Shown: piece after piece, positions 1 to 64,000 of the stretch
How positions within the stretch are numbered: position 1 is the stretch's first letter
Layout of the letters: the number at the start of each line of letters is the position of its first letter
Assembly (NCBI GenBank): GCA_018895275.1
Contig: JAHIOQ010000051.1
Location: 46,409-110,408, forward strand
Reading direction: 5' to 3'
Length of the DNA: 64,000 nucleotides
Source: Candidatus Omnitrophota bacterium
Lineage (GTDB): Bacteria; Omnitrophota; Gorgyraeia; B26-G9
Position numbers and translations under genes: made by a program
The notes under the pieces: generated by a model
Seen by the model: only the letters and a program-made list of their open reading frames with translations
What the model was told of the DNA's origin: nothing
The model's database searches: none

Positions 1-213
1 CGACTCTTCTTCTGATGATCTCAATCGTACGGTCGACAATATCGGAACGCAAATCGTCGCTTGCCTTTTCCGGCAGTTTAGAAAGGTCAACGCGTAAGGT
101 CAGAAAAATCCCGCCCTGCAAATCAAGCCCGAGATTTATCTTCTGCTGCAGCGGATAAATAACCCACACACAAAACAATACCAGTAAAGCAGTTAATAAC
201 AACTTTATTTTCA
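1..213 (-). CDS. secD: protein translocase subunit SecD, N-terminal portion (gene continues beyond window start)
   Basis: Reverse-strand translation from the ATG at 211-213 reads MKIKLLLTALLVLFCVWVIYPLQQKINLGLDLQGGIFLTLRVD..., i.e. the SecD N-terminal TM helix followed by the NLGLDL(K/Q)GG motif. It lies immediately downstream of yajC, as in yajC-secDF operons. Confidence 0.6.
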
Positions 214-265
214 TGTTCTTCGGCATTTCTTCCTCCTGTAGAAAATTTTAACCAATGCGTCCCCG

Positions 266-595
266 TTATGACTGGCGTGCTTTCTTAACCGTGGAAATAG
301 CGCTCTTGTCAAACTCAATCTTCACGTTATCATCAACCTTAAGCACAATCGTCTTTTCCTTAACATTAACCACCGTTCCGTGAATGCCGCCGGCAGTAAT
401 CACCTCATCGTTCTTTTTAAGCTGGCTGGCCATATCCTGCTTTTCCTTTTGCTGCTTTTGCTGCGGCCTGATAAGAAAAAAATAAAAAACCAGAAAAATA
501 ATCAGATACATGGGAAACAAAACCAAAAATCCTCCCTGCCCCTGCGGCACTGCTTCATTAGCGCCCTGCGCATATACTGCCGAAATAAAATCCAC
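266..595 (-). CDS. yajC: preprotein translocase subunit YajC
   Basis: 109 aa with a single N-terminal TM helix and the conserved C-terminal segment GDEVITAGGIHGTVVNVKEKTIVLKVDDNVKIEF typical of YajC. Confidence 0.85.
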   Translation of the reverse strand: MDFISAVYAQGANEAVPQGQGGFLVLFPMYLIIFLVFYFFLIRPQQKQQKEKQDMASQLKKNDEVITAGGIHGTVVNVKEKTIVLKVDDNVKIEFDKSAISTVKKARQS

Positions 596-627
596 TTTGC
601 TTTCCTCCTCCTGCTTTGCCGTTATAA

Positions 628-777
628 CAAGTTAATAGGACGCAGATTTTCGCAGATAAATCAGGATTTAAAAATTCTATGCATCTGCGCCTTAATCAAT
701 TTATTTCCTTGAACTCTTTATTCTTAAAATCTTGATAATCTGCGCTCATCTGCGTCCAAAAAGGAAATTCCTATACC
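628..777. mobile_element. miniature TIR-bounded element, copy A (about 150 bp); a shortened relative of the element at 63086-63296
   Basis: The left end GGACGCAGATTTTCGCAGATAAATCAGGATTTAAAAAT (638-675) and the right end at 720-757 are inverted repeats with about 30 of 38 matches. The flanks CAAGTTAATAG and AAAAAGGAAATTCCTATAC are also shared with the 63 kb copy. The right TIR encodes ATGAGCGCAGATTATCAAGATTTT (MSADYQDF) on the minus strand. Confidence 0.55.
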
Positions 778-1234
778 ATAAATTTATTTTCATTTTCCCT
801 TTATTCACAAAAACGTAAACGGAATAATTATACAATATATTGCAATATTTTGCTACCTTTTTGTTTATAGAAAATAGATACTTAGACCGCGGCTTGCCTG
901 CCTCTCGCATCCCGTAGTAGTTAACCCGGTATAATTCAGCGCCAATGCGTTTCTATCCATGCAGCTGCCTGCCTATTCAATTCCAACGGTGCAGGCGCAT
1001 GGCCGCCCTCAAATTCAAACCATGCGGTTTGCCAATTGCGTTCTTCTAAAAACCGGCGGTCATCCTTCATATGTTCAGCCGATACCGGCAAGAAAAATTA
1101 TTATACTCAGCGATATTATTATCAGTATCTTCATGAAAATATTATACTGCATGAAATCGGAAATCGACAACTTTTTTTTGAATACCATTTTTGAATACCG
1201 GGAATCGAAGATTGAAAAATATAATGGCTTTCAA

Positions 1235-3438
<2,204 letters not shown>

Positions 3439-3541
3439 TTTTTAATCCTGGAAATTAGCCACAATATAAAAGAAAGCAGCGCACTCAACAATAAAAAGCT
3501 TTCCCATCTGACTTATCTGATTCATGTTTTCATCCAATTTT

Positions 3542-4096
3542 TTATAAAACTTTGACTCTGCGTTCCTCGCGGCTAAGATTGCATCCGCAGTATTTCTGGC
3601 GGTATAATCCTTCCTGCCGGGAAATGCCTACGGCCTCCTGATACCCCTGCCGGAAATCGCAATAATAAAAATCAACGCCCGTATCCAGCGCGGCCATTTC
3701 TCCGGCCTCTTTCAGCAACACATGGTCCTGATATGGACTCACCAGCAAGGTCGTGGAAAAAACACCGGCGTTTATCCGTTTCGCGTATTCGGCGGTTTTT
3801 TTAAGCCGCAGATACCAGCATATACGGCAGCGCTGCGGCCGCTGCGCGCTATCGGCAATCATCCGCGTAAATTCATCCTGCGCATCATCCTCGAAAAAAC
3901 AAACCGTGCAGTCAATCTTCTGCGCGTAACCTTGCAGCGTCTGTTTTCTTAAGGCATATTCCTGTGCGGAATATATGTTCGGATTATAAAAAAAACCTTT
4001 AATCGCAAAGCCGGCTCCGCTTAACTTCCGGAAGGGATAAATCAGGCAGGGCGCGCAGCAAATATGCAGTACGATATCCTGCTCACTCATCCTCAA
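3542..4096 (-). CDS. queH: epoxyqueuosine reductase QueH (DUF208 family)
   Basis: 184 aa with the HICCAPC motif near the N-terminus and a CGC motif near the C-terminus. It completes a tgt-queA-queH queuosine cluster. Confidence 0.75.
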   Translation of the reverse strand: MRMSEQDIVLHICCAPCLIYPFRKLSGAGFAIKGFFYNPNIYSAQEYALRKQTLQGYAQKIDCTVCFFEDDAQDEFTRMIADSAQRPQRCRICWYLRLKKTAEYAKRINAGVFSTTLLVSPYQDHVLLKEAGEMAALDTGVDFYYCDFRQGYQEAVGISRQEGLYRQKYCGCNLSREERRVKVL

Positions 4097-5165
4097 ACAA
4101 CCCCTTTTGCGTCTTATCCGGGCCAGGCCTTCCCAGATGCCGGTACGCGGCCTCCGTTGCCTGCCTGCCGCGCGGCGTGCGTTTCAACAGTCCTATCTTT
4201 AAAAGATACGGCTCAACCACATCGACAATCGTATCGCTTTCTTCGTTCAAGGTCGCGGCCAGGGATTCTATGCCCACCGGCCCTCCCTCATAAGTATCGA
4301 TTATCACCGCCAGCACGCGGCGGTCAATATCATCAAGCCCAAGACTGTCTATCCCCTGCAGGTTAAGCGCTGCCTCCGATACCGCGGGATTTATCCTGCC
4401 GTCCTCCTTAACCTGAGAATAGTCGCGCACTCGGCGAAGAAGGCGGTTTGCCACGCGCGGCGTGCCGCGGGAGCGGCGAGCGATCAGTTCCGCGCTCTCT
4501 TCATCCAGGGGCATGGACAATACCTCTGCCGATTTCTTAACAATCTTCACCAGCTCCGGCCACGGATAAAAATCAAGGTGGTAATACATGCCGAAGCGGC
4601 TGCGCAGGGCGCCGGTAAGCAGCCCGGAACGCGTCGTCGCTCCAATCAGCGTAAACGGTTTCAGGTTGAACTTAATCGTCTTCGCGTATGGCCCCTTATC
4701 AATGATGAAATCTATCTTGTAATCCTCCATCGCCGGATAAAGAAATTCTTCCACTATATTCGACAACCGGTGTATCTCGTCGATAAAAAGAATATCGCCG
4801 TGCTCGAGATTCGTAAGTATGCCGATAAGGTCTCCGGCGCGTTCTATCGCCGGCCCGGAGGTCGTCGTAATTTTCGTGCCCATCTCATGGGCGATAATAT
4901 GCGCCAGTGTCGTCTTGCCCAGCCCCGGCGGCCCGGAAAAGATCAGGTGTTCCAAAGGCTCATGCCGCGCCTGCGCGGCCTGGATACCGATATTAAGATT
5001 ATCTTTAATCTTATCCTGTCCGATAAAGTCGTTGAATTTCAGCGGCCGCAAAGAAAGATTAAGAACAATATCTTCCTCGGTCTCCTCCTGCGAGAGCACC
5101 GGCTCGCGCAGCAATTTTTCCTCTTCGTTATTCGGATTGAGCTGATCTCTGTCTATAGACTTCAT
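4083..5165 (-). CDS. ruvB: Holliday junction branch migration DNA helicase RuvB
   Basis: The predicted product has an AAA+ Walker A motif GPPGLGKTTLAHIIAHEMG, the segment LFIDEIHRL and a RuvB C-terminal winged-helix region. Confidence 0.9.
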   Translation of the reverse strand: MKSIDRDQLNPNNEEEKLLREPVLSQEETEEDIVLNLSLRPLKFNDFIGQDKIKDNLNIGIQAAQARHEPLEHLIFSGPPGLGKTTLAHIIAHEMGTKITTTSGPAIERAGDLIGILTNLEHGDILFIDEIHRLSNIVEEFLYPAMEDYKIDFIIDKGPYAKTIKFNLKPFTLIGATTRSGLLTGALRSRFGMYYHLDFYPWPELVKIVKKSAEVLSMPLDEESAELIARRSRGTPRVANRLLRRVRDYSQVKEDGRINPAVSEAALNLQGIDSLGLDDIDRRVLAVIIDTYEGGPVGIESLAATLNEESDTIVDVVEPYLLKIGLLKRTPRGRQATEAAYRHLGRPGPDKTQKGLFEDE

Positions 5166-5754
5166 TTAATAATTCTTCCGCATTTTTGACCTGGGGATTT
5201 CTCTCCATCGCCTTTTTAATCATTGTTTCCGCTTCCGGGCGCTTATACTGCAGCTGCAGCAGCACGGACAAGGCCTCCTGCTCAATATCCGCCTTTTCGT
5301 CTTTTTTTATTGCCTGCTGCGGCAAAGAGCGTATCAAGCCAAACTTGCCGACCTTGCCCTGTAGTTTGGCGACAATCTCCCGCGCGCGCTGATTGCCAAT
5401 ACCGGGAAGCGCTTTTAAAAAATTAACATCCCCGGCATCTATCGCGCGGGCGATATCGGATATCGGCTCGCTGATTGCTCTTACTGCCGCCTTGGGACCG
5501 ATGCCGGATACGGTAATAAATTTCTCAAAAAACTCTTTTTCCACTTCGTTCAAAAATCCCACTAAAATGGGAATACTTTTGGAAGGGTCGGTCTGGTAAT
5601 AATGATAGGTGACAAATTCCGCATGGGTCTCATTCTGCGCTAGAGAGCGCATAATGCCCTGAGGCAGGAGCACCTCATAGCCGATACCGTTGACCTCAAG
5701 CAATACGGAATTTTCTTCCTTACCTATAATCTTACCGGAAATCCTGCAAATCAT
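5128..5754 (-). CDS. ruvA: Holliday junction DNA helicase RuvA
   Basis: The N-terminus MICRISGKIIGKEENSVLLEVNGIGYEV aligns with RuvA domain I, and helix-hairpin-helix GIG motifs follow. Its 3' end overlaps the ruvB start. Confidence 0.85.
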   Translation of the reverse strand: MICRISGKIIGKEENSVLLEVNGIGYEVLLPQGIMRSLAQNETHAEFVTYHYYQTDPSKSIPILVGFLNEVEKEFFEKFITVSGIGPKAAVRAISEPISDIARAIDAGDVNFLKALPGIGNQRAREIVAKLQGKVGKFGLIRSLPQQAIKKDEKADIEQEALSVLLQLQYKRPEAETMIKKAMERNPQVKNAEELLNEVYRQRSAQSE

Positions 5755-6233
5755 AACTGCCTCTTTGTTACATTTATATGCGTAATCGCCAAGGCCAGCG
5801 CATCGGCAACATCATAAGGCGCCGGGTCCTTTTTTAATCCCAACATTTCTTTAATCACTCTCTGTACCTGCAGTTTCTTTGCCCCGCCTGTGCCGGTAAC
5901 CGCCTTCTTCACCTTTTTTGCCGCGTAACCGGCAACCGGAATACGCGACTGTCCTGCCAGCAGGCAAATCGCGCCGCGCGCGTGCGCCATAAGAATCGCT
6001 GTCCGCGGATTTTTATAATGTGAATACAATTCCTCCAGGGCAATTACCTGCGGACGATAAATCTCAATAACCTGGCGCAGGCCTTTATAAATCTTATCCA
6101 GCCTGAGGCTCATGGGCTCTTTACACGAACTGCGGACAACCCCAGCTTCCAGCAGAACCATTCTCCCTGCCTTGGCCTCGATCAGGCCGTATCCGGTGCA
6201 TTGCAAACCTGGATCTATTCCCAAGACGCGCAT
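5751..6233 (-). CDS. ruvC: crossover junction endodeoxyribonuclease RuvC
   Basis: The product contains MRVLGIDPGLQCTGYGLIE, the RuvC catalytic N-terminus. The start was moved to the ATG giving MRVLGID. It overlaps ruvA by 4 nt. Confidence 0.85.
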   Translation of the reverse strand: MRVLGIDPGLQCTGYGLIEAKAGRMVLLEAGVVRSSCKEPMSLRLDKIYKGLRQVIEIYRPQVIALEELYSHYKNPRTAILMAHARGAICLLAGQSRIPVAGYAAKKVKKAVTGTGGAKKLQVQRVIKEMLGLKKDPAPYDVADALALAITHINVTKRQL

Positions 6234-6240
6234 GTATTTC

Positions 6241-6996
6241 CTATACCTCAATCTCTTTTAATATTTCATCCGGGATATCGAAATTCGCGTAAACATTCTG
6301 CACGTCGTCGTGGTCTTCCAGGGTACTGATAAGATTTAGTATCTGCTGCGCCGTGGACTTATCGTTTATCTTTACCGTGTTTGCCGGCACCTTGGTTATT
6401 TCCGCGGAGACGGCAATAACACCATTGTCTTCCACGGCCTTTTTCACGTTTTCAAAATCCTTTACCGCGGTGCTGATTTCATACGTTTCATCCTGAACAG
6501 TCATGTCTTCGGCGCCGTTTTCCAGGATAATATTCATCAGCTTATCTTCCGCGCACTCTTTTTTCTCAACGATAATCATCCCCTTGGGCTGAAACATCCA
6601 GCTTACGGACCCGGCTCCGGCCATGTTCGCGCCCCTCTTCGAAAAGATATTACGGATCTCGGACGCGGCGCGGTTTTTATTATCCGTGAGCACGTCCACG
6701 AGCATCGCCACGCCGCCGGGGCCATAGCCCTCGTACGTTACTTCCTCGTATATGACGCCGGGCAATTCACCCGTGCCTTTTTTAATCGCCTTTTCGATGT
6801 TGTCCTTAGGCATATTCGATTCTTTCGCGCGGCTTATCGCCAGGCGAAGGCGCGGATTGGCGTCCGGATTACCGCCGCCGCCGAAACGCGCGGCAACCGT
6901 CAGTTCCTTAATCAATTTCGTAAAGACCTTTCCCCGTTTCGAATCTGTTGCTGCCTTTTTGTGTTTAATACTTGCCCATTTTGAATGTCCCGACAT
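6241..6996 (-). CDS. YebC/PmpR family DNA-binding transcriptional regulator
   Basis: The N-terminus MSGHSKWASIKHKKAATDSKRGKVFTKLIKEL is the hallmark of the YebC family. It overlaps ruvC. Confidence 0.85.
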   Translation of the reverse strand: MSGHSKWASIKHKKAATDSKRGKVFTKLIKELTVAARFGGGGNPDANPRLRLAISRAKESNMPKDNIEKAIKKGTGELPGVIYEEVTYEGYGPGGVAMLVDVLTDNKNRAASEIRNIFSKRGANMAGAGSVSWMFQPKGMIIVEKKECAEDKLMNIILENGAEDMTVQDETYEISTAVKDFENVKKAVEDNGVIAVSAEITKVPANTVKINDKSTAQQILNLISTLEDHDDVQNVYANFDIPDEILKEIEV

Positions 6997-7059
6997 ACAC
7001 GATCTCTCCTGTTTTATATGTTATATTTATTCCTCTGTTCCGTATTGCACATTAACCGA

Positions 7060-7476
7060 TTATCCCGGATTATACTTGGCGATTCTTGTTTGAAACGACT
7101 CCTCTAATAATTTCCCCTTTAACCTCCAGCGCACGGTTACCTTAACATCCTTGAACGTCGCCGCGCCCGTAGGATTAATCTCTATCTTATACTCAAATCC
7201 CGCGTATTCCGCGGATGGGACAAAATCGGTTATCTTAGTATCGGCTTTAGTTATATCATCATAGGCCGCGGCGCGCACATTCTCTATCCATTCGCGCGCA
7301 AGCAGGGTTGCCTTCGTCAAATCCGAGGCACGCCGTGATGCATCCAGCGCTACCGGCAGATATGCCATCACGGAAATAAGCCCGATGCCGAGTATGGTCA
7401 GGGCAATAATAATCTCAATAAGCGTAAACCCCGTTAGAGAACTTCGTTCCCTAACGGTTTCCGCTGACATTGGCAT
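7060..7476 (-). CDS. prepilin-type N-terminal cleavage/methylation domain protein (type IV pilin or T2SS pseudopilin)
   Basis: It carries the GFTLIEIIIALTILGIGL class III signal motif after a short basic leader. The longer ORF up to 7629 has no coding features, so the start was placed at the internal ATG (MPMSAETVRERSSLTGFTLIE). Confidence 0.6.
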   Translation of the reverse strand: MPMSAETVRERSSLTGFTLIEIIIALTILGIGLISVMAYLPVALDASRRASDLTKATLLAREWIENVRAAAYDDITKADTKITDFVPSAEYAGFEYKIEINPTGAATFKDVKVTVRWRLKGKLLEESFQTRIAKYNPG

Positions 7477-7606
7477 TAAACCACCGGCAGCGTCTATATT
7501 TTTCCCACCACCGACTTCGTCGGTAGCTTTCTCTAACGGGGTAAACGCCCTAGCTGAAGCGAAAGATATTTTTTTTCGAAACAATAATCTCATACATGAA
7601 AAAGGT

Positions 7607-9661
7607 CTATTCCTCATGTTCATGTTCAAATTTCGCCTGCGCGATTATCTTTTCCGCGATGCGGCCGGGAACCTCTTCGTAATGAGAAAAAGTCATTGAG
7701 TACGAGCCTCTGCCCTGCGTCATCGAGCGCAGTTCCGTAGCATAACGCAGCATCTCGGAGAGCGGCACCTGCGCCTTTATCTTCTCATATTTACCGGACA
7801 GTTCCATGCCCTGCACCCTGCCGCGGCGCGAACTTAAGTCGCCGTTAATCGCGCCCATGTATTCGTCGGGAATAACGATTTCCACGTCCATTAGCGGTTC
7901 CAGGAGGATCGGAGAGGCCTCCACAACGCCTTTGCGCAACGCCATACCCGCGGCGATTTGAAACGCCATATCCGAAGAATCCACTTCGTGATAAGAACCG
8001 TCAAAGATGGTCACGCTTAAATCCACAAGCGGATACCCGGCAATCGCGCCGCCGCCCAGTGCCTTGCGCACGCCCTTTTCCACGGAAGGGATATACTGGC
8101 GCGGCACAACACCGCCGACGACTTTATCCAGGAACACAAACTCCTGTCCGCGCGCAAGCGGATGCAGCTCCAGCCATACGTCGGCATACTGCCCCCTGCC
8201 GCCGGATTGTTTTTTGTATTTTTGATGAATCTTTGTCGACTTCTTTATCGTCTCTTTATAAGGAACCTTCGGCATTCCCACCTCCACTTCCACGTGATAA
8301 CGCTGTTTTAAGCGCTCGATAGCGATTTCCAGGTGCATATCTCCCATGCCGGAAAGAATCAGCTCCTTGGTCTGAGAATCGCGGGAAACACGCAGACCCT
8401 GGTCCTCGGTAGTCATCTTTGCCAATGACTGCGAAATCTTTTCTTCATCCTGGCGCGTCTTCGGCTTCAGGGAAAACGATATCGCCGGTTCCATGAATAC
8501 TTTCTTATTAAACAATAACGGGTGCTTTGCATCGGTAAGGCTGTCGCCGGTATGCGTATTCTTCAATTTCGCCACCGCCGCGATATCGCCGGCGCAAACA
8601 CTCTCCACCGAAAGCTGCTCCTTGCCCTGCATTATATAAATCTGGCCGAAACGCTCCGCAGTGTCCTGCTCCACATTAAAAAATTCCGTATTCGAATTCA
8701 ACACACCGGAGACCACCCGGAACAAACTCAACTGTCCGACATAAGGGTCGGAAATCGTCTTGAACACAAACGCGCTAAAAGGCCGGCTGCTATCGGCAAT
8801 AACCGTCTTTTTTTCTTTTGTCCGCGCGTCAAACGCGTCCACCTGCGTAGTGCTTGCCGCTGCCGGAAAATAGGCAATAATCGCGCTAATCAATTCCTTG
8901 ATGCCCAGTTGCGCAAGCGGATTGCCGCAGAATATCGGCACAATCTGCTGCTGTTTTAGCGCCGTCTTAAACGCGTTATCAATTTCCGCATCGCTTAATT
9001 CCTCGCCGCCAAGATATTTTTCCACCAGCGCGTCATCGGATTCGGCGATAATCTCCACCAGTTTTTCCCGGTATTTCCCTGCCTCCGCCTGCTGTTCCGC
9101 GGAAAGGCCGCTCCATCCTGACTTAGAAAGAAGACTGATTATTCCTTTAAAGCTTGAGATACTGCCTATGGGAAGAAATACCGGAGTACACCTGTCCCCG
9201 AAAACAGCGCGTATAGTATCCACGATACCGTAAAAATCGGAATTATCCTTATCCAACTTATTGATAAAGATTGCCCGCGGCAGAGAATTGGCATCAAGAA
9301 TTCCCCAGGCACGCTGAGTACCAACTTCTATACCGTCCACTCCGCTGATCACCACGATACCAGCCTCCGCGGCAGGCACGGCATTGCGCAGCTCCACGAT
9401 AAAGTCGGCATAACCGGGAGTATCAAGCATATTAATTTTCGTACCGCCGGAAATACAATGCAGTAAAGAAGTATTAATGGAAATTTTGCGCGCTATCTCT
9501 ATCGGGTCATAATCACTAATCGAATTACCGCTGTCAACGCTGCCCTGCCGGGTAACCTGGCCCGCAGCAAAAAGCATGGAATCGACAAGGGTTGTCTTTC
9601 CCGCCCCGGAATGAGAAACAAAGACCACATTACGAATCATATTTTCCGCGTATCTTTCCAT
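7607..9661 (-). CDS. elongation factor G family GTPase (EF-G paralog)
   Basis: 684 aa. It has a G1 motif SHSGAGKTTL, then DTPGYADF and NKLD, followed by EF-G domains III-V. The G1 context diverges from canonical fusA. Confidence 0.75.
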   Translation of the reverse strand: MERYAENMIRNVVFVSHSGAGKTTLVDSMLFAAGQVTRQGSVDSGNSISDYDPIEIARKISINTSLLHCISGGTKINMLDTPGYADFIVELRNAVPAAEAGIVVISGVDGIEVGTQRAWGILDANSLPRAIFINKLDKDNSDFYGIVDTIRAVFGDRCTPVFLPIGSISSFKGIISLLSKSGWSGLSAEQQAEAGKYREKLVEIIAESDDALVEKYLGGEELSDAEIDNAFKTALKQQQIVPIFCGNPLAQLGIKELISAIIAYFPAAASTTQVDAFDARTKEKKTVIADSSRPFSAFVFKTISDPYVGQLSLFRVVSGVLNSNTEFFNVEQDTAERFGQIYIMQGKEQLSVESVCAGDIAAVAKLKNTHTGDSLTDAKHPLLFNKKVFMEPAISFSLKPKTRQDEEKISQSLAKMTTEDQGLRVSRDSQTKELILSGMGDMHLEIAIERLKQRYHVEVEVGMPKVPYKETIKKSTKIHQKYKKQSGGRGQYADVWLELHPLARGQEFVFLDKVVGGVVPRQYIPSVEKGVRKALGGGAIAGYPLVDLSVTIFDGSYHEVDSSDMAFQIAAGMALRKGVVEASPILLEPLMDVEIVIPDEYMGAINGDLSSRRGRVQGMELSGKYEKIKAQVPLSEMLRYATELRSMTQGRGSYSMTFSHYEEVPGRIAEKIIAQAKFEHEHEE

Positions 9662-9696
9662 TGTCTATACCCTCCCTCGCCTGGTTAATAATAAAA

Positions 9697-11226
9697 TTAT
9701 TCATTAATTATTCTGTCTTTCGGCTCAACCTTCCACGGATGCGCGGCAACGATAATCGCAAAGAACAACGTATAAATAAGCCAGTCCCTGCCGATCATAA
9801 TGATTGCCACCCAGGAATACCCTCCATACGGCTTCGCCAGCTCCTGCACCAGCGACGAAATAAAAAGGATAATCAACACCAGCGGACAGATAAAGCGTAT
9901 GGACACATCCCACCACTTATTCAGCTTCCAATCACTGAAATGATTGATGTGTTCGCGCAGGCGCTTTGTTTTAAATATCCATCCCACGGCAATACACTCC
10001 AGAATACCCGCCAACACCAGGCCGTATTGCGTAAGGAAATGATCCACGATATCCAACCAGTACAATCCGGCGTGCGTCGTGAAAATGATACTGCCGAGAA
10101 ACCCGATCACACTGAGAACCGAAACCACCACTTTTCTCGGATAGTGAAATTTATCGATAATCGCCGAGGTAAACGCCTCGAGTATGGAAATCGCCGAGGA
10201 TAAACCGGCAATAACCAGTGTGGCAAAAAACATAACGCCGAAAAGTTTCGAAAAATGCGGCAGCAGGCTGATGGCCTTTGGATAGGCGACAAAGGCAAGG
10301 CCGATTGAATCACTGACTACCTCGCTGATATCCTTGCCTGAAGTACCCGCCATATAACCGAGCACGGAAAAGACACCTAACCCGGCAAACAAGGAATACA
10401 GGCAGTTAACTATACATATCACAAACGAATCCTTAACAATCTGGCTCTTTTTCGGCAGGTAAGAGGCATAGGCGATCATAATCCCGAATCCCAGGCTTAG
10501 AGTAAAGAAAATCTGGCTGAAGGCGTCTATCCATACCCCCGGCTCGCGCAGGCGCGGGAAATCAGGGCGCAGATACAGCATTATCCCCTCTTTTGCTCCC
10601 GGCAGCCGGATGCTCCATAAGACTATCACCGCGGTTAAAACAAAAAGCAGCGGCATAAATATCTTATTCGCGCGTTCCAGGCCTTTTTGCACGCCGCCGA
10701 AGACAATCAGCCAGGTCATCCCCCAAACCCCCAGCAGTGAAAACAATATCGGCATACGGAAATCCCGCAGATTAAACGGGCTGTCGCTGAGCATGAGGAA
10801 CTGCTTGAAGAAAAAGGCATTCGGGTTATCCGTCCAGCCCGCGTTAAAAGACAAGAAAAAATAATTCAAACACCAGGAAATGACTACCGAATAATACATG
10901 ATAATGCCGAACATCACAAAGATAACCTGCCACCAGCCCAGCCACTCCCATTTTTTCGATACAACGGCCATACTTGCCGGCGCCGAACCTTTCATCTTAT
11001 GCCCAAGGCCTATTTCCAGGATCATCAGCGGAATCCCGACGATAAGCAAGGCCGTAAAATACGAGATAAGGAACGCGCCGCCGCCGTTCTTATAGCATAG
11101 ATAGGGAAAGCGCCAGATATTTCCTAACCCGATCGCGGAACCGATAGCCGCCAGCAAAAATCCAATATGAGACTTCCATTGAGGACGATGATGGATAAAA
11201 ACATCCTTACTCATACGAACATTCAC
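9697..11226 (-). CDS. sodium-dependent transporter, neurotransmitter:sodium symporter (NSS/SNF) family
   Basis: 509 aa with about 11-12 TM helices. The N-terminal NSS signature is GSAIGLGNIWRFPYLCYKNGGGAFLISY. Confidence 0.8.
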   Translation of the reverse strand: MNVRMSKDVFIHHRPQWKSHIGFLLAAIGSAIGLGNIWRFPYLCYKNGGGAFLISYFTALLIVGIPLMILEIGLGHKMKGSAPASMAVVSKKWEWLGWWQVIFVMFGIIMYYSVVISWCLNYFFLSFNAGWTDNPNAFFFKQFLMLSDSPFNLRDFRMPILFSLLGVWGMTWLIVFGGVQKGLERANKIFMPLLFVLTAVIVLWSIRLPGAKEGIMLYLRPDFPRLREPGVWIDAFSQIFFTLSLGFGIMIAYASYLPKKSQIVKDSFVICIVNCLYSLFAGLGVFSVLGYMAGTSGKDISEVVSDSIGLAFVAYPKAISLLPHFSKLFGVMFFATLVIAGLSSAISILEAFTSAIIDKFHYPRKVVVSVLSVIGFLGSIIFTTHAGLYWLDIVDHFLTQYGLVLAGILECIAVGWIFKTKRLREHINHFSDWKLNKWWDVSIRFICPLVLIILFISSLVQELAKPYGGYSWVAIIMIGRDWLIYTLFFAIIVAAHPWKVEPKDRIINE

Positions 11227-11358
11227 CTCGCTTTTTGCAAAAATACCTAAGGTTTTAACTTTAAGGACATAACAATATATATATCAAAAATTTAGAAAAA
11301 GGTCAACCAAAAACAGCGTTTATGTAGATAGATTATATGGAGTAGCAAGAATGACATG

Positions 11359-11395
11359 GGACGCAGATGAACGCAGATTTACAGGATTTTAAAAT
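11359..11395. repeat. solo TIR of the GACGCAGAT..CGCAGAT element family (third copy, one end only)
   Basis: The sequence GGACGCAGATGAACGCAGATTTACAGGATTTTAAAAT matches the TIRs at 638-675 and 63099-63136. Confidence 0.5.
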
Positions 11396-11480
11396 AATTC
11401 TTATGCAGAGCATATGCTGCATCTACAATTCTTTCAGCAATGGATTCCTCTTTTTCTGACAAGGGTTCAAAATTCATACC
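11379..11480 (-). pseudogene. GxxExxY family gene fragment (first about 27 codons) fused to a TIR repeat
   Basis: Minus-strand MNFEPLSEKEESIAERIVDAAYALHK matches the N-terminal helix of GxxExxY proteins (compare the intact gene 33258-33671, LTEKVIGAAMEVHRILG). It is cut off just before the GxxExxY motif where the TIR begins. The 66-aa ORF 11379-11579 in the track is a chimera of a repeat plus this fragment. Confidence 0.5.
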
Positions 11481-11653
11481 TGTGCCCGTAAGGGTATCTT
11501 TCCTTTGTGCCTTGGTGCCTTGGTGGCTAAAATTTCTACAATTATCCGCCAAATTTTTATTTTTTCTCGCCATGAACATATTCTAGAAATCTCTATTTAT
11601 CTATCCTTATCATCTGAGCTATCAGCGATGAGACAGGAGACAGGAAGATCCAC

Positions 11654-13750
11654 TCAAGGCCTTAGCCGCCGCGGAAAAAGTTCTGCCGCCTTGTCCCGTG
11701 CCTTGCGCGCCTTGTCCTTAGAGCCCTTACGCTCGTAAAAGGCAGCAAGATTATAATATGCCTCAAAATAAGCCGGGTTTATTTCCACCGCCTTAAGATA
11801 GGCTTCTTCAGCCGCGTCATCCTGCCTCATATTTTCATAGATAATACCCAGGTGATTAAATACCGGCGCAAAATTCTCATTAAGCTCCTGTGCCTGTTTA
11901 AGCAGCCTTAACGCATCGTCAAAATCACCTTTTGTACCGTAAGCAGCGGCCAGATTTACCATTGTGCCCACGTCCTCATGGTCGATCGATAATGCCTGCC
12001 CGTAATACTGCATTGCCTCATCGGTCTTGCCCTGACGGGACAATGCCAGGCCGATATTCGTGTACGCGGCCGTATCCTGGGGGTCTTTGTCGATTACCTT
12101 TTGGAAATGCTTAATCGCCGCGTCAAAATTCCCCCGTTCAAGCTCAAGCACGGCTAAATTGTATAATGTATCCGGATTATTTTGATTCATGCGCCAGGCC
12201 TGTTCAAATGACTTTTTCGCCCGTGCATAATCGCCCTTATATTGAAATGCCGTACCCAGATTAAAAAACCAGCGGGATGTATCCTCATCAGCCACGCCGA
12301 ACAAGCGCGAATTACAATATATAAACATTAACAAGAAAACAGCCAGTGAAATAAAAAAGGCCTTATATTTTTTTTCTTTTAAAATACGGCACCACCACAA
12401 AAGCCCCGCACCCGCGAACATAATAAAATACGGCAATATCGGCGCGCGGTAGCGGCTGACGACAAAGAAGATGAGCATAAGCAGCAGATGCGCGGCAATA
12501 AATAAAATCAGCAGCATGATTCCCTTATCTCTTTTAAATGAAACCCCGATGCCGAGCAGCGCCAAGGGGCAAATTATGCCGAACGGAAACAAAATGAGCG
12601 GATGCGCAAAAACCAGCATCTGCAGCAGCGGCGACCATAACCGGAAAAAATAGATGCTTTGGTTTTCCGGAATTTCATAGCCGTTGAACAGGTAATAGAA
12701 TTTACGCATCAGCAGGCCTATAAAATGCATCGGTTGAGTAAAAACATATTCCCCTGTTTTTATCATCCAGTAATTGGAAACCTCGGAAGGCTGCATCTTT
12801 CTTCCGGTAGCGCGTTCTGCCGCTTTTATGGAAGAAACCCAGACATTATCCTCCCAGCCCTTATAAGAAAAATCCCGTGTCGGCGGCACCGCGCTCTTCC
12901 CGTCAGCCATAGGATTATTGCCGATATAAAGATTGATGCCGGCTGAGGAAGAAAGCAGGACAAAGTTTCCGCCTCCCAGATAATTACGTAAAGAAAAAGG
13001 CAGCACCGACAAAACAGTGCCCAGAAAAAGAAAAATCACCGACTGAAAGGCAATTTTATTAACGATTATCTTCAGCTTGCCTGCGAGTTTTTGTGGAGGC
13101 ACTGCCGTTTGCTCTTGTTTCTGCTCTTTTTCCAAGCTGAAGAAATATACCCAAACGCAAAGCATCGGAAAAAACATAATGATATTCACGCTGGTTTGCA
13201 GGCTAATGCCGAAGAGTACACCGCAGCTGGCCCATTTCCATAAGGCGGGTTTTTCCATGCAGCGCAAAAGCGCAAGCAGAAGAATAAGATTAAGGCAGAT
13301 TGTCAGGCCGACACTTAGAAACTCCGCGTCAAAATAGATCAAGACCCCGGAAAGGCTGCAGACAAGCGCAGCCCATGCGCCGATGCAACGGTTAAACACT
13401 TTTTTACCCAGCATATAGACCAGCACACAGTTAAAAGCTCCCATGATCATCTGCGCTACACGGGCAGCAACAAAGCCCTTACCTAAAAATTTAAAAAGTA
13501 ACGCCAGAAAATAAATATAGAGCGGAACCCTTGGCATAACAACCCCTTTAACAAACCAGTCCCCCGCAGAAAGACGTAAAGCCCCACCATAGTGAGAAAG
13601 AGCATCAATAATCGGGCTTGTAAAAAAAGGCGAGTTCCTGTATTGGTAAAGGTATACTAATCGTAAAAAAAACCCGACAAGAAAGATTCCCCAAACAAAG
13701 AATAGTTCTTTGAGCCGTAAATACTTTATTTCTTTTTTTTCCATATCCAT
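11654..13750 (-). CDS. GT-C fold glycosyltransferase (PMT_2/ArnT-like, GT39/GT83-type) with a C-terminal TPR repeat domain
   Basis: 698 aa. About 11 N-terminal TM helices resemble dolichyl/undecaprenyl-phosphate-sugar dependent transferases. The C-terminal 230 aa consist of 6-7 TPR repeats (AxxYxxLGxxY patterns). Confidence 0.65.
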   Translation of the reverse strand: MDMEKKEIKYLRLKELFFVWGIFLVGFFLRLVYLYQYRNSPFFTSPIIDALSHYGGALRLSAGDWFVKGVVMPRVPLYIYFLALLFKFLGKGFVAARVAQMIMGAFNCVLVYMLGKKVFNRCIGAWAALVCSLSGVLIYFDAEFLSVGLTICLNLILLLALLRCMEKPALWKWASCGVLFGISLQTSVNIIMFFPMLCVWVYFFSLEKEQKQEQTAVPPQKLAGKLKIIVNKIAFQSVIFLFLGTVLSVLPFSLRNYLGGGNFVLLSSSAGINLYIGNNPMADGKSAVPPTRDFSYKGWEDNVWVSSIKAAERATGRKMQPSEVSNYWMIKTGEYVFTQPMHFIGLLMRKFYYLFNGYEIPENQSIYFFRLWSPLLQMLVFAHPLILFPFGIICPLALLGIGVSFKRDKGIMLLILFIAAHLLLMLIFFVVSRYRAPILPYFIMFAGAGLLWWCRILKEKKYKAFFISLAVFLLMFIYCNSRLFGVADEDTSRWFFNLGTAFQYKGDYARAKKSFEQAWRMNQNNPDTLYNLAVLELERGNFDAAIKHFQKVIDKDPQDTAAYTNIGLALSRQGKTDEAMQYYGQALSIDHEDVGTMVNLAAAYGTKGDFDDALRLLKQAQELNENFAPVFNHLGIIYENMRQDDAAEEAYLKAVEINPAYFEAYYNLAAFYERKGSKDKARKARDKAAELFPRRLRP

Positions 13751-15246
13751 AATTTTAGAGTGGGAAAAACAAGTTTATCAAAAATAGTACGCAAAACAAA
13801 CAAGGGCTTCTTAAATATAAACATATTATATTTACTGAAAAATTTAAACGGATTTCTTAAAATTAATTTAAGATTATATGTCCAGTACCATTTTCGCCTT
13901 AAGTTTTCAAGAAAATTGCCGTCAAACTCCTCTGTCTGAAATTTGGACTTGAAGTAATCGAAACAGGTATCATCTTTATTGTCTTTGAAATAGCCTTTTT
14001 TTTTGCAGTAATCATATATTTCAGTTCCCGGCAAAGGATTCGCGATAAACAAGGAAACTCTATCCAGCCTGATCTTATCCATAAACTCCAGGGTACGATA
14101 AATCTGAGCCTTAGACTCTCCAGGAAAGCCGATCATAAAAAAACCATATGTATCAATCCCATAGTCCTTAATCAGTTTTACTGTTCTTACTATCTGCCGC
14201 AAATCTGTAGGCTTTTTCAGGACATCACGCAATATCTGTTCATCACCGCTTTCAACCGCAAGCGTTAGCTCATAACAACCGCTTTGTTTCATAAGGCTGA
14301 CCATTTCTTCATCAAGTGTCTGCGCGGCAATCCCATTGGGAGTATTCCAGCTAAAGTTAAATTCGCGTTCGATCATGCCGCGGAAAATATCTTTTGCCCT
14401 TTGAGAATCTAAAGTCAGGTTATCATCGAAAAATTTAAGTTCTCGAATACCAATGGATTTAAGGTGTTCCATTTCTTTGAGCACGCCCTTAACTGAACGC
14501 GGCCTGTAAGTTCTGCCCCAGAAATGACAGGAACTGCAGAAAGCGCATTGAAAAGGACAACCGCGGGAGGTAATCATATTCATTGCCGGAGACTGACGGC
14601 TAATCAGCCCCATGGGTAGCCCAATACGAAAATATTTTTCTAAAGGAAGCAAATCTCTTGCCGGCATTGGAATTGAATCAATATCTTCAATTAAGCGCGC
14701 CCGGGGGTTTATCCTCACCTTTTCGTTATCTCGGAAAGCAATCCCGTCTATAAGGCTAAAATCATCGCCCGATGAAATAGAATCCATAAGTAATTTAAAA
14801 GGCTTCTCACCTTCCCCGAGCACGACAAAATCAATGTTTTGATCGTTTAAGCACTCATGCGGTAAAAAGGTGGGATGCGTGCCGCCGATAACAGTGATGA
14901 TATCCTTTGATACTGATTTTGCAGCTTCGCATATCTGCGCTACCACGGAAAACTGGCTGGAGTAAAGACAAGAAATCCCGACTGCGCCCGGATCAAATCT
15001 GCTTATATGATTTTTGATCTGTTCTATGGACAGTCCGTAGCAAAGAAATTCCCCCTTTATCTTCCTTTCTGAATTATAGCCTTCTACAGCAGCATCAAGC
15101 AGCCGTACATCATAATCATTGCGTAAAAAAGCGCCAAGATACGTTATCCCCAAAGGCGGCATTATCTGCTTTGGGCTTTCCGAGGAAAAAACCACGGGAG
15201 GAAAAATCAGAAGAATTTTTTTTATATCCCGGCTCGAGATTATCAT
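13726..15246 (-). CDS. B12-binding domain-containing radical SAM protein (class B)
   Basis: It has an N-terminal cobalamin-binding Rossmann-like region (ILLIFPPVVF..PPLGITYLGAFL) and a radical SAM core with SRGCPFQCAFCSS. It overlaps both neighbouring genes. Confidence 0.8.
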   Translation of the reverse strand: MIISSRDIKKILLIFPPVVFSSESPKQIMPPLGITYLGAFLRNDYDVRLLDAAVEGYNSERKIKGEFLCYGLSIEQIKNHISRFDPGAVGISCLYSSQFSVVAQICEAAKSVSKDIITVIGGTHPTFLPHECLNDQNIDFVVLGEGEKPFKLLMDSISSGDDFSLIDGIAFRDNEKVRINPRARLIEDIDSIPMPARDLLPLEKYFRIGLPMGLISRQSPAMNMITSRGCPFQCAFCSSCHFWGRTYRPRSVKGVLKEMEHLKSIGIRELKFFDDNLTLDSQRAKDIFRGMIEREFNFSWNTPNGIAAQTLDEEMVSLMKQSGCYELTLAVESGDEQILRDVLKKPTDLRQIVRTVKLIKDYGIDTYGFFMIGFPGESKAQIYRTLEFMDKIRLDRVSLFIANPLPGTEIYDYCKKKGYFKDNKDDTCFDYFKSKFQTEEFDGNFLENLRRKWYWTYNLKLILRNPFKFFSKYNMFIFKKPLFVLRTIFDKLVFPTLKLWIWKKKK

Positions 15247-16745
15247 TGTTTTATAATTCTGTTAATATCCGCAAGCGTGGTCCGTATTGTCATAACCGGA
15301 TGCGTGACAATCATCGTAAAAAACTTTTTAAAAAAACGGATGGGATGACGAAATAACAGCGTCAACAGATAAAGATTAAATTGCGACAACACCAGCTTTT
15401 CGACCTCACGGGAACTCATGTCTTCAGTTTCTATATTAGCATAATCAAATGCGATATCCTCAAAGGAAAAATCTTCCTTCAAGAAGCCCTTCTTTTTACA
15501 AATCTCGTATAGTTCAGAACCAGGCACAGGATTGGCAATGAAAAACCATGCGCAATCAAGGTCTTGTTTCTTAGCAAAGTCAAACGTATTCAATATATGT
15601 TCTTTTTTTTCCCCGGGCAACCCCGCGATAAAATATCCATTAACCTGTATTTCTAATTTTTTCATTTTTTCTGCCATAGAGCTTGCGTGTTTTAGATTTA
15701 ACGGTTTTTTAATTATTTTATCCAAGACTTCCTGGTTTCCGCTTTCAAAAGGAATGTTTACCTCATAACATCCGCTTGCCTTCATAAGTTCAAGCATCTC
15801 CTCGTCGATTGTCCACATCGCGATTCCGCTCGGCGCCGACCAATAAACCTTAAACCTGCGGTCTATAATTCCCTGAAAAATCTGCCGAGCCCGTTTTTTA
15901 TCAAGCGTTAAATTATCATCGACAAACTGTATCTCTTTTATTCCGTATTGCTTAACCAAAACCTCGATCTCATCCAAAACATTCTTCGCCGAACGACCTC
16001 GATAAATATTACCCCAGTAATTATTTGTTGCACAAAAAATACATTTTGACGTACAACCACGGCTTGTCAGGACAGAAGCATTCTTCCGGCTTTTAAAGGT
16101 GATGCTAAAAGGCACGCCTTTTTTTTCGTAAAACTTTAACGGAAGCAGGTCAATTGCCGGAAACGGCAGGACATCAAGATCTTTAATAAATTTTGTCTTC
16201 GGATTAATCGCAAAAGAACCATTTTTGCGAAAAGCCAGCCCGTCAATATCTGTATAATTTTGGCCTGTATCTATCTTCTGCAGCAATAGTTTAAATGAAT
16301 CTTCCCCTTCCCCTAAAATAATGAAATCAATATCACCATTCTTAGACATCGTCTCCTCTGCTAAAAATGTAGGGTGAGTGCCTCCGAGAACTGTTATGAT
16401 TTTTTGGTCATTTTTTTTAATAAGCCTGCAAAGCTTACTGATTTCTGGAAAATGAAAAGAAGACAAACAGCTAATACCAACAACGTCCGGTCCGTAAGCT
16501 GTGATTTTTCGAATAATTTCTTCTAAGGTATAGCCGTAATAGTCCCATTTGCTCTTCCGGGAAGTAATCGTTTGAAACTTTGCTCTGCCGTCTATAATCC
16601 GCACATCAAAATCATTCCGAATAACCGCCGCAAGGTAGGCCAGCCCTAATGGCGATTCGCAGTGTTGAAAATGGCCTCTGAGGACTTTCCCCGGCGGATA
16701 CATGAGCAAAACATTTTTTATTTTCTTTTTAATCAGCCCCGGCAT
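15243..16745 (-). CDS. B12-binding domain-containing radical SAM protein (class B)
   Basis: It has the same architecture, with LLMYPP..PLGLAYLAAV and TSRGCTSKCIFCAT. The ATGA stop and start overlap with the upstream gene. Confidence 0.8.
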   Translation of the reverse strand: MPGLIKKKIKNVLLMYPPGKVLRGHFQHCESPLGLAYLAAVIRNDFDVRIIDGRAKFQTITSRKSKWDYYGYTLEEIIRKITAYGPDVVGISCLSSFHFPEISKLCRLIKKNDQKIITVLGGTHPTFLAEETMSKNGDIDFIILGEGEDSFKLLLQKIDTGQNYTDIDGLAFRKNGSFAINPKTKFIKDLDVLPFPAIDLLPLKFYEKKGVPFSITFKSRKNASVLTSRGCTSKCIFCATNNYWGNIYRGRSAKNVLDEIEVLVKQYGIKEIQFVDDNLTLDKKRARQIFQGIIDRRFKVYWSAPSGIAMWTIDEEMLELMKASGCYEVNIPFESGNQEVLDKIIKKPLNLKHASSMAEKMKKLEIQVNGYFIAGLPGEKKEHILNTFDFAKKQDLDCAWFFIANPVPGSELYEICKKKGFLKEDFSFEDIAFDYANIETEDMSSREVEKLVLSQFNLYLLTLLFRHPIRFFKKFFTMIVTHPVMTIRTTLADINRIIKQ

Positions 16746-16803
16746 AAGATTTTCCTTTTAAAACCGCTCAATTTAATTTTAAAGGCGCTCAACAAAAAAT
16801 AAT

Positions 16804-17847
16804 TTATGCTCCCTTAAAAAGATGCGCGTATTCTTCCCTGAATTTTTTGTCATTTAAAGGACATTCATTCCATTCTTTTCTTTTTTTTATCATTTCCGAA
16901 TCCCACATGCGTTTCAGGATTGCCGGCAAAGGCTCCTGCCGCACATTGCCGAAAGGCACGGGCATAAAACAGCACGGTTGAACATCTCCGTAAGCGGAAA
17001 CATAAAACCACATTCTTTTAAACGCGCTGCAAAGAAAGGGGATATTCTCATCATCAATATATTTTATTTCCCAGAATACCTTGTTATGCTTCAGCTTCTG
17101 CCGTAACAACTTCATCTCTTTTTCTCCCAGCATCACATCATCCCGCTGCGTAAATCTTCCGCTGCGTATCGGCGAAAGGACTCTCAAACACACCCCCAAC
17201 TCGCCGGCTAAAGCGATTAGCCGGTCTAAAGACCCATCCTGCAAAGATTTTTTCACGGCATAAGTAGAGATATACGCTTCTATATTCCTATCCCGGCAAT
17301 GAGATATCCCCTGAACCGCCTTCTCGAAAAGCCCGTTCACTCCGCGTAAACCATCGTGGATATCCCCGGAAGCGCTGTCAATGCTCACGCCGACAAAGTC
17401 TATGCCGCTTTTTTTTAAACGGGAAACATTCTCCTCATTAAGCAAAAAACCATTGGTATCAATGCGGGTTATCATCCCCTTTTCCCTCGCGTAGGAAATT
17501 ATATCAAAAATATGTCCGGCAAGCAGCGGCTCTCCGCCGAGAAAATGAATTTCACTTACACCCATACTCACTGCTTCATCTATAACCCGGATAATTTCCT
17601 CGCGGGTCAATTCCTGTTTAGAATCATCCTTTCTGTATGAGGCATAACAATGCGCGCATTTGCACTGGCAATTATAATTCAAGGCAATCATCATCGTAGA
17701 GTCAAACAAAAATACAACTGCCGGGAAATAACGCGCGATTATTTTATAATAGGCGTAGAGCAGAAACTTCACCGCCCGGTTGTGATAAAAAGGAATTACA
17801 AACGAACGTTTTAAACGATTAAACAGTCTTAAAAGCATTAATTTCAA
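16804..17847 (-). CDS. radical SAM protein with a C-terminal SPASM/twitch-like domain
   Basis: It has the CxxxCxxC motif NCQCKCAHCY, a glycine-rich SAM motif GGEPLL, and C-terminal cysteines CSAF...GDVQPCCFMPVPFGN typical of SPASM domains. Confidence 0.6.
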   Translation of the reverse strand: MKLMLLRLFNRLKRSFVIPFYHNRAVKFLLYAYYKIIARYFPAVVFLFDSTMMIALNYNCQCKCAHCYASYRKDDSKQELTREEIIRVIDEAVSMGVSEIHFLGGEPLLAGHIFDIISYAREKGMITRIDTNGFLLNEENVSRLKKSGIDFVGVSIDSASGDIHDGLRGVNGLFEKAVQGISHCRDRNIEAYISTYAVKKSLQDGSLDRLIALAGELGVCLRVLSPIRSGRFTQRDDVMLGEKEMKLLRQKLKHNKVFWEIKYIDDENIPFLCSAFKRMWFYVSAYGDVQPCCFMPVPFGNVRQEPLPAILKRMWDSEMIKKRKEWNECPLNDKKFREEYAHLFKGA

Positions 17848-17962
17848 TTTTAATCCGCCTTACTACGGAAAGATCCAAATTTCAAAATATAAAATAGTAT
17901 AACATAAAAGCCGATACAGCACAATTTGACATAAAAATCCGGCTGTGTTACATTAAATCTCT

Positions 17963-19381
17963 ATGAATATAGCACTCATTCGACCTCCCAAAATCAGCGG
18001 CGCCTTTGAGAAGATATTGATTCAGGAGCCGGTCAATATTGCCTATCTGGCCGCTTTCCTCAAGGCAAAGGGGTATCAGGTCTGCATCTGGGACTTTGAG
18101 GTCGAGCCGTTTACCGAGAGCGCGGTGCGGGAAAAAATCTCCCGGTTTTCAGCGGATGTTGCCGCGATAACCGCGATGACTCCGACGATAAATAACGCGC
18201 ACGAAACAGCGCTAATGCTTAAGAAAATCAAACCCTCAATAGTTATCGTTGCCGGAGGCGCGCATGTATCGGCTTTACCGGAAGAAACTTTGCGCGACTT
18301 TCCCGCGTTTGATTATGTTGTCGCCGGCGAGGGAGAAATTCCCCTGGCTGAGCTTTGCCGGAAAGTCGCGAAAAAACAGGCCCCCTCGGAGGTTCCCTGC
18401 GTTGCCTGGCGAAATAACGGGACAATAACCTTAAACAAACCGGGCTTGCCGATAGAAGACCTGGACTCCATCCCCTTTCCACAGCGCAGCCTTTTTAATC
18501 CGCTGCTCTATAAGAACGCCTATGCCGCGGGGATTTCCATGTACGGAAAACGCTCCACGGTTGTATTTACTTCCCGCGGCTGTGCGCAGGATTGCACCTT
18601 TTGCGCCGTGAAAAAGACATCCGGGCCCCGCGTAAGATTCCGCAGCGCGGAGAATGTGATTAAGGAGCTCACCGAATGCCGCGACATATTCGGATATAAT
18701 CACATTACATTTGAGGATACAAACCTCACCCTTAACCGCGAACGCTTCCTTAATATATGCGCAGGCCTGCGCAAACTAAAACTTACCTGGGACTGCCAGA
18801 CAAAGGTGAGCCTTGTTGATAAAGAATTAATCGATATAATGAAGGCCGGCGGCTGTTTGAAGATCGCTTACGGCGTAGAATCAGGAAGCCCGAAAATGCT
18901 CGCTTTAATGAAGAAAAACATAACCCCGGAACAAATCCGACGCGCGTTTCAACTCACGCATCAGGCCGGGATTGTCGCCTGCGGTTTTTTTATCCTCGGC
19001 ACGCACCCGGAAGAAACGAACGATGATGTGCGGCAAACAGAAGCCCTGATTCATGAAATCAAGCCCGATGTGTTTCAACTGGGGATTATTTGCCCTTATC
19101 CGGGTACCGAGATATATTCGATCATGAAAAAAGAAGGGCTTCTTCCGCAGGCCGACTGGAAAAAGTTCAACTTCATGCACAGCCGTCCGCAATGGGGAAC
19201 AAAACATCTTAGCCCTGCCGCGCTTGTGTCCTGGCAAAAAAAGATTTATATGCGTTATATCTTAACACCGCATTTCATTCTATTCGTATTCAGGAAAATG
19301 CTCAATCCGCGCGAAATCCCGCAGACAATCCGATTAGGCCTGTCCCTGCTCAAATACCTTCTCCTTGAAAAACGCGGCTGA
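17963..19381 (+). CDS. B12-binding domain-containing radical SAM protein (class B)
   Basis: It has IALIRPP..PVNIAYLAAFL and TSRGCAQDCTFCAV. It is the only plus-strand gene of the cluster. Confidence 0.8.
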   Translation: MNIALIRPPKISGAFEKILIQEPVNIAYLAAFLKAKGYQVCIWDFEVEPFTESAVREKISRFSADVAAITAMTPTINNAHETALMLKKIKPSIVIVAGGAHVSALPEETLRDFPAFDYVVAGEGEIPLAELCRKVAKKQAPSEVPCVAWRNNGTITLNKPGLPIEDLDSIPFPQRSLFNPLLYKNAYAAGISMYGKRSTVVFTSRGCAQDCTFCAVKKTSGPRVRFRSAENVIKELTECRDIFGYNHITFEDTNLTLNRERFLNICAGLRKLKLTWDCQTKVSLVDKELIDIMKAGGCLKIAYGVESGSPKMLALMKKNITPEQIRRAFQLTHQAGIVACGFFILGTHPEETNDDVRQTEALIHEIKPDVFQLGIICPYPGTEIYSIMKKEGLLPQADWKKFNFMHSRPQWGTKHLSPAALVSWQKKIYMRYILTPHFILFVFRKMLNPREIPQTIRLGLSLLKYLLLEKRG

Positions 19382-20114
19382 GAACGGCCCTGTACTGCTT
19401 CGCGATGAACCCCGGATATTCAAATATCGTGCGGAATATCTTCATTTTGCTCTTTCCCGAACGCAGGTCAAAGCGCAGGGAGACCGGCACTTCCGATACC
19501 TGCGGGGCAAAAACGCGCAGTTTCACGAGAATCTCCGCCATGCAGGAAAACCCCGCCTGCTCAACAAAATTCCCGCCGAAAACCGACAATGCCTTTTTTA
19601 CGAGCCCTACCCGATAGGCACGGAAAAACGTCGTGTAATCCCGCGCGCCTTTTAACGGAAAACAAACACGAAGCAGGCCGTTAATCGAATCGCTGAAAAC
19701 CAGCCGCAGAAACGGCAATTTCACAGCCTCGCTCTTTTCATGATAACGCGAAGCGATAACGATATCGCTGCCGCCTTCCACGGCCTTGATCATCGCCGGA
19801 AACGTATCCGCGGGATGCGTGCGGTCGCAATCCAGGGAAATGAGGATATCCTCATCCGCGGCCTCTGAGCAAACAGCCTTAAACCCGGCCTTAAAAACAT
19901 TTCCCACGCCGCGGTTCGTTTTAAAATCAATAACTTCCAGAGGCAAACGCCCGTGCCATTTCCCTAAAATATCTCCGGTCGCGTCGGTGCTGCCGTCGTT
20001 AACCACGTAAACCTTAAACGGCTTTTTTAATCCGGACAAAACTTCATTTATACGGACAAGCACCGCGGTAATGTTTTTTTCTTCGTTATAGGCCGGTAAT
20101 AAAACAAATATCAT
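19350..20114 (-). CDS. family 2 glycosyltransferase, DPM1/ArnC-like polyprenyl-phosphate sugar synthase type
   Basis: 254 aa. It has the GT-A N-terminus LLPAYNEEKNI and the DxD-type region VVNDGSTDAT. There are no C-terminal TM helices. Confidence 0.75.
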   Translation of the reverse strand: MIFVLLPAYNEEKNITAVLVRINEVLSGLKKPFKVYVVNDGSTDATGDILGKWHGRLPLEVIDFKTNRGVGNVFKAGFKAVCSEAADEDILISLDCDRTHPADTFPAMIKAVEGGSDIVIASRYHEKSEAVKLPFLRLVFSDSINGLLRVCFPLKGARDYTTFFRAYRVGLVKKALSVFGGNFVEQAGFSCMAEILVKLRVFAPQVSEVPVSLRFDLRSGKSKMKIFRTIFEYPGFIAKQYRAVLSRVFQGEGI

Positions 20115-21019
20115 GTTCCCTCTTTTATTTTTTCCACGAGCATCTGCGTGGTCAGAAGCTCATACGTTTGACACATCTTTTTAAGCATCATTTCACAGCG
20201 GCGCTCCCTTTCGGCTAAACTGCCGAAAAAAGGAATTTTAACCTTGTGTTTTTTAAGATCAACCAAATCTATGCCGTGAAACAGATAGGATAGCATTATA
20301 TTTCTTTTTTCAAGCGAGCGCAACCCGTAATCGAATAAAGGCATTCCGAATATAAACACATACGTGCTGTGCATCGGCAGCCGCCAACGGGGAAGAACGC
20401 TTATCCCTACCTCGTACAGCGCTGCCTTTCCGGCAGAGGCCGGGTCCAGTTCATCCGGGGTATATACGCCTAACGGAGCACGTCCGAAGCAAACACCGCC
20501 GCCCTGCATTCTCACCGGTTTTTTTTGCAAAAGCGAATGCAACAAGTTAATAATCGCCGGCATATACGCGGACGGGATAACCGACGCATCATATAAATAC
20601 CCCATCTCCCGGAGAATACGCATAACCCGCGCATTGATACTAAACATCGGCGCGCGAAACCCCACCGGCCCCTTACCGGTCAATCCCTGCAGCTGCGCAT
20701 GCGCCTGCCGGATCTCTCTTTCCTGTTCCTTTACGCTAAGACTGCGGAAATGAAGCGGATGCGTCATGCTGTGATTGGCAATTTCATGCCCTTGCGCGAT
20801 TATTCGCCGCAGGATCCGCTGCCTCGCGGGTATAGCGGCATCCTTACCCACGACAAAAAAAGTCGCCTTTATCCCGCAGCGGCTGAACATCCCTAAAAAC
20901 CGTTCCAAGCCTTCCGCAAAAACCGGGTCATTTGCGTTATCCGCGGCAAACCGCTGACACGGCAGATAACGCTGATACGTCCACAAGGCATCAAGGTCAA
21001 CCTGTATTGTCCCGAACAT
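20111..21019 (-). CDS. polysaccharide deacetylase family protein (NodB homology domain)
   Basis: The product has NodB-type motifs including HEIANHSMTHP and a later Arg/Pro motif. The ATGA overlap with the GT2 gene indicates coupling. Confidence 0.7.
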   Translation of the reverse strand: MFGTIQVDLDALWTYQRYLPCQRFAADNANDPVFAEGLERFLGMFSRCGIKATFFVVGKDAAIPARQRILRRIIAQGHEIANHSMTHPLHFRSLSVKEQEREIRQAHAQLQGLTGKGPVGFRAPMFSINARVMRILREMGYLYDASVIPSAYMPAIINLLHSLLQKKPVRMQGGGVCFGRAPLGVYTPDELDPASAGKAALYEVGISVLPRWRLPMHSTYVFIFGMPLFDYGLRSLEKRNIMLSYLFHGIDLVDLKKHKVKIPFFGSLAERERRCEMMLKKMCQTYELLTTQMLVEKIKEGT

Positions 21020-22265
21020 ATTTACTCCTGATGTATCCGGCGATGATTCGGCTTTTAACCGCCGCGGTGTTAAATGTTTTCAGCAGGCGGCCTTCGGCGA
21101 GTAATTCCGGGATAAAAAGCCCGGCCGGGAATTCGGCAACATCCTTCCTGGCTAGGAGAAACTCCGGCGTAAGCACCGGCTCCACATCGCAATCGGAAAA
21201 AACAAAATACTCATTCACCCAATCCGGCTTAAATCCCGGCGCAATCAGCTTTAGATACTCAATACATTCAGCCAAAAAAATCTCCGGCGTTTTGTTTTCC
21301 AAAACGCGCTGATAAACCGGAAAATAAACAACCGGCATTCCGTTAATCGCGGAGGTATCGATAACCACCTTCATGCCCTTTTGCGGATGCCGAACCATAA
21401 ACAGCCAGTATCCTTTTTTTAAGGGCTGTTTAAGCGATAAAAGCAGCGAGCGTACGCATAAATATTCCGGCGCGCAGGCATGGCCGATAACCCGCGTAAA
21501 ATCCGGACAGAGCAATTTCGTTTGCTTAACCGGCAGACAGCAAACCACACAGTCATATGTTATTGTTCCGGTTTTCGTTTTCAGCTGCCATTTATCCGCG
21601 CCGGCCGGGGCTATCTGCTCTACGTCCGTATCAAACATGAATTTCCCGCCCCGGCAGGATATCACCTCTTCCAAACGCTGCCATAACATATTCAATCCGC
21701 CGCGCAGGCTACCGATGCGCGTATTTTTTTTCTCTTTTAGCCGCGCCCAGATATACGCGGCACTCACATTTTCCGCGGCCCCAAATTTAAATTCCAGCAA
21801 AGGCCGAAAAAAACGTTCATAGCAATCAAGGCCGCATTCATTTTTAAGCCATTGCGCGGCGTCCTTCTCCAGCAACGCTCCGCTGTGTTTACGGCGATAA
21901 TTACGCAGCATAAACCAGGCCAGGCGCAATAAAGCCATTTTTGAGGCTGAGGAGCGGTTCCCGTCTACGTATGCCTCTTTTACCTTTGCCCAATACAATG
22001 AACCGCTCAGCCCAAGCGCGGCAATTACGCGGATAAGCTCCGTGTCGGATTTTGAGAAAAAATGGTTATACCGTTCTATAGTGGCTCCATCATGCCTGAA
22101 AATACCGCCCAGTCCGCCGCAGCGAGCCTCCTTTTCATAAATCGTTACCGCGCATTCCGGCAGCAAATGATACGCGCTCAGCAAGCCGCTGATTCCGGCC
22201 CCGATTACCGCTACCTTCATGTCATGGCCCTGTCCCGGCCTTTGCGCGCAAACAGCAAAGACCAA
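20997..22265 (-). CDS. FAD/NAD(P)-binding oxidoreductase (amine oxidase / UDP-galactopyranose mutase-like fold)
   Basis: It has the N-terminal dinucleotide-binding motif KVAVIGAGISGLLSAYHL followed by EKEARCGGLGG. The specific function is not clear. Confidence 0.55.
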   Translation of the reverse strand: MVFAVCAQRPGQGHDMKVAVIGAGISGLLSAYHLLPECAVTIYEKEARCGGLGGIFRHDGATIERYNHFFSKSDTELIRVIAALGLSGSLYWAKVKEAYVDGNRSSASKMALLRLAWFMLRNYRRKHSGALLEKDAAQWLKNECGLDCYERFFRPLLEFKFGAAENVSAAYIWARLKEKKNTRIGSLRGGLNMLWQRLEEVISCRGGKFMFDTDVEQIAPAGADKWQLKTKTGTITYDCVVCCLPVKQTKLLCPDFTRVIGHACAPEYLCVRSLLLSLKQPLKKGYWLFMVRHPQKGMKVVIDTSAINGMPVVYFPVYQRVLENKTPEIFLAECIEYLKLIAPGFKPDWVNEYFVFSDCDVEPVLTPEFLLARKDVAEFPAGLFIPELLAEGRLLKTFNTAAVKSRIIAGYIRSKYVRDNTG

Positions 22266-23623
22266 AAAATTTTACACGCCGTAATAAACCGCCGAAAGTT
22301 TCCAATTGACCGCAGCCTTTTCCAAACATAGCCGGGACGAAAATAGAATTCGCGGACTGCCTGGTTTCGCATTAGCCATATCTTCTGCCTGCTCAAAAAT
22401 TCATTCCCCAGCACCGGAAACTTTGTGCGGTCAAAGGAATAATTGTCCTTTAGATGCGGATTCGCCTCCTCCAAGCGGCCGCGCAGCGCTGAACCGAAAT
22501 CCGGCACAAACACGGAGAATGCCGCGTAATCGCAGTCAAGCTCGCGGGCAAAGCCGATTGTCTGCCGCATGCTCGCCTCGTCTTCTCCCGGCAGGCCGAT
22601 TATAAAGAATCCGATCGTTTCGATGCCTTCTTTTTTGCAAAGTGAAAAGGCCTGTTTTACCGCACTGTTTTTTATCGGCTTTGCCAAGGCCCGCAATACG
22701 GTTTCATTCTTTGATTCCACGCCGAACTGTATCGTATGACATCCCGCCCGTTTCATAAGCCCTGCTAATTGCGCGTCAAAACAATCTGCCCGTGTCAAAC
22801 AATCCCAGCTTAGGTTGGTTTTTTCTTTAATCATCGCCCGGCAGATTTCCGCCGCATGCTCCCGGTCGGCGGTAAACGTAAAATCGGGGAAATGGATTTC
22901 GCTTATGCCCGCCCTGCGCAGCGCGATTAATTCCTCCAGGACATCGCCCCGGTTACGCAAACGAAAAGGCACGCCGGCACTCGAACAAAAACGGCATGCG
23001 TAGGGACAGCCGCTGCTGATAATCGCGCAGGTAAACGGAAACCTTCTTGCCTGCGGAGTACGGTAAGCGCGTAAAGGAAAAAGCTCATGGCGCGGCATTG
23101 GATAGGAAAACTCTTTCCCAGACATATCCCGTGCATTGTTAATAACAACACGCCGGCCGCGGCGGTAACCTAATCCGGGATAATCAGTGCACGGCCCCTG
23201 CACGAGGAAATCAATAATCCCTTTTTGCGTATAGTCAAGGATTAGCGCATCCAGAAAATCAAACCTTTCCAGAAAATCAGCGGGCTTCTCGCGCAAAAAC
23301 CCTCCGTTCGCGATCATCAGCGGCCCGCCATCGCTTTTTATTTTAGCGAATAAGGCAAAATCCTCATCCCGGCTTGCCGAAGAGGTAAGCGCGATAACCG
23401 CGTAAAAATCCCCCTCACGGATAATATCCAGGACGTGCTTCATCCCGTATCCCTGGACAATGGCATCGATAACCTTAATTTCGAAAACGTTATGCAGCAT
23501 ACCGCTTAAAACTAAAAGGTCAGCGGCCGGCCAGTAGTAATCGGCTTTTGCCGCGGAACTACAGTGCTGGTCGCGCAGATAACGGTTTCTGCCGGGAGGA
23601 TTTAAGAGAAGTATTTTTTTCAT
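22217..23623 (-). CDS. B12-binding domain-containing radical SAM protein (class B)
   Basis: It has the KKILLLNPP N-terminus and a SSGCPYACRFCSS cluster motif. It is the first gene of the minus-strand cluster, diverging from rpoN. Confidence 0.8.
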   Translation of the reverse strand: MKKILLLNPPGRNRYLRDQHCSSAAKADYYWPAADLLVLSGMLHNVFEIKVIDAIVQGYGMKHVLDIIREGDFYAVIALTSSASRDEDFALFAKIKSDGGPLMIANGGFLREKPADFLERFDFLDALILDYTQKGIIDFLVQGPCTDYPGLGYRRGRRVVINNARDMSGKEFSYPMPRHELFPLRAYRTPQARRFPFTCAIISSGCPYACRFCSSAGVPFRLRNRGDVLEELIALRRAGISEIHFPDFTFTADREHAAEICRAMIKEKTNLSWDCLTRADCFDAQLAGLMKRAGCHTIQFGVESKNETVLRALAKPIKNSAVKQAFSLCKKEGIETIGFFIIGLPGEDEASMRQTIGFARELDCDYAAFSVFVPDFGSALRGRLEEANPHLKDNYSFDRTKFPVLGNEFLSRQKIWLMRNQAVREFYFRPGYVWKRLRSIGNFRRFITACKIFWSLLFARKGRDRAMT

Positions 23624-23976
23624 CTCGCTAAGAGTATAACATAAGCGACCGTTGCGAGCAAACCCGGATACTTTCGGCGTGAAAGATTCCCGTAGCTCCT
23701 AAGAGCTATTTACCTTGCAAATTTATTGAGGAAAAATATAGTTGTTTGTTAATATTATTTCTTTTGACTGCCTCTTCTGTGTTTCCTGCTTGCTTTAACA
23801 TGGGACTTCATATATAATTAAATTAGTAATGGCACAATTTGCATGAAAATCACAATTTTCAAGCACCAAATTATGCCGTCACTATGGGATACCGAAGAAA
23901 TTTTTAAAAGAAGCGCTTCATTCGGGACAAATAGTTACCAAAACTAAATTTTCATTTAAATCCATACAGAGGTAAA

Positions 23977-25425
23977 ATGGCCTTTAAGCAGCGTTTGCTT
24001 CAAAAACAAATACAAAAAATGATTATGTCGGTTAAGATGCAGCAATCAATGCAGATACTGCAGCTGCCGATTGTCGAGATTGATCAGTTGATCGCGGAAG
24101 AAATAGCCTCCAATCCTCTACTGGAAGATAATTCGATATCCTTAAAAAATGACGCCGGGCCGGAACAAAGCCAAAACACGGACCCGGAGGCCGATTCCGA
24201 AGCAAAAATTCCCGACAATACCGTCTCGGAAACATCCCCCCTGGACTATGAAAAAAACAAAAATTTCGATTTGGACGAAAACATCTGGTCTTCAGACTTC
24301 ACGGATAGAAATAAGGTCGCCCAGGCGATAGAATCGCATAATTTTCAGGAAACGCTTATAACCAAGCCTTCCACGTTTCAGGAGGAACTTTTACTGCAAT
24401 TCCGTTTTATAAATGATGCCCCGGAAGACGTTGCCGTTGCCGAAGAAATCATCGGCAATATCGATGAAAACGGATATCTGGCGGCAAGCCTGGAAGAAAT
24501 CGCCGCTGCGATTGACTGCTCTATGGAAAAAACGGAAAAAATCCTAAAACAGATACAAAGCCTTGACCCCGCGGGTATCGGCGCGCGCGATTTAAAAGAA
24601 TGCCTGCTGATTCAGCTTCGCCGCCAGGGAAAATCCACTTCTATCGAGGCGGAAATCGTAGAAAAGTTCTTAAACGAATTGGCGGCAAAAAAATACGCGC
24701 TAATCAGCAAGGCCTTAAAAATTTCCCTGCCGCAGGTAAAAAAACACTCGGAACACATCAGCCGGCTGGACCCAAAACCCTGCCGTAATTATGCGCCCGG
24801 CACTTTAAGAATAGTGCCCGACGTAATTCTGGAGAAAACACCGGAGGGATACGAAATAATTATAAACACAAAAAATATCCCCGAACTTTCTATCAGCCAG
24901 ATGTACAAAAAGCTTATTAAGGACAAGGCCTGCCCGAAAGAAACGGTGCAATTCATAAAGGAAAAGCTCACCAGCGCGCAAAATCTTATTAACGGCCTGC
25001 AGCAGCGGCATCAGACCCTTGAAAAAGTAACCACCTGCATCTTTGAGTATCAGGATGAATTTCTTGAAAAGGGCTTAAATAGTATTAACCCCCTCACGCA
25101 CAAGGATGTCGCGGAAAAACTGGGGGTACACCCTTCGACTATCAGCAGAACCGTCGCGAATAAGTATATCCAAACGCCGTTTGGAACTTACGCGTTAAAG
25201 GTATTTTTCTCGCAGGCAATTCCCTCGGAAAAAGGCGGGATGTCAAACCAAAAGGTAAAGGCCGCCCTGGATGAAATCATTAAAACCGAACCCGATGATT
25301 CTCCCCTGAGAGACCAGGAGATTGTCGATATCCTAACGGGTAAAGGAATGCGCATTTCCCGGCGAACTGCGACAAAATACCGCAACGCGCTTAAGATACC
25401 TCCGGCGCATTTACGGCGAAAATAG
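23977..25425 (+). CDS. rpoN: RNA polymerase sigma-54 factor
   Basis: 482 aa. It has the glutamine-rich N-terminus MAFKQRLLQKQIQKM..MQQSMQILQL, a core-binding region, and a C-terminal HTH plus RpoN box (ISRRTATKYRNALKIP). Confidence 0.85.
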   Translation: MAFKQRLLQKQIQKMIMSVKMQQSMQILQLPIVEIDQLIAEEIASNPLLEDNSISLKNDAGPEQSQNTDPEADSEAKIPDNTVSETSPLDYEKNKNFDLDENIWSSDFTDRNKVAQAIESHNFQETLITKPSTFQEELLLQFRFINDAPEDVAVAEEIIGNIDENGYLAASLEEIAAAIDCSMEKTEKILKQIQSLDPAGIGARDLKECLLIQLRRQGKSTSIEAEIVEKFLNELAAKKYALISKALKISLPQVKKHSEHISRLDPKPCRNYAPGTLRIVPDVILEKTPEGYEIIINTKNIPELSISQMYKKLIKDKACPKETVQFIKEKLTSAQNLINGLQQRHQTLEKVTTCIFEYQDEFLEKGLNSINPLTHKDVAEKLGVHPSTISRTVANKYIQTPFGTYALKVFFSQAIPSEKGGMSNQKVKAALDEIIKTEPDDSPLRDQEIVDILTGKGMRISRRTATKYRNALKIPPAHLRRK

Positions 25426-26682
25426 CTTTTGCGTATTTGAACTTTTTGACCAGGAAACAGACGTATAGCGAGAATCTATATCGGCAATCTTTTCCTTTGT
25501 CAAACCGTCCGCGCTCATTATCCACAATTGAGCGGAATTGTCCTTATCATAAAGCGGCAATACATAACTAAGGTATTTACCCTTATCGATCCAGCAGGGA
25601 TTACCGCCTGCCGTGGCTACCTGTATCTCATTGCTGCCGTCGGCATCCATAATCGTTAATCCGTCCGATTCAAAAACAACTTTATTATACTGTGACCAGT
25701 CAAGCGCTCCTGTTTTCGGATTATCAAAGGATAGTTTTTTCAGTTCTGACGAATAGATATCTCCCACCCAGACATTTTCTTTCCCGCCGAAGGTGATCTT
25801 CACGCCGCCCGGCGACCAGGCAAAGTTGCTTTTACAGGTAAGGTCAGTGGTTGTCAGTTTACGCATATCCTTGCCGTCCCGGTTCATAATCCATATTTGC
25901 CCTGAACGCAGAAAAGCCAGGTATAATCCGTCCGGGGACCAGCGCAGAAAATCAATGGACATAGGTTCATAAAAAGCGGTTAACTGCTGCACGGCTTTTG
26001 TCTGCGGCTCTATCGTATAAACATTATCCGCGCCGGCATCATTCGTTCCGATAAAAGCAACCAGATCCATAACCGGATTATAAGCCGGGCGGCCGGATTT
26101 ATAGGTTTCATCATCATCAATAAGCTGAATTTTATCCCTGGCCGCGGCATCTATCTGCCACAGCTTGCCATCCCAATCATAAACGATACTACGTTTATCT
26201 ACCGACCAAACGGGATTGCGGCCATCCACCAGCATCCGCTCTACCCGCGCATTGATACTGACAATAATAATTTTACCATCGGCGCCCACGCAAAGCGCCT
26301 GGGCCGGTGTCGAAAAAGCGGTTATAACAAGGGGCGTTCCTCCCGCTGACTTTATCTGCGGTGAGCAGCTTACATAATAAGACGTCGAAGGCAGCAGCGG
26401 TTCGAGCGGCTTAAAAAACAGCGTATTTTCTTTCCAACAAAATTTCCCCTTAACTTCCGGGTAGACATAAAAATTCTTTTCCACGGACTTCTTATCCATC
26501 GCTGCGCTGAACGTCACGGAAATTTCCGTTAAAGTATCCACATTCTCCGCGCCGAATTCCGGAGAAACCGCGCTGATATGCGGAATATTTTCCTGCGCGG
26601 CCGCCGGCAATACTGCCGCAACAACAGCAATCAGCAATAACATACCCTTTAGAAAACAATCAAGAATTCTCACTGTTCTCAC
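25411..26682 (-). CDS. secreted protein with an N-terminal Ig-like domain and a TolB-like beta-propeller (PD40 repeats)
   Basis: It has a signal-peptide-like N-terminus. WSPDG-type repeats (LRWSPDGLYLAF, FAWSPGG) suggest a beta-propeller. Confidence 0.45.
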   Translation of the reverse strand: MRTVRILDCFLKGMLLLIAVVAAVLPAAAQENIPHISAVSPEFGAENVDTLTEISVTFSAAMDKKSVEKNFYVYPEVKGKFCWKENTLFFKPLEPLLPSTSYYVSCSPQIKSAGGTPLVITAFSTPAQALCVGADGKIIIVSINARVERMLVDGRNPVWSVDKRSIVYDWDGKLWQIDAAARDKIQLIDDDETYKSGRPAYNPVMDLVAFIGTNDAGADNVYTIEPQTKAVQQLTAFYEPMSIDFLRWSPDGLYLAFLRSGQIWIMNRDGKDMRKLTTTDLTCKSNFAWSPGGVKITFGGKENVWVGDIYSSELKKLSFDNPKTGALDWSQYNKVVFESDGLTIMDADGSNEIQVATAGGNPCWIDKGKYLSYVLPLYDKDNSAQLWIMSADGLTKEKIADIDSRYTSVSWSKSSNTQKLFSP

Positions 26683-26691
26683 CGTTTATGA

Positions 26692-28119
26692 TTAGTCAAG
26701 GGTGCGTACCTCCATAATATTTGATGAAAAAAGCATATTATCGCTTGTGAGCATAATCACAACACGCTCGTGCCTGGCTGCCAGCCTATGCGTCTTGACC
26801 AATTCCACGCACTGCCGCAGTGTTTTCGGCAGGTCCTTGAATCCTTCTATCTTTATCGGAAATACCCCCCAGAACAGGATTAATTTTTTGTACACGGCAT
26901 CCTCGGAGGTAATTGCCGCCACCGCGCATCCCGGACGCAGACGGCTTAACCAGGATAAAGAACCGGCATTAAGGGTCGGCACGATAATAACCTTCGCCTT
27001 TATATTTGCGGCTACTTTTACGGCAGACAGGCTGAATGCCTCCAGCAATCCTTCCTCCTGTAGCGCTAATACATCATTCTTTGCCTGACGTATCCGGTGC
27101 AACTCAGATTCGGCCTTTTCCGCGATACGCACCATCGCCAACAGTGCCTCAACAGGAAAATTTCCCATTGCCGTTTCCTCGGAAAGCATCAGCGCATCGG
27201 TGCCGTCTATTATCGCGTTTGCCACGTCCGAAACCTCTGCCCGCGTCGGCTGCGGAGAGTTCACCATGGATTCGAGCATCTGGGTGGCGGTAATAACCGG
27301 CCGGCCGTACCGATTGCATTTTTTTATCAGTTCTTTCTGCAAAAACGGCACCTCGGAATAATCCGCCTCAATCCCGAGATCCCCGCGGGCGACCATAACC
27401 GCGTCGCTGGCGCGGATAATCCCATCAATCTCCTGAAACGCGATTTTTCTCTCTATTTTAGCGATAACAAAGATATTTTTGTTTTTTCTTTTAAGGAAAT
27501 TCTTCACTTTTATAATATCCCCGGGCCGTTGCACAAAAGATACCGCCACGAAGTCCACCCCGTTTTCCATCCCAAAGCGCAGGCATTTCATATCAAAAGG
27601 CGTTACGGAGGCGGTACGCAATATCCTCGTCGGGCAATTCACTCCTTTTCGCGGGTATATCCTTCCGCCTGTAAGCACCTCGCAAAACACCTCTTCGCGA
27701 TTGCGCGAGACCACCACAAGCTTCACCAGTGCGTCATTGAGATAAACAATATCTTTTTTCTTTAAATCCCGCACAAAAGCCGGGTCGTTAATCCCTACCC
27801 CCGCGGCATCACCGGCGATGTTTTTTGAAGTCAGGAAAAACCGCTGTCCCTTCCGCAACTCGACAAAATCACTTTTCAGCAGGCCGATACGGATTTTCGG
27901 GCCGGGAAGATCCTGTAAGACAGCTACCGATGCCCGCAGTTTTAGCGCCAGGCCACGCACGTTTTTCATACTTGCCCCATGTTCGGCAAAAACCCCGTGG
28001 GAAAAATTAAATCTGGCAATATCCATTCCGCCAAGAATCATCTTCTTTATTGTATCGGCATTTTTACAGGCCGGGCCTATCGTACAAACAACCTTAGTTT
28101 TATTCCAATACTGTTTCAT
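26692..28119 (-). CDS. pyk: pyruvate kinase
   Basis: It has KTKVVCTIGPA, MDIARFNFSHG and MVARGDLGIE motifs. The start was set to the ATG at 28119 (MKQYWNKTKVV), which has a GGAGGAAAGA Shine-Dalgarno. This ATG overlaps the stop of the upstream PilZ gene (ATGA). Confidence 0.85.
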   Translation of the reverse strand: MKQYWNKTKVVCTIGPACKNADTIKKMILGGMDIARFNFSHGVFAEHGASMKNVRGLALKLRASVAVLQDLPGPKIRIGLLKSDFVELRKGQRFFLTSKNIAGDAAGVGINDPAFVRDLKKKDIVYLNDALVKLVVVSRNREEVFCEVLTGGRIYPRKGVNCPTRILRTASVTPFDMKCLRFGMENGVDFVAVSFVQRPGDIIKVKNFLKRKNKNIFVIAKIERKIAFQEIDGIIRASDAVMVARGDLGIEADYSEVPFLQKELIKKCNRYGRPVITATQMLESMVNSPQPTRAEVSDVANAIIDGTDALMLSEETAMGNFPVEALLAMVRIAEKAESELHRIRQAKNDVLALQEEGLLEAFSLSAVKVAANIKAKVIIVPTLNAGSLSWLSRLRPGCAVAAITSEDAVYKKLILFWGVFPIKIEGFKDLPKTLRQCVELVKTHRLAARHERVVIMLTSDNMLFSSNIMEVRTLD

Positions 28120-28478
28120 TCTTTCCTCCGGTACGATCGCCAATGCTCATAGGCAAACTCCATCAGGCGGTATCTATCCTCCGGATTTATCTCCAGAACC
28201 TTGATGCCTGCGTCAAAGTCATAAGTCCATTCCTTGCTGCTTTTCGTTATCCAGACGACCTTGCCTTTCATAAACGTGGGAATTATACTTCCCGGCAGCC
28301 ATATCTCCAACTTAAGTATTTTGCCGTTTTCGACGATTCTGTTCAAAGAGGCCTTCAGCCCTTCTTTGCTGAAATTAGTAAGCATTATCAAACCGTTAAT
28401 CCCGTCATCGGTCGCAAAAGTGCCTTCAAGAAACCCGCTCAGCCGCAAATACTTTCTCTTATCCGCATGTTCATCCAT
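28116..28478 (-). CDS. PilZ domain protein (c-di-GMP binding)
   Basis: 120 aa. It has the RxxxR motif (DKRKYLRL) and a D/NxSxxG motif (LTNFSKEGLKA). It has an AAGGAGG Shine-Dalgarno, and its stop overlaps the pyk start. Confidence 0.65.
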   Translation of the reverse strand: MDEHADKRKYLRLSGFLEGTFATDDGINGLIMLTNFSKEGLKASLNRIVENGKILKLEIWLPGSIIPTFMKGKVVWITKSSKEWTYDFDAGIKVLEINPEDRYRLMEFAYEHWRSYRRKE

Positions 28479-28507
28479 TATCCGCCTCCTTAACCTAATA
28501 TCCTTTA

Positions 28508-28567
28508 GCCACTAAGACACTAAATTACAAAATATTTATTTTCTTCGTGCCTTGGTGTCTTCGTGGC
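28508..28567. promoter_or_regulatory. inverted pair of the 13-nt motif GCCACTAAGACAC / GTGTCTTCGTGGC, about 30 nt upstream of PilZ
   Basis: Motif at 28508-28520 and its near-perfect reverse complement at 28555-28567. The same motif recurs at six or more other intergenic sites. Confidence 0.4.
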
Positions 28568-28654
28568 AAATTTATTCGCCAAAAGTCAAAAGTATTTTAT
28601 TTATTTTATCACAACCATCTTAAAAATAAAAGCTTTTGAAAGTGAACAGCCTTA

Positions 28655-30334
28655 CTACATCTCCAGATCCTTCAATGCCCGCGTCCCGGCCGACAAGGAC
28701 ACCCCGATTGTAATTATGCTCAAAAAAACAATAAATATCGCGGCATAAACTATAAGCTTTTTAAATAAAACCTCCGTTATTTGTTCCGTGATAAATAGAT
28801 GGAAAGGCAAAGCCAGCGCCGTAACGTTGACCGCTATATACAATAAGCACAATACCAAGGTTAAAGTTCCGCCGAATCCGGAAACAATCTGCGCCGGGTT
28901 ATCCTCCTTAAAATTCGGGAATAACGCCCCCAGCCCCGTACATAAACTAATCAAGGAAAAACACATTACCACCACGACCATCACGGACAACCACATAAGT
29001 TCAGGTGAAACGGACAGCATGGAATTAGACAGGAGAATCAAAGGCAGGCTTATACATAAAGCCGCAATGCTGTTAAACCAAAACTTTTCAAACAAAATAT
29101 CCCGCTTTTCCAAGGGCGCCAGGCCCAAAATCCAAAAACGCTTTCCCTCCAGACTGATTTGCGGAAAAACAAATCGCACGGATAAAGACGCTAAGGTCAA
29201 ATTAGTTGAGGATAGATTAAGAAAACAAATTATATTTTTCCAGAACGGAAGCACCTGCTCATAGCCTAAATTACGGATATTGGCAAAATAAATCGCCAGC
29301 AGCCCGAAAAATACCGTAAACTGCGACCATTGCACCGGGTCCCGCCAGAAAATCTTTATATCCTTAACCACCAAAGCTTGCGTTGCCAAAGGTAAAAAGC
29401 GCAGGCCGCGGCAGAATTTCGAGATTATATCCTTCTGCGGCAAAAATTCCCGCATCGTTCCGGAAGAACCGCTTCTAAGCCACCCTTCATAATAAAGCCT
29501 CCTCGCGAAAGCAATCCCGATATAGCTGAAAAAAAGCGCGTTACTCAGCAGCAAGAGCCACCAAAAAAGGCTTTCTACATAGAGGCCGGCAATAAATTTC
29601 ATAATTCCTTCGCTGATCCAGAAATTCGGAGCAAAAGCAAATTGGGAGAACCCAAAATGAGGGATAAAGTTAGTAAGCAGGAAAGACACCTCATTTTCCG
29701 ACTGAGAAACCGACCTCCCGGCAAGAAAGAGCCAAACGCACCCGGCAAAAAACAACCCGCTGACCGTCCAGCCGAGGACCTGATAAAATCTGCGCGGCAG
29801 GAATCGGATCAGCAATAAGGTAATTAAACAGCCGATTGCCGCGGCGATAACCGCGAACGGTACAAAAAAAACCAGTAAAAATACGTAAAACGTCCACTCC
29901 AGCTCTTTCACAAAAGCGTAAGCGCTGAGAATCGGCAATAAAAAACATAAAAACGTCCAGGAACTGAGGAAAATCGAATCGATAAATTTTATAAAGTATA
30001 TTTGCGCGTATTCCAACGGCAGGCTGAAAAAAAATGTGGTTTCCCGGGCGCGGTAACCGGTTGAATAACAGATAATACAATTGGAAAAGATAAGCATCAC
30101 AAACAGTCCCATGAAAAACAGATAAAGCAGCCGGTCGACAATTACCAATCCCAGGCTGCCCATAGATTCAAGAAACAAAAACGCGCGGTACGGCACATAA
30201 AACGCAGCGCTAATCAGGCCGATAAATACCAGCCACACGATAAAAATTTTAAGCCGGGAATGCTTCTTTATTCCGGCCAGCCTGTTTTTTACCGCTGATA
30301 CGCGGGCTCTAAATACCTGTTCCACCGCAGCCAT
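28655..30334 (-). CDS. ABC exporter permease (large ABC-2 type, about 12 TM)
   Basis: 559 aa and hydrophobic throughout. It lies immediately downstream of, and 1 nt from, the ABC ATPase gene. Confidence 0.55.
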   Translation of the reverse strand: MAAVEQVFRARVSAVKNRLAGIKKHSRLKIFIVWLVFIGLISAAFYVPYRAFLFLESMGSLGLVIVDRLLYLFFMGLFVMLIFSNCIICYSTGYRARETTFFFSLPLEYAQIYFIKFIDSIFLSSWTFLCFLLPILSAYAFVKELEWTFYVFLLVFFVPFAVIAAAIGCLITLLLIRFLPRRFYQVLGWTVSGLFFAGCVWLFLAGRSVSQSENEVSFLLTNFIPHFGFSQFAFAPNFWISEGIMKFIAGLYVESLFWWLLLLSNALFFSYIGIAFARRLYYEGWLRSGSSGTMREFLPQKDIISKFCRGLRFLPLATQALVVKDIKIFWRDPVQWSQFTVFFGLLAIYFANIRNLGYEQVLPFWKNIICFLNLSSTNLTLASLSVRFVFPQISLEGKRFWILGLAPLEKRDILFEKFWFNSIAALCISLPLILLSNSMLSVSPELMWLSVMVVVVMCFSLISLCTGLGALFPNFKEDNPAQIVSGFGGTLTLVLCLLYIAVNVTALALPFHLFITEQITEVLFKKLIVYAAIFIVFLSIITIGVSLSAGTRALKDLEM

Positions 30335-30335
30335 T

Positions 30336-31064
30336 TCAAGATTCCTCTTCGGTTAGGCGCAGGAAGACATCTTCCAATTTTCCGTGTACGCCTGAGGACA
30401 CCTTTAATTCCTCCAGGGTTCCCACGGCAATAAGCCGGCCTTTATCGATGATTCCGATGCGGTCGGCGATTTCCTCGGCAACATTCAGCGTATGCGTGGA
30501 CAAGAATATCGTTACCCCCTGCCTTGACTTCTGTTTCAGGATATCCTTTACGATACGGCTTGAATGCGGGTCCAATCCGACCATCGGCTCATCGATAATC
30601 ATCACCTTAGGTTCATGCAAAAGCGCCGCGGCAAATACCAGCTTCTGCCGCATGCCGTGAGAATAATTTTCGATCAGGTGATATTTATGATTATCGAGCC
30701 CGAATTGAAAGAGAAGTTCATCCTTCATTTTCATTTGTTTTTCCCGGTTCGAACTAGGATAAAGGTTCAGGACAAAATCCAGGAACTCCGCCCCCGTCAG
30801 CTTGTCGTAAAGAAAAGGAGCATCCGGGATATAGCTCAAAAGCGTTTTTGCTTTCAGATAATCCCTTTGGATATCATACCCGCACAGCTGCGCGCGGCCC
30901 TGTGTCGGCTTTAACAGCCCGACAAGCGTCTTAATCGTCGTCGTCTTGCCCGCGGCATTCGGCCCTAAAAAAGCGAAAAACTCTCCCGTGCCTATTTCCA
31001 GATTAAGCGCATCAACCGCGACCAGCTCCCCAAACCGTTTCGTAAGATTTTCAATCAGGATCAT
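30336..31064 (-). CDS. ABC transporter ATP-binding protein
   Basis: It has Walker A GPNAAGKTTTIKTL, the signature-like YSHGMRQKL and Walker B VMIIDEP. Confidence 0.85.
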   Translation of the reverse strand: MILIENLTKRFGELVAVDALNLEIGTGEFFAFLGPNAAGKTTTIKTLVGLLKPTQGRAQLCGYDIQRDYLKAKTLLSYIPDAPFLYDKLTGAEFLDFVLNLYPSSNREKQMKMKDELLFQFGLDNHKYHLIENYSHGMRQKLVFAAALLHEPKVMIIDEPMVGLDPHSSRIVKDILKQKSRQGVTIFLSTHTLNVAEEIADRIGIIDKGRLIAVGTLEELKVSSGVHGKLEDVFLRLTEEES

Positions 31065-32569
31065 CGGTATTCAATTACCTCCACTTTGATTTTACCCAAC
31101 AGCCGTACAACATCCAGCTGTTTATTTAAATCGCCCTCAATAAGCCTTATATGCGCCGCATCGGCGATATCCTGTCCGAAAGTCGGATCCATATCCACCC
31201 ATCTGCCGACATAAACACTCGGCCAGGCATGATAATAAAAACGGCCGTTCGCGTACGCCAACCCGACGTTAATCCTTGCGGGAATCCCGGCCGAACGCGC
31301 CAATGCCGTAAAAAGCGCGGTATGCTCATTACAATCTCCCTCGCGCGTTTTAAGCACGTCCACGGCAGAGGGAACACTTACCACCGCCACCTTGCTGATG
31401 TGCTCAAAAACCCATTTATTAATCTTTTTCGCCGCTAAAAAACTGTTCCGTTCTCCTTGCACGATATCGCGGGAATACCTTTGTATCTGCGCATCGAAAA
31501 CCTGGATAAAATCATCCGCGCTCAGGAATTCTTTCATCCCTTCTATGGGTAAGGCCAGGGCATTTTCCGGCTGAATAGTATCCTTGTTTATTTCAAGAAT
31601 CATCTTTCCGTCTTTGTTTGCGATAATTTTTTGCCTCTGGTTTTCCAGGGAAAACCCTTCAGGGATACCGCTAAGCGCCAGCTTCATATACGTCATGCTT
31701 TCCGGGGCCAGCGGCATATTACAGGCAACGGAAACCAATTCCGCCAATTCCACATCCGTTTTCTCCGCGTTATGATACATACGGCTGACTTTACCCGCCT
31801 CTTCCCTGATCAATACCCAGCCCATACCGGTTTCTTGCTTTAAAATTTCTCCCCGCTCATTCACCCATGCCTTTTGTTCCAGTCCGCGGTAAACAGATTT
31901 TACGACAAATACCTCTACCGGCTGTCCCTCAAACTCCATGGTCTCCTTAGGGCCGACCGCGATATCCAGGGGCTCCAGATCCAGGGTGAACGGATTAAAA
32001 ACCTTGATACTATATCTTTCTCCCTCTTTTAATGCTCCGAACGAACTGAACGGACTGATGATATTCGCGATAACTATCCCTTTATCCTGAGGCAGGGTGA
32101 TCTGTTTTTGCGTGGTTCTCCCCGGGGATTCTATTTCCAGGAGAAGCTGCTGTTTACCTTTCATCTTTCCCTTGACCTTCAAGGTATGCAGGCCGGAATT
32201 CAGCTCAAAACTGAAATTCTGCAGCTGATAATCCTCGTCGACTATTGCCTCGGCATTAAACCAGACCTTGTTTCTGCGCTGCATCAGCAAAAAATTCATC
32301 CATGTACGGTTGGAAATACGGTATCCGGAAAGCCCTTTACCGATCATCACCGGCTCAACCGAGGAATGGACAAACCCTATAGGCGCATTGTTGAAATATA
32401 TACCCATCCAATCATCGCTAAGCAGCCTGTTGCGGGAAAGAAACGGCTGATAAGCAGAGGCCTTGCGCACGGAAACAACCTCGCGGTTGATCAGCGCCCC
32501 CATCATAACCAGCCAGAATAATATAATCAAACCCGGCAGTGATTTTTTAAAAAAACGTTTTATCCGCAT
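31061..32569 (-). CDS. transglutaminase-like domain membrane-anchored protein
   Basis: It has an N-terminal TM helix. The C-terminal transglutaminase-like core has the Cys motif REGDCNEHTALFTALARSAGIPAR and downstream His/Asp residues. It overlaps the ATPase gene start (ATGA). Confidence 0.65.
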   Translation of the reverse strand: MRIKRFFKKSLPGLIILFWLVMMGALINREVVSVRKASAYQPFLSRNRLLSDDWMGIYFNNAPIGFVHSSVEPVMIGKGLSGYRISNRTWMNFLLMQRRNKVWFNAEAIVDEDYQLQNFSFELNSGLHTLKVKGKMKGKQQLLLEIESPGRTTQKQITLPQDKGIVIANIISPFSSFGALKEGERYSIKVFNPFTLDLEPLDIAVGPKETMEFEGQPVEVFVVKSVYRGLEQKAWVNERGEILKQETGMGWVLIREEAGKVSRMYHNAEKTDVELAELVSVACNMPLAPESMTYMKLALSGIPEGFSLENQRQKIIANKDGKMILEINKDTIQPENALALPIEGMKEFLSADDFIQVFDAQIQRYSRDIVQGERNSFLAAKKINKWVFEHISKVAVVSVPSAVDVLKTREGDCNEHTALFTALARSAGIPARINVGLAYANGRFYYHAWPSVYVGRWVDMDPTFGQDIADAAHIRLIEGDLNKQLDVVRLLGKIKVEVIEYR

Positions 32570-32600
32570 CTATAAAATAGCCACCCAGACTCATTAAATT

Positions 32601-32915
32601 CTATTCCAACCCCAGGGCAAAATTTATTGCTTTATTAACCGCCTCCATTTTCTCTGCCCGAAGCGCGCAAATCCTTTCGGTGATAATACTCTTTCTAACC
32701 GTAGTAACCGTATCGAGATTTATCACGCAGGCTTGCGGCAAACCGTCCTTTTTATCCAAAAAAACTTCTACCGGAATATTCCGAACCGTAGTCGTAATTT
32801 GAGCCACGGTTACGGCATTGCGTACATTATAGGCCTCGTCACGAGAAAGTAAAAGCACCGGGCGTCTGCCCACCGGCTCCGGCTGCTGCGACCACCAAAC
32901 CTCTCCCCGTCTCAT
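32601..32915 (-). CDS. type II toxin-antitoxin system toxin, PemK/MazF family endoribonuclease
   Basis: MRRGEVWWSQQPEPVGRRPVLLLSRD..AVTVAQITTTVRNIPVEV..ACVINLDTVTTVRKS follows the MazF/PemK pattern. It overlaps the upstream antitoxin gene by 4 nt. Confidence 0.75.
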   Translation of the reverse strand: MRRGEVWWSQQPEPVGRRPVLLLSRDEAYNVRNAVTVAQITTTVRNIPVEVFLDKKDGLPQACVINLDTVTTVRKSIITERICALRAEKMEAVNKAINFALGLE

Positions 32916-33169
32916 TTCCAGCCCTCTTCTTCAAAGGCATCCGCGGAAAGCTTCTCATAAACCTTTATTTCGGAAACAGACTCCGGTTTATTGAGATATC
33001 CTTCCTGATACTGTTTTATCAGCTTCTTCTCTTCCATGTTTTTTAGCCAGAAACGAATCGCCGTATCTATAATTGCGCTTCTTTGCATCCCCAATCCTTT
33101 GCGGATTTTTTCAATGCGCATTAAATCTTCCTTCGGTATGCTGATGGCAATTTTAGCGAATTTCTGCAT
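32912..33169 (-). CDS. ribbon-helix-helix (CopG-like) antitoxin
   Basis: KIAISIPKEDLMRIEKIRKGLGMQRSAIIDTAIRFWL is an RHH fold pattern. The start was set to the ATG at 33169, which has an AAGGAG Shine-Dalgarno 6 nt upstream. Confidence 0.65.
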   Translation of the reverse strand: MQKFAKIAISIPKEDLMRIEKIRKGLGMQRSAIIDTAIRFWLKNMEEKKLIKQYQEGYLNKPESVSEIKVYEKLSADAFEEEGWK

Positions 33170-33257
33170 CTCAATCTCCTTCATACTAAAGTATAACATA
33201 TTTCATACCACTTGGCAAGTTGAATGCAAAACTAAACCACACGATTACACGCGATTT

Positions 33258-33671
33258 TCACCAGATTCTTCTTTTTACTTCCAAACTTTCCGTGCCAAAA
33301 TTCAACAATAAACCAACTCTATTCTTTGTAGCTTTGAGATAGTTTAAAAGCTGGGCTTCATCGTTTTTAGTTAAGCCGGTAGTAGCTTTTATTTCTAATA
33401 TTACTTTGTCCTCAATAATCAAATCAGGCGTATATTTCCTTGGAATCAGTAACTCTTTATACCAAATATCTAATTCTTTCTGTAACTCAAAAGGTATCTT
33501 GCTTATTTTCAGTTCGTAGCATAATGCTTCCTGATAGACATATTCCAGGAAGCCATTCCCTAATATCCTATGGACTTCCATGGCTGCGCCTATAACCTTC
33601 TCGGTTAAGTCATGATAAAGCCACTTGTCTGCCTTATCGTGTGTTAATCTAGTGAAATCTTGTGGTTTCAT
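33258..33671 (-). CDS. GxxExxY family protein (intact copy)
   Basis: 137 aa with the eponymous motif GNGFLEYVYQEAL. The N-terminus MKPQDFTRL resembles the peptides encoded by the TIR elements. Confidence 0.75.
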   Translation of the reverse strand: MKPQDFTRLTHDKADKWLYHDLTEKVIGAAMEVHRILGNGFLEYVYQEALCYELKISKIPFELQKELDIWYKELLIPRKYTPDLIIEDKVILEIKATTGLTKNDEAQLLNYLKATKNRVGLLLNFGTESLEVKRRIW

Positions 33672-33747
33672 TTTTTAATATCGTTATATCCATTTCGTGG
33701 TTTATTTTCTTAGTGCTTGGTGAGTTTATGATTAAAACCGGATTTTA

Positions 33748-34062
33748 TTAAAACCCTTTTGTTTCCGACTTGCTGACAATGCGCACAAAACGTATGCCCA
33801 TCTCAAATTTTTTGTTGCCGGAATTTTTATTTTCTTTAAGCCAGACCACCTCAGCGAGGGCATAATAAGGGCTGCTCATGCGTGATATGGCCACTTCAAC
33901 CTCAAGCCGGGAACCGAGGCTAAGCTGCCTATCCGTACAAATGCACACCCCGCCCGCGGAAATGTCCTTTGTCATTGTATTTTCCACGTCATTACTCTGC
34001 TCCAAACAATGCCTAAGCGGCATCTCCTGAACTAAACGCATATGTTTTCTTTTTTCAGCCAA
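33748..34062 (-). CDS. PilZ domain protein (c-di-GMP binding)
   Basis: It has RxxxR (EKRKHMRL) and DxSxGG (KDISAGGVCI) motifs. The likely start is the TTG at 34062, which has a GGGAGGAG Shine-Dalgarno. The 13-nt motif lies just upstream at 34085-34097. Confidence 0.65.
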   Translation of the reverse strand: MAEKRKHMRLVQEMPLRHCLEQSNDVENTMTKDISAGGVCICTDRQLSLGSRLEVEVAISRMSSPYYALAEVVWLKENKNSGNKKFEMGIRFVRIVSKSETKGF

Positions 34063-34108
34063 TGTAAACTCCTCCCTTCTTTTCGACACCAAGACACTAA
34101 ATTTTATT

Positions 34109-36532
34109 TTAATTATTGCTTTGCGACAATACCACGGTTTTCGGCATATAGGTTATCGTGACGTCCTCGAGCACGGGAATCTCTTCATAATTAGTCGCGG
34201 TATCATTATATCCGCTATAAAAGTAGGCCCTGTATGTAATAGACGGATTTGTACTTGAATCAATATATCCACCGCCGGCCTGCAATGCTCCCGCCGGATG
34301 AACAACCTCCGGCCCGGGACTAATCGACATATCCTCTCCTGCGGTAAAGCCGGTAGTAACATAAATCCGTTCCGTGTATCCTGCCGCGTATCCTCCTACG
34401 GCATTAGAAGACAGCGTTGTCCCGGCAGAAATAGTACCCCATTCAATTGTGTCCCAGGCCAGCGTCTCTGTAGGGTCTAAAATGTTTGATGTATACACAG
34501 CCTGCTTGGGGATAACGCGCACATTATCGATATTCGGACGATTATTCGAGCCGTACAAACAAATGGGCCCTTCACCAGGAAGTGACGCCCAGCTATGAGA
34601 GATGTTAAGCGGCGCCGCTCCCCAATATGCATCTGCGGTCGCGGTATTGCCCTTCACTACCAAATGAAATGTCTTATTCGGCTGATACGAACAATCCACG
34701 GATTTATTATTATTCACACAATCCAAAATCAATTTATTGCTCAATGCCGCCATCTCCGGCTTGAAATAGACGTAGTTACCAACATTAAACCATCCGCTTT
34801 CATTCTGTAAAATAGAGATATAAAGAGTTGCTTCCGCGCTAGCTCCCTGGGAACGAAAAAGTAGATGCCCGACATTCATTGCCTTTTGATAAATCGGCCC
34901 GTGCCAATACCACATACCTTGAGAATATGCTGGGTCCGGATTTGGTGGAGGCGCTGGCGGCACCGGAACCTCTGAATCCTCCCAGTTCTCCGGTATTGAA
35001 CGTAATGGTAATCCCGACCGTGACTTAGAGCCATCCACTTCATCTTCAATATACATAATAGCCGAAAAATCCGACAGCCGCCATTCCAGTCCGGTTCCTA
35101 ATCTAATAATCGGCCAATAATTGGTACCAGTAGTTACCAGTTTCCCTCCGGAAATCGCATAATTGCCCTTAACTTTCAGCCATACGGCAGAGCTCATTGC
35201 CGCATCGCTGAAATCATCCCAGAATCCGGGTTTTACGGCGTTTTTCACTATGCGGGCCTTTGTTGAATCATAGGCACTTGCCGGATACAATCCCGGATAA
35301 CATACACTTAAATTCAGCGGGAAATCATCACGCGTAGTGCAGCGGCCATAATTAGTAAAGGAATCAAACTCCGCTTTTGTCGTTTCATATATTTTCCGGT
35401 AAATACGCACCGTCTTTGTAATCCGCTTTTTCGCGCCACGATATTCTCCCAATGCCTCTATTTCATAGCAGCCCCCGGAATCAAAACAAAAATAGGTCGT
35501 GGGCGAACGCGTGGTAGAATCCAGCGGGTCATAACGATTGGGATCGGTGAAAATCAATAAATTATCCAGATCAGCGCCGGAAATAATAGTCGCAAGGAAC
35601 CGCTGAAATTCGCCGCGCGCGGACAAAAAGTTATTAACATTTACATCCGGATCCTTTCCGTCAAACGGATTCAGGTTCCGCCGGCTGACAATCTTGTCGG
35701 CCAAGTCATCCTCATCACCGCTGATCATCGGCCCAAGCACGGCTTTAAGCACTTCTTTCGGCGCGGTATTCACGTTTACAAACACCTTACGCGTATGCCC
35801 GGCAACCGGAGTTTTCCCTGATTTATTCAGATAAAAAATGCCGTCATCTTCGTCTCCGTATAAGGTTATAAAATTCTTTAACGCATTATACTTACCCTGG
35901 GCGATACCTGCAGTCAGTTTTATTTCTTCTTTTGAACGAAATATCTTATCAGGAAGACTCTTCCGGCAAACGATAAGCGCTTGCGCCTCTGCTTGGGAAA
36001 GTCCCAAATTATCAAGAATCTGCACTAACTCAGCCTCAGCAGCGGAATCCGGTAAAGGCGTATTGATATTTATCAGGCTGGCGCAGTCAATTACTTTAAG
36101 TTTACAGGTAATATCCTCGGAAAATTTATAGGATATGCCATTACCCACCTCTCCATCGAGGTTATCAAATGAAGGATATTTTGCGTCGGCAAGGTCTACC
36201 GTGTTTTCATTTCCCGGCTCGGTATTGTTTCCGTTATAAAACCAACTCTCGCCAGTCGTATCACAGGGATCATTTTTTGCTCCTCCCGTGCCATTACTTC
36301 CCATAGTCCCATATTTCAATTCTTCAATCGCGCGGCTAATCCCGGCCTCGGCAATCAACTCCGCCCTGAACTGATTCACGTAATTCCGCGTTGCCTGCAG
36401 CTCGAGGCGGCTGAAAGCGGAAAACCCTACGCTAACCATCGCCAGGATGGAAAGCACTCCCACGACCAAAACCAATGCTATTCCTGAGTTTCTTTTATAA
36501 ATATTCATCATCTTTTTTAAATTATAACACAA
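34109..36532 (-). CDS. large extracellular protein with a GspK-like minor pseudopilin N-terminus
   Basis: 807 aa. The N-terminus KRNSGIALVLVVGVLSILAMVSVGFSAF resembles T2SS GspK / minor pilin anchors that lack Glu+5. The rest is Gly/Asn/Thr-rich with no recognisable catalytic motifs. Confidence 0.45.
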   Translation of the reverse strand: MCYNLKKMMNIYKRNSGIALVLVVGVLSILAMVSVGFSAFSRLELQATRNYVNQFRAELIAEAGISRAIEELKYGTMGSNGTGGAKNDPCDTTGESWFYNGNNTEPGNENTVDLADAKYPSFDNLDGEVGNGISYKFSEDITCKLKVIDCASLININTPLPDSAAEAELVQILDNLGLSQAEAQALIVCRKSLPDKIFRSKEEIKLTAGIAQGKYNALKNFITLYGDEDDGIFYLNKSGKTPVAGHTRKVFVNVNTAPKEVLKAVLGPMISGDEDDLADKIVSRRNLNPFDGKDPDVNVNNFLSARGEFQRFLATIISGADLDNLLIFTDPNRYDPLDSTTRSPTTYFCFDSGGCYEIEALGEYRGAKKRITKTVRIYRKIYETTKAEFDSFTNYGRCTTRDDFPLNLSVCYPGLYPASAYDSTKARIVKNAVKPGFWDDFSDAAMSSAVWLKVKGNYAISGGKLVTTGTNYWPIIRLGTGLEWRLSDFSAIMYIEDEVDGSKSRSGLPLRSIPENWEDSEVPVPPAPPPNPDPAYSQGMWYWHGPIYQKAMNVGHLLFRSQGASAEATLYISILQNESGWFNVGNYVYFKPEMAALSNKLILDCVNNNKSVDCSYQPNKTFHLVVKGNTATADAYWGAAPLNISHSWASLPGEGPICLYGSNNRPNIDNVRVIPKQAVYTSNILDPTETLAWDTIEWGTISAGTTLSSNAVGGYAAGYTERIYVTTGFTAGEDMSISPGPEVVHPAGALQAGGGYIDSSTNPSITYRAYFYSGYNDTATNYEEIPVLEDVTITYMPKTVVLSQSNN

Positions 36533-36612
36533 GTCCCGGTATTCTTACAACCAACAAAAAAGGGGCAGGATAATCCTGCCCCTTTTTTATTCAGCATTAG
36601 ACCGTTATACGG

Positions 36613-37254
36613 TTATGCCTTCTTTTTTCTTCTTGTGGAAGTAAGCATACCTATAATACCGGTTCCTAACAACAATAAACTGCTCGGCTCAGGAATAACA
36701 TCGCCATCAATATCATCATAATAAGCAGACCCCGCCCCGGGGAAATACGGGTCGACTGCTCCCCACATAGCCAATGTATAACGAACCGAAAGAGTTCCTG
36801 CAGGAGCCGGGGTTGAAGTAAGCTCAACATATTGCCACCCCTGCGTCCCGCCAATCACGGGTGTAGTGTCAATTGCTGCAATAGGTTCTATAGCATATCC
36901 CGGATTAGTAACGTTAAAATATGCTATCTGTAATGTAGCATTTGCCTGGTCATTAAGATTTTGCACATTAATCCAACCCTTCAAGTAATTTACAGCACCT
37001 GCAGTGGCCGGACGATTCTGATACCTACCTCCCCATCCATCACCCGCAACCGGTGACTCCATGTTCATCTGTAAACCATAACTACCTGAATGAGCAGCCG
37101 CAGAATTAATATTAACTGTGTGAAATCCAAGTAATGTCCATGGCGTTACATAACCTGTTTCAAAACCAGAATTTGTCAACGTGTTCGCGCGAGCTATTGC
37201 CGGGCACACCAACATCACCACAACCAATAAAATAACTATTCTTTTCATATTCAT
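36613..37254 (-). CDS. PEP-CTERM sorting domain protein
   Basis: The C-terminus VIPEPSSLLLLGTGIIGMLTSTRRKKKA has the PEP motif, a TM helix and a basic tail. It has a signal peptide. The start was set at MNMKRIV, which has an AAAGGAGGTGA Shine-Dalgarno. Confidence 0.8.
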   Translation of the reverse strand: MNMKRIVILLVVVMLVCPAIARANTLTNSGFETGYVTPWTLLGFHTVNINSAAAHSGSYGLQMNMESPVAGDGWGGRYQNRPATAGAVNYLKGWINVQNLNDQANATLQIAYFNVTNPGYAIEPIAAIDTTPVIGGTQGWQYVELTSTPAPAGTLSVRYTLAMWGAVDPYFPGAGSAYYDDIDGDVIPEPSSLLLLGTGIIGMLTSTRRKKKA

Positions 37255-37326
37255 TTCACCTCCTTTCATTTTAGCGTTAGTAATCATATTTAATTTTTTC
37301 ATTTTTTTCACCCCCCTCTATAGTTT

Positions 37327-37989
37327 TTATTCATACCTAATGTCATCAAGATAAAAAGTGCATCCGTCCGGATTGGCCATCGAGCTGGTCACCCAGACAA
37401 AACCGCCGCTGATATAAGACAAGTCAAGGTCCGCAAGGTCTATACTATACTCCTGCCAATCTGCGGTTAGTTCAATCGGCCCTATACTCGCGGAATCCGT
37501 ATCGGAATACGTGCCGGTAATCCCGCCCATCTTGAACTCTGTAATCTGTTCGCCGCCTTTTTCACCGCGCGCCCAAAAGACAACCTTCTTCGCGCCGCTT
37601 AAATCATAACCACCCTTTTTCTCGCCCCAGTTATTCGGCGGCCACTGCCAGTAAATTCCCGCCCAATTCGCCCCCTGTTTTCCTTCGGCGCTGTAATTAA
37701 TCTTAATGCATGTTTTTCCGGAATACGGATTATCCTTACATCCTTCGGTATACTTGATATCACCATAATCCCCCATCCATCCGGAAGGGCAATAATGGTT
37801 GCGCTTGTTCCCGCGGTCAAAATAGACTCCGAAGCCGTTAAACGAACCTTTCTGCTCCGCGGCAATTACAATTGACCAAGCCGAGATACCGAACACTACT
37901 GCAAGTAGAATCAACACCACTCTTTTTCCCACGTTTCTGTACCCCCCTTTCATTATTTGAGAATATTTTTTTTGCTTTAGCATAATCAC
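37327..37989 (-). CDS. secreted hypothetical protein (possible carbohydrate-binding beta-sandwich)
   Basis: It has a signal-peptide-like N-terminus. It is Trp/Gly-rich and has no PEP-CTERM tail. It is probably co-transcribed with the PEP-CTERM gene. Confidence 0.35.
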   Translation of the reverse strand: MIMLKQKKYSQIMKGGYRNVGKRVVLILLAVVFGISAWSIVIAAEQKGSFNGFGVYFDRGNKRNHYCPSGWMGDYGDIKYTEGCKDNPYSGKTCIKINYSAEGKQGANWAGIYWQWPPNNWGEKKGGYDLSGAKKVVFWARGEKGGEQITEFKMGGITGTYSDTDSASIGPIELTADWQEYSIDLADLDLSYISGGFVWVTSSMANPDGCTFYLDDIRYE

Positions 37990-38038
37990 GCTCTGTTTTG
38001 TTAATAGTTTGCAATCAGTAATTTTAAAATGCTAGAAA

Positions 38039-38067
38039 AGTATACCATATAAAAAAAAAATTGTCAA
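38039..38067 (-). promoter_or_regulatory. sigma70-like promoter (TTGACA-N17-TATACT) reading into 37989-36613
   Basis: The plus strand reads AGTATA at 38039-38044 and TGTCAA at 38062-38067, giving -35 TTGACA and -10 TATACT with a 17-nt spacer on the minus strand. Confidence 0.4.
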
Positions 38068-38094
38068 TATTAATTAAATAATTTTAAAAAGACT

Positions 38095-38730
38095 TTAATT
38101 GAAAATTTTCATTTCTATAACTACTGATTTTGCAACATGTTGCAATCCTAAAAATTCTTCTTCAGAATTATTTTGGGAATAAATTTTAGAAATTCTTATC
38201 AAGCTGCCTTCAATATTCTTACCGGCCAACCGTTTTATTAAAAAATAAAGCTGTTGTTTGTAGTAGCTGTTGGTTATTAATTCATTCGCCGTATAAAAAT
38301 ATAAAACGCTTTGAAATCCTTTCTCCGTCTGCACCAGGAGATAATTTACCGGCACCTTATGGCCGGCACCTATATCCAAAATTACAGTTTCCTTGCGTAA
38401 CAACTCATTCTTACCCGAGCCCAGATAGCAATACTCCGGCGGATGTATGCTGGAACGCCGGCTCGCGCTCTTAAGGATATAGAGATATATTTTTTCGCCC
38501 TCGCTATTGCCATATTCAGCGAGGACTGCGCCGCGCGTGCCGAGAATATTGAGAAACTCTTCATTGATCGGAATATCACGCGAAAAAATCCATTCGCCCA
38601 GACGGCCCGGAACCTGCGGCTTTTCCACGTCATTGCCCTCCTGCACCTTGGCCGTTTTAATCCAGGCAATAAAAATTGCGCAGAACAGTAAAATAATAAT
38701 ACTAATCGTTAAGCTATCGATTTTCTTCAT
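38095..38730 (-). CDS. exosortase-associated EpsI family protein
   Basis: 211 aa with a single N-terminal TM helix then a periplasmic domain. It is located next to the exosortase gene, as is typical for EpsI. Confidence 0.55.
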   Translation of the reverse strand: MKKIDSLTISIIILLFCAIFIAWIKTAKVQEGNDVEKPQVPGRLGEWIFSRDIPINEEFLNILGTRGAVLAEYGNSEGEKIYLYILKSASRRSSIHPPEYCYLGSGKNELLRKETVILDIGAGHKVPVNYLLVQTEKGFQSVLYFYTANELITNSYYKQQLYFLIKRLAGKNIEGSLIRISKIYSQNNSEEEFLGLQHVAKSVVIEMKIFN

Positions 38731-39005
38731 AATGTAGACTCAAATATCCTTTAGCTACTAAGTCACAAAGGCTCTAAAAATACAAACAGATAAGATATTT
38801 CCATTTTATTCCTCTCACAAAGTTCACCAAGCACACAGAGAAATCAAATTACTCCATTGATAACTCTTTTTATTCCGTTTTCAATATTTCTCTGTGGACT
38901 TTGCCCGCTAAGTATTTCTCTGCGATTGCCCGCAGCTAGGTCTCGCCATGTTTTTTGGCGGATGCCCTCTGTGAGAGACTATTAAGCTGCCGCTATTTCC
39001 TTCTT

Positions 39006-39052
39006 GCCTTGGTGCCTTCGTGGCTAATTTATCCGCCAAAAGTCAAAAAACC
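39006..39052. repeat. 47-nt repeat element CCTTGGTGCCTTCGTGGCTAATTTATCCGCCAAAAGTCAAAA containing the 13-nt motif
   Basis: It is near-identical to 28547-28594 and similar to 11509-11565. It contains TTGACT on the minus strand and overlaps the exosortase stop codon. Confidence 0.5.
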
Positions 39053-39855
39053 ATAAAAAATTTCCGCAGTAAGGCCAGGCCTAAAAAAGCAAAAACAAAT
39101 ACAAGCATCCCGGAAAAATCGTGAAACCAGCCCATTGCCACGCCGGCACCGTATACATAATAGACAAGTATAAGCAGTATAATGCGCACGACATTGGAGA
39201 TAAAGGCAACCGGCAAGGCGGCTAAGAAAAACAAGATTCTTCTTTTAAACGAAAATCCGGTCAAATAAGCAAACAACAAACTTAATGCCGAAAGCGCGAT
39301 AAGCGATTTTAACCCGCTGCAGGGGGTCCCCACGGTCAAAACTCCGTTCGGCAGATAAACCAGGCTTCCGGCATTTTTTAAGGGGACGATAATTCCGATG
39401 ACTGAACATGCCATACGCGCCGCAAGAATCTTCAGGTAAAAACTCAATCCCAGCGTCATCGCATTCGGCAAAGGTATCATAAAAAACAAAAATCCCAAAG
39501 GAAACGCAAGTGTCCGCAGGCATGGAGCCCCGTAATTATAGAGCACCAAACCGCAAACAGCCGCGATAAAAAACAAGCCGCTGAGGAAATTAATCTCAAA
39601 ATAAAAGGCGAAAAGATGCACAGCCAGGGAAACAAGCAGCAAAATCAGGCCGGCATTGCTGGGGTTCGGGGAAAGATTCCGAAGTTGTTCTTTTTTTAAA
39701 AAAATCAGATACGCGACAACAAACGGGATTAAATACCCATGGGCATAAAAGGATTCCGCCTCGGAAAAACGATATCGCATCCATGATAACGTCGGCAGAA
39801 AAACCAACAGCGTCAAAAGGATCACTAAAACCAACTTGATAAATTTAACAACCAT
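39043..39855 (-). CDS. exosortase (Xrt family transpeptidase)
   Basis: 270 aa with 8 predicted TM helices. The N-terminal segment FYAHGYLIPF, the active-site region TPCSGLKS (conserved Cys) and the downstream NVVRI (conserved Arg) are exosortase hallmarks. Confidence 0.7.
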   Translation of the reverse strand: MVVKFIKLVLVILLTLLVFLPTLSWMRYRFSEAESFYAHGYLIPFVVAYLIFLKKEQLRNLSPNPSNAGLILLLVSLAVHLFAFYFEINFLSGLFFIAAVCGLVLYNYGAPCLRTLAFPLGFLFFMIPLPNAMTLGLSFYLKILAARMACSVIGIIVPLKNAGSLVYLPNGVLTVGTPCSGLKSLIALSALSLLFAYLTGFSFKRRILFFLAALPVAFISNVVRIILLILVYYVYGAGVAMGWFHDFSGMLVFVFAFLGLALLRKFFMVF

Positions 39856-40709
39856 TATTCCTTACTAAGCTCTTTAATCTCTTCAATTGCTTTTTTGGCC
39901 AAATCTCCTTCGGGATATTTTTCCACGATTTGTTGATAATATTTTACCGCTTCTTCTTTATTTTTAAGATGATAGTGATAGATTTTAGCTATATTAAAAA
40001 CAGCGCATGCTTGAATAATCGGGCCAACCTCTCTATCGCTAAGCGACTTGAGGAAAGCTATCGCTTCCTCTTCTCCTTCAAGATAAAGCATGCAACTAAC
40101 CGCATAATTGAGCGAAACGATCTTCACCATTTCCGATTGACTATTCTCTATCGCATCTTTATAAGTTTTTAGCGCGCTTCGAAAAGCAAGGCCAGATTTT
40201 TCGGATTCCCCTCTTTTTTTATACTGCTGAGCTAAATAAAAAGGAACCATCAATCCAATTTCAGTATAAGGATACGCCGTGGATATTTTCTTATAGGTCT
40301 TCTCCGCCTCATCCCAGTTATCCGCTCGTTCGTAAAGCACGGCAATGTTTTTTAATGCAGCTACACAAATGGCATCTTGATGGGGAAAAGTCTTGCAAAT
40401 AAGTTCATATTGTTTACGCGCCCCTTCAGAATCATTTTTCATCTCATAAATCATCGCCAGATTAAAATAAGCCAGCGGAGCGCTCTTCCAATACGGGTAC
40501 CGCAGCGTTATCTCTTTAAAAGAAAAAATCAGGGCATCCATCTCCTCTTTTTCAATGTTTTCATTATGCTTTTCTTTTTCAACCAATTTCTGTAATTTAT
40601 TATTGGCCTTCCAGAACATCTTTTCCGCAACATAAGTACCGTCGCCGCACCCGGAACACAAGAAATTTACAAGTAGAAACATTAATATGAATATTTTAAT
40701 ATGTTTCAT
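39855..40709 (-). CDS. TPR repeat lipoprotein
   Basis: It has a lipobox FLCSGC after a signal peptide and multiple TPR-like helical repeats. Its stop overlaps the exosortase start. Confidence 0.55.
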   Translation of the reverse strand: MKHIKIFILMFLLVNFLCSGCGDGTYVAEKMFWKANNKLQKLVEKEKHNENIEKEEMDALIFSFKEITLRYPYWKSAPLAYFNLAMIYEMKNDSEGARKQYELICKTFPHQDAICVAALKNIAVLYERADNWDEAEKTYKKISTAYPYTEIGLMVPFYLAQQYKKRGESEKSGLAFRSALKTYKDAIENSQSEMVKIVSLNYAVSCMLYLEGEEEAIAFLKSLSDREVGPIIQACAVFNIAKIYHYHLKNKEEAVKYYQQIVEKYPEGDLAKKAIEEIKELSKE

Positions 40710-41545
40710 TTATTCCCCTCTTTTGTTAACAAAAGATGGCAAGCCGAGGCAATGATAAAATAATTTGAAATAAGCAGGAAGAAAATTTCAGCGCCTAAAA
40801 TTACCAACGTAAATTCAGGGAAAAACGGGAAAAACTTATTTATTATAGAAACGATTTTAAATTTAGCCAAAACTAAAGCAAAATTTATGACCCTGAAAGA
40901 AAAAACTAAAAACAGCGTAAAAGCAAAGTGATTTTTAAAGAACAAGGTTGATTTTTTGATGCTGGAAAATAATCCGTGTTTATAAACAATCAAAAACGCT
41001 ACTGCATAAACAAGAGCGGATTCCATTACAACAAAAAATATGAATGAAAAAAAATAAGCGCCATAATAACCTATAGTTAAAAAACGCTCCGATCCAACAA
41101 GGTGAAGCACAATAAGTTTTGGAATTATGTAAATCAGAAATAGCCCTATGGCATATATTATTCCAAGCATAAATAAAGCGGGAATTTTTCTAACCGCTCG
41201 GTTAAAGTTTCCCCAGTATCTAACAGAACTTTTTTCCACCTCTTTTTGAAAAACCGCGGCAACCGTAGCCGCAATGCTCACTCCTGCAAAAGCTAAATAA
41301 ATAAAAACTCTTCCTAAAAACACAAGCCTTGGCAATGCAAGAAAGTTCAGCGGATAATGCAAAAAATGCTCTCCCATAAACGCCTTGATTAACGGCGCCA
41401 GAACAATAGATACCGGAGGCCGCGGCGCGTAATACCAAATAGCAAGCCACGAGACTTCAAACAAAGCGAGAATCAAAAAAGGCAGTACGATCGAAAAATT
41501 GTTTAATGAAAATTTAATGCTGTTAAATATATTTACCTTATGCAT
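40706..41545 (-). CDS. polytopic membrane protein of unknown function
   Basis: 279 aa with about 8 hydrophobic segments. It overlaps the TPR gene start and is the first structural gene of the exosortase operon. Confidence 0.4.
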   Translation of the reverse strand: MHKVNIFNSIKFSLNNFSIVLPFLILALFEVSWLAIWYYAPRPPVSIVLAPLIKAFMGEHFLHYPLNFLALPRLVFLGRVFIYLAFAGVSIAATVAAVFQKEVEKSSVRYWGNFNRAVRKIPALFMLGIIYAIGLFLIYIIPKLIVLHLVGSERFLTIGYYGAYFFSFIFFVVMESALVYAVAFLIVYKHGLFSSIKKSTLFFKNHFAFTLFLVFSFRVINFALVLAKFKIVSIINKFFPFFPEFTLVILGAEIFFLLISNYFIIASACHLLLTKEGNK

Positions 41546-41650
41546 ATCTTTTCCTCGGATATCTGGATTAAATTTTATTTCTTACGATTTCGATTATTTC
41601 CGCGGCTAAAGCAATCGCCTCCACGGAATCTTCTTTCCGATATTTAGGAA

Positions 41651-41983
41651 TTAAGCGGCCTCATATAATACTTTCCCATCTCTCAGCGCTCGTCTGATAA
41701 AACTGTTCCATCGGCTCATATCATTTATCTCTCGCGGCGTATAAACGAATATATCCACTCCGACATTCGGCTCGATATCCATATATACACTATCCAGCCT
41801 ATCCAAAAACCGCTGTTTCGTATTTTTAACAATGATTAGATCTATATCACTGGTTAAACCGACCCTGCCGGTAGCTAAGGAACCGAAAAGTATTATTTTC
41901 CGCACGCCGGTTTTATCTATTTTCTTTATAATCCTGGTAAGTTCTTCCTGTAACCTTTTTAGTCTCGGCCCTCTTCCAATCAT
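41651..41983 (-). CDS. nucleotidyltransferase domain protein (MNT-type, minimal nucleotidyltransferase)
   Basis: ILFGSLATGRVGLTSDIDLIIV matches the GS...G...DxD polymerase-beta-like NTase motif. Confidence 0.7.
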   Translation of the reverse strand: MIGRGPRLKRLQEELTRIIKKIDKTGVRKIILFGSLATGRVGLTSDIDLIIVKNTKQRFLDRLDSVYMDIEPNVGVDIFVYTPREINDMSRWNSFIRRALRDGKVLYEAA

Positions 41984-42027
41984 TTTTCCCTGCTCTCTTG
42001 TTTCCCAAACTCCCGCATACTCAACTA

Positions 42028-42056
42028 ACTATACCTAATCAACCGGCCATTGTCAA
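42028..42056 (-). promoter_or_regulatory. sigma70-like promoter (TTGACA-N17-TATAGT) upstream of the MNT/exosortase operon
   Basis: The plus strand reads ACTATA at 42028-42033 and TGTCAA at 42051-42056, giving a consensus -35 and a near-consensus -10 with a 17-nt spacer, about 45 nt upstream of the start at 41983. Confidence 0.45.
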
Positions 42057-42211
42057 CCCTAATGGGCACTTGTTCTTTGGCCACCAAGACACTAAAATAT
42101 TCTTTATTCTCACACAGAGCCGCAAAGTTCACAAAGAATATCTTTAAATTCTATTAATTTGTTTTTTTATTTCTCGCGCCAAGACGCAAAGTCTGCCAGG
42201 ATTAATTATAA

Positions 42212-43255
42212 TTATTTGAACTCCAAAAACCCCCAATCCCGCAGCCATTTAAATGTAGTCAAAATAACCAGTATCAATCCCAGCACGGCATAAACTCCGT
42301 TCAAACGGGCAAAACTAAGGGCTATAAGCCCAAAACAAAATGTCAAAAAATATAGCAGTAAAACTACGCGCACCTGTGTTTTTTCTTCACGCAGGATTCT
42401 ATGGTGAATATGTTCTTTATCTGCTGTAAATACAGGCTTTTTTTGCAGAAATCTCCTTATAATCGATAAGCAGGTATCCATAATCGGCACGGCCATGGCC
42501 ATTAACGGCACGAATAACGTGAACAATGCCGTCCGCTTTTGAAACCCGGCAAGCGCGATCACGGATAGAACCAGTCCGATAAACATACTGCCCGTATTGC
42601 CCATAAATATCCTTGCCGGGAAAAAATTATGCGGCAAGAACCCGATGATTGCCCCCATCAGGCAAAGACACAATACGGCTACCGGAATTATTTTCATTTC
42701 CAGTGCCGCGATAAACAGGAAAAACACGGCAATGCCGCTGACCCCCGCGGCCAAACCGTCAAGCCCGTCCAATAGATTTATGGCATTAACCATACCGACA
42801 ATCCATAACACGGTTATGGCCATGCTCAAAGCCCCTAAAGGCAGGCTGCCTCCCAGCGGTTTAGTAATGATATTGATTTCAAAGCCGAAACTAACCACGA
42901 TAATCGCGGCCAGAAGCTGTATTACCAGTTTTATCTGCGCCTTCATATCATGCAGGTCATCATAGATTCCGGTCATGAGAATAATTAGAACCGCGAGGCT
43001 AAAACCGCAAAATGGCAGAAAAAAATCATAACGCAGCCCAGGCACAAAAATAAATGCCGCAGCCATGCCAAGATAAAACCCCAAAAACAAGGCAATCCCT
43101 CCCAGGGTAGGAACCGGCCGCACATGCACTTTGCGCTTTGAAGGGCTATCCACATAGTGTTTTTTCAAAGCAATCTTGCGTACAACAAAAGTGCTGATGT
43201 ACGAAGTTAACGCGGATATAATCAGAATTATGAGATACGTTTTCAAATGAATCAT
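42212..43255 (-). CDS. MraY/WecA family polyprenyl-phosphate N-acetylhexosamine-1-phosphate transferase
   Basis: 347 aa with about 10 TM helices and family motifs (VDSPSKRKVHVRPVPTLGGIA, NLLDGLDGLA). Confidence 0.8.
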   Translation of the reverse strand: MIHLKTYLIILIISALTSYISTFVVRKIALKKHYVDSPSKRKVHVRPVPTLGGIALFLGFYLGMAAAFIFVPGLRYDFFLPFCGFSLAVLIILMTGIYDDLHDMKAQIKLVIQLLAAIIVVSFGFEINIITKPLGGSLPLGALSMAITVLWIVGMVNAINLLDGLDGLAAGVSGIAVFFLFIAALEMKIIPVAVLCLCLMGAIIGFLPHNFFPARIFMGNTGSMFIGLVLSVIALAGFQKRTALFTLFVPLMAMAVPIMDTCLSIIRRFLQKKPVFTADKEHIHHRILREEKTQVRVVLLLYFLTFCFGLIALSFARLNGVYAVLGLILVILTTFKWLRDWGFLEFK

Positions 43256-43278
43256 CGTGTACTCTCTTTACCAAAAAC

Positions 43279-43953
43279 CTAAATAGCCGACCCCGTATTT
43301 CCATTCTCCATATAAACAGTAACAAACAAATCGCGGCTGATTTTTTCCACTTCAAGTTTTTTATAATTTAAGTTTGCAAATAACTCGTGTAATTGTTCTA
43401 TGTTGTACATAAATAAATTGCATTTCTTTTTATATCGTAACTTTCGCTGCCAGGCAAGAACCCCTCCCTCTACAGGAAAACTAAAAAATGCTTTTGCTTT
43501 CGTTATGGATAACACTTTCTCTATAACTTTCCATGGTTCTTCAATATAATCCATAAAACCCATAACAATTGAATAATCAAATTTATCTTTTATAACAGTG
43601 TTCATAAAATCACCCAAAATAAAATTGCATTTATTCTCTACACCAGTATTCTTGGCATTCTGTCTCGCTAAGTCAATCATTGCCTCTGCAAAATCTATCC
43701 CGGATATATAGTCAGCTCCTTTCTTTGCCAGTGTGATACTGTAATGCCCCGGTCCACAACCTATATCGATAACTGTCTTCCCTTTAATCGGGTAACAGCC
43801 CTCGATAGTTTTGTCATATCTAAGTTTCATGCTTTCTCTGAAATATTTGTTTATGAGATTATTCAAAAAAGTATTTTTATTCCCATAAATTGCATTAAAA
43901 CCATGCGCATAAGAATCAAAAAATTCCGCGGTGCTTTTTTTTGACATCAGCAA
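43279..43953 (-). CDS. class I SAM-dependent methyltransferase
   Basis: It has motif I VIDIGCGPGHYS. Confidence 0.75.
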   Translation of the reverse strand: MLMSKKSTAEFFDSYAHGFNAIYGNKNTFLNNLINKYFRESMKLRYDKTIEGCYPIKGKTVIDIGCGPGHYSITLAKKGADYISGIDFAEAMIDLARQNAKNTGVENKCNFILGDFMNTVIKDKFDYSIVMGFMDYIEEPWKVIEKVLSITKAKAFFSFPVEGGVLAWQRKLRYKKKCNLFMYNIEQLHELFANLNYKKLEVEKISRDLFVTVYMENGNTGSAI

Positions 43954-44795
43954 CCATCTCCTATCTTTATGTTGTTGGCAATAAATCTTTCAAAAGTTGT
44001 AATTTTAAATTCATCAAGTAGTTTTAATATTTTCCCTTCCATTGTTTTTAAATTAACATAAGTTTTAAATTTCCTTTTGATGCCCATAGGCAAACGAGGG
44101 TGATTCAAATCAATCTCTCTGGGATGTATATAAAAAATTACCGGCCTGCCTTCCTTTAATACTTTTAAAGTCATTTTTTTAATAATAAAATATGGGAAAA
44201 ATCTTAAATAACCGCCTCCAAAGAAGCACATTGGTTTTCCGAATACTTTTGTAACCGTAATCGGAAATTCTAAAATGCGTTTTAAATTATTGCCGGCTAA
44301 ATAAGGCGAGTATTGCTTAGTGTTTAATCCACCATGTCCCCTTGCAGCAGGAAATACACTTGAATCGTAGGTGTATCCTGCCTCAATTAGTTTATCAAAA
44401 AACCACGGGGTATCTTTTGTAACCGAAAAGCCTGAAGAACGATATCCCAAAATCGGCGCTCCTATAATATCTTCAATAATATTTTTAGATTTTAAAGCAT
44501 CCTGGAAAAATTCCTCTTCTCTCAACTTATAAACAAGCTCATGGGAATATCCATGAGAAGCTATTTCGTGCCCTCGATTACGCGCTTCCTTCACAAGATG
44601 GGGAAACTTTTTCGCAATCCATCCCAGAAAAAAGCAGGTAACCTGGATATTCTTCTCACTGAATATATCAAGAAGCTTTTTGAAATTATTTTCTATATGA
44701 GAAGGCAAGGAATCCCATTCTGATTTTTTGGGAGCAGATGATATGTCCAAAATGTGAAACCATTCTTCAACATCTACTGAAAAAATACACTCCAT
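43947..44795 (-). CDS. polysaccharide deacetylase family protein, XrtA/PEP-CTERM locus type
   Basis: The N-terminus FSVDVEEWFH matches the exosortase-A-locus deacetylase subfamily, and a NodB-like core follows. Confidence 0.65.
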   Translation of the reverse strand: MECIFSVDVEEWFHILDISSAPKKSEWDSLPSHIENNFKKLLDIFSEKNIQVTCFFLGWIAKKFPHLVKEARNRGHEIASHGYSHELVYKLREEEFFQDALKSKNIIEDIIGAPILGYRSSGFSVTKDTPWFFDKLIEAGYTYDSSVFPAARGHGGLNTKQYSPYLAGNNLKRILEFPITVTKVFGKPMCFFGGGYLRFFPYFIIKKMTLKVLKEGRPVIFYIHPREIDLNHPRLPMGIKRKFKTYVNLKTMEGKILKLLDEFKITTFERFIANNIKIGDGC

Positions 44796-44844
44796 TTTTA
44801 AAATCTCCTAACCGTGTAATTCACGATTTGTTGCAAAAAATATT

Positions 44845-45984
44845 TCATCTTGTGCTTTCTGCCTTTTCCCAGGTTGCTTTTATGCCAATTGTTAAAAACC
44901 TTAATAAACCAATGAATGAAGCTATATTGACCATACAAAAATAGAATGGCACGTCAAAAATTTTTATTTTAATCATCTTTTTTTCTAAAAAATATCCGAT
45001 TAACGCCGCTGAATAAAATAACACTTGGACAATAAACGTAACACGGTAAAACCAATAATCCAAGAGAAATAAATTAGAAACAAATATACTCATCAAAAAT
45101 AAAAATGTCAACCATCTTATGAATTTGTGAAAAGCAAATTGCAATATTCGTAAGAGTCCGGTGGAGAGTATTATTCCGCATATTGCAAAACTTGCTTTAA
45201 ACCCCTGGGAAATAATTCGGACTTTCCGATTAAATTCTTCTTTAGCCCTTTCAGCTATTTTTTCAACCGCTATTGCTTCAGATTCATAGATCAAACCATA
45301 ACCCTTTTTCGCTATTCTCATCGGTATAACAAAATCATCGGCTAAGGATTCATCGACGGGCTCGAATAGTTTTTTCCTAATTGCATAAATTGGACCATTA
45401 ACTACCAGCAGAGATTGTAATTGACTCTCGCTTATCTTTAGAAACCTCTCGTATTTCCAATAGAGACTCTCCCCTTCATTTGTGGAAGAACCACCTATAT
45501 ACCTTAATTCTCCACATACACAACCGATTTTTTCATCAGCAAAGTTTCTAATTAACTTTTTGATAGCATCCTTTTTATAAATTGCATTAGCGTCCGTAAA
45601 GATTAAAATATCCCCTTTGGCCTCAGATACAGATGTATTTAACGCCATCATTTTGCCTTTCCTGGGTTTTTGTTCAATTATCTTTACTCCTTGATTTACA
45701 TATCTATCAGCAATATTCCTGCTTCTATCCGTGCATCCATCCAGGATTACTATGATTTCGAATTTATCCTTTGGATAATCTAACGAAAGACTATTTTCAA
45801 TTTTTTCGCTAATAATTTTTTCTTCATTATATGCCGGAATTAATAAAGATACTTCAGGCATGAAATTTTCATCAACGTTATGCGGCTTTTTAAAAATAAA
45901 ACCCAGCACTGTTAAAATCAGCGGATACCCAAGATAGATAAAAAGCACCAAATTAAAACTGAACCAGAATAAAAATTTAATCAT
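44845..45984 (-). CDS. family 2 glycosyltransferase with C-terminal TM helices
   Basis: It has LLIPAYNEEKII and ILDGCTDRS (a GT-A DxD region) with a hydrophobic C-terminus. It overlaps wecB. Confidence 0.75.
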   Translation of the reverse strand: MIKFLFWFSFNLVLFIYLGYPLILTVLGFIFKKPHNVDENFMPEVSLLIPAYNEEKIISEKIENSLSLDYPKDKFEIIVILDGCTDRSRNIADRYVNQGVKIIEQKPRKGKMMALNTSVSEAKGDILIFTDANAIYKKDAIKKLIRNFADEKIGCVCGELRYIGGSSTNEGESLYWKYERFLKISESQLQSLLVVNGPIYAIRKKLFEPVDESLADDFVIPMRIAKKGYGLIYESEAIAVEKIAERAKEEFNRKVRIISQGFKASFAICGIILSTGLLRILQFAFHKFIRWLTFLFLMSIFVSNLFLLDYWFYRVTFIVQVLFYSAALIGYFLEKKMIKIKIFDVPFYFCMVNIASFIGLLRFLTIGIKATWEKAESTR

Positions 45985-47099
45985 CGAAATCCGTTTATTA
46001 TTGCTTTTACTATTCTTTCCGCGGCATGGCCGTCACCGTAAGGATTTACGGACTTAGCCATTTTATCATATGCGGATTTAGAAAAAAGCAGTTTTTTTGC
46101 TTCCGCGACTATCCTTTCACTATTCATTCCTACCAGGCGCGCTACCCCAGAATCCACTCCTTCCGGGCGCTCGGTAACTTCACGCATTACCAGAATAGGC
46201 TTACCAAATGCCGGCGCCTCTTCCTGCACTCCGCCCGAATCCGTAAGAGCAAAATAGCAGTTTTTCAAAACGTAAACAAATGATTCGTAATCCAAGGGGC
46301 TCAACAGATGAATATTACGCCTGTTATTAAGCAATTTCTGCACCGGCTTTTGAACATTCGGATTAAGATGCACGGGGTAAATGATCTCCACGTCCTTAAA
46401 AGCGGAAATTTCTTTTAATGCCCGGCAAATCGACAATAACGACCCGCCAAAACTTTCCCGTCTGTGTGCAGTAACCAAAATAACCTTTTTATTTTTAAAA
46501 TCAATTTTTCTCAATTGTTTATTTTTAACTGGATAATCTTTGCCGGCTATCGCATATATGGCGTCAATAACGGTATTACCGGTCAAATAAATCTTTTTTT
46601 TATCTATCCCTTCTTTTAATAAATTTTCCCTTGCCCGTTTTGTCGGCGCAAAATGCAAGTCAGCAACCACAGTTATAAGGCAACGATTAATCTCTTCCGG
46701 GAAAGGACGATATTTATCATGGGTACGCAGTCCCGCTTCCACATGCCCCACGGAAATTTTTAAATAAAAGGCGCAAAGACTGGCAATAAACGCGGTCGTT
46801 GTATCTCCTTCCACAAGCATTAAATCCGGTCTTTCTTTTTCCAAAACCTTTGCTAATCTCTCCATGCAGCGGCTGGACACATCAAAAAGAGTCTGATTTT
46901 TAAGCATAATATCCAAATCATAATCCGGCTTTATCTGAAAGAACTCCAGAAACTGATCAACCATTACCCGGTGCTGGCCGGTAAGAACCACTTTTGAGAT
47001 TATTTTTGAGTTATGCTTTTCCAGTTCCTTTATAACCGGAGCCAGTTTTATAACCTCAGGACGCGTGCCGAGTACGGTTATAATTTTGATCTTACGCAT
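45981..47099 (-). CDS. wecB: UDP-N-acetylglucosamine 2-epimerase (non-hydrolysing)
   Basis: KIITVLGTRPEVIKLAPV and HVEAGLRT motifs. Confidence 0.85.
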   Translation of the reverse strand: MRKIKIITVLGTRPEVIKLAPVIKELEKHNSKIISKVVLTGQHRVMVDQFLEFFQIKPDYDLDIMLKNQTLFDVSSRCMERLAKVLEKERPDLMLVEGDTTTAFIASLCAFYLKISVGHVEAGLRTHDKYRPFPEEINRCLITVVADLHFAPTKRARENLLKEGIDKKKIYLTGNTVIDAIYAIAGKDYPVKNKQLRKIDFKNKKVILVTAHRRESFGGSLLSICRALKEISAFKDVEIIYPVHLNPNVQKPVQKLLNNRRNIHLLSPLDYESFVYVLKNCYFALTDSGGVQEEAPAFGKPILVMREVTERPEGVDSGVARLVGMNSERIVAEAKKLLFSKSAYDKMAKSVNPYGDGHAAERIVKAIINGFR

Positions 47100-48324
47100 A
47101 TAATCTCCTATCGGTAATCTTTTTTATTTCCTTATTGTAAAGTAATTCAATTTCTCCGGCAACCCTCTCCCACGAATAATTCTCTAAAATAAATTGTCTG
47201 CATTTCTTTCCAAACTCCGCCAAATCATTCGTGCGTTTTACAAAACTAATGATCCCTTGAGCGATATCTCTCGGGCTTGTTCCGGCAAAGATTAAACTCT
47301 CATCAAAACGGCTTAAGATTTCCAAAGAACCTCCCGTGGGTGTGCTTAATACCGGCAACCCTGATGATAATCCTTCCAAAGCAACCAATCCGAACCATTC
47401 ATCCTGCTCTGAAGGTAAAATAAAAATATCGGCTGCCTGGTAATAATCAGATATCATTTTAAAATCAACAAAACCCAATAATTCTACCTTTTCCTCCAAT
47501 CCTTCCTTGCTAATTAAACGCTTTAATTCCTTTTTTAAAAATCCGTCCCCCAATATTAACAGAAAAATGCGCGGAATCTCTTCTGAAATAATAGGCATCG
47601 CAAGGATTAGATTTTCCAATCCCATCCGCGCAACAAGTCTTCGTGCGGTTAACAATATTAATTTATTATCCGGAAGATTGAGCTTATTTCTCAAAATAGT
47701 CTTATCCAACAATGGACTAAAATTACTTGAATCCACCCCGCCGGGTATTAATATTATTTTCTCAGAACTATGAAGATAAGTATCCACAATATATCTTTTG
47801 CTAAAATTACTTAAAACGATAATCCTATCCGCAGCCTTAAGCGACATACATTCAACATGTTTGACGAGCAAGAAAATCAGTTCGTTCAACAATGGGAAGG
47901 CATACCTCTTTTTTTTACTCTGGATCAAAATATCTTTATATGCCGACGAATGAAACGTATAAATTCGCGGTATATTTTTTATTTTAAACAAGAGATTTAT
48001 TCCGTAAGCAGGAAATATCGAATGAAAATTAATAACGTCAAATTCGATTTTTTTTACTAATTTAGAGAATAACCGTCTCCCATTGATTATGCTTAAAATA
48101 AAACGCCTGATATACACCAAGTTACCCGAAATACCCTCATCATATCGATAAACCTTCATTCCTTCTATAACTTCTTCATCAGGCGCGTCTTTTTTCATTT
48201 TTACCGTTATTACATATACATCATGCCCTTTTTTTATCAGCTCTTTCCCTAAATTATAAACATAAGAATGCATACCTCCTATGCCGTCAGGATAAAAAGA
48301 AAAAGTCACCATTAAAATTTTCAT
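47092..48324 (-). CDS. family 4 (GT-B) glycosyltransferase
   Basis: It has an N-terminal GT4 domain and the C-terminal EQDEWFGLVALEGLSSGLPVL motif. Confidence 0.8.
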   Translation of the reverse strand: MKILMVTFSFYPDGIGGMHSYVYNLGKELIKKGHDVYVITVKMKKDAPDEEVIEGMKVYRYDEGISGNLVYIRRFILSIINGRRLFSKLVKKIEFDVINFHSIFPAYGINLLFKIKNIPRIYTFHSSAYKDILIQSKKKRYAFPLLNELIFLLVKHVECMSLKAADRIIVLSNFSKRYIVDTYLHSSEKIILIPGGVDSSNFSPLLDKTILRNKLNLPDNKLILLTARRLVARMGLENLILAMPIISEEIPRIFLLILGDGFLKKELKRLISKEGLEEKVELLGFVDFKMISDYYQAADIFILPSEQDEWFGLVALEGLSSGLPVLSTPTGGSLEILSRFDESLIFAGTSPRDIAQGIISFVKRTNDLAEFGKKCRQFILENYSWERVAGEIELLYNKEIKKITDRRLYA

Positions 48325-48393
48325 CTGTTAATAATCACCCCTTAAAATCCAGAATAAAACTATGCGTATTTATTTAACATTCTTAAATTACTC

Positions 48394-50598
48394 TTACTGC
48401 CCGGACCAACTCAGCTTAGCTGTATATTCAATTCCTTCTATATTATTATCCCATCCATCCCAGGTTGTTACAATTATTCCCTTACATTCCTCGTTGTCTT
48501 TTACAATCCTTATCCAATTCTTGATGTTTTTCTTATCCTTCCATCCAGTGACTAAATAACTAAAGCCTTTAGATTTAAAACAATCCGGAGTATTTTTCAT
48601 TTTATTCATGTGATCATTTGAATCAAACCACCAAGTCATAAGAATAATATCTTTTGAGATTAAATTTATAGCGTTACAGGATTTGCCCGGCAAGCCGCCA
48701 TAATGCATTTGAAAATTATTTTTACCTCCGGTATGCCATGGATTAAACATATCATCCCATACCATCATTTTGACATTTGAATCTATAGTGTGTATATAAT
48801 CATTTAGTTTATTTATGTCTTCGGATAGTAGTTTGTCAAGCGTCATATTTCTTTTTTTACATCTTGAATCCCGGCCTATACCATATATGTCATCGTGTCC
48901 TATAGCTATATAATTCGGTTTTAAAAGATGAATAATATCATTTACTGTTTTAAAAAAGATTTTATATGTTCTCGGCTCAGAAGGACAGTAAGGGGTCATC
49001 CAGGTAGCGGGATGGAATCTTAAAACAAAATCATAACTGATCAATACCGGCTCATTTTCATTAATCTTCCCTGTTTCTAATCTTTCTATTCTCGCAGGTC
49101 TATTATAATTAACAAAATAAGGATGTTTTATTTCTCCATCAAACACTCTATAATCTTTGCCTTCTGTATAGATTTTAGTCTTCGCTGAATCCGTGATACT
49201 AATATTTGAAGACTCCGTTCTTATAACATTCACCAATTCGCCATTCATTCTCTTCAGTTTAAATTCGTCAAGCCAGACTGTTCCGTAGCCATCAATGATG
49301 GACGCCCCAATGTATATTTTAGCAGTATCCGGCCGGGTTACAAAATTAAATTCGAGTTTTTCCCATGATGTGTTTGCATATTGAAGCGGCAGATAATTCT
49401 CCACCAGGAAATTACCACTCCTATCATATTGGAAAATCCGTATCGCAAAACCTCTATCGACAGCGGTGTTTACCTCTCTTTTCTTTGCGTAAAAACTAAG
49501 CGTATAGGCCGTGTCCCGATCAACCATGATCAATTTTGACTGCAAAGTATTGCTGGAAATATTAAGCGGAGAAGGGACATTAATCATTACTGAACAACGG
49601 CCCTCGTAGGCCGAAGTTTTATCCCTGCACCAATCGTTTCTTCCATATTCGTTACCAAAAGTCCATCCCGCAGGTATTCCAGCCACTCCCCCTATTTCAA
49701 AGCCGGAATTTTCCAGGAAGACTTCGGAGGATTTTACAGGCACAGCCATATTATTTATCCATTTAAACGGCTCATCCTGTACCCAAATACCTTCTGCGGC
49801 ATGCGGATCTTTTTGTAAGATAGTTAAAGCAACACCAAAACTCTGTAGTTCTGGTATCGGTTCTATATGTCTTTCCCTACAATAAGCAAATAATTCCTGC
49901 AAAAAAGAACTATTTTCCCGCCCGGGCTGCAAGTTGTCTTTTTCTAATTTCCAAAATGCCTGCTCACTGAAAATAACCGTATTAATTCTTAAGCCGGCAA
50001 TAAAATCCAGCTTTTCTTTTAATTCATTCAAACTCCCTTGCAAATCTAACATGTGAACCGCTCTTATAGCCGTATCAGGGTAATCTACAATCTTAACGCC
50101 TGGGATGCTGATTACATTTCCATTTACTTCCATTAGCTGGAGAAGCGCCTGAACCCCGTAGAATACTCCTGCGGAAGTATGAGCTGTTATAACTATAGAT
50201 GAAGGAAAAACTTCTAAAACATATCCTTCTTTTCCAATCTTATCTGTTATGCGTAGTTCTTTTTTTTCTTTAAAATTATCTTTAGACATAGCAAGTATAA
50301 TGCGCCGGGTTTGAAACTTCGAATTAATATCTGTAATCATTAATTTATTATTTAATTTTTCATTAAGTAATTTTGCAGAAAATATATTTTCCTTATTAGA
50401 TGTATTAACCGATATATCCCAATTTTTATCTACTTTTACTTTAAAGTTTTTAAATTCCATATGTTGAGGCTGTGGAACGATAGAAATATTCTTCTCTGAC
50501 AAACCCGATTGTAAGGTTAGCGCCAAAAGAAAAAATATATTAGCAACGCAAAACATGAAAAGAAATTTATAATTAAACTTCGTTGTAAACTTTTTCAT
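48394..50598 (-). CDS. secreted glycoside hydrolase family 20-like domain protein
   Basis: It has a signal peptide. IVPQPQHMEF resembles the GH20 N-terminal domain start. RAVHMLDLQGS...ELFAYCRERHIEPIPELQ resembles the GH20 catalytic TIM-barrel beginning. A canonical HxGGDE motif is not evident. Confidence 0.4.
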   Translation of the reverse strand: MKKFTTKFNYKFLFMFCVANIFFLLALTLQSGLSEKNISIVPQPQHMEFKNFKVKVDKNWDISVNTSNKENIFSAKLLNEKLNNKLMITDINSKFQTRRIILAMSKDNFKEKKELRITDKIGKEGYVLEVFPSSIVITAHTSAGVFYGVQALLQLMEVNGNVISIPGVKIVDYPDTAIRAVHMLDLQGSLNELKEKLDFIAGLRINTVIFSEQAFWKLEKDNLQPGRENSSFLQELFAYCRERHIEPIPELQSFGVALTILQKDPHAAEGIWVQDEPFKWINNMAVPVKSSEVFLENSGFEIGGVAGIPAGWTFGNEYGRNDWCRDKTSAYEGRCSVMINVPSPLNISSNTLQSKLIMVDRDTAYTLSFYAKKREVNTAVDRGFAIRIFQYDRSGNFLVENYLPLQYANTSWEKLEFNFVTRPDTAKIYIGASIIDGYGTVWLDEFKLKRMNGELVNVIRTESSNISITDSAKTKIYTEGKDYRVFDGEIKHPYFVNYNRPARIERLETGKINENEPVLISYDFVLRFHPATWMTPYCPSEPRTYKIFFKTVNDIIHLLKPNYIAIGHDDIYGIGRDSRCKKRNMTLDKLLSEDINKLNDYIHTIDSNVKMMVWDDMFNPWHTGGKNNFQMHYGGLPGKSCNAINLISKDIILMTWWFDSNDHMNKMKNTPDCFKSKGFSYLVTGWKDKKNIKNWIRIVKDNEECKGIIVTTWDGWDNNIEGIEYTAKLSWSGQ

Positions 50599-51703
50599 AT
50601 TCCTTAACCATTCTCTCTAAATTAAAATATTCTTCTACGCGCCTCCGTCCAGCTTCTCCCATCTGTTTTGCTTCTTCCTTGTTTTTCAATAACCTAACAA
50701 TGCCATCGGCTAAGGCCTTAACATCCTTAATAGGAACTAATATTCCCGTTACCCCGTCAACTACTAACTCGGGAACGCCGCCCACATTAAAGCAAACCAT
50801 GGGTTTACTCATCGCCATTGCTTCGACAATAGTCACAGGTACTCCTTCACTAAGCGAGGAAAGAGCGGCAACATCTAAATCTGCCAGTATTCGCGCTGTA
50901 TCTTTTCTATAGCCGGCAAAAATAACCTGTTCCTCTAACCCGAGTTCCCGGCATAATGCCCCGTGTTTTTCTTTCAACGGGCCGTCACCGACAATTAAAA
51001 ATTTTGTCAGGGGAACAGCTTTTAACACTTCCACAGCCGCAGATAAAAAGTATTGGTGGGCCTTTTGCTCATTTAACCTCGCTATTACGCCAACCAATGG
51101 AATCTCGGAGCCTAATCCAAATTCTTTGCGAACCTCACCGATACTTATCCCTTTTCTATAATTTTCCAGATCTATACCTGCATAAATAACTTTAGTTTTG
51201 TAAGAATCCGCATTTTCCTTCGCTATAAGGTTGCCTGCTATGTCTTTGGAAACGGCGACTATCTTTTTCGCATATTTTACTGTAACTATTCTATCTATAT
51301 ACATATATGATTGTTTCTTCCAATGAGAGGAGCTGAGGTCACTTATCGATAAATGACGCGTAAAAATAAAAGGAATACCAGCAAACTTAGCTGCGATACA
51401 GCCAAAAAAGTCCAAGCGGGTTTGATGGGAATGAACGATGGAAATTTTTTTAAGTTTAATTATTCGGACCAACCTATTAATCGCGCCCATATCAAATTTA
51501 CTCTTTGTTTCAAAAGAAATAACCTCCGCTCCGTTCTTCCGGAACTCTTCACTCAATACTCCGTCATGCGGGTAAGCTATTTTAAATTCAAACCGGAATT
51601 TATTAATTTTCTTTAATAGGCACAGCAATAAAATCTCTGCCCCGCCCACAGCTTTCTTCTGTTCTACATCACTAATTAAATGAAGAACTTTAACGATACT
51701 CAT
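50573..51703 (-). CDS. family 4 (GT-B) glycosyltransferase
   Basis: C-terminal EGVPVTIVEAMAMSKPMV and GVPELVVDGVTG motifs. Confidence 0.8.
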   Translation of the reverse strand: MSIVKVLHLISDVEQKKAVGGAEILLLCLLKKINKFRFEFKIAYPHDGVLSEEFRKNGAEVISFETKSKFDMGAINRLVRIIKLKKISIVHSHQTRLDFFGCIAAKFAGIPFIFTRHLSISDLSSSHWKKQSYMYIDRIVTVKYAKKIVAVSKDIAGNLIAKENADSYKTKVIYAGIDLENYRKGISIGEVRKEFGLGSEIPLVGVIARLNEQKAHQYFLSAAVEVLKAVPLTKFLIVGDGPLKEKHGALCRELGLEEQVIFAGYRKDTARILADLDVAALSSLSEGVPVTIVEAMAMSKPMVCFNVGGVPELVVDGVTGILVPIKDVKALADGIVRLLKNKEEAKQMGEAGRRRVEEYFNLERMVKEYEKVYNEV

Positions 51704-51707
51704 AAGT

Positions 51708-53102
51708 TTACCTATTCTCCTTCTTGGATAAGTGCCTCAGCATAACAGCCATCGGGACTATTACCCAAAACTGAAGAATTCGTAAATAAGTTATAAACAT
51801 GCCTCCCACCAAACAAATAATTAAGGATACCTGGAATCCAGAAGTTATATCAGCAAGCAAAAAATCTTTTTTTTCTAAAAATTTCTTTTTTGCTTGCCTG
51901 AAATATTTAAAACTCCATATAAATAAAAACAGCATAAAAATCAGTCCACCTATACCCATTTCGGCGGCAATCAAAATAAATGTATTATGCGCATCCAGTA
52001 ATTTATGTGGACGATTACCCGCTCCAAAAGATTCTTTCAAAAATTCCCACTGGGATATCCCCCATCCCACTCCGCGGAACGGGTTTTTCAAAGCCATTTC
52101 AATTCCCGCCTTAGCAGCTATTACGCGTTCATTAATAGCCGGATCACTCAAATTCAAAATACTACCGACTCTTTCCCAATATATTGAGGGGATAATGAGT
52201 CCAACTATTATAAGAAGCAAAACAATAAAAATAATGCTTGCAATAAAGTTACTTTTTTTCCAAAATCTACCCCCTACAGTAAAAAGGAGGACAAATAATA
52301 ACATCACAAATCCACCCCGAGAATAGGTTAAAGCAATACCGGTAATGATAAATAACGTCATAATAAAAAACAAAATTCTTAAATTTAATTTACGATAGTG
52401 CAACAATAAACTTATTACTACCGGCAGGGGGATAATTGACTCAAAGGCAAAATAATTAGGATCATGAGATAGCCCTTTTATTCTGAGCATCATATCTTGT
52501 TGATATCCGATACCATGAAAATACTGGTAAATACCTATAAGTGATAGTGTTACGGTTATAAAACATAAAAACCATGTTAAAAAAATAACCTCTTTGCGTG
52601 TTTTTATTATATTTACAATAGCAAAATACAAGATTATCGCTTTGGGTGCGAGTTCAAAAAAATATGGCAAGCTAAAATCCGGCCATTTAAAGCAGGACAA
52701 TAGCGCTATGGAAAAAAAACTTAATACCAGTAAATTCTGTGGTGCTTTAACCAATTTAAAATCGCGGTATATTATGGCATGGAATAACCAAATTAATAAA
52801 ACTAAAAATGCTAAAGACTTTGCCGGACTTATTACCGCTAATTCACGAAACCAAAATGTCGGATGGAAGAATATTCCGATTAAAAAAACCAACAGTCCTA
52901 CGTAAAGTTTGAAAAAGATAATAACGCTTAAAGCTATACCAAAAAAAATACCAACTGAAATATACAACGGGAAATATAAAATGCTCAGTCCAATCAGAAA
53001 AGAAATACAACTGATAAGGATGATAACCAATGCGGGAAGTTCAATGATCGGACTTTCTTCTAAAAAATTATTTTCTTCCACTTCAAGGATATTCTTTTTC
53101 AT
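51708..53102 (-). CDS. O-antigen ligase/polymerase (Wzy-like) family membrane protein
   Basis: 464 aa with about 12 TM helices and a large loop containing an R...G motif typical of the Wzy_C family. Confidence 0.55.
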   Translation of the reverse strand: MKKNILEVEENNFLEESPIIELPALVIILISCISFLIGLSILYFPLYISVGIFFGIALSVIIFFKLYVGLLVFLIGIFFHPTFWFRELAVISPAKSLAFLVLLIWLFHAIIYRDFKLVKAPQNLLVLSFFSIALLSCFKWPDFSLPYFFELAPKAIILYFAIVNIIKTRKEVIFLTWFLCFITVTLSLIGIYQYFHGIGYQQDMMLRIKGLSHDPNYFAFESIIPLPVVISLLLHYRKLNLRILFFIMTLFIITGIALTYSRGGFVMLLFVLLFTVGGRFWKKSNFIASIIFIVLLLIIVGLIIPSIYWERVGSILNLSDPAINERVIAAKAGIEMALKNPFRGVGWGISQWEFLKESFGAGNRPHKLLDAHNTFILIAAEMGIGGLIFMLFLFIWSFKYFRQAKKKFLEKKDFLLADITSGFQVSLIICLVGGMFITYLRILQFWVIVPMAVMLRHLSKKENR

Positions 53103-53111
53103 CTTTTTGTC

Positions 53112-54056
53112 TCATTTCGGCAGATTCAGCGCCCAGCGCAGTACAGCATTACTGCGCATAAATATATTTTTGACTTTACTCTTAATTGTTCGCGAGCAGA
53201 AGACATAAACAAAAGGAGCAATAAGCTGGATACAAACGTTAACCAAAATCAACATTATTCGATGCCGGATAACCGCCTTCATTCCATACTGCTTTTTAAA
53301 AAATATCTCTATTGCCTTATGCATCTCTATCAGTGTCTTAAAAGGAATTTGTTCTGCGCTTTTGTTCCAAAAATGAATTATTTGTGCCGTTGGCAAAAAA
53401 TAGATCTTCCAGCCCTTCTTCTTTGTTCTATAGCACGTATCGACATCTTCTCCATACATAAAAAACGCTTCGTCAAACAACAATCCAATATCATCCAGGA
53501 TACCAGCTCTGATCATCATACATGCACCGGTAATCGCATTTACTTCTCTCATATCATTATGATCCCAATATGACATTAGATAATGTCCAAAAATCCTGCT
53601 TTGGGGAAATCTTTTATAAAGTGAAGTTAAAACACAAAACTGGGTAAATGGCGTATTATAATTCCGGGCACATTCGTAACGAATTCTCCCTTCCTGGTCC
53701 ACAATTTTAGGACCTACCATACCTGCCTCTTTGTGTTCTTTCAGAAAATTATACATTTTCAGAATACTATCTTTTAAAACAATAGTATCGGGATTCAATA
53801 GTAAAATAAATTCTCCTTTACTCTCCTTTATCGCTTGGTTATTTGCTTTGGCAAAACCAATATTTTCTTTGTTTTCAATTAAAATTACTTGCGAAAATTT
53901 GTTTTTTATCATTTCCACGCTAGCATCAATAGAATTATTATCCACTACGATAATTTCAAAGGAAATATTTTTCACCGTATTATAAAGAGAAGCGATACAA
54001 TTCTCCAAATAATTTTTTACATTCCAATTAACTATTATTATAGAAAGGGTTAACAT
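53112..54056 (-). CDS. family 2 glycosyltransferase
   Basis: LSIIIVNWNVKNYL and VVDNNSIDAS motifs. Confidence 0.8.
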   Translation of the reverse strand: MLTLSIIIVNWNVKNYLENCIASLYNTVKNISFEIIVVDNNSIDASVEMIKNKFSQVILIENKENIGFAKANNQAIKESKGEFILLLNPDTIVLKDSILKMYNFLKEHKEAGMVGPKIVDQEGRIRYECARNYNTPFTQFCVLTSLYKRFPQSRIFGHYLMSYWDHNDMREVNAITGACMMIRAGILDDIGLLFDEAFFMYGEDVDTCYRTKKKGWKIYFLPTAQIIHFWNKSAEQIPFKTLIEMHKAIEIFFKKQYGMKAVIRHRIMLILVNVCIQLIAPFVYVFCSRTIKSKVKNIFMRSNAVLRWALNLPK

Positions 54057-55126
54057 TTTTCTGCGATTATTTCGTTTAAGGCTCTCTCAAATTGTTCTGT
54101 AGATTTTTCCCAGGTAAACTGCTTTATATAGTTATACCCTTCTTCAGAAATCCGCTTTAATTTTTCTTCATCATCTAATAAAGATAGTAAGTTTTTTGCT
54201 AAAGCTTCCGGTTCTTTCGGCGAGGAAATCAAAGCAGTTTTACCGGGAATGGTATAGTAAAGGATACCTCCGACATTTGTCGCAACAACCGCGCATTTAC
54301 ATGCCATTGCTTCCATAGGTGGCAGCCCCCATCCTTCTGTCCAGCTGGGGAAAAGAAAAATATCACAGGAACAATATAATTTTCTTAAATCTTCACCTTG
54401 TGGAGCTAAATGAAATTCAGCATATAAAGGGATATCTTTATCTTTATGAGTTCCAAATAAAACTAACTTTATTCCCGAATGTTTCGTTCGGGCAAGTTCA
54501 AACGCCTTTATACCATCCTTTGCTCCTTTCCATTCATAGAGACTATAAAGCATGAGAATTCTTTTATTCTTATTATAAATTTTATTCCCATTATAAAATT
54601 GACCTAAGTTGACTCCATTCGGAACTAAATAAGGCTCCTTTTTATTAAATTTTTCAATCATTAACTCTTTAAGCCATGAAGCAATAACAAGTTGATGAAG
54701 ATTGAATTTATAGGTTTCGTTTACTAAGCTTTCCACACCCATCACAACTTCATAATGTTGAATAAAGTATACTTTTCTGCCCTTTTTAAAATGATATCTA
54801 TTTACATAATATGCTGTCGGCCAGGCAGTAGCAATTACTACGTCCCCATCAGGAATGTATCTTTCGGAAAGAGAAGGAATACCGATAACCGGAACCTCAA
54901 CATTAAACCAATCTATCTTATTGCCTTTTCTCAGATTATCAAAAAAAATTCGTATTTTATGAATATGCATACGCAAATTTATCCATTTCTCTCCGAAATT
55001 CAAGGGAAATAACGGATAAAAGATAAGAACTTTATGCCCCCTTACTTTAAGACGGTTAGCGTACTCAAAAACAACCCTAATACCCCCGCATATTTCCAAA
55101 CATGGGAGAAGAAAAATAATTTTCAT
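54050..55126 (-). CDS. family 4 (GT-B) glycosyltransferase
   Basis: EGWGLPPMEAMACKCAVVATNVGG motif. Confidence 0.8.
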   Translation of the reverse strand: MKIIFLLPCLEICGGIRVVFEYANRLKVRGHKVLIFYPLFPLNFGEKWINLRMHIHKIRIFFDNLRKGNKIDWFNVEVPVIGIPSLSERYIPDGDVVIATAWPTAYYVNRYHFKKGRKVYFIQHYEVVMGVESLVNETYKFNLHQLVIASWLKELMIEKFNKKEPYLVPNGVNLGQFYNGNKIYNKNKRILMLYSLYEWKGAKDGIKAFELARTKHSGIKLVLFGTHKDKDIPLYAEFHLAPQGEDLRKLYCSCDIFLFPSWTEGWGLPPMEAMACKCAVVATNVGGILYYTIPGKTALISSPKEPEALAKNLLSLLDDEEKLKRISEEGYNYIKQFTWEKSTEQFERALNEIIAEKC

Positions 55127-55195
55127 TCTTGTCTTTTAACCTCTCTTCTATTTTTAAAACTTTCTTGCACTTTTTTCGCGATTTAAAATCTTCGT

Positions 55196-56638
55196 TTACA
55201 CAATTTTACTATTCATTAATTGACACCTAATCACCTTTATATCTTCTTTAGAAATCCCCTTTGTCAAAAATAACCCACTTACATAAACACCAATACCTAT
55301 CGCAATAAGCAAAAATAAATTTTTATTCATATTTAAATATAAAATCTCTCCCATCAATACAGCACTAAACAAAGGTTTCAAAAAAAACTTTTTAATCTCA
55401 AGTTTAATTATTTTATTAAATTCTATGTAAGAATAAATGAGTAGCACAACCTCACTTACAACAGTGGCAAATGCCGCACCTTTCAGACTGAAACGCGGTA
55501 TCAACAGTGCGTTTAAACCAATATTGATTATAGCTGAAAAGGCTACACCCATAGCATATTTTTTTTCTCTATTACAAGCTAATAATGAATTGGCATAAAT
55601 CATACAAATGAAACTGACGACAACATACCAAATTAAAATCCGGAAGGCAATAATTCCTCCATCATATTGCGGGCCATAAAAAAAATCCATGATTGGTTTC
55701 GCTAAAACCATTCCTCCTACTCCCAGAGGCAACCCTAATATAATCATCAACTTAGCAGAGTAAGAGAGTAAAGTTTTTAACTTTTCCATTGATTCTTTAT
55801 AATATTTAGAAATAACTGGAAAAATAGAAATAATATAAATTCCACCGATAAAAAATAAACCCAGTATTATCTTATATGCTGCATTATACAATCCGACCTC
55901 TTTATCGCTTTTCATAAAACTTAACATAACCGTATCAAAATTATTATATATTTGAATCATTAGCCAAGCAAATCCCATAGGAGATGCCTGTTTCAATAAT
56001 TTCCACCAATTCTGCGGATTAAAATTATATTTTATTACCCCAAATTTTTTAATTAAAACATAAAAAAGAAATATACTGGCAATCGCATTACCTGCTAAAA
56101 ACAAATACGGAAGAATCAATACTTGAGCAGAATTTTTCATTACGCCGATTACCAATAAAAAATACACCAAGCATCCTAATACTCTCGCGAATCCAACAAA
56201 TTCCATCCGTTCAATACCTTGGAAACACCATTCAAGTGACAATGCTAAAGGAAATAAAGAAAACCCGTAAAAAATTATCAAAAATTTAACATCAAGTGGT
56301 TTGGGAATCAAAAATACCACTAAAACTAGTAATAAAAAAGATATTGCTGCCAAAAAAAGCCTCAGGGGAATAATATCCCCAACATATATTCGCAAAACAC
56401 CTCTATTTCTTGCTACTTCGCGGGTTCCTAAAGTCATAAGTCCTGAATTGGAAATGAGCAAGAAATAAGCAAAAATTGCAGAGGCAAAATTAATTCTACC
56501 AAAATTTTCCACCTCTAATATTCTCGCTAAATAAATAGTCGCCAAAAAAGTAATTATTTTGCTTATTATTTCTGTAACCGACAGGGATAAAAAATTTCTT
56601 AAAATTCTTTTTGCCGTTGTCAAAAAAATAGTCTCCAT
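55196..56638 (-). CDS. oligosaccharide flippase (Wzx / MOP superfamily)
   Basis: 480 aa with about 12-14 TM helices and polysaccharide-biosynthesis-protein topology. Confidence 0.7.
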   Translation of the reverse strand: METIFLTTAKRILRNFLSLSVTEIISKIITFLATIYLARILEVENFGRINFASAIFAYFLLISNSGLMTLGTREVARNRGVLRIYVGDIIPLRLFLAAISFLLLVLVVFLIPKPLDVKFLIIFYGFSLFPLALSLEWCFQGIERMEFVGFARVLGCLVYFLLVIGVMKNSAQVLILPYLFLAGNAIASIFLFYVLIKKFGVIKYNFNPQNWWKLLKQASPMGFAWLMIQIYNNFDTVMLSFMKSDKEVGLYNAAYKIILGLFFIGGIYIISIFPVISKYYKESMEKLKTLLSYSAKLMIILGLPLGVGGMVLAKPIMDFFYGPQYDGGIIAFRILIWYVVVSFICMIYANSLLACNREKKYAMGVAFSAIINIGLNALLIPRFSLKGAAFATVVSEVVLLIYSYIEFNKIIKLEIKKFFLKPLFSAVLMGEILYLNMNKNLFLLIAIGIGVYVSGLFLTKGISKEDIKVIRCQLMNSKIV

Positions 56639-56747
56639 TAAAACGATTGCGTTTTATTCAGAATCGTAATTGTTTTATTATTTTTGTATCAAAAATTAGA
56701 ACAGCCACTTTTTGCTAATAAAAATTACATCTCCACTATCGTAAATT

Positions 56748-57704
56748 TTATTTTTTTTTAAAAAAAGTTTCCATATTAATTTTGTACTTGCTTAACATAT
56801 TACATATTAACGCCTTGCAGCATTTTTTTATTTGATTAACCCTCTTAATAAACTGTAAAATAGCGGTGCTGAGCAGGTCTGCCCACACAAGCATATTTCT
56901 CAAAATATTCGGTAACCGTTCGATATTAACTGGAAAATAATTGCAGTACGGGTGAAAAAATCTTGCCCCAGAAGGAATTAATAAGTTCTTAACAATGTTT
57001 TTAAGGGAAATTTGACGGCCTACGCTTATAACAGTATCAGAAATTTTGTCGCCAGGAAGGTAAGTTCTGAAGGGATGATTAGTGACAATTTCAATACCAA
57101 ATATTTGAGCGTATATGGGCAATCTATATTCAAGAAATCCAAGTTCTGGGTTCGTAATTTTAGAGTATTTTTCTAAAAAAATACGAGAAAGAACAACCAC
57201 TATAAATATGCAGAATACAGGATCATGACTATAATTATAATGTTTCTTTATGTAACTTAAAAACTGTAGGTATTTATCTCTTTTTTCTGGAGCTGTTACC
57301 CATTCCCACCCTTGGGCTTCCTTCTCAATTGATCGAACGCCTGATAGAAGAATTTGTCCATGCGGCAGATTAGAAAAAAGCTTCTCTATCGGGGCGAGAA
57401 TTAACATATCCCACTGCACTATAACAATGGAGTCCCAAGGTAAGTATTGACCGCACTGACGATACCACTCCGTGATTAATAAATCACCATTACACCATTT
57501 CCAATATGAGGCGGCATTATACTCAAAAGTATAACAATCATCAAGGTAATCAGTTAATTGAGATATAAATATATCCTTTTGAGCTGGATTTCCTCCATAA
57601 AGACCATAAATATGTATTTTGGGATTGTGCTTTCGTAAAATCTTAAGACGATTTTTGCAAATAAGAGGCTTTTTATAGAACCAGAATAATATAGCTAATT
57701 TCAT
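56748..57704 (-). CDS. hypothetical protein (possibly a glycosyltransferase-like accessory enzyme)
   Basis: It is a 318-aa ORF within the EPS locus with no motif I can name. Confidence 0.3.
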   Translation of the reverse strand: MKLAILFWFYKKPLICKNRLKILRKHNPKIHIYGLYGGNPAQKDIFISQLTDYLDDCYTFEYNAASYWKWCNGDLLITEWYRQCGQYLPWDSIVIVQWDMLILAPIEKLFSNLPHGQILLSGVRSIEKEAQGWEWVTAPEKRDKYLQFLSYIKKHYNYSHDPVFCIFIVVVLSRIFLEKYSKITNPELGFLEYRLPIYAQIFGIEIVTNHPFRTYLPGDKISDTVISVGRQISLKNIVKNLLIPSGARFFHPYCNYFPVNIERLPNILRNMLVWADLLSTAILQFIKRVNQIKKCCKALICNMLSKYKINMETFFKKK

Positions 57705-57760
57705 AATATCAACAGGGTGTAAATGGGGACAACGTCGTTTTTTATTCTAATACTTTAGCA

Positions 57761-57895
57761 ACTCTAACAAATCCCATCCGTTCAATACCTTAAAACCACC
57801 ATTCAAGCAAAAAGGACAGAAAAATAACAACGCAAATCCATAACAATTATGAAAGATTTAATTTCAAGTGGTTTGGAAATCAAAAATAAACTACT
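57761..57895 (-). pseudogene. degenerate duplicate of an internal wzx segment
   Basis: About 80 percent identical over 135 bp to 56181-56322 inside the flippase gene, in the same orientation. No intact reading frame. Confidence 0.5.
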
Positions 57896-58022
57896 CCAAT
57901 CCTAATGCGAATTTTATCGCTTTATTAATTGCCTCCATTTTCTCGGCCCGAAGCGCGCATATCCTTTCACTAATAATACTCTTCCTGACCGTGGTAATCA
58001 TATCAAGATTCACCACGCAAGA
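57896..58022 (-). pseudogene. duplicate 3' fragment of the mazF/pemK toxin gene
   Basis: About 85 percent identical to 32605-32740. The minus strand encodes ...VINLDMITTVRKSIISERICALRAEKMEAINKAIKFALGLE followed by a stop, but has no 5' part. Confidence 0.55.
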
Positions 58023-58727
58023 TTACAAATGCCGATGGATATATTCCGGTATATAATATTCCACCTGCGTCAAAATAACCCCGAGTAATTTAGTGTGGAG
58101 ATTTTTGATTTGCTCCTGCGTTCTCCATAGGACCTCACGCCGCGTCTTTCCGGCCTGAACCGTCAATAAAACCCCGTCTACACAGGGCGCCAGAATACGC
58201 GCGTCCGCAAAAGGTATGAGCGCCGGAGTATCGAATAGCACATAATCGAATTCTTTTTCAAGCTCTGCTATTAAATCTTTCATTTTCTGCGAAGCAAGCA
58301 GTTCCGCCGGATGAGCCGGAATCTCACCTGCCGGCACGAGGGTTAAATTATTAAAATATGTTTTTGTCAGGATATTATCCAGTTGAGCCTGTCCCTTAAG
58401 AAATTCGCTCAAGCCGAGGCCCGCCGGAGTATTCAGCAATTTTTCGATAACCGGGAAACGAAAATCCGCGTTAACCAGAACTATCTTCTTTTCTTTCTCT
58501 TCTGCCATGGCCAGCGCCAGGTTCACCGCCGTGATCGACTTGCCTTCCTGCCGATTCGCGCTGGCAATTATCATCGAACGGAAGGTTTCTCCTCCGTTTA
58601 TTGAGTTCAAATATGTACGGATATTGCGGTATTGTTCGAAAATCGTTGAGCCCGGATTATAATAGGCAACGACCCGCGGGTCAATCCCTGTTTCATTTTT
58701 GGAATTTGTAACAAAGACATTAAACAT
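58023..58727 (-). CDS. BY-kinase catalytic domain / CpsD-CapB-like P-loop ATPase (exopolysaccharide tyrosine autokinase)
   Basis: Walker A QEGKSITAVNLA, Walker A' VLVNADFRFP and Walker B VLFDTPA motifs. Confidence 0.75.
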   Translation of the reverse strand: MFNVFVTNSKNETGIDPRVVAYYNPGSTIFEQYRNIRTYLNSINGGETFRSMIIASANRQEGKSITAVNLALAMAEEKEKKIVLVNADFRFPVIEKLLNTPAGLGLSEFLKGQAQLDNILTKTYFNNLTLVPAGEIPAHPAELLASQKMKDLIAELEKEFDYVLFDTPALIPFADARILAPCVDGVLLTVQAGKTRREVLWRTQEQIKNLHTKLLGVILTQVEYYIPEYIHRHL

Positions 58728-58731
58728 AATT

Positions 58732-60333
58732 TTATATCTGGCCTTCCAATTGTTCCCGGATTATTCTTTCCGTTAATTTTTTATCCTGCAGATAAGAACT
58801 TATCGCCGCTATTATAATAAATACCAGTAAAACAAGCGTGGCCAAAATCATCGCCCGGCGCTGTTTTCGCCTTAGCGACACCGCCTCTTCACGCGTAATC
58901 ATTTTTACGGTAGAACCGATAACCGGAACATCGAGAAACCTATGCGCGTCTTCAATATTTCTAAACGAATGGTCACTGAATTCCACTAAAAAGACACATC
59001 CCAATCCGGACAATATCCCCAGAATCAAGGAAACCAGGGCAATAATAAGTTTTTGCGGCTTGGAAGGCTTTAAAGGCAGCCTGCCTTCTTCGATTATTTC
59101 ATAACGCATTCCCTTTTGCTGCACCTCTACCGCATCCAACCGGTTTTCTTCCACCTTAAGCCGCAGCATTTCATAGATATTGCTCGTTACCTTGCTGTCA
59201 CGGCTTAATCGCGCGTAGTCGCGGTCCTGTTCCGGCAGGCGTTCAATCCGCGATTCATAATCATCAACAAGTTTTTTAAGCTGTATGCGCTGTTTTTTGA
59301 GCGCCTCGTTTTTATTCTTAATATCTTTATATTTCTGTTCAATACTACGAAAAAAAAGCGGGTCGGTCTGGAGCGTCTGACTGCCGATAACCTTTTCCGA
59401 CTCCTCTATTATCCTGCGCCGGGTTTCATCAATCCTTAATTCCAGATCAGGTATTTTGGTCGAGCCCGGGTCACTCTGAAGCAGGCTGTAAACCTGCAAT
59501 TGAGTCCCCCTCAAGTCATTGTTCAAAGAATCAATAATCGGGTTTGCCCGCAGCAGCTCATCATTATTGAGAATCACCGGATCCCTTCCCTTCAGCTGGT
59601 CTTCTGTCTTTTTCAGCTCTTCCTCATTCCTTTGCAGCTCCAGCTCTGTGCCCGTCAATGACGTCTGATAATTAATCAGCAAAGACACATTGATATCCAA
59701 CTCCTTACCCGGCATCTGAAAAGGATTTTTTTTTCTATATTCATATAGCGCGTTCTCTGTTTCTTCCAGCTTTTTCTGATAAATCTCCGCCTGGGTTTCC
59801 GCGAATTTAACCCCGGTCAGCGCCAGTTCTTCTTTTTTTTGGATATTGTAGCTTATAAAGCTTTTTACCAGGGTATTCACTAAACGCTGGGCCATCCTCG
59901 GGTCTTTGTCTTCGTATATCACCTCAAATACCTCAGCCGACCGCAAACGCACGTCCGTATGTTTGATAATCCTTCTTACCAGCTTATCCAATTCCAAGGG
60001 ATTTGCCGCCTTTTTGCCCAACCCAACCGCTTCCAGCACCATAACCAGCTGCGGATAATTAAGGATCTTTTGCGTAAGAGTTTTCAATTGCTCTACGAGG
60101 TTATCCGAGGCCATAGCGATATAGGTGGGTTTCATTGACAATGGATTAATAGCCTTTTCCTCCTGTAACAGTATCAGAACAGATGAGGAATAATATTTCG
60201 GCATCAGAAAACTGCCGATTGAGGCGGTAAAAAAGACAATAAGGAAGGGAATGAGAAAATACTTTTTACGATGAAAGAGAATAAATAAATAATCTCTTAT
60301 GGAAACCTGTGATTGGGAGGTAGATTCCTTCAC
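58732..60333 (-). CDS. polysaccharide chain length determinant (Wzz/GumC, PCP family) protein
   Basis: It has N- and C-terminal TM helices flanking a long coiled-coil periplasmic region. It is adjacent to the BY-kinase. Confidence 0.7.
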   Translation of the reverse strand: MKESTSQSQVSIRDYLFILFHRKKYFLIPFLIVFFTASIGSFLMPKYYSSSVLILLQEEKAINPLSMKPTYIAMASDNLVEQLKTLTQKILNYPQLVMVLEAVGLGKKAANPLELDKLVRRIIKHTDVRLRSAEVFEVIYEDKDPRMAQRLVNTLVKSFISYNIQKKEELALTGVKFAETQAEIYQKKLEETENALYEYRKKNPFQMPGKELDINVSLLINYQTSLTGTELELQRNEEELKKTEDQLKGRDPVILNNDELLRANPIIDSLNNDLRGTQLQVYSLLQSDPGSTKIPDLELRIDETRRRIIEESEKVIGSQTLQTDPLFFRSIEQKYKDIKNKNEALKKQRIQLKKLVDDYESRIERLPEQDRDYARLSRDSKVTSNIYEMLRLKVEENRLDAVEVQQKGMRYEIIEEGRLPLKPSKPQKLIIALVSLILGILSGLGCVFLVEFSDHSFRNIEDAHRFLDVPVIGSTVKMITREEAVSLRRKQRRAMILATLVLLVFIIIAAISSYLQDKKLTERIIREQLEGQI

Positions 60334-60344
60334 TGATAATCTTT

Positions 60345-61844
60345 TTACTCCTGTTCGATAGCAACATTAATTTTTTGCCGCAGTATTAGGCTTCTTTTGG
60401 TTAATTCTTCGATTCGCTTTGCTTCCGCTTTGATCACAGCACTCTCTTTATCGATTTCGATAATATGCGGCGTAATAAATACAACCAGTTCCTGTTTGAC
60501 TTTTTCTTTAACGTCATTACGGAAGAACAGCCCGAGAAGCGGAATATCGCCGAGCAGCGGCACCTTGTTAACCGTTGTCTTATTTGAATCTTTTATCAAG
60601 CCGCCCAATATAACCGTATCGGAGTCTTTCACCATCAAAGTCGTGTCCGCCTGGGTCGTATCCACGGCCAAGGCATTATCTACCTCAGGGACACGGCGAG
60701 CTGAGCTGACCTCCGGATGAATCTTCATAATCACAAAGCCGCTTTCGGTAATTGTCGGCGTAACTATCAGTTTAATACCCACATCCAAAAACTTTGTTTC
60801 CGTTGTAATCAATCCGGTATCAACGTCCTTTTGCTGTACGGGATACGGTTCACTGCTGCCGACAAGGATACTCGCTTCTTTTCCGTCCATAACCACGATC
60901 CGCGGCGCGGAAAGCACATCGGTATCAGAGGAGGACTCCAGCATTTCCAGCACGGATTGATAATTCCGGCGGGAAAGCATGCCCACCTGAAAAATTCCGC
61001 CTGTGGTCAAATCCTGCGCAAAACTCCCTTTCAGGTCATACTTGCCTTTTAAGTACTCCCAGTCTATGCCTCTTTTTATATTCTTATCCAAAGTGACCTG
61101 CAGTATCTTTGCTTCGATAAGAACCTGTTTACTCTGGACGTCCCAGCCGCGGATAAGCTCATCGACATTCTCCAGAATAATCGGCGTTGCCCTTATAACC
61201 ACGCTATTCGTGCGTTCATCCGTAAATATCTCTCCCTTTTCCGCAGGAATAACCTGTTGGAGTTTAGTTTTTATATCCGCGGCCTGGGCAAAGATTAAGC
61301 GGTATTTTTTAAGAATCACCTCCAGATCAAGACACTGCACGGCAACCTCAATCTCGGAAATTTTTTCCAGGGTATCGGTTACGATTATCTGGTTGGCCTT
61401 CTCGTTTATTTCCACCCTGCCGCGGGGCGACTTAATCGACAATAAAGCCCGGCGCAAGTCGGACACACTCGCATGCTTTAGACTGTAAACCCTGGTTGTC
61501 GTTTTTGCAAAACGTTCTTCCTGCTGAATATTTTCATAGGAATACACATTAATAATATCCCCGGAACGCTCGTAAAAATAATTATTGGCCTTTAGCACAG
61601 CTTTAAGTGCCGCATCCAGGGAAACGTCCCTCAATACCAGGCTTACGGTTCCGGAGATTCCGTCACTGACCACAAGGTTGATATTGGTTTGTTCGGCAAT
61701 TGATTTTAAGACAGAAACAATATCCGCGTGTTCCGCCTCGATGGAGATAAGCTTTTCCGCGGAGAATACATTTGTGAAAGAGTACGCATAGAGGAAAAAA
61801 ACCGATAGTAAAACGGCACAAAATCCCTTTTTCACTTTCAACAT
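60345..61844 (-). CDS. secretin family outer-membrane channel (GspD/PilQ-like)
   Basis: The C-terminal secretin signature is VILGGLIKD...VNKVPLLGDIPLLGLFFRN...ELVVFITPHII. The N-terminus has an N0-like domain and a signal peptide. Confidence 0.7.
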   Translation of the reverse strand: MLKVKKGFCAVLLSVFFLYAYSFTNVFSAEKLISIEAEHADIVSVLKSIAEQTNINLVVSDGISGTVSLVLRDVSLDAALKAVLKANNYFYERSGDIINVYSYENIQQEERFAKTTTRVYSLKHASVSDLRRALLSIKSPRGRVEINEKANQIIVTDTLEKISEIEVAVQCLDLEVILKKYRLIFAQAADIKTKLQQVIPAEKGEIFTDERTNSVVIRATPIILENVDELIRGWDVQSKQVLIEAKILQVTLDKNIKRGIDWEYLKGKYDLKGSFAQDLTTGGIFQVGMLSRRNYQSVLEMLESSSDTDVLSAPRIVVMDGKEASILVGSSEPYPVQQKDVDTGLITTETKFLDVGIKLIVTPTITESGFVIMKIHPEVSSARRVPEVDNALAVDTTQADTTLMVKDSDTVILGGLIKDSNKTTVNKVPLLGDIPLLGLFFRNDVKEKVKQELVVFITPHIIEIDKESAVIKAEAKRIEELTKRSLILRQKINVAIEQE

Positions 61845-61973
61845 CCCTCTCCTTGGGTTAAAATAATGCTACGGATTTTATTATACAAAAAATTTATCAT
61901 AAGTCAATCTTTTTATTCCCGAGCTATTTCCGCTGTAAAAAATTTTAGCAATAATTGTTAATTGTTTTCCTTA

Positions 61974-62185
61974 TTACTTAACAACACTTCCCACAGCAAC
62001 ATCCTTATCCGGTGAAATTATCACAATTTTATCAACATCGGAAGCCGCCAAAAGCATCCCCTGGCTCTCCACTCCGCGCAGCACCGCCGGTTCAAGATTG
62101 TTGATAATCACAACCTGTTTATTAATAAGCTCTTCTTTAGTATAAAACAATTTTATCCCGGCAACAATCTGTTTAACCTGAATAG
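61974..62185 (-). pseudogene. truncated tRNA-binding domain gene fragment (CsaA / MetG C-terminal type)
   Basis: The minus strand encodes VKQIVAGIKLFYTKEELINKQVVIINNLEPAVLRGVESQGMLLAASDVDKIVIISPDKDVAVGSVVK followed by a stop. This matches the C-terminal half of the OB-fold tRNA-binding domain. An in-frame stop lies immediately upstream and there is no start codon. Confidence 0.6.
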
Positions 62186-62339
62186 GTTATGCGTTCAACT
62201 TAATTTTTCTAAAACATAGATTATATTAAAGCATCAGAAAGACTGTAATCTTAAAAAGCTTACGCCGTAGTCAGCATTTCGTGGGTACAGCGAAAGTGTA
62301 TCCATTTATCACGAAATAGGCAAAGCTGATTACGCGTCT

Positions 62340-62978
62340 TCATCGGTTAACCTTTGTTTTTTTCATCACGCATCCGGCCAAAAGTCCCATGCCCCACAAC
62401 AGCAGGCTTGAAGGCTCAGGGATAACGGCAATAGTCGTGCCGAACGTATCTCCCAATATTTCCGTGAAATTATCCGCTCCGACAAGCGTCGTATCTTTTA
62501 TCGGCGTACCTTCGGTATCAAACCAGATCAAGGTACCGGTTGTTGTATTTAAGGCCTCAAACGTAATCGTCGCAAATGTCCCGCTGCTGTTCAGGGGCGG
62601 ATCAAGTAAACCGACGGCCGCCTGATAATTGATTTCTCCCAGGGTGTTATCAACAGCATTCTCAAAATATTCTCCAAAAGAAAAGTTGGAATGATACGCG
62701 GCATCCGAAATATTCGTATCCGGACCGGTGATTCCGCTTCCGTCCTCGCCCGGGTCTATCACCTTTAAATACGACGGAATGAACTTGATCCAGTTTAAAA
62801 GATTTGTGAACCCCTCCTCCTGCGGATTTTCCAGGACCACATCAACCGTAAACTGCTCTCCCACATCCACATTTTGTTTCGACGGAACAAGCCGTAAATC
62901 AGGCGCGGCATTACTATCCCGCGAAAAACCGATGAGACATACTGCCATTACTATTAAGATAATACCCACGTTCTTCAT
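62340..62978 (-). CDS. PEP-CTERM sorting domain protein
   Basis: The C-terminus AVIPEPSSLLLWGMGLLAGCVMKKTKVNR has the PEP motif, a TM helix and a basic tail. The start is at MKNVGIILIV with a GGGAGG Shine-Dalgarno. Confidence 0.8.
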   Translation of the reverse strand: MKNVGIILIVMAVCLIGFSRDSNAAPDLRLVPSKQNVDVGEQFTVDVVLENPQEEGFTNLLNWIKFIPSYLKVIDPGEDGSGITGPDTNISDAAYHSNFSFGEYFENAVDNTLGEINYQAAVGLLDPPLNSSGTFATITFEALNTTTGTLIWFDTEGTPIKDTTLVGADNFTEILGDTFGTTIAVIPEPSSLLLWGMGLLAGCVMKKTKVNR

Positions 62979-63085
62979 AATTATCCTCCCTCTCGTAAAT
63001 ATGGTATTGTCAAAACTTAACCACAGAAGCACGGAAATATGGAAAAGGTCAATTCACTACTCTTTTTATTTTTAACACCCCTTTA

Positions 63086-63296
63086 GCACAAGTTAATAGG
63101 ACGCAGATTTTCGCAGATAAATCAGGATTAAAAAATTCTATCATCATTGCATTCTCATAAACCCTCTCCAAAAAACCATATCCAAGTTTGTTATAAACTA
63201 TATAGAAAATTTTGATGATTTTCTCAGTTAGCTCTTTATTCTTAAAATCTTGATAATCTGCGCTCATCTGCGTCCAAAAAGGAAATTCCTATACAA
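63086..63296. mobile_element. miniature TIR-bounded element, copy B, carrying a 5' GxxExxY gene fragment
   Basis: TIRs at 63099-63136 and 63238-63275. An internal minus-strand ORF (63136-63267) reads MSADYQDFKNKELTEKIIKIFYIVYNKLGYGFLERVYENAMMIEF, then runs into TIR sequence. Confidence 0.6.
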
Positions 63297-63301
63297 TTTA
63301 A

Positions 63302-64000
63302 TTAAATTGCTCCTGCTTTTCCGTAATTGGCACGTAATATCCCATAATCCTGCCAGGCGACAAATCCATCTGCATTAAAATCAGCCCGGCTGTCCCATCT
63401 GGCGTCGCCTTTTTTAGTTCCATAGCTATTACGCAAGATTCCATAATCCTGCCAGGCTACATAGTTATCATTGTTGGCGTCTCCGCCGAGCAAAGAAAAC
63501 CCCACATCTGCGGTAAGCCCGCTGTGCGCGATAGAAAGATTAGAGATTCTTGCCCTTAAACAGTTGGAGGTTTTCGCCGTCAGGTCATATGTGCCGGACG
63601 GAACTCCCTCGAGAATATAGCTGCCGTCCAGCGAAGCCTGTGCCTGAAATGTTTTTATTGCCGTTGTTTGTCCCAGATAATGCAATTCAAAAGTTACTGT
63701 TTCCGAATGGTCATTGCGTGCCTGCAGCCTCACTTTTCCGGAAACCTTTCCTCCGGAATTCGTTTCTAACACGCTCACCGCCGGAGACGCGCCATGGATA
63801 TTTACCCGATAATAACGGATCGGTATCTGGTCCGGATGCGTAGCGGTAAGCGATCCGTCATCAACCCACGCCGTACGTCCGACATCCGATGCAGGTATAT
63901 TCTGCAGCGCGGAACTCCAGCTTGCACCGTTATCACTATAAAAAACATCGTAGGAAATCCCCGGATAACTTTCCCAGCTGATTTGCATATTGCCGCTCGC
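63302..64000 (-). CDS. secreted protein with a carboxypeptidase-regulatory-like domain and C-terminal dockerin-type repeats (partial, continues beyond window)
   Basis: The C-terminal duplicated segments GDANNDNYVAWQDYGIL and DFNADGFVAWQDYGIL resemble dockerin calcium-binding repeats. GKVSGKV...SGTYDL resembles a CarbopepD_reg fold. Confidence 0.45.
   Translation of the reverse strand, partial: ASGNMQISWESYPGISYDVFYSDNGASWSSALQNIPASDVGRTAWVDDGSLTATHPDQIPIRYYRVNIHGASPAVSVLETNSGGKVSGKVRLQARNDHSETVTFELHYLGQTTAIKTFQAQASLDGSYILEGVPSGTYDLTAKTSNCLRARISNLSIAHSGLTADVGFSLLGGDANNDNYVAWQDYGILRNSYGTKKGDARWDSRADFNADGFVAWQDYGILRANYGKAGAI

Follow-up and report, generated by a model that had tools for sequence, protein, structure and literature searches.

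A recurring 13-nt motif in an Omnitrophota contig as the probable terminal arm of hairpin-forming insertion elements linked to GxxExxY genes

Background

Among known repeats, the REP sequences offer the closest comparison: their inverted doublets (REPINs) form hairpins and vastly outnumber the gene for the associated RAYT protein (TnpA-REP, of the Y1 HUH type) (PMC3116915, PMC3333891, PMC3733652), and a REP unit is described as ending with a conserved GTAG or CGTC tetranucleotide (PMC3733652). The copies of a 13-nt motif found in the 64-kb window (the whole stretch of DNA analysed here) are relics of a REPIN/MITE-like family tied to a predicted PD-(D/E)XK nuclease, the GxxExxY protein, and we infer its mechanism of mobility. 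As with REP/REPIN, the repeat is short, dispersed and intergenic, its inverted doublets form hairpins, the associated gene is flanked by inverted repeats without target-site duplication, and the repeat type is matched to the lineage of the associated protein. The doublets also far outnumber the gene: among the matches listed, 65 of 124 arms of the type carrying the motif (type A) had a partner arm within 150 nt and 2 of 124 lay near a GxxExxY gene. However, the arm-associated protein is a nuclease of ~125 aa (PF13366/TIGR04256) and not a Y1 HUH transposase like RAYT, and none of the window proteins scanned proved to be a Y1 transposase. A single arm is made of tandem direct units of 8-11 nt, whereas a REP unit is an imperfect palindrome of 20-40 bp, and the arm termini are GCCAC or AACCAC instead of a GTAG or CGTC head. 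Further departures from REP/REPIN are the coexistence in one contig of several copies of the gene with several types of arm, and the span of whole GxxExxY cassettes over bacterial and archaeal phyla.

MITEs derived from insertion sequences, such as the Correia elements of Neisseria and the ERIC/IRU sequences of enterobacteria, are short non-coding sequences that end in inverted repeats. The elements described here are likewise small, intergenic, bounded by terminal inverted repeats and co-transcribed as mRNA hairpins; the empty ones look like a gene-bearing element that has kept its ends and lost its interior, and a decay series (intact, fragment, empty) is present in one contig. They differ from MITEs in having no target-site duplication of 4 nt or more, in arms built of tandem units, and in a gene-bearing partner that encodes no recognised transposase, the ends being common to the GxxExxY cassettes of two metagenomic loci (L127 and L155). 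The 23S rRNA intervening sequences of Leptospira and Coxiella carry an ORF for the 'S23p' four-helix-bundle protein. There too a small ORF lies within inverted repeats forming a long stem in the host transcript, and the distribution is sporadic and looks horizontally acquired; all copies considered here, however, lie between protein-coding genes and the ORF belongs to a different family.

Results and discussion

The motif is a slice of a longer arm

Exact copies of GTGYCTTSGTGGC occur four times in the window (at 11515, 28555 and 39012 on the plus strand and at 42080 on the minus strand) against 0.00 expected from shuffles, and 12 copies were found at up to two mismatches, with 2.19 expected. 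Ten of the 12 are intergenic, in a compartment that makes up 7.6% of the window, while the two coding copies (14316 and 39137, two mismatches each) are at chance level. The recurrence reported in a preliminary description of this DNA is thus real, and the intergenic enrichment that it proposed to check was found. Coordinates and sequences of the copies were also as given there, apart from 33709-33723, which was called a reverse copy and reads forward (GTG...) on the plus strand. A copy absent from its list is GAGTCTGGGTGGCTA, at 32580-32596 on the minus strand.

The 13-mer is cut from a period-8 tandem array, for example GTGCCTTG GTGCCTTG GTGGC. In a full arm the 8-nt unit stands two or three times in tandem (GCCAC.AAG.CAC.AAG.CAC.AAG), and the window arms at 11502-11527, 28543-28567 and 38999-39024 measure ~25 nt. 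Arms pair in inverted orientation in the window and at some sites enclose pieces of a GxxExxY gene; between the members of a pair there may be nothing, nested arms with a possible remnant, or a 1.18-kb insert. Single arms do not fold on themselves (z -0.65, 0.0 and -0.84, DNA fold); only the paired site does. We give a probability of about 0.78 to the reading that the motif is the inverted-repeat arm at the ends of small GxxExxY-linked insertion elements, which form hairpins and make up one family.

Sites in the window

Table 1. Arms, cassettes and relics in the window, in order of position.
Feature	Positions	Strand	Sequence	Context
Second, further-deleted type-B arm pair	638-757	-		88-94% identical to the 63-kb copy
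Type-B right arm, CGCAGAT units	11359-11378	-	ATCTGCGTTCATCTGCGTCC	Closes the GxxExxY fragment 11379-11477
GxxExxY N-terminal gene fragment	11379-11477	-	MNFEPLSEKEESIAERIVDAAYALHKNYFKIL, then stop	Directly downstream of type-A arm 11502-11527
Type-A left arm, three 8-nt units	11502-11527	-	GCCACCAAGGCACCAAGGCACAAAGG	Holds copy 11515-11527 and overlapping copy 11507-11519
Empty type-A hairpin	28508-28567	-		Between ABC_tran_2 and PilZ-1
Outer tail	28568-28589	-	TTGACTTTTGGCGAATAAATTT	Common to 39025-39046
Degenerate type-A right arm	32580-32596	-	GAGTCTGGGTGGCTA	10 nt before ATG of transglutaminase-like gene
Intact GxxExxY cassette	33232-33668	-		Gene 33258-33671; PF13366 and TIGR04256 matches
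Right arm of intact cassette	33232-33257	-	AAATCGCGTGTAATCGTGTGGTTTAG	
Left arm of intact cassette	33640-33668	-	AAACCACAAGATTTCACTAGATTAACACA	Within annotated N-terminus MKPQDFTRLT
Degenerate type-A-like left arm	33709-33724	-	CTCACCAAGCACTAAG	Just after PilZ-2
Solo type-A right arm	34084-34101	-	TTTAGTGTCTTGGTGTCG	~22 nt before PilZ-2 start
Nested relic	38754-39046	-		Between exosortase and EpsI
Three consecutive right-arm relics	42079-42193	-		Between GT4 and MNT gene
Type-B arm pair	63099-63275	-	GGACGCAGATGAGCGCAGAT ... ATCTGCGAAAATCTGCGTCC	Encloses truncated GxxExxY gene (63049-63267 ORF)

The features are collected in Table 1; intra-contig copies, which stand in unrelated contexts, are 88-94% identical. 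In the empty hairpin the left arm (28543-28567) and the right arm (28508-28524) pair at 12 of the outermost 13 nt, the full arms being ~18 nt apart and the 13-nt cores 34 nt; its DNA fold reached z -3.3 and -4.2, with 0 of 200 shuffles as good. In a search of six-frame pieces of the window, the gene fragment at 11 kb aligned with the N-terminus of the GxxExxY protein of L127 (25 aa, 56% identity, E 1.7e-4); the gene of that protein is bracketed by type-A arms. The relic at 11359-11527 ends in a type-B right arm and is thus chimeric, its left arm being of type A.

The degenerate arms at 32580-32596 and 33709-33724 are the right and left boundaries of the 1.18-kb insert, which contains the intact GxxExxY gene and an RHH/MazF pair. 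The protein of the intact gene matches PF13366 (2e-40, 138 bits, cut-off 22) and TIGR04256 (2e-42, 144 bits, cut-off 35), while no homologue of solved structure was found for GxxExxY by sequence; the truncated ORF at 63 kb matches only positions 1-41 of the TIGR04256 profile (37.5 bits). No partner was found for the solo arm before PilZ-2, whose self-fold has z 0.0. The copy at 34085-34097 overlaps the start of a mechanical ORF (TTG at 34092), but it is effectively non-coding because the RBS GGGAGGAG indicates a start at 34062.

The nested relic is made of the outer tail (39025-39046), a type-A left arm (38999-39024) and a type-A right arm (38754-38774), and within these of CACAGAG-type arms at 38964-38977, 38913-38928 and 38885-38899 with a right arm at 38811-38843. 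The exosortase stop codon is the TGA at 39043-39045, inside the outer tail. At 38844-38882 a short ORF end resembling a GxxExxY C-terminus (ENGIKRVINGVI, then stop) is a possible remnant, below significance length. The three relics before the MNT gene lie at 42173-42193, 42109-42138 and, for type A, 42079-42096.

Absence from syntenic relatives

The comparison set consisted of four syntenic 20-kb loci (L201-L204) from three related Omnitrophota lineages, with exosortase identities of 68, 62 and 64%. Gene order is kept in the three lineages and the motif-holding spacers are missing there, the motif itself having no copy in any of the four loci. In the relatives the exosortase and EpsI genes overlap by 16-28 nt, the junction before the transglutaminase-like gene spans 8-163 nt, and the GT4-MNT junction is 77-104 nt and motif-free. 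Neither a clean filled/empty site pair with exact junctions nor a transposition event was seen in this analysis.

These data bear on the suggestion, made in the preliminary description, that the motif is an operator or promoter module, bound by a regulator or sigma factor that would co-regulate PilZ, EpsI, GxxExxY and MNT. In its favour, several of the intergenic copies precede start codons by 20-100 nt, the three-unit copies have on the plus strand a layout like that of sigma-54 sites (TGGTGC-N5-TGGCT, GG-N10-GC), and the window contains rpoN. We find this hardly credible, however, since the motif has no counterpart in the orthologous intergenic regions, a comparison which the description had itself proposed as a test, and the spacers themselves are insertions. 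The sigma-54-like copies are antisense to every neighbouring gene, and the -24 GG is missing both from the sense-oriented copies and from typical metagenomic arms (CTTCGTG units). No sigma-70-like site coincides with the motif copies, except a chance-level plus-strand match (9/12) at 34083-34110; the conserved promoters differ in sequence from the motif (TTGACA-17-TATACT at 38067-38039 is common to relatives), and the two strong promoters of the region are situated away from the copies. The longer shared element said to contain TTGACT does exist, as a 55-nt block (28537-28591 versus 38994-39048, 91% identical), but this TTGACT, in the outer tail, has no -10 partner. Finally, among the matches listed, the identical sequence is found as self-complementary hairpins across hosts of GC 37-70%.

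The positions upstream of genes hold, and they probably result from insertion into operon junctions and not from regulation. The elements would have entered tight junctions of the exosortase/EPS operon, being partly nested and partly deleted, which is why a motif copy would stand just upstream of several genes; with elements in operon junctions, the right arm would always abut the start of the next gene. Regulatory effects at this locus, such as mRNA hairpins or a broken exosortase-EpsI translational coupling, may be a by-product.

Type-A arms in metagenomes

The 20-nt arm GCCACSAAGRCACSAAGGCA is present in at least 120 metagenome contigs. Among the matches listed, the type-A arm mostly takes the form of a compact empty hairpin, clear in 47 contigs of GC 0.37-0.70; the empty hairpins measure 60-100 nt in most copies, and elements range from 58 to 225 nt with inverted arms of ~25 nt. 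The termini of the 47 hairpins are invariantly GCCAC, type-A positions 10 and 18 are systematically asymmetric, and G-T pairs are tolerated in arm pairs. Solo arms are common among the listed metagenomic arms, with window examples at 34084-34101 and 42079-42096. A direct flank repeat of at least 4 nt was found in 0 of the 47 hairpins, which rules out a classical DDE mechanism; 3-nt flank repeats were weakly in excess (4 against 0.8 expected).

In 718 kb around the listed arms there are only two GxxExxY genes, both exactly between type-A arms, intact in L127 and truncated in L155. Because 98% of the type-A arms among the matches listed have no GxxExxY gene within 1 kb, the type-A link to the nuclease is drawn from these two metagenomic cassettes and the window fragments. 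The preliminary description had offered a small REP-like family as its other option, which was right in kind and missed the inverted-arm link to GxxExxY cassettes.

One hairpin group is embedded in a larger dispersed repeat of ~170 nt and has persisted long enough to diverge; the hairpin can therefore be a module of other elements. Orientation relative to flanking genes was 3 versus 6, with few cases. The window gave no covariance-model match in Rfam 15 at gathering score, and 13 hairpin loci gave only sub-threshold matches of the miRNA-precursor type (24-41 bits versus gathering scores of 71-114). As no description of these elements was found in Rfam or the searchable literature, GxxExxY-linked hairpin insertions appear to be previously undescribed.

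GxxExxY cassettes across phyla

The full element measures about 430-560 nt between its termini and comprises a left arm, a GxxExxY gene of ~125 aa and a right arm, each arm having two to four tandem units of 8-11 nt with a CAC (or CGC) core. Analogous inverted arms of tandem units flank the gene at 79 GxxExxY loci drawn from many phyla of bacteria and archaea. Left and right flanks complement each other with a median score of 15; displaced flanks have a median of 8 and reach 13.5 at most. In 40 terminal arm pairs, pre-selected for at least 12/16 complementarity, 86.7% of cells pair versus 68.0% in shuffles (0/500) and slid registers give 33-50%, while double-sided changes number 136 against 55.8 expected in shuffles. 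Any family of inverted repeats would be expected to show such covariation, which does not discriminate between roles at the DNA and at the RNA level.

The unit type of the arms tracks the protein subfamily: a protein's nearest neighbour has the same unit type in 43 of 53 cases, versus 12.7 by chance. The CAC[AG]AGA cassette occurs in WOR-3, Nitrospirae, Deltaproteobacteria, Planctomycetota, Nitrospinota, ANME-1, Methanosarcinales and Nitrosotalea, and whole cassettes are common to phyla of the two domains, with protein identities of 66-79%. Among cultured organisms, Bacteroides finegoldii carries a cassette between radA and the next gene. The termini of 40 cassettes are CC[AG]C, and the arms overlap the start and stop of the GxxExxY ORF. 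Unit cores are conserved, while the spacers between units often lack pairing (13-16 of 40 cells); together with the asymmetric type-A positions 10 and 18, this is more easily reconciled with units recognised by a protein than with selection for an unbroken helix.

DNA-level and RNA-level roles

REP/BIME hairpins stabilise or insulate flanking cistrons, and rRNA intervening sequences are processed by RNase III. By analogy the arms might act mainly in the polycistronic mRNA, as a long stem that is processed (e.g. by RNase III) or stabilises or insulates the flanking cistrons, with the GxxExxY ORF expressed from the loop and spread or retention partly selected by the host. The elements are indeed situated within operons, in the sense path of co-directional genes that they separate, and a few nt lie between their right terminus and the start codon that follows; the overlap of arms with the ORF ends, the good fold of the paired site, the tolerated G-T pairs (G-U in RNA) and the long persistence of one hairpin group also agree with such a role. 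However, positions between units frequently or systematically fail to pair while the unit cores do not vary, a stem would not need an identical 20-nt primary sequence across hosts of GC 37-70%, solo arms are common, no Rfam family matches the window or the 13 hairpin loci at gathering score, and the relatives do without the element at every junction. We therefore regard action mainly in mRNA as unlikely. It is compatible with the insertion-element reading.

According to the latter, the elements would move, or would have moved, as DNA. The GxxExxY nuclease may recognise the repeated units on both arms and cut at the termini, in a manner likened to that of RAYT on REP/REPIN sequences, and the empty hairpins could be non-autonomous derivatives mobilised in trans. 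If the hairpins were instead attC-like sites, small genes (GxxExxY, MazF/RHH, MNT) would be captured by a site-specific recombinase encoded elsewhere. As in chromosomal integron arrays, the cargo is small and promoterless and includes toxin-antitoxin genes, and the inverted repeats beside it are imperfect and fold when single-stranded; nested or serial insertions are present. This is nevertheless most unlikely: no integrase, transposase or RAYT was found among the proteins scanned in the 64-kb window, there is no attI, arms stand on both sides of the gene as against one compact site at its 3' end, the termini, compared by eye, are (A/G)CCAC/GTGG(T/C) and not the attC core GTTRRRY, and the cassettes form no array but occur one by one at operon junctions along the contig.

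A wider proposal, which we put forward tentatively and hold to be possible although doubtful, is that GxxExxY cassettes are an unrecognised class of prokaryotic mobile elements crossing the boundary between bacteria and archaea. Its ~125-aa PD-(D/E)XK nuclease would recognise the tandem units on both arms and move its own hairpin without target duplication, leaving REPIN-like empty hairpins that may be mobilised in trans and whose loops may be landing pads for further cassettes. If true, it would give a role to the very large, function-less GxxExxY family and a name to a widespread unannotated class of repeats. The nested copies cited for the landing-pad idea are those at 38754-39024 and 32580-33724.

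The motif and its surroundings

The recurrence of the motif, claimed in the preliminary description, was confirmed: the window holds four exact copies of GTGYCTTSGTGGC against 0.00 expected from dinucleotide shuffles and, at no more than two mismatches, 12 copies against 2.19 expected. Ten of these 12 near-copies fall within the intergenic 7.6% of the window; those at 14316 and 39137, with two mismatches each, lie inside genes, a number expected by chance. The list of copies stands as it was given, except that the one at 32580-32596 had been missed, and the copy at 33709-33723 proved to be in forward and not in reverse orientation. The 13-mer is part of a period-8 tandem array (GTGCCTTG GTGCCTTG GTGGC), and the repeat finder reported a family of ~55 nt at 11497, 28537 and 38994 and one of ~40 nt in the opposite orientation at 28501, 34078, 38747 and 42073. 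These arrays form inverted pairs, in which left arms GCCAC.AAG.CAC.AAG.CAC.AAG (type-A) are matched by reverse-complement right arms, read on the minus strand. Our interpretation is that the motif is an inverted-repeat arm belonging to hairpin elements that accompany cassettes of GxxExxY, a PD-(D/E)XK family protein of ~125 amino acids.

Nearly all window genes are on the minus strand. The motif region is an exosortase/PEP-CTERM polysaccharide locus (GT4, TPR protein, exosortase, EpsI, PEP-CTERM proteins, an 807-aa protein, PilZ, transglutaminase-like protein and ABC transporter) interspersed with small genes, namely GxxExxY, an RHH/MazF pair and an MNT nucleotidyltransferase. Elsewhere in the window are genes for queuosine enzymes, RuvABC, EF-G, radical-SAM enzymes, RpoN and further EPS genes; no integrase, transposase or RAYT was found among its genes. 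A Candidatus Omnitrophica MAG encodes a protein with 100% identity to GxxExxY of the window. The rpoN (sigma-54) gene is one of only two plus-strand genes found in that stretch, and the 353-nt intergenic region ahead of it has no arm-type repeats.

Regulatory readings and orthologous sites

The motif had been proposed to be a transcription-factor operator or promoter module. A sigma-54 promoter can be read in it (TGGTGC-N5-TGGCT), but this pattern runs antisense to every gene nearby, and neither the copies in sense orientation nor the typical ones have it. The TTGACT of the tail, taken as a sigma-70 promoter, has no -10 partner and at one site is the exosortase stop codon. Concerning an intrinsic terminator, the hairpin has no following T-run and no motif site was among the terminator-like sites; in the window scan, no copy coincided with a promoter-like or terminator-like site. 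The conserved promoter shared with relatives is a different sequence (TTGACA-17-TATACT, 38067-38039). No matching Rfam family was found, either for the window at the gathering threshold or for 13 hairpin loci at an E-value threshold.

The intergenic regions of relatives were compared in four syntenic loci of 20 kb each from three related lineages, whose exosortase is 62-68% identical. Gene order is kept (GT4, hypothetical protein, TPR, exosortase, EpsI, ..., ~800-aa protein, PilZ, transglutaminase-like, ABC, ABC_tran_2), while the junctions differ. Exosortase and EpsI overlap by 16-28 nt in the relatives and are 312 nt apart in the window; the spacer between GT4 and the hypothetical protein is 77-104 nt against 666 nt, with MNT, in the window; that between PilZ and the transglutaminase-like gene is 8-163 nt against ~1180 nt. 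At the C-terminus, the window exosortase ends 3-7 residues sooner than theirs, its stop codon lying within the outer tail of the element. Motif copies in the four loci were zero, and conservation at orthologous positions is thereby contradicted. The motif is not a conserved regulatory site, and the operator or promoter proposal was rejected. As the comparison shows, elements have entered the exosortase/EPS operon of this Omnitrophota lineage repeatedly, each time between genes, and one insertion breaks the ancestral exosortase-EpsI overlap. In the closest relative (contig k141_669776, 2010 nt, exosortase 84% identical) the contig ends 12 nt past the exosortase stop, at the very point at which the window has the start of the element, as would be expected if assemblies break at such repeats. 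In one syntenic relative (L204, 19157-19210) the ABC/ABC_tran_2 spacer carries a period-8 array, CTGACCTCTGACTTCTGTTCTCTGGCTTCTG, which may be a solo arm of another unit type.

Arm elements and relics in the window

Arm elements and associated genes in the window
Feature	Position	Strand	Observation
Truncated GxxExxY gene in type-B arms	63099-63275	-	TIGR04256 profile positions 1-41
Further-deleted type-B copy	638-757	-	88-94% identical to the copy at 63099-63275
Left arm and GxxExxY N-terminal fragment MNFEPLSEKEESIAERIVDAAYALH...	11379-11527	-	
Right closure of fragment 11379-11477	11359-11392 region		arm of a different (type-B) kind, ATCTGCGTTCATCTGCGTCC
Adjacent-arm hairpin	28508-28567	-	outermost 13 nt pair 12/13; DNA fold z -3.3 and -4.2
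1.18-kb segment with intact GxxExxY and RHH/MazF	33709-33724; 32580-32596		bracketed by degenerate left arm; right arm
Intact GxxExxY PD-(D/E)XK gene	33258-33671		own third-type arms: AAACCACAAGATTTCACTAGATTAACACA inside annotated N-terminus, AAATCGCGTGTAATCGTGTGGTTTAG past stop
RHH/MazF pair	32601-33199		
Solo arms	34084-34101; 42079-42096		no self-folding in the DNA fold test
Nested relic	38754-39024	-	type-A arms ~225 nt apart around a second arm set with CACAGAG units
MNT nucleotidyltransferase gene	41651-41983		within block 41546-42211
rpoN	23977-25425	+	

The N-terminal fragment is 56% identical over 25 aa (E 1.7e-4) to the GxxExxY N-terminus of a metagenome locus, L127. Inside the nested relic, the end of a short ORF (ENGIKRVINGVI and a stop) resembles the GxxExxY C-terminus, being too short for significance. 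The window is a decay series: intact gene, N-terminal fragment, possible C-terminal fragment, empty hairpin and solo arm, with nested insertions besides.

Type-B arms (GGACGCAGAT-N-CGCAGAT units) form two inverted pairs 62 kb apart, the one near the window start enclosing the shorter remnant, and a third copy of their right arm closes the fragment at 11379-11477. In the subfamily of the intact gene, the annotated N-terminal extension MKPQDFTRLTQ (33640-33671) is the translated left arm AAACCACAAGATTTCACTAGATTAACACA, and archaeal homologues start ~10 residues later in the alignment. Where annotation places start codons or "hypothetical protein" ORFs on such arms, these are probably artefacts.

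The type-A arm in metagenomes

An exact-pattern scan of metagenome contigs with GCCACSAAGRCACSAAGGCA gave matches in at least 120 contigs. Among the matches listed, an inverted partner lies within 60 nt of 57 of the 124 arms and within 150 nt of a further 8; therefore the usual form is an empty hairpin of 60-100 nt. The 47 contigs with clear hairpins, again among the matches listed, span a host GC of 0.37-0.70. The skeleton GCCAC.AAG.CAC.AAG.CAC.AAG shows essentially no variation across 47 non-redundant hairpins. Mid-unit positions match between arms in 28-32 of the 47, against ~17.5 expected, and inter-unit positions 10 and 18 show a systematic asymmetry, with A..G on one arm and G..A on its partner. 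Target-site duplications of at least 4 nt were found in none of these 47 hairpins. In the 718 kb around the listed arms only two GxxExxY genes occur, both exactly between arms: an intact one in L127, with arms 473 nt apart, whose protein is the match of the N-terminal fragment of the window, and a truncated one in L155. A crude test suggests depletion from coding sequence, 56% of arms lying in stop-free stretches of at least 150 codons against 86% for the background, the ORF proxy being poor at high GC; by crude ORF calls, the orientation of asymmetric hairpins to flanking genes is 3 versus 6.

One group of type-A hairpins is housed in a dispersed repeat of ~170 nt (TTATTGAAATCACATCATGTTTGCGAAGGATTTATC ... 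hairpin ... TTCCGGTTTATCCGGGTTGGG) found in varied genomic contexts next to unrelated genes (L094, L101, L112, L136, L138, L169, L171, L178 and L199); its TTTATCCG tail resembles the AATTTATCCGCC tail of the window. In high-GC soil contigs (L092, L128, L183, L191, L140, L102, L147) GATC often directly flanks the termini (GATCA-GCCAC ... GTGGC-TGATC), which may mean that the terminus is longer or that such targets are preferred.

GxxExxY cassettes across bacteria and archaea

GxxExxY (TIGR04256/PF13366) is a large family, with 7,766 matches at E<=1e-10 among just 8,000 candidates scored. The searchable literature gives it no known function and almost no papers, a PDB sequence search gave no match, and an AlphaFold2 model built with 25 close homologues had a mean pLDDT of 54, too low for a fold search. 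A profile-guided scan, one genome per species, supplied 80 loci, bacterial (WOR-3, Nitrospirota, Nitrospinota, Planctomycetota including anammox bacteria, Chloroflexota, Bacteroidota, Desulfobacterota-type lineages, Calditrichia and others) and archaeal (ANME-1/Methanophagales, Methanosarcinales, Methanomicrobiales, Nitrosotalea, Aenigmatarchaeota). By eye, inverted arms of two to three tandem units of 8-11 nt flank almost every gene, with cassette termini (A/T)ACCAC ... GTGGT(A/T) and the next host gene often starting within ~10 nt. Scored for local complementarity, left and right flanks reach a median of 15 and displaced flanks one of 8 (maximum 13.5); cassettes measure 425-565 nt from terminus to terminus.

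In 40 terminal 16-nt arm pairs, 86.7% of cells are paired against 68.0% with partners shuffled among loci (0/500 reach the observed value), double-sided changes number 136 against 55.8, and slid registers are 33-50% paired; the pairs were pre-selected for complementarity of at least 12/16, so the shuffle and slide contrasts are informative and the raw percentage is not. Unit cores are paired almost always, and spacer columns are unpaired in 13-16 of the 40 loci. The unit types (CAC[AG]AGATT, CACGGAA, CACGGAT, CACAGAT, CACAGAA, CGCAGAT, CGCGAAT, CACGAAG) track the protein tree, 43 of 53 nearest protein neighbours agreeing against 12.7 expected (label-shuffle maximum 25), and one type extends across five bacterial phyla and four archaeal orders with proteins 66-79% identical; therefore gene and arms travel together. 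GxxExxY genes share a stereotyped package in which two inverted tandem-unit arms co-vary; it is common to distant phyla and both domains, and the genes are far outnumbered by empty hairpin derivatives.

Cassettes also exist, without repeat annotation, in cultured species: Bacteroides finegoldii (radA stop, TCACCACAGAGGACGCAGAGGACACGGAGG, gene, CCTCTGTGACCTCTGTGTCCTCTGTGGTGA, 9 nt, next ATG) and, in a single-unit version, Treponema saccharophilum. No obvious phage or plasmid vector emerged, GxxExxY being found in 8 of 72,556 plasmids and 0 of 50,697 phages; in IMG/VR the type-A arm occurs in 13 contigs and GxxExxY in three. In ANME-1/Methanophagales loci and one Nitrosotalea record (L004, L005, L008-L011, with L008 from Nitrosotalea; around position 2001) the GxxExxY frame runs stop-free ~700 nt upstream into the preceding host gene. 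No stop codon comes before the left arm, so that at this conserved site the cassette may be translated as a C-terminal fusion. In the same loci the right terminus is directly followed by the ATG of the next gene (GTGGTTATGAAA).

Comparison with known systems and proposed mechanism

MITEs have target duplications and a transposase-bearing parent, and the arm elements differ from them there; integron attC sites need an integrase and differ also in position and core sequence, and rRNA intervening sequences share only the layout of an ORF inside a long stem. Closest to the arm elements is the REP/REPIN-RAYT system (PMC3116915, PMC3333891, PMC3733652), in which a gene likewise lies within inverted repeats, empty doublets abound and targets are not duplicated. 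However, the arm elements fall outside it on three defining features tested: a single arm is not a palindrome, it has no GTAG/CGTC head of the kind given for REP in PMC3733652, and the associated protein is not a Y1 transposase. The earlier suggestion of a REP-like family is upheld in a sharper form, as a family of GxxExxY-associated tandem-unit hairpin elements.

We hypothesize that the elements move, or moved, as DNA, and that the encoded PD-(D/E)XK nuclease would recognise the repeated units of both arms. Mobility as DNA with a nuclease is favoured over a purely structural role in RNA because cores are invariant while spacers are free, because the arms are systematically asymmetric, because arm types match protein subfamilies and because the same sequence occurs in hosts that differ widely in base composition. 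An RNA-level by-function, as mRNA hairpin or processing site, may exist besides.

The package gives the large orphan GxxExxY family a concrete, testable putative role, that of a nuclease acting on its own arms, and names a widespread, unannotated repeat class. It also accounts for spurious N-terminal extensions ("MKPQDFTRLTQ / HEGTKGTK"-type) and hypothetical ORFs created by arm repeats, for contig breaks at these repeats, and for apparent "motifs" upstream of unrelated genes, which might pass for regulons. Neither the arm sequences nor an account of the GxxExxY flanks was found in the searchable literature; subscription-only papers lay outside this search and an earlier description is possible.

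Other small genes and duplications in the window

As a whole, the MNT block is inserted DNA lying between GT4 and the following gene; the MNT gene has a near-perfect sigma-70 promoter (TTGACA-17-TATAGT, 42056-42028) and is followed by an ORF remnant of ~30 codons that may be a stub of a HEPN partner. The RHH/MazF toxin-antitoxin pair shares its insert with the GxxExxY gene. The MazF 3' end recurs over 134 nt at 57891-58024 (81% nucleotide identity; 44 codons, with a nearly identical protein), another decayed small-gene relic, in the intergenic region 57705-58022. The same intergenic region holds 84-87% identical duplicates of two segments from the region of the polysaccharide flippase gene (55196-56638), among them 57744-57888, corresponding to 56173-56316.

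Follow-up and report, generated by a model that had tools for sequence, protein, structure and literature searches.

What does an uncultured bacterium of the Omnitrophota make with a cluster of nine genes in which radical SAM enzymes lie beside glycosyltransferases and a sugar deacetylase? The window analysed here, a stretch of 64,000 nucleotides, had previously been described in a sequence-only reading as holding these nine genes, eight of them on the minus strand, and the ORF list confirmed both the number and the positions (Table 1). The domains assigned in that reading were all found by Pfam at a threshold of E<=0.001, with the exception of B12-binding in rSAM9, and CxxxCxxC is present in the translations of all five radical SAM proteins. 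In the profile search, none of the locus enzymes reached a curated NCBIfam cutoff; a literature search found no published account of this gene set, in agreement with the earlier view that no characterised pathway contains it. The answer favoured here, with modest confidence, is that a conserved eight-gene locus builds an aminosugar on a membrane lipid carrier, where four radical enzymes remodel it, and then joins the product to the cell envelope.

Table 1. Features of the locus, in window coordinates.
Feature	Coordinates	Strand	Remarks
GT-C + TPR	11654-13750	-	PMT_2 and many TPRs; last gene of unit 2
B12a	13726-15246	-	Pfam B12-binding and Radical_SAM; class-B-type radical SAM
B12b	15243-16745	-	Pfam B12-binding and Radical_SAM; class-B-type; paralogue of B12a
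SPASM/twitch-type radical SAM	16804-17847	-	Pfam Radical_SAM, Fer4_12 and SPASM
Divergent intergenic region	17848-17962		between unit 2 (-) and B12c (+); read from the sequence
B12c	17963-19381	+	Pfam B12-binding and Radical_SAM; single-gene unit
GT2	19350-20114	-	Pfam Glycos_transf_2
NodB-family (CE4) deacetylase	20111-21019	-	Pfam Polysacc_deac_1
FAD oxidoreductase	20997-22220 (ATG 22220, NCBI call); 20997-22265 (ORF list)	-	Amino_oxidase, DAO, NAD_binding_8
rSAM9	22217-23623	-	Pfam Radical_SAM only; first gene of unit 1
Upstream intergenic region of unit 1	23624-23976		shared with divergent rpoN; from the ORF map
rpoN	23977-25425	+	rpoN domains found

Organisation and conservation of the locus

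The cluster had been called operon-like, with overlaps of 4-25 nt between its genes. Such overlaps do occur at five junctions (22217-22220, 20997-21019, 20111-20114, 15243-15246 and 13726-13750), the first of these, 4 nt between the rSAM9 stop and the FAD oxidoreductase start, depending on the start called by NCBI. The SPASM and B12b genes, however, are 58 nt apart, and B12c, which diverges from unit 2, converges on the GT2 gene with a 32-nt overlap; the locus is therefore three transcription units and not one operon. Directly upstream of B12c lies a promoter-like TTGACA-17-TACATT (17926-17954), the best in the scanned region, as a consensus match only.

The eight genes other than the SPASM gene are collinear in six further Omnitrophota/PVC contigs, and the chance adjacency considered earlier was not borne out. 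Protein identities across these genes range from 36 to 66% (L002, L004, L005/6, L007/8), while L164 has the same eight-gene Pfam architecture and an rSAM9 (P0044) that is 56% identical. At least nine further contigs, paired between two homologue searches by their equal lengths, appear to hold both rSAM9 and GT-C orthologues. The divergent rpoN/rSAM9 arrangement is kept in all related loci and the flanking housekeeping genes, rpoN and pyruvate kinase, are likewise syntenic, which indicates that conservation within the Omnitrophota is partly vertical inheritance of a stable chromosomal region. The eight-gene grouping is far more than chance. That the genes share no pathway and are held together by this stable region alone is highly improbable: the synteny of the housekeeping genes and the difference in G+C between the two halves (~0.41 at 12-18 kb, ~0.50 at 18-24 kb) would agree with it, whereas within units neighbouring genes share sequence at their start and stop codons and the same functional set is found in other bacteria in another order and context, with a non-homologous deacetylase.

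The radical SAM enzymes

The signature radical SAM enzyme of the locus is rSAM9, which is related to HpnJ and AprD4. Four B12-binding radical SAM proteins had been proposed, and this was upheld by Pfam for B12a, B12b and B12c, the only three in which a class-B architecture is demonstrable; the fourth, rSAM9, has a divergent, Rossmann-like N-terminal domain without a B12-binding match at the Pfam threshold, and looks AprD4-like in its modelled fold. Its best NCBIfam model is HpnJ (137 bits, cutoff 577.6), aligned end to end over residues 3-438, and the AprD4 family model scores 91.9 bits (cutoff 500). The best Foldseek match of its AF2 model (pLDDT 89.5) is AprD4 with paromamine bound (6FD2; TM 0.77/0.79, E 8e-24, 22% identity). 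AprD4 is a dehydratase that needs no cobalamin, has the glucosamine ring of paromamine as its target and requires a partner reductase, the NAD(P)H-dependent AprD3. Orthologues of rSAM9 with 55-59% identity occur in six of six related loci, and more than 1000 relatives were recovered at E<=1e-20.

In many metagenome contigs of other bacteria, the rSAM9 family adjoins ArnC-type GT2 genes. Where the rSAM9 homologue has at least 1.5 kb on each side (38 metagenome loci), a GT2 of the ArnC/AglJ/PgfS type directly adjoins it in 16 loci and is found no more than 5 kb off in 25; as background, such GT2 genes make up 3 of the 156 ORFs beyond 5 kb and 9 of the 1304 ORFs of control loci. The order rSAM9-YdjC-GT2-PMT_2 GT-C is found in L092, L093, L094 and L096, with an ArnC-like GT2 (~200 bits) and, in L092-L094, an acetyltransferase next after the GT-C; the YdjC deacetylase of related loci is HpnK-like (197 bits, cutoff 232.6). 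In L080 and L084 the order is NodB, B12 radical SAM, GT2, rSAM9, and B12c-like genes flank the GT2-rSAM9 pair in these two loci as well as in L088, L099, L100 and L105. An FAD oxidoreductase is also present in L090 and L105, and B12a-like genes in a few rSAM9 loci (e.g. L108 and L112). Outside the Omnitrophota, B12a, B12b and the FAD oxidoreductase rarely accompany rSAM9, which makes the case for tying them to the sugar less strong.

The Sden_1168 P-methyltransferase family, with a cutoff of 575, is the best NCBIfam model for B12b (265 bits) and scores 304 bits for B12a. The two proteins are 42% identical, and the orthologues of B12a and B12b share 58-66% and 60-62% identity, respectively. For B12c, the best NCBIfam model is HpnJ (214 bits, cutoff 577.6); tblastn places the gene, at 62-63% identity and with its orientation kept, in each related locus searched, and in L164 a convergent counterpart encodes 472 aa. 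The housekeeping clades that had been named as a possible home for these enzymes were not recovered, as the cutoffs for BchE, for a coproporphyrinogen oxidase and for all other curated families lie above the scores of every radical SAM protein here.

The fifth radical SAM protein carries a SPASM domain (29.5 bits, cutoff 21.5) and has AhbD as its best NCBIfam model (138 bits, cutoff 500). It had been counted as a member of the cluster; its gene has no counterpart in any of the six relatives (L002, L004, L005/6, L007/8, L164) and is thus a window-specific insert, in a slot that is variable (L007 has two extra B12 radical SAM genes there). This enzyme is an optional, genome-specific accessory outside the conserved system. 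A precursor-peptide ORF, which the earlier reading had suggested looking for near it, did not materialise, as no small ORF there is conserved. A protein or peptide target, in which the class-B enzymes would C-methylate a secreted protein or RiPP precursor as QCMT, PoyC and ApyD do, the SPASM enzyme would crosslink it and the TPR-bearing GT-C would O-glycosylate it, is very unlikely. The nearest solved structure to B12a is the protein glutamine C-methyltransferase QCMT/MgmA (9CCB, 7e-26), the ApyD and rSAM_ocin models match full-length at sub-threshold scores, the TPR domain suggests a protein ligand, and PEP-CTERM proteins and an exosortase locus lie within the same window. Set against this are the absence of the SPASM gene from all relatives, the spaces of only 58 and 115 nt that flank it, a 66-aa ORF (11379-11579) with no Pfam match and no counterpart elsewhere, and the higher scores of the Sden_1168 and HpnJ models over the RiPP models.

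The glycosyltransferases, deacetylase and oxidoreductase

The GT2 protein (Glycos_transf_2, 77.5 bits) has as its nearest solved relatives, in a PDB sequence search, Pyrococcus DPMS (5MLZ, 1.3e-23), ArnC (3e-12) and GtrB (1e-9), and its top NCBIfam models, all under cutoff, are Dol-P-hexose transferase, ArnC, PgfS, AglJ and PpgS. Its DXD motif (D95, D97) is kept in 44 homologues. Judged by its sequence, it falls in the polyprenyl-phosphate sugar synthase clade (DPMS, ArnC, GtrB). The NodB protein (Polysacc_deac_1, 73 bits) keeps the D-x-D, HxxxH, RxP and His motifs (D8/D10, H83/H87, R122/P124, H248), residues that the Omnitrophota orthologues share, as do four to five of the relatives outside the phylum that adjoin rSAM9 homologues; motif 1 is missing from the ORF calls in L085 and L086. 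With no signal peptide seen at its N-terminus, it is predicted to be a cytoplasmic metal-dependent deacetylase of the NodB (CE4) family. The carrier logic earlier ascribed to the GT2, deacetylase and GT-C thus fits both the placement of the GT2 and the intact NodB motifs. Running against the carrier-aminosugar reading, no flippase gene and no nucleotide-sugar gene were found inside the cluster, and the GT2 is short, lacking the TM helices that ArnC and GtrB have at the C-terminus.

The GT-C protein (PMT_2, 41.5 bits, cutoff 26.1) is PMT_2/GT39-like; its ~11 TM helices are followed by a fused TPR domain (~200 aa) at the C-terminus. Its 698-aa start is backed by orthologues of 673-691 aa, and the NCBI call of 627 aa looks truncated. 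Structure prediction, which had been suggested as a check against ArnT and PMT, showed a GT-C fold with ArnT as the nearest solved structure. In architecture and predicted topology the protein is akin to TMTC1-4, the eukaryotic O-mannosyltransferases (PMC7801869): both have ~11 TM helices, C-terminal non-cytoplasmic TPRs, a first outer loop with an acidic residue and an extended loop between TM7 and TM8, and for both ArnT is the nearest solved structure. The TMTCs have a DUF1736 loop and a DD motif, and take Dol-P-Man as donor to modify cadherins.

An unlikely alternative is a head-group pathway of the HpnI/K/J kind, in which the GT2 would glycosylate a membrane lipid alcohol directly, with no carrier, the NodB protein would deacetylate the product, rSAM9 or B12c would turn the glucosamine ring, by contraction, into an aminocyclitol in ether linkage (compare the BHT cyclitol ether or calditol), and the other class-B enzymes would methylate the lipid. 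HpnJ is the best NCBIfam model of both rSAM9 and B12c, the related loci encode the HpnK-like YdjC deacetylase, and hopanoid cyclitol ether synthesis likewise runs from a GT through a deacetylase to a radical SAM enzyme (PMC13459092). The HpnJ scores are, however, far under the cutoff; the GT2 belongs with the polyprenyl-phosphate synthases and has no HpnI model among its matches; the GT-C, whose family takes its sugars from lipid phosphates, is retained both here and in remote relatives of the locus; and neither hopanoid nor other lipid-synthesis genes were found among the annotated ORFs of the window.

The FAD oxidoreductase scores 214 bits against NF005560 (cutoff 252) and is related to NCBIfam PRK07233, under its cutoff. 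A PDB profile search returned PPOX, PF1083, phytoene desaturase and weak UGM matches, by which the protein can be assigned to the PPOX/phytoene desaturase/amine oxidase superfamily. By tblastn, each related locus searched has an orthologue with 36-41% identity, and L164 has a gene of the same family at the equivalent position. These relationships also bear on another proposal, likewise unlikely: the radical SAM and FAD enzymes would methylate, cyclise, saturate or desaturate an isoprenoid chain, either that of the carrier or that of some other membrane lipid, and the GT2, NodB and GT-C proteins would handle an ordinary aminosugar. Many members of the PPOX/CrtI/HpnE superfamily act on isoprenoids, distant relatives of the FAD enzyme adjoin LPG_synthase_TM membrane proteins, among the radical SAM enzymes that modify lipids several belong to class B or are linked to B12 (PMC13459092), and homologues of lipid-modifying radical SAM genes have been reported in Omnitrophota (10.1101/2023.10.20.563219). 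The fold of rSAM9, on the other hand, is nearest to that of a sugar-ring dehydratase, its steadiest partner across phyla is a GT2 or deacetylase and not a lipid-synthesis gene, and the ladderane-type lipid model scores 78-123 bits against a cutoff of 360.

Known systems and the proposed pathway

The module had been likened to the Arn system, and its GT2/deacetylase/GT-C logic stands. The Arn system itself was rejected: there is no ArnA/ArnB-type gene, and the ArnC model, with its cutoff of 529 bits, gives 57.7. Nothing in ArnC/ArnD/ArnT, the L-Ara4N modification of lipid A, corresponds to the radical SAM genes, and the GT-C carries TPRs where ArnT has its periplasmic domain. By analogy, LgmABC and the NaxD-dependent lipid A galactosamine pathway would be closer to the GT2/deacetylase/GT-C part, and HpnI/K/J or paromamine-AprD4 closer to the sequence of GlcNAc transfer, deacetylation and radical SAM action on the glucosamine ring. 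In Bordetella, LgmA, LgmC and LgmB are the GT2, deacetylase and GT-C, respectively, and FlmF2 and FlmK are names linked to lipid A aminosugar pathways of the Lgm/NaxD type. As proposed for the present locus, and in the same order, the Bordetella Lgm and Francisella/Acinetobacter NaxD systems combine an ArnC-like GT2 that forms polyprenyl-P-HexNAc, deacetylation on the carrier and an ArnT-like GT-C that transfers the aminosugar outside the membrane: NaxD deacetylates Und-P-GalNAc ahead of its transfer to lipid A, and glucosamine modification of lipid A requires lgmA-C (PMC11279074; PMC4993483). Their YdjC deacetylase family is also used by distant relatives of this locus. They lack radical SAM enzymes, an FAD oxidoreductase and TPRs on the GT-C, and their acceptor is lipid A, whereas this locus has a NodB-type deacetylase and four to five radical SAM genes.

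The HpnI/HpnK/HpnJ and calditol synthase (Cds) systems share a GT, a deacetylase and a radical SAM enzyme acting on a glucosamine ring, HpnJ having been proposed to ring-contract BHT-glucosamine (PMC13459092). Here, by contrast, rSAM9 and B12c reach between one quarter and one third of the HpnJ cutoff, the GT2 belongs to the carrier-lipid type and not to HpnI, the unit includes a GT-C and hopanoid genes are not found in the window. Contraction of the ring in the HpnJ manner would give a carbocyclic phosphate, no ordinary donor for a GT-C, and this speaks against the carrier-aminosugar reading. The paromamine route follows the same order of GlcNAc transfer, deacetylation and radical SAM, and AprD4 depends on its reductase much as rSAM9 is translationally coupled to an oxidoreductase; unlike AprD3, the partner here is a flavoenzyme, and the presumed substrate is lipid-linked instead of a soluble pseudodisaccharide.

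Under the preferred carrier-aminosugar reading, the GT2, as suggested by its DPMS/ArnC/GtrB clade, would work at the cytoplasmic face and load polyprenyl phosphate with an N-acyl-hexosamine taken from a nucleotide sugar. The NodB deacetylase would then free the amine in the cytoplasm, as ArnD, NaxD, LgmC and HpnK do, a step to which the intact catalytic motifs and the substitution of NodB and YdjC deacetylases for each other in related loci both point. Taking into account its fold, gene coupling and conserved neighbourhood, rSAM9 may act on the exposed aminosugar ring, the candidate reactions being an AprD4-type 1,2-diol dehydration or an HpnJ-type rearrangement, and the coupled FAD oxidoreductase would complete the redox step, as AprD3 does for AprD4. 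Family resemblance suggests that B12a, B12b and B12c add further modifications, most likely C-methylations. After flipping, the GT-C would pass the tailored sugar to a periplasmic acceptor picked by its TPR domain. The locus is thus best read, at slightly better than even confidence, as a lipid-linked aminosugar pathway of the Lgm/Flm/Arn type to which radical tailoring has been added.

Layout and conservation of the locus

All nine ORFs proposed in the sequence-only reading are present at window 11654-23623, and their domains have been confirmed by Pfam, as listed in the table. Their description as a single operon-like cluster with 4-25 nt overlaps has to be revised, with such overlaps occurring at five junctions and the locus falling into three transcription units: rSAM9-FADox-NodB-GT2, (SPASM)-B12b-B12a-GT-C, and B12c by itself. 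This division follows from a 58 nt gap between SPASM and B12b and from the position of B12c on the opposite strand, where it converges on GT2 with a 32-nt overlap. Promoter-like sites (29, against 21.9±4.7 in shuffled sequence) and terminator-like sites (25, against 19.5±4.5) are not enriched and offer a weak hint at most. The G+C content is about 0.41 at 12-18 kb of the window, compared to about 0.50 at 18-24 kb. The GC skew is negative in all 2-kb bins of window 1-64000 and nearly all long ORFs lie on the minus strand, which fits a single replichore with a strong gene-strand bias. For the GT-C gene, the public annotation gives a protein of 627 aa, whereas a 698-aa ORF beginning 25 nt within B12a agrees with the orthologues (673-691 aa) in both length and N-terminal sequence, so that the deposited start looks truncated.

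Features of the window and of related loci. Coordinates refer to the window unless a locus is named; identity is that of the orthologues in the related loci L002, L004, L005/L006 and L007/L008 to the window protein.
Feature	Coordinates	Strand	Domains or content	Identity
66-aa ORF	11379-11579	-	no Pfam match	
GT-C	11654-13750	-	PMT_2 + long TPR array	54-60% (membrane domain)
B12a	13726-15246	-	B12-binding + Radical_SAM	58-66%
B12b	15243-16745	-	B12-binding + Radical_SAM	60-62%
SPASM	16804-17847	-	Radical_SAM + SPASM	
B12c	17963-19381	+	B12-binding + Radical_SAM	62-63%
GT2	19350-20114	-	Glycos_transf_2	54-58%
NodB	20111-21019	-	Polysacc_deac_1	44-49%
FADox	20997-22220/22265	-	Amino_oxidase / DAO / NAD_binding_8	36-41%
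rSAM9	22217-23623	-	Radical_SAM, nothing else	55-59%
Exosortase/PEP-CTERM exopolysaccharide locus	36613-61844	-	low G+C, 0.32-0.40	
PEP-CTERM protein	36613-37311	-		
Exosortase EpsH	39043-39855	-		
Second deacetylase	43947-44795	-	NodB+DUF3473	
Wzy_C	51708-53102	-		
B12b orthologue in two ORFs	L002 13274-14418		70 aa + 301 aa	
Distant FADox homologue	L010 8982-11182		PRK07233-like	
Distant FADox homologue	L011 6817-9169		PRK07233-like	
Radical SAM array	L112 1-16825			
Radical SAM array	L115 2480-15101			
GT2, radical SAM and Wzy_C trio	L156 8548-13373			

Six further contigs of the Omnitrophota/PVC group (L002, L004, L005/L006, L007/L008, L164) have been reached through orthologues of FADox and rSAM9. 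Searches with the window proteins (tblastn) showed the eight non-SPASM genes in identical order and orientation in L002, L004, L005/L006 and L007/L008, and L164 has a matching eight-gene Pfam architecture with an rSAM9 protein 56% identical to that of the window. At least nine additional contigs, paired by their identical lengths, appear to hold rSAM9 and GT-C orthologues together. This collinearity indicates a grouping beyond chance. Nonetheless, the conservation within the phylum, taken by itself, may in part be that of a stable chromosomal region, since the genes on either side (rpoN, a Big_5/PD40 protein, pyruvate kinase, PilZ and an ABC transporter) are syntenic in the relatives as well. 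A search of genome contigs with the FADox alignment, which keyed on a generic Rossmann motif, gave among its listed matches only Chloroflexi and Patescibacteria homologues of 24-28% identity, none of them with the cluster.

The SPASM enzyme has a C-terminal SPASM domain (PF13186, 29.5 bits against a cutoff of 21.5), and its proposed place in the system has not been borne out, with no counterpart detected in any of the six orthologous loci. A 301-aa radical SAM gene in L002, considered as a counterpart, was rejected, as together with a 70-aa ORF it makes up a B12b orthologue that has been split by a frameshift (pseudogene) or, alternatively, by an error of assembly. In L007, two extra, divergent B12 radical SAM genes occupy the interval between B12c and B12b, which, together with the absence of SPASM from the relatives, marks this interval as a variable slot. 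Accordingly, SPASM counts as an accessory gene confined to this genome. A look for a precursor-peptide ORF near it had also been suggested; no conserved small ORF adjoining the maturases was found among the cluster ORFs and related loci, and the gaps flanking SPASM are too short for one. Downstream of GT-C lies a 66-aa ORF with no counterpart in the related loci, which may be a gene fragment, since its C-terminal half (…SIAERIVDAAYALHKNYFKIL) is like the start of GxxExxY-type proteins. A protein- or peptide-directed system loses most of its support because the SPASM gene is unconserved and no conserved small ORF was detected, and is considered highly unlikely.

Radical SAM enzymes and their partners

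Each of the five radical SAM proteins has the motif CxxxCxxC, which is kept in their orthologues. The class B architecture, with an N-terminal B12-binding Rossmann domain and a radical SAM core, is established at the sequence level for B12a, B12b and B12c (PF02310 at 87-92 bits, cutoff 32.1, together with PF04055). A fourth B12-binding enzyme had been proposed in rSAM9, where PF02310 is not matched at E≤0.001, although a precomputed PF02310 match exists for a few members of its family. The predicted model of rSAM9 (pLDDT 89.5) has a Rossmann-like N-terminal domain, and its best structural match is AprD4 (TM 0.77/0.79, E 8e-24), followed by the cobalamin enzymes TsrM (TM 0.64), QCMT (0.59), OxsB and TokK. 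AprD4 is a radical SAM 1,2-diol dehydratase whose structure has been solved with paromamine bound (PDB entry), and it has a Rossmann-like N-terminal domain, yet binds no cobalamin (PMC12931638); a B12-binding architecture is thus established for three of the four proteins, whose use of cobalamin is predicted, with rSAM9 as a possible fourth. Considering that fold similarity is high and that rSAM9 scores 91.9 bits on the AprD4 family model (NF033070, cutoff 500), the predicted resemblance is structural rather than one of family membership.

No NCBIfam family cutoff is reached by any of the radical SAM proteins, and no curated family has been found there for rSAM9. The paralogues B12a and B12b, which share 42% identity, match best the Sden_1168 P-methyltransferase family (304 and 265 bits, cutoff 575). 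The closest NCBIfam family of B12c is HpnJ (TIGR03471), to which rSAM9 also aligns end to end; scores of 214 and 137 bits, respectively, against a cutoff of 577.6 speak against HpnJ orthology. The nearest solved structures to these enzymes by sequence are QCMT/MgmA (9CCB) and AprD4 (6FD2). Placement in the housekeeping clades that the sequence-only reading named as a refuting outcome (BchE, coproporphyrinogen oxidase) is contradicted by BchE scores of 93-186 bits (cutoff 481) and negligible HemN-type scores.

An Arn-like logic has been suggested for GT2, NodB and GT-C, and it stands in part. The closest solved relatives of GT2 by sequence are the Pyrococcus Dol-P-Man synthase (1.3e-23), ArnC (3e-12) and GtrB (1e-9), and its DXD aspartates D95 and D97 are kept in 44 homologues. 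This places its GT-A domain in the clade of DPMS/ArnC/GtrB-type polyprenyl-phosphate sugar synthases, with use of a polyprenyl-phosphate acceptor predicted. The protein reaches no equivalog cutoff (ArnC, NF007986, 57.7 bits against 529), and at 254 aa it is without the C-terminal membrane helices found in ArnC and GtrB. In NodB (PF01522, 73 bits), motif 1 (D8-x-D10), motif 2 (H83-x3-H87), motif 3 (R122-x-P124) and a late histidine (H248) are intact, and they are kept in all five of the Omnitrophota orthologues and, outside Omnitrophota, in four to five of the homologues adjoining rSAM9 relatives; motif 1 is absent from two ORF calls. No signal peptide was found at the NodB N-terminus, so the enzyme should act in the cytoplasm. 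The analogy fails for ArnA and ArnB, with no domains of this UDP-Ara4FN synthesis among the Pfam-scanned window ORFs.

FADox belongs to the PPOX, phytoene desaturase and amine oxidase superfamily (PRK07233, 214 bits against a cutoff of 252), with PPOX, PF1083, phytoene desaturase and, weakly, UDP-galactopyranose mutase among its PDB matches. These family matches do not point to a particular substrate. A pathway in which the isoprenoid chain is modified, and not the sugar, seems quite unlikely. In L010 and L011, contigs from unrelated bacteria, distant homologues (22-28% identity) immediately follow genes for LPG_synthase_TM (flippase-like) membrane proteins; this neighbour recurs, and the contexts are otherwise uninformative.

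By structure prediction, GT-C has a multi-pass GT-C fold (GT39/PMT_2, ArnT-like), whose first extracytoplasmic loop bears a conserved acidic residue, the invariant D49. Hydropathy indicates a basic N-terminus, about 11 transmembrane helices and a long loop (residues 252-384) between helices 7 and 8; as an odd number of helices precedes the TPRs, these are probably periplasmic. The predicted topology equals the one described for TMTC O-mannosyltransferases of eukaryotes (PMC7801869). Fusions of PMT_2 with TPRs are common among Omnitrophota, Zixibacteria and Planctomycetota.

The window also holds an exosortase/PEP-CTERM exopolysaccharide locus. In addition to the genes listed in the table, it includes a DUF3485 (EpsI-like) protein, a TPR protein, a GT4-family initiating transferase, a methyltransferase, GT2 and GT1 genes, UDP-GlcNAc 2-epimerase, a GH20-like protein, a flippase, GNVR/AAA_31 chain-length proteins and a secretin. 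The PEP-CTERM proteins are possible candidates for the acceptors of the TPR-bearing GT-C enzyme.

The rSAM9 family beyond the phylum

The rSAM9 family comprises more than 1000 proteins at E≤1e-20, and its members at 40-45% identity belong to other bacteria, among them MAGs named Coatesbacteria and Aminicenantes. Family-specific invariants, e.g. NPPG, RD-x-x-C and K-x-x-YYWP within the N-terminal domain, emerged from an alignment of 29 of these proteins. Metagenome contigs scanned with this alignment yielded 80 loci (27-43% identity), whose neighbouring genes were classed through HMMs from the Omnitrophota orthologues, clustering of adjacent ORFs and annotated cluster representatives. The commonest neighbour is a GT2, found in 45 of 81 loci. 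Where at least 1.5 kb was available on either side, it directly adjoins the rSAM9 homologue in 16/38 loci and lies within 5 kb in 25/38, compared to 3 of 156 among the ORFs lying beyond 5 kb and 9 of 1304 among those of unrelated control loci. These GT2s score best on AglJ, Dol-P-hexose transferase, ArnC and PgfS, all of them polyprenyl-phosphate sugar synthases. The association is robust and widespread, and it suggests, for a large enzyme family so far unannotated, a substrate hypothesis that can be tested.

Other neighbours are B12 radical SAM genes (16 loci), PMT_2/PMT GT-C proteins (7 loci and 4 in a second cluster), Wzy_C (O-antigen-ligase-like) membrane proteins fused to TPRs (19), hexapeptide acetyltransferases (18), deacetylases of the YdjC (6) or NodB type (4), and nucleotide-sugar/heptose-type genes (SIS, GHMP kinase, HAD, epimerase; 9-12 loci each). 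Four loci (L092, L093, L094, L096) share the order rSAM9, YdjC, GT2 and PMT_2 GT-C, followed by an acetyltransferase in L092-L094, with the YdjC protein at 197 bits on the HpnK model (cutoff 232.6) and the GT2 at about 200 bits on the ArnC model. The order in L080 and L084 is NodB, B12c-like radical SAM, GT2 and rSAM9, and an FAD oxidoreductase of the FADox superfamily is also included in L090 and L105. Four functions, namely rSAM9, a deacetylase, a carrier-type GT2 and a transferase dependent on lipid phosphate, are therefore met again in other genomic surroundings, where in some loci NodB is replaced by the non-homologous YdjC. This recurrence and substitution constitute the strongest argument for one pathway in which deacetylation of the GT2 product would be a required step. 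Set against the conserved chromosomal surroundings within the phylum, it leaves a mere gene neighbourhood with no common pathway most improbable.

Two further arrangements have been observed. In L112 and L115, eight to ten radical SAM genes, comprising rSAM9 homologues and B12a-, B12b- and B12c-like genes, stand almost back to back with hardly anything between them. A distant rSAM9 branch (L121-L163; 27-31% identity, ORFs of about 550 aa) shows a recurrent trio, in which the radical SAM gene stands between a GT2 of about 400 aa and a Wzy_C (O-antigen-ligase-like) membrane protein with fused TPRs. The SIS, GHMP-kinase, HAD and epimerase genes that often adjoin this trio suggest heptose or nucleotide-sugar synthesis.

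A proposed carrier-lipid aminosugar pathway

In aminoglycoside biosynthesis, a GlcNAc transferase and a deacetylase yield paromamine, the substrate of AprD4. Arn and the mycobacterial PpgS/Rv3779 pair represent another theme, in which a HexNAc-phosphate-polyprenol is made, deacetylated and transferred by a GT-C enzyme. The latter theme is also that of NaxD (PMC11279074) and LgmA-C (PMC4993483), and the former recurs in hopanoid cyclitol ethers, where HpnI, HpnK and HpnJ perform HexNAc transfer, deacetylation and radical SAM chemistry on the hexosamine ring (PMC13459092). By analogy, the window locus appears to combine both themes, and a five-step pathway is therefore proposed, for which we infer all substrates and reactions from the observed gene content, conservation, folds, catalytic motifs and neighbourhood statistics. 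GT2 would make a polyprenyl-phosphate HexNAc, NodB would free its amine, and rSAM9 with the translationally coupled flavoenzyme would deoxygenate or rearrange the ring. B12a, B12b and B12c would then introduce further changes, probably C-methylations, and, following flipping, the TPR-bearing GT-C would pass the product to a periplasmic acceptor. Among the weak points of this pathway are the absence of a flippase or nucleotide-sugar gene from the cluster itself, the lack of a membrane anchor on GT2 and the rarity with which B12a, B12b and FADox accompany rSAM9 outside the phylum.

A pathway of the HpnIJK type, working directly on a lipid head group, would account for the HpnJ likeness of B12c and rSAM9. 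In that system the deacetylase HpnK is of the YdjC type, whereas the window has NodB; likeness to HpnK is seen in some distant relatives, and the window ORFs scanned with Pfam include no hopanoid genes. The distant GT2-adjacent rSAM9 relatives were likewise rejected as HpnI-HpnJ pairs, with about 200 bits on HpnJ (cutoff 577.6) and GT2s of the AglJ/ArnC/PgfS type. Such a pathway is regarded as unlikely. Within the carrier-lipid pathway, we lean towards AprD4-like chemistry, since the product of an HpnJ-like ring contraction would be unusable as a donor by an ordinary GT-C.

It is tentatively proposed, as a possible reading, that rSAM9 represents a large uncurated AprD4/HpnJ-like family acting on polyprenyl-phosphate-linked aminosugars, the products being deoxygenated, rearranged (possibly carbocyclic) and C-methylated, and installed on the envelope of many uncultured bacteria by GT-C/Wzy_C-type transferases. 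The view that this gene set corresponds to no characterised pathway agrees with a literature search with scant cover of subscription journals, in which no described system joining radical SAM enzymes, a polyprenyl-phosphate GT2, a deacetylase and a GT-C was found. As a kind of system, the GT2/deacetylase/GT-C core is already known, which does not apply to the conserved additions: an AprD4/HpnJ-like radical SAM, a flavoenzyme and three class B radical SAM enzymes.

We know of no description of radical SAM chemistry on a lipid carrier, and tailoring of sugars at this stage is, to our knowledge, known so far mainly for deacylation. If the proposal is true, bacteria tailor sugars by radical chemistry while these are still on the lipid carrier, and unusual deoxy, branched or carbocyclic aminosugars would be expected on the surfaces of Omnitrophota and further uncultured lineages. 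A context would be given to more than 1000 radical SAM proteins that lack annotation, and a defined substrate hypothesis to enzymologists. It would also link three modules that follow one scheme of HexNAc transfer, deacetylation and radical SAM chemistry on the hexosamine ring, yet are usually treated apart, namely lipid A modification of the Arn/Lgm/NaxD type, head-group remodelling of the HpnIJK type and aminoglycoside deoxygenation of the AprD4 type.

Follow-up and report, generated by a model that had tools for sequence, protein, structure and literature searches.

Known partners of PilZ proteins are flagellar motors, secretion ATPases, polysaccharide synthases and DNA. Among small repeated DNAs, MITEs are non-autonomous deletion derivatives of insertion sequences, of which Correia/NEMIS elements are an example; intervening sequences of 23S rRNA can carry small ORFs; and binding by a nucleoid or gyrase-type protein has been proposed for REP sequences. 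REPINs are REP doublets that form hairpins (Bertels & Rainey 2011, PMC3116915), and RAYTs, according to papers on REPINs, are present in single copy and passed on mostly by vertical descent. Single-domain PilZ proteins, once loaded with c-di-GMP, act on a partner protein to which they bind (discussed in PMC10100716).

We analysed a 64,000-nt stretch of DNA from a Candidatus Omnitrophota bacterium (the window), in which a stand-alone PilZ gene (PilZ1) overlaps the pyruvate kinase gene (pyk) and has an inverted pair of 13-nt motifs in its leader (Table 1; L numbers in the text denote loci outside the window). We put the probability at roughly three in four that two statements hold together: PilZ1 and pyk form a conserved unit, and the motif pair derives from a cassette carrying a GxxExxY gene.

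Table 1 Features of the window, with coordinates, strand and supporting evidence.
Feature	Coordinates	Strand	Size or evidence
pyk, pyruvate kinase, 475 aa	26692..28119	-	PF00224 351.5 bits; PF02887 62.6 bits
pyk Shine-Dalgarno, GGAGGAAAGA, within PilZ1 3' end, directly 5' of pyk ATG	28120..28129	-	
PilZ1, stand-alone PilZ-domain protein, 120 aa	28116..28478	-	PF07238 31.9 bits; RxxxR and N35-x-S37-x-x-G40; AF2/Foldseek
Miniature word-array element, ORF-less, in predicted 5'UTR of PilZ1-pyk	28497..28591	-	95 nt
3' arm of PilZ1-leader element, gene orientation TTTAGTG TCTTAGTGGC, two words and a decayed third	28508..28524	-	
5' arm of PilZ1-leader element, gene orientation GCCAC GAAG ACAC CAAG GCAC GAAG, three 8-nt words	28543..28567	-	
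Predicted conserved promoter block of PilZ1-pyk, GCTTTTATTTTTA ... TGTGATAAAAT (extended -10)	28603..28633	-	
PilZ2, second stand-alone PilZ protein, 104 aa, TTG start	33748..34062	-	Pfam PilZ 47.1 bits
Solo 3'-type arm, TTTAGTGTCTTGGTGTC, between GspK-like stop and PilZ2 Shine-Dalgarno	34085..34101	-	
Second copy of PilZ1-leader element, upstream of EpsI (38095-38730)	38754..39024	-	D2 at 91%, D3 at 68%
3'-type arm upstream of nucleotidyltransferase gene (41651-41983)	42080..42096	-	
Truncated cassette: 5' arm GCCACCAAGGCACCAAGGCACAAAGG (11502-11527), then 32-codon GxxExxY N-terminal remnant MNFEPLSEKEESIAERIVDAAYALHKN...	11379..11527	-	
GxxExxY gene, intact (33258-33671), and its inverted flanking word arrays	33225..33672	-	PF13366 138 bits; TIGR04256 144 bits
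ORF-less element, second word dialect, GGACGCAGATGAGCGCAGAT ... ATCTGCGAAAATCTGCGTCC	630..760	-	D4, D7, I1, I2
Second-dialect element like 630..760, truncated GxxExxY frame retained (..LTEKIIKIFYIVYNKLGYGFLERVYENAMMIE)	63100..63290	-	local HMM E = 1e-6

A conserved PilZ1–pyk gene pair

On the minus strand, the PilZ1 stop codon TGA (28118–28116) shares bases with the pyk ATG (28119–28117), confirming the ATGA overlap (28119–28116) reported in the preliminary description of this DNA; the Shine–Dalgarno sequence directly upstream has purine-rich counterparts in all relatives. The GTDB representatives scanned, which did not include the genome of the window itself, gave a best pyk match of 59%. The overlap is kept in eight of nine distinct related Omnitrophota lineages, among them L003, L083, L085/86, L087/88, L089/90, L281 and L285, with PilZ1 identity falling to ~46%. 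The exception is L004, in which a repeat is inserted between PilZ1 and pyk; in L005, a PilZ2-type gene sits directly upstream of pyk.

The PilZ identity earlier assigned to both genes held up, with PilZ1 and PilZ2 each scoring above the curated PF07238 cut-off of 22.5 bits and both translations containing RxxxR (RKYLR in PilZ1, RKHMR in PilZ2) and [D/N]xSxxG (NFSKEG and DISAGG, respectively). R8, R12 and G40 do not vary among 14 PilZ1-type sequences or in any PilZ1 homologue recovered, whose position 35 is occupied by N or D and position 37 by S, T or N. The AF2 model of PilZ1 (pLDDT 83.6, pTM 0.74) is a six-stranded β-barrel PilZ fold whose top Foldseek matches are the PilZ domains of BcsA, YcgR, MotI, VCA0042 and PA4608 (TM-scores 0.55–0.70), and a search of the PDB with the PilZ1 sequence gave no match. 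The C-terminal helix is long and conserved, with D101, R104, Y110 and W113 invariant. For pyk, both the PK barrel and the C-terminal α/β domain were matched by profile. Weighing against a tie to pyruvate kinase, a large exopolysaccharide/exosortase locus adjoins both PilZ genes, and such loci are a more usual field of action for PilZ proteins.

Because the overlap persists across these lineages and is accompanied by PilZ motifs and a PilZ fold, we regard coupled PilZ1–pyk expression as real, and the comparison supports translational coupling of the two genes rather than an accident of one genome. A predicted promoter block is the sole leader block conserved in the window, L281, L285, L083 and L085, and is partly recognisable in L089, suggesting that PilZ1–pyk transcription starts near 28603–28633; a sigma-70-like match lies close by. 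Within PilZ1 itself a single sequence resembles a promoter (TATAAT, 28287–28282), and relatives do not conserve it. The earlier claim that the PilZ gene is co-expressed with pyk is borne out for the overlap, and its co-transcription component stands as a prediction. We propose that the extended −10 promoter would drive a single PilZ1–pyk mRNA and that ribosomes ending PilZ1 at TGA would restart on the overlapping pyk ATG; a canonical single-domain c-di-GMP receptor would thereby be made along with pyruvate kinase. PilZ1 probably binds c-di-GMP, and any effect on pyruvate kinase activity is conjectural; we consider it possible, at odds well short of even, that PilZ1 regulates the enzyme as a partner protein in a c-di-GMP-dependent manner. 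A literature search retrieved no PilZ protein coupled to pyruvate kinase or another glycolytic enzyme, and coupling of a c-di-GMP receptor gene with pyruvate kinase appears to be undescribed so far. The overlap makes a direct link between c-di-GMP and the PEP–pyruvate node testable with two purified proteins.

Inverted word arrays in the window

Two inverted copies of a 13-nt motif had been described at 28508–28567, and we recovered both, GCCACTAAGACAC at 28508–28520 (+) and GCCACGAAGACAC at 28555–28567 (−), with 12 of 13 positions complementary. The recurrence of the motif before the PilZ2 Shine–Dalgarno sequence was likewise reproduced, as a single arm with two mismatches to the 13-mer (GACACCAAGACAC, 34085–34097). 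With up to two mismatches allowed, the 13-mer occurs seven times in the window compared with 0.64 expected, a count reached in 0 of 100 shuffles. It is part of a run of tandem 8-nt words, (CTTNGTGN)2-3, a pattern with 15 matches in the window (2.6 expected), and the motif as a whole is built of such words (CACNAAGN) arranged in inverted arrays. This tandem-word make-up was overlooked in the preliminary description, as were the sites before non-PilZ genes.

The PilZ1-leader element consists of a left flank TTGACTTTTGGCGAATAA, the 5' arm, a loop, the 3' arm and a right flank GCTAAAGGATATT, and both flanks are found again at 38743–38758 and 39029–39046. In the copy upstream of EpsI, ~220 nt of decayed filler separates the 5' arm (39000–39024) from the 3' arm (38754–38778). 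The truncated cassette adjoins an SNF symporter gene; its remnant is identical at ~14 of 23 residues (by eye) to the GxxExxY protein of L194, and L188 encodes the same N-terminus behind the same array. The intact GxxExxY gene of the window, in which the namesake motif reads GFLEYVY, is bounded by arrays (5' CACAAGATTT CACTAGATTAA CACACGAT; 3' AATCGCGTG TAATCGTGTGG) in a word dialect different from that of the PilZ1-leader element. Abundance of the motif inside coding regions had been named as the observation that would weaken a regulatory reading. The outcome was the opposite, with all seven word arrays of the window falling in intergenic DNA, which makes up 7% of the window (P ~8e-9), and this placement is that of an extragenic repeat dispersed through the DNA rather than of a regulon.

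Beyond the window, a 22-nt pattern of the motif had matches at 32 loci in viral and at least 120 in metagenome sequences, most of them intergenic hairpin elements of ~70 nt, a distribution at odds with the earlier proposal that the motif provides a shared input to the PilZ genes. Among 65 distinct hairpins with three words in each arm, the loop is AT-rich and ~19 nt long. These hairpins lie a median of 13.5 nt past a stop codon and ~13 nt ahead of the next ORF, and in L125, L126 and L213 other small hairpins are inserted within the arrays.

Relationship to GxxExxY cassettes

Intact GxxExxY genes (TIGR04256, PF13366) in L194, L265 and L275 are flanked by the same arrays as the PilZ1-leader element, the 5' arm at 28543–28567 being the array with which these genes start. 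A full cassette spans ~0.5 kb and has, on either side of its gene for a PD-(D/E)XK-type GxxExxY protein of 125–142 aa, an array of about three tandem words, the two arrays being inverted. In the dialect of the PilZ1 element, the 5' array reads GCCAC-NAAG-NCAC-NAAG... and the 3' array ...CTTNGTG-NCTTNGTGGC. Array sequence forms part of the genes themselves, supplying the start codon and the N-terminal codons and, for other dialects, the final codons; 68 of 120 close GxxExxY homologues start MPQRHEDTK.HKE or a variant of it, which is translated GCCAC-AAAG-ACAC-GAAG-ACAC-NAAG. Other GxxExxY subfamilies have the same build with other words. The genes occur in multiple copies and have been transferred between phyla and between domains, and cassettes with matching flanks occur in both bacteria and archaea. 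Between full cassettes and ORF-less hairpins there are truncated intermediates (11379–11527, 63100–63290 and L188).

Set against a cassette origin are the separate dialect of the window's intact GxxExxY gene and the outcome of the DNA-pattern search. Only 1 of the 152 loci found by the DNA pattern holds a GxxExxY gene (L194), indicating that mini-elements either vastly outnumber cassettes or are independent of them; because adjacency was seen there alone, we drew the link to GxxExxY from the protein side. Comparison of filled and empty PilZ1 leaders revealed no evident target-site duplication, at a divergence too high to define junctions. Also counting against the cassette reading, the elements in general showed neither a target-site duplication nor an excision footprint, and no transposition intermediate was encountered. 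GxxExxY sequences had no match in the PDB and nothing past a marginal Cas4-like score in PADLOC and PHROGs, and a literature search on GxxExxY/PDDEXK_3 with repeats found nothing relevant.

Judged from these sequences, the inverted 13-mers belong to a miniature GxxExxY cassette that lacks an ORF, and they are not an operator. Internal deletion of cassettes would have produced truncated copies and then ~70-nt hairpin-like elements, which would lodge in short intergenic gaps in the manner of MITEs or REPINs. One such element would have inserted between the PilZ1 promoter and Shine–Dalgarno sequence in this lineage, a position from which we predict its transcription within the 5'UTR. An influence on PilZ1–pyk expression, if there is one, would be a by-product, for example of an imperfect leader hairpin. 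Our guess, by analogy, is that the word arrays are both the recognition sites of the GxxExxY nuclease and the DNA that it mobilises.

Alternative readings of the motif pair

The preliminary description read the inverted 13-mers as an operator or attenuator whose bound regulator would control both PilZ genes together and, through them, pyruvate kinase. The pair does lie between the PilZ1 promoter and Shine–Dalgarno sequence, a related half-site precedes that of PilZ2, and every copy in the window is intergenic, yet the same arrays stand before EpsI and the nucleotidyltransferase gene and around GxxExxY remnants, PilZ2 has a single arm, and the motif is found between arbitrary genes in hundreds of unrelated environmental contigs. 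Nor is the motif kept with the genes it would control: the PilZ1 and PilZ2 leaders of L003, L004, L083, L085, L087, L089 and L285 are without it (as are L003–5 and L083–89 generally), and L281 has the 3' part only, although the genes, the PilZ1 promoter and the Shine–Dalgarno sequence are conserved where the motif is missing. At the site orthologous to the PilZ1-leader element, L285, L083, L085, L087 and L089 lack the element and L281 combines the shared 3' part with another 5' arm; PilZ2 orthologues come after a GspK-like gene in all relatives, and the spacers between them either lack the arm or contain other word hairpins instead. We consider an operator very improbable. Several other signals were examined and rejected. 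A sigma-54 promoter in the left flank (TTGGCG-N-TTGC) would have GG–GC spacing one base too long (by eye), and copy A has an insertion; a sigma-70 promoter within the motif (TTGACT ... TAAATT) would have a spacer of only 9 nt, and the conserved promoter lies upstream of the element. No terminator-like site is present in 28050–28750 that could serve as an intrinsic terminator or attenuator, including one ending the upstream ABC operon, and the stem of the element is interrupted at every fourth base. Rfam 15 gave no gathering-score match in the window; the element-rich loci L117 and L134 gave only chance-level matches.

An element of repeat origin could also have been co-opted as RNA, its imperfect 5'UTR hairpin altering mRNA stability, processing or ribosome access, and the derivation from a cassette is compatible with such a role. 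Folding of the leader (28476–28600) yields −26.1 kcal/mol, whereas shuffled sequences give −18.5 (z = −2.8). In the minimum-energy structure the left flank is base-paired to the Shine–Dalgarno region, and elements lie 5–20 nt from Shine–Dalgarno sequences in many contigs. The elements are also biased in orientation with respect to transcription, with A.C outnumbering G.T on the sense strand (23 versus 8). However, the sense-strand M positions are mostly these A.C mismatches and variable arm positions do not covary (Watson–Crick 20% versus 25% in shuffles, the M positions being depleted in such pairs), which makes a functional hairpin doubtful. An "anti-complementarity" of the N positions seen in the viral subset (10%, G.U counted, versus 33% in shuffles) failed in the metagenome subset (34% Watson–Crick), and we therefore claim only the absence of covariation. 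With the lack of an Rfam match or terminator-like site and of the element itself in close relatives, an RNA role seems unlikely. Still less probable, in our estimate, is that the arrays are binding sites of a host chromosomal protein of the nucleoid or gyrase type, in which GxxExxY genes merely land. Conservation of the words without conservation of their pairing, the strictly extragenic placement and the small hairpins nested in arrays would suit such a protein, but the arrays belong physically to GxxExxY genes, and the presence of matching-flank cassettes in bacteria and archaea argues against a host-specific factor.

Discussion

Descent of the PilZ1-leader pair from a GxxExxY cassette removes a tempting operator reading and illustrates that short palindromes before each of two paralogues may be no more than the remains of repeats. 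A repeat family common in uncultivated bacteria and viral-classed contigs thereby gains a concrete origin and a tie to the very large family of GxxExxY proteins. With the word arrays as simple signatures, small intergenic elements could be annotated in their thousands and the start codons of GxxExxY genes corrected. More tentatively, and with the balance somewhat against it, GxxExxY proteins and their inverted word arrays may constitute an undescribed class of nuclease-borne mobile cassette, a PD-(D/E)XK counterpart of REPIN/RAYT, that moves among bacteria, archaea and virus-like contigs, sits co-oriented inside operons and spawns ORF-less hairpins in large populations, the PilZ1 pair being one offspring. 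If the nuclease does mobilise or maintain the arrays, they would be miniature mobile DNA of a new type, one that spreads across domains.

The closest structural matches of PilZ1 are single-domain PilZ adaptors (the YcgR PilZ domain 5y6g, MotI/DgrA 5vx6, PA4608 1ywu and Alg44 4rt0), with which it shares the six-stranded barrel, the N-terminal RxxxR and [DN]xSxxG; unlike them, it is coupled to a glycolytic enzyme gene and has a long conserved C-terminal helix. The cassette family resembles the ORF-bearing intervening sequences of 23S rRNA in that a small gene lies within inverted repeats in a transcribed region, whereas all copies seen here are between protein-coding genes and their arms pair poorly. 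Closer is the REPIN/RAYT system, in which short extragenic inverted doublets with a spacer are likewise numerous and scattered between genes, and the repeats, in inverted orientation, also enclose a small nuclease-type gene. Here, however, the protein is of the PD-(D/E)XK GxxExxY type rather than a HUH tyrosine transposase, the arms are tandem 8–10-nt words rather than imperfect palindromes, with variable positions that are not kept paired, and the genes are multi-copy with transfer across phyla and domains, in contrast to single-copy, mostly vertical RAYTs; no RAYT (IS200/IS605-like tyrosine transposase) was seen in the DNA covered, which is less than a complete genome. Relative to MITEs, the elements have no recognised transposase, no target-site duplication was seen, and their ends are of tandem words. 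They share with MITEs the retention of terminal inverted repeats after deletion of the inner gene, a gradation from full through truncated to minimal copies, and insertion near gene starts, by which the element would be co-transcribed; and, as for a MITE and its parent, the arms in the PilZ1 leader match the cassette ends of L194, L265 and L275.

PilZ1 and pyk overlap in related genomes

Both stand-alone PilZ genes lie on the minus strand, as do all relevant genes of the window. The TGA of PilZ1 (28118–28116) overlaps the start codon of the pyruvate kinase gene pyk, forming the ATGA at 28119–28116 noted in the preliminary description, and GGAGGAAAGA lies immediately upstream of the pyk ATG. 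Each PilZ protein matched the Pfam PilZ model and contained the RxxxR and [D/N]xSxxG motifs. An AlphaFold model of PilZ1 (pLDDT 83.6) formed a six-stranded barrel plus helix whose best matches were solved PilZ domains, and R8, R12 and G40 were invariant and the C-terminal helix conserved in the PilZ1 family alignment. By all sequence and structure criteria tested, both proteins are ordinary PilZ family members. The long C-terminal helix of PilZ1 (residues 99–119, 28119–28184), with invariant D101, R104, Y110 and W113, is a candidate partner-binding surface; the DNA encoding it also holds the pyk Shine–Dalgarno (SD) sequence. Among species-representative genomes, the nearest pyruvate kinases (59% identity) came from Omnitrophota/PVC MAGs.

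Positions of genes, word arrays and cassettes in the window and in comparison loci (L-numbers)
Feature	Position	Strand	Description
PilZ1	28116–28478	minus	120 aa; Pfam PilZ, 31.9 bits
PilZ2	33748–34062	minus	Pfam PilZ, 47.1 bits
pyk	ATG 28119–28117	minus	downstream of PilZ1; Pfam PK + PK_C
5'-type arrays	11502–11527, 28543–28567, 39000–39024		..TTGGCGRATAA..GCCAC NAAG NCAC NAAG GCA.. (gene orientation)
3'-type arrays	28508–28524, 34085–34101, 38754–38778, 42080–42096		TTTAGTG TCTTNGTGGC (gene orientation)
Second-dialect arrays	L294 about 6400–6480; L298 2941–3024; window 630–760, 11359–11392, 63100–63290		
Cassettes inside operons	L091 2001–2417; L265 1501–1929; L275 1501–1929; L101 2001–2387		
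Relatives' own word arrays	L083 8060–8106; L004 4629–4732, 7003–7034, 11423–11470; L005 2434–2515		

We read the contigs of all PilZ1 relatives that could be found (12 proteins, 58–100% identity). PilZ1 ended 4 nt inside pyk, with an ATGA junction throughout, in L083, L085/86, L087/88, L089/90, L281–284 and L285, and the overlap was also present in a more distant PVC MAG (L003, PilZ1 about 46%). The exception was L004, in which a 163-nt gap is filled by a repeat also found upstream of its PilZ gene. This direct repeat of ~80 nt (GGGCCATT...GATTACACCGATTGGATA; 9210–9290 and 9838–9916) flanks PilZ1 and parts it from pyk, the sole case of a lost overlap. L005 lacks PilZ1 and carries a PilZ2-type gene directly upstream of pyk. 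These readings thus place a PilZ gene before pyk in every genome of the group, with an overlapping PilZ1 in eight of nine PilZ1-bearing lineages. PilZ1 contains a single promoter-like site, a TATAAT spanning Ser-Ile-Ile codons; the amino acids, but not TATAAT, are kept in relatives. Together, the conserved overlap, family motifs, PilZ fold and non-conserved internal TATAAT indicate that the proposed coupled synthesis of pyruvate kinase and PilZ1, a predicted c-di-GMP receptor, is real and selected. A literature search found no paper linking a PilZ protein with pyruvate kinase.

This reading calls for caution, as the whole neighbourhood is an exopolysaccharide/PEP-CTERM–exosortase locus. Exopolysaccharide loci are a classical domain of c-di-GMP control. 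The large locus directly upstream of the PilZ genes (36613–61844) encodes a secretin, a GNVR chain-length protein, a flippase, many glycosyltransferases, Wzy_C, GH20, exosortase EpsH, EpsI and a PEP-CTERM protein; the window contains no GGDEF or EAL gene.

The motif pair is not a shared operator

The preliminary description read an inverted pair of 13-nt motifs upstream of PilZ1 as an operator or attenuator shared with PilZ2. The pair is present at 28508–28567 (arms 12/13 complementary), as is a copy with two mismatches before the PilZ2 SD. Allowing at most two mismatches, the 13-mer occurs seven times in the window (0.64 expected). It forms part of arrays of two or three tandem 8-nt words (in gene orientation, CACNAAGN), a pattern with 15 matches in the window against 2.6 expected. 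All seven arrays in the window are intergenic, intergenic DNA being roughly 7% of the sequence (P about 8e-9). The genes downstream encode PilZ1, PilZ2, EpsI and a nucleotidyltransferase, the 11.5-kb array occupies intergenic DNA upstream of an SNF symporter gene, and no functional theme was apparent among array-adjoining genes of the window. The PilZ1 and EpsI copies have flanks in common.

A site for a shared PilZ regulator would be expected to be conserved, but arrays with the window's words were missing from the loci of all relatives searched. The PilZ1 leaders of the window, L281, L285, L083 and L085 have in common only the SD and a promoter block (GCTTTTATTTTTA ... TGTGATA[A/G]AAT, with an extended -10) that is only partly recognisable in L089; the approximately 95 nt separating block and SD in the window are missing from L285, L083, L085, L087 and L089. 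Given this non-conservation, along with the lack of a functional theme, we reject the operator reading. The closest relative, L281 (PilZ1 77%), shares the loop, 3' part and right flank of the window element but has a different 5' arm (GGGACGCAGATAAACGCGAAC) and extra sequence upstream, a difference that points to the element having turned over at one site. Between GspK and PilZ2, the spacer is clean in L083 and L087 (29–51 nt) and holds other word hairpins (CACTTAT-type) in L085 and L089. Intergenic gaps of each related genome hold word arrays in dialects particular to it (CAGA-, GACAAG-, CTATGTG- and CTAAGATG-type); in L005 these arrays lie between PilZ2 and pyk. Within the PilZ1–pyk mRNA, the window element is predicted to fall in the 5'UTR. 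The leader containing it has a folding energy of -26.1 kcal/mol (z = -2.8) and pairs in part with the SD; the element may have a regulatory effect, which would be lineage-specific.

Word arrays bracket GxxExxY cassettes

The array at 11502–11527 is followed by a 32-codon remnant (..SIAERIVDAAYALHKN) corresponding to the N-terminal helix of GxxExxY proteins, PD-(D/E)XK-type proteins (PF13366, TIGR04256). At 63100–63290, a longer GxxExxY fragment lies between words of a second dialect (GGACGCAGATGAGCGCAGAT / ATCTGCGAAAATCTGCGTCC), which enclose almost nothing at 630–760. Inverted CACNNGAT words bracket the intact GxxExxY gene at 33258–33671. Outside the window, an intact gene in L194 (TIGR04256, 124 bits) begins ATGCCACAAAGACAGGAAGACATAAAGTTTCACAAAG, and CTTAGTGAAACTTTGTGCCTTCGTGACTTTGTGGCA follows it. 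This build recurs in L265, where the gene sits in an Rnf/Nqr operon, and in L275, where it sits in a microcompartment operon. Of the 120 homologues closest to the L194 protein, 68 start with MPQRHEDTK.HKE or a variant, a peptide that is simply the array in translation. A truncated cassette in L188, between purH-like and glyA-like genes, has the N-terminus of the window remnant. Another subfamily, from WOR-3 bacteria and Methanophagales archaea (70–84% identity to the window protein), carries CCACGAGATT-type arrays at both ends, its final codons (R-I-L-stop) supplying the first 3' word.

GxxExxY proteins with 70–84% identity to the query proteins (among them P0063, P0095, P0016 and P0180) occurred in Omnitrophota, WOR-3, Bacteroidota and Methanophagales archaea, and an identical P0095 sequence in two gene contexts (L101 and L103); these findings imply recent cross-domain transfer. 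Cassettes also lie within operons in the direction of the surrounding genes, about 0–85 nt from the gene on either side, for example between ABC-2 permease and Wzt ATPase, two Rnf/Nqr subunits, or aldehyde dehydrogenase and EutN; this placement may explain misleading annotations of small GxxExxY proteins. In the window, the intact gene and an antitoxin/PemK-toxin pair (32601–33199) separate PilZ2 from a transglutaminase gene, a junction of just 8–13 nt in L083, L085 and L089, which makes the block an insertion specific to this lineage. Part of the PemK toxin gene, its 3' portion, recurs at 57891–58024 (81% identical to 32601–32734); this second copy is intergenic, adjoins an AAA_31 gene of the polysaccharide locus and looks like a toxin gene fragment.

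ORF-less elements recur in viral and metagenome contigs

The pattern TNGCCACNAAGNCACNAAGGCA (18 specified bases) matched 32 IMG/VR contig stretches and, among metagenomes, at least 120 contigs; among the matches listed, most viral and 56 of 128 metagenome matches were complete elements, built as GCCAC(NAAGNCAC)2NAAG, an AT-rich loop and (CTTNGTGN)2CTTNGTGGC. The 65 distinct 3+3-word elements extracted among the matches listed had a median loop of 19 nt (76% A+T). Elements fill gaps between genes (median 13.5 nt past the stop codon, about 13 nt before the next ORF) and are sometimes nested. In L125, L126, L213 and L117, other small hairpins (GGTTCAAA words, G+C-rich palindromes) are inserted into CACNAAG elements, in the loop or an arm; elements also stand in tandem with T-runs between. 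A second dialect, GGACGCAGATNNNCGCAGAT, which also occurs in the window, forms the same 3+3 hairpins in 16 viral-contig stretches (L286–L301). The PilZ1 motif pair is a slightly decayed member of the 3+3-word family.

Simple hairpin function is opposed by three features: variable positions in one arm do not covary with those in the other (Watson–Crick 20% versus 25% by shuffling), the second variable position across arms is mostly A.C or G.T, and on the sense strand between co-directional genes the A.C version prevails, 23 versus 8. The data instead point to recognition of the words themselves, with an orientation to transcription that matches full cassettes. Window and outside copies document a series from full cassette through truncated cassette to ORF-less hairpin, of which the PilZ1 motif pair represents the last stage.

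Comparison with known repeat systems

What has been shown for the repeat concerns its structure; by analogy with MITEs and with REPIN/RAYT systems (PMC3116915), the GxxExxY nuclease would recognise the words and spread them. Searchable literature, Rfam and PADLOC/PHROGs yielded no account of GxxExxY-linked repeats. The most interesting lead from this analysis is its by-product, a family of nuclease cassettes that spans domains and has miniature offspring. In its behaviour the repeat resembles REP/REPIN or MITE elements. It does not show the RAYT association that defines REP/REPIN systems, and it has no recognised transposase.
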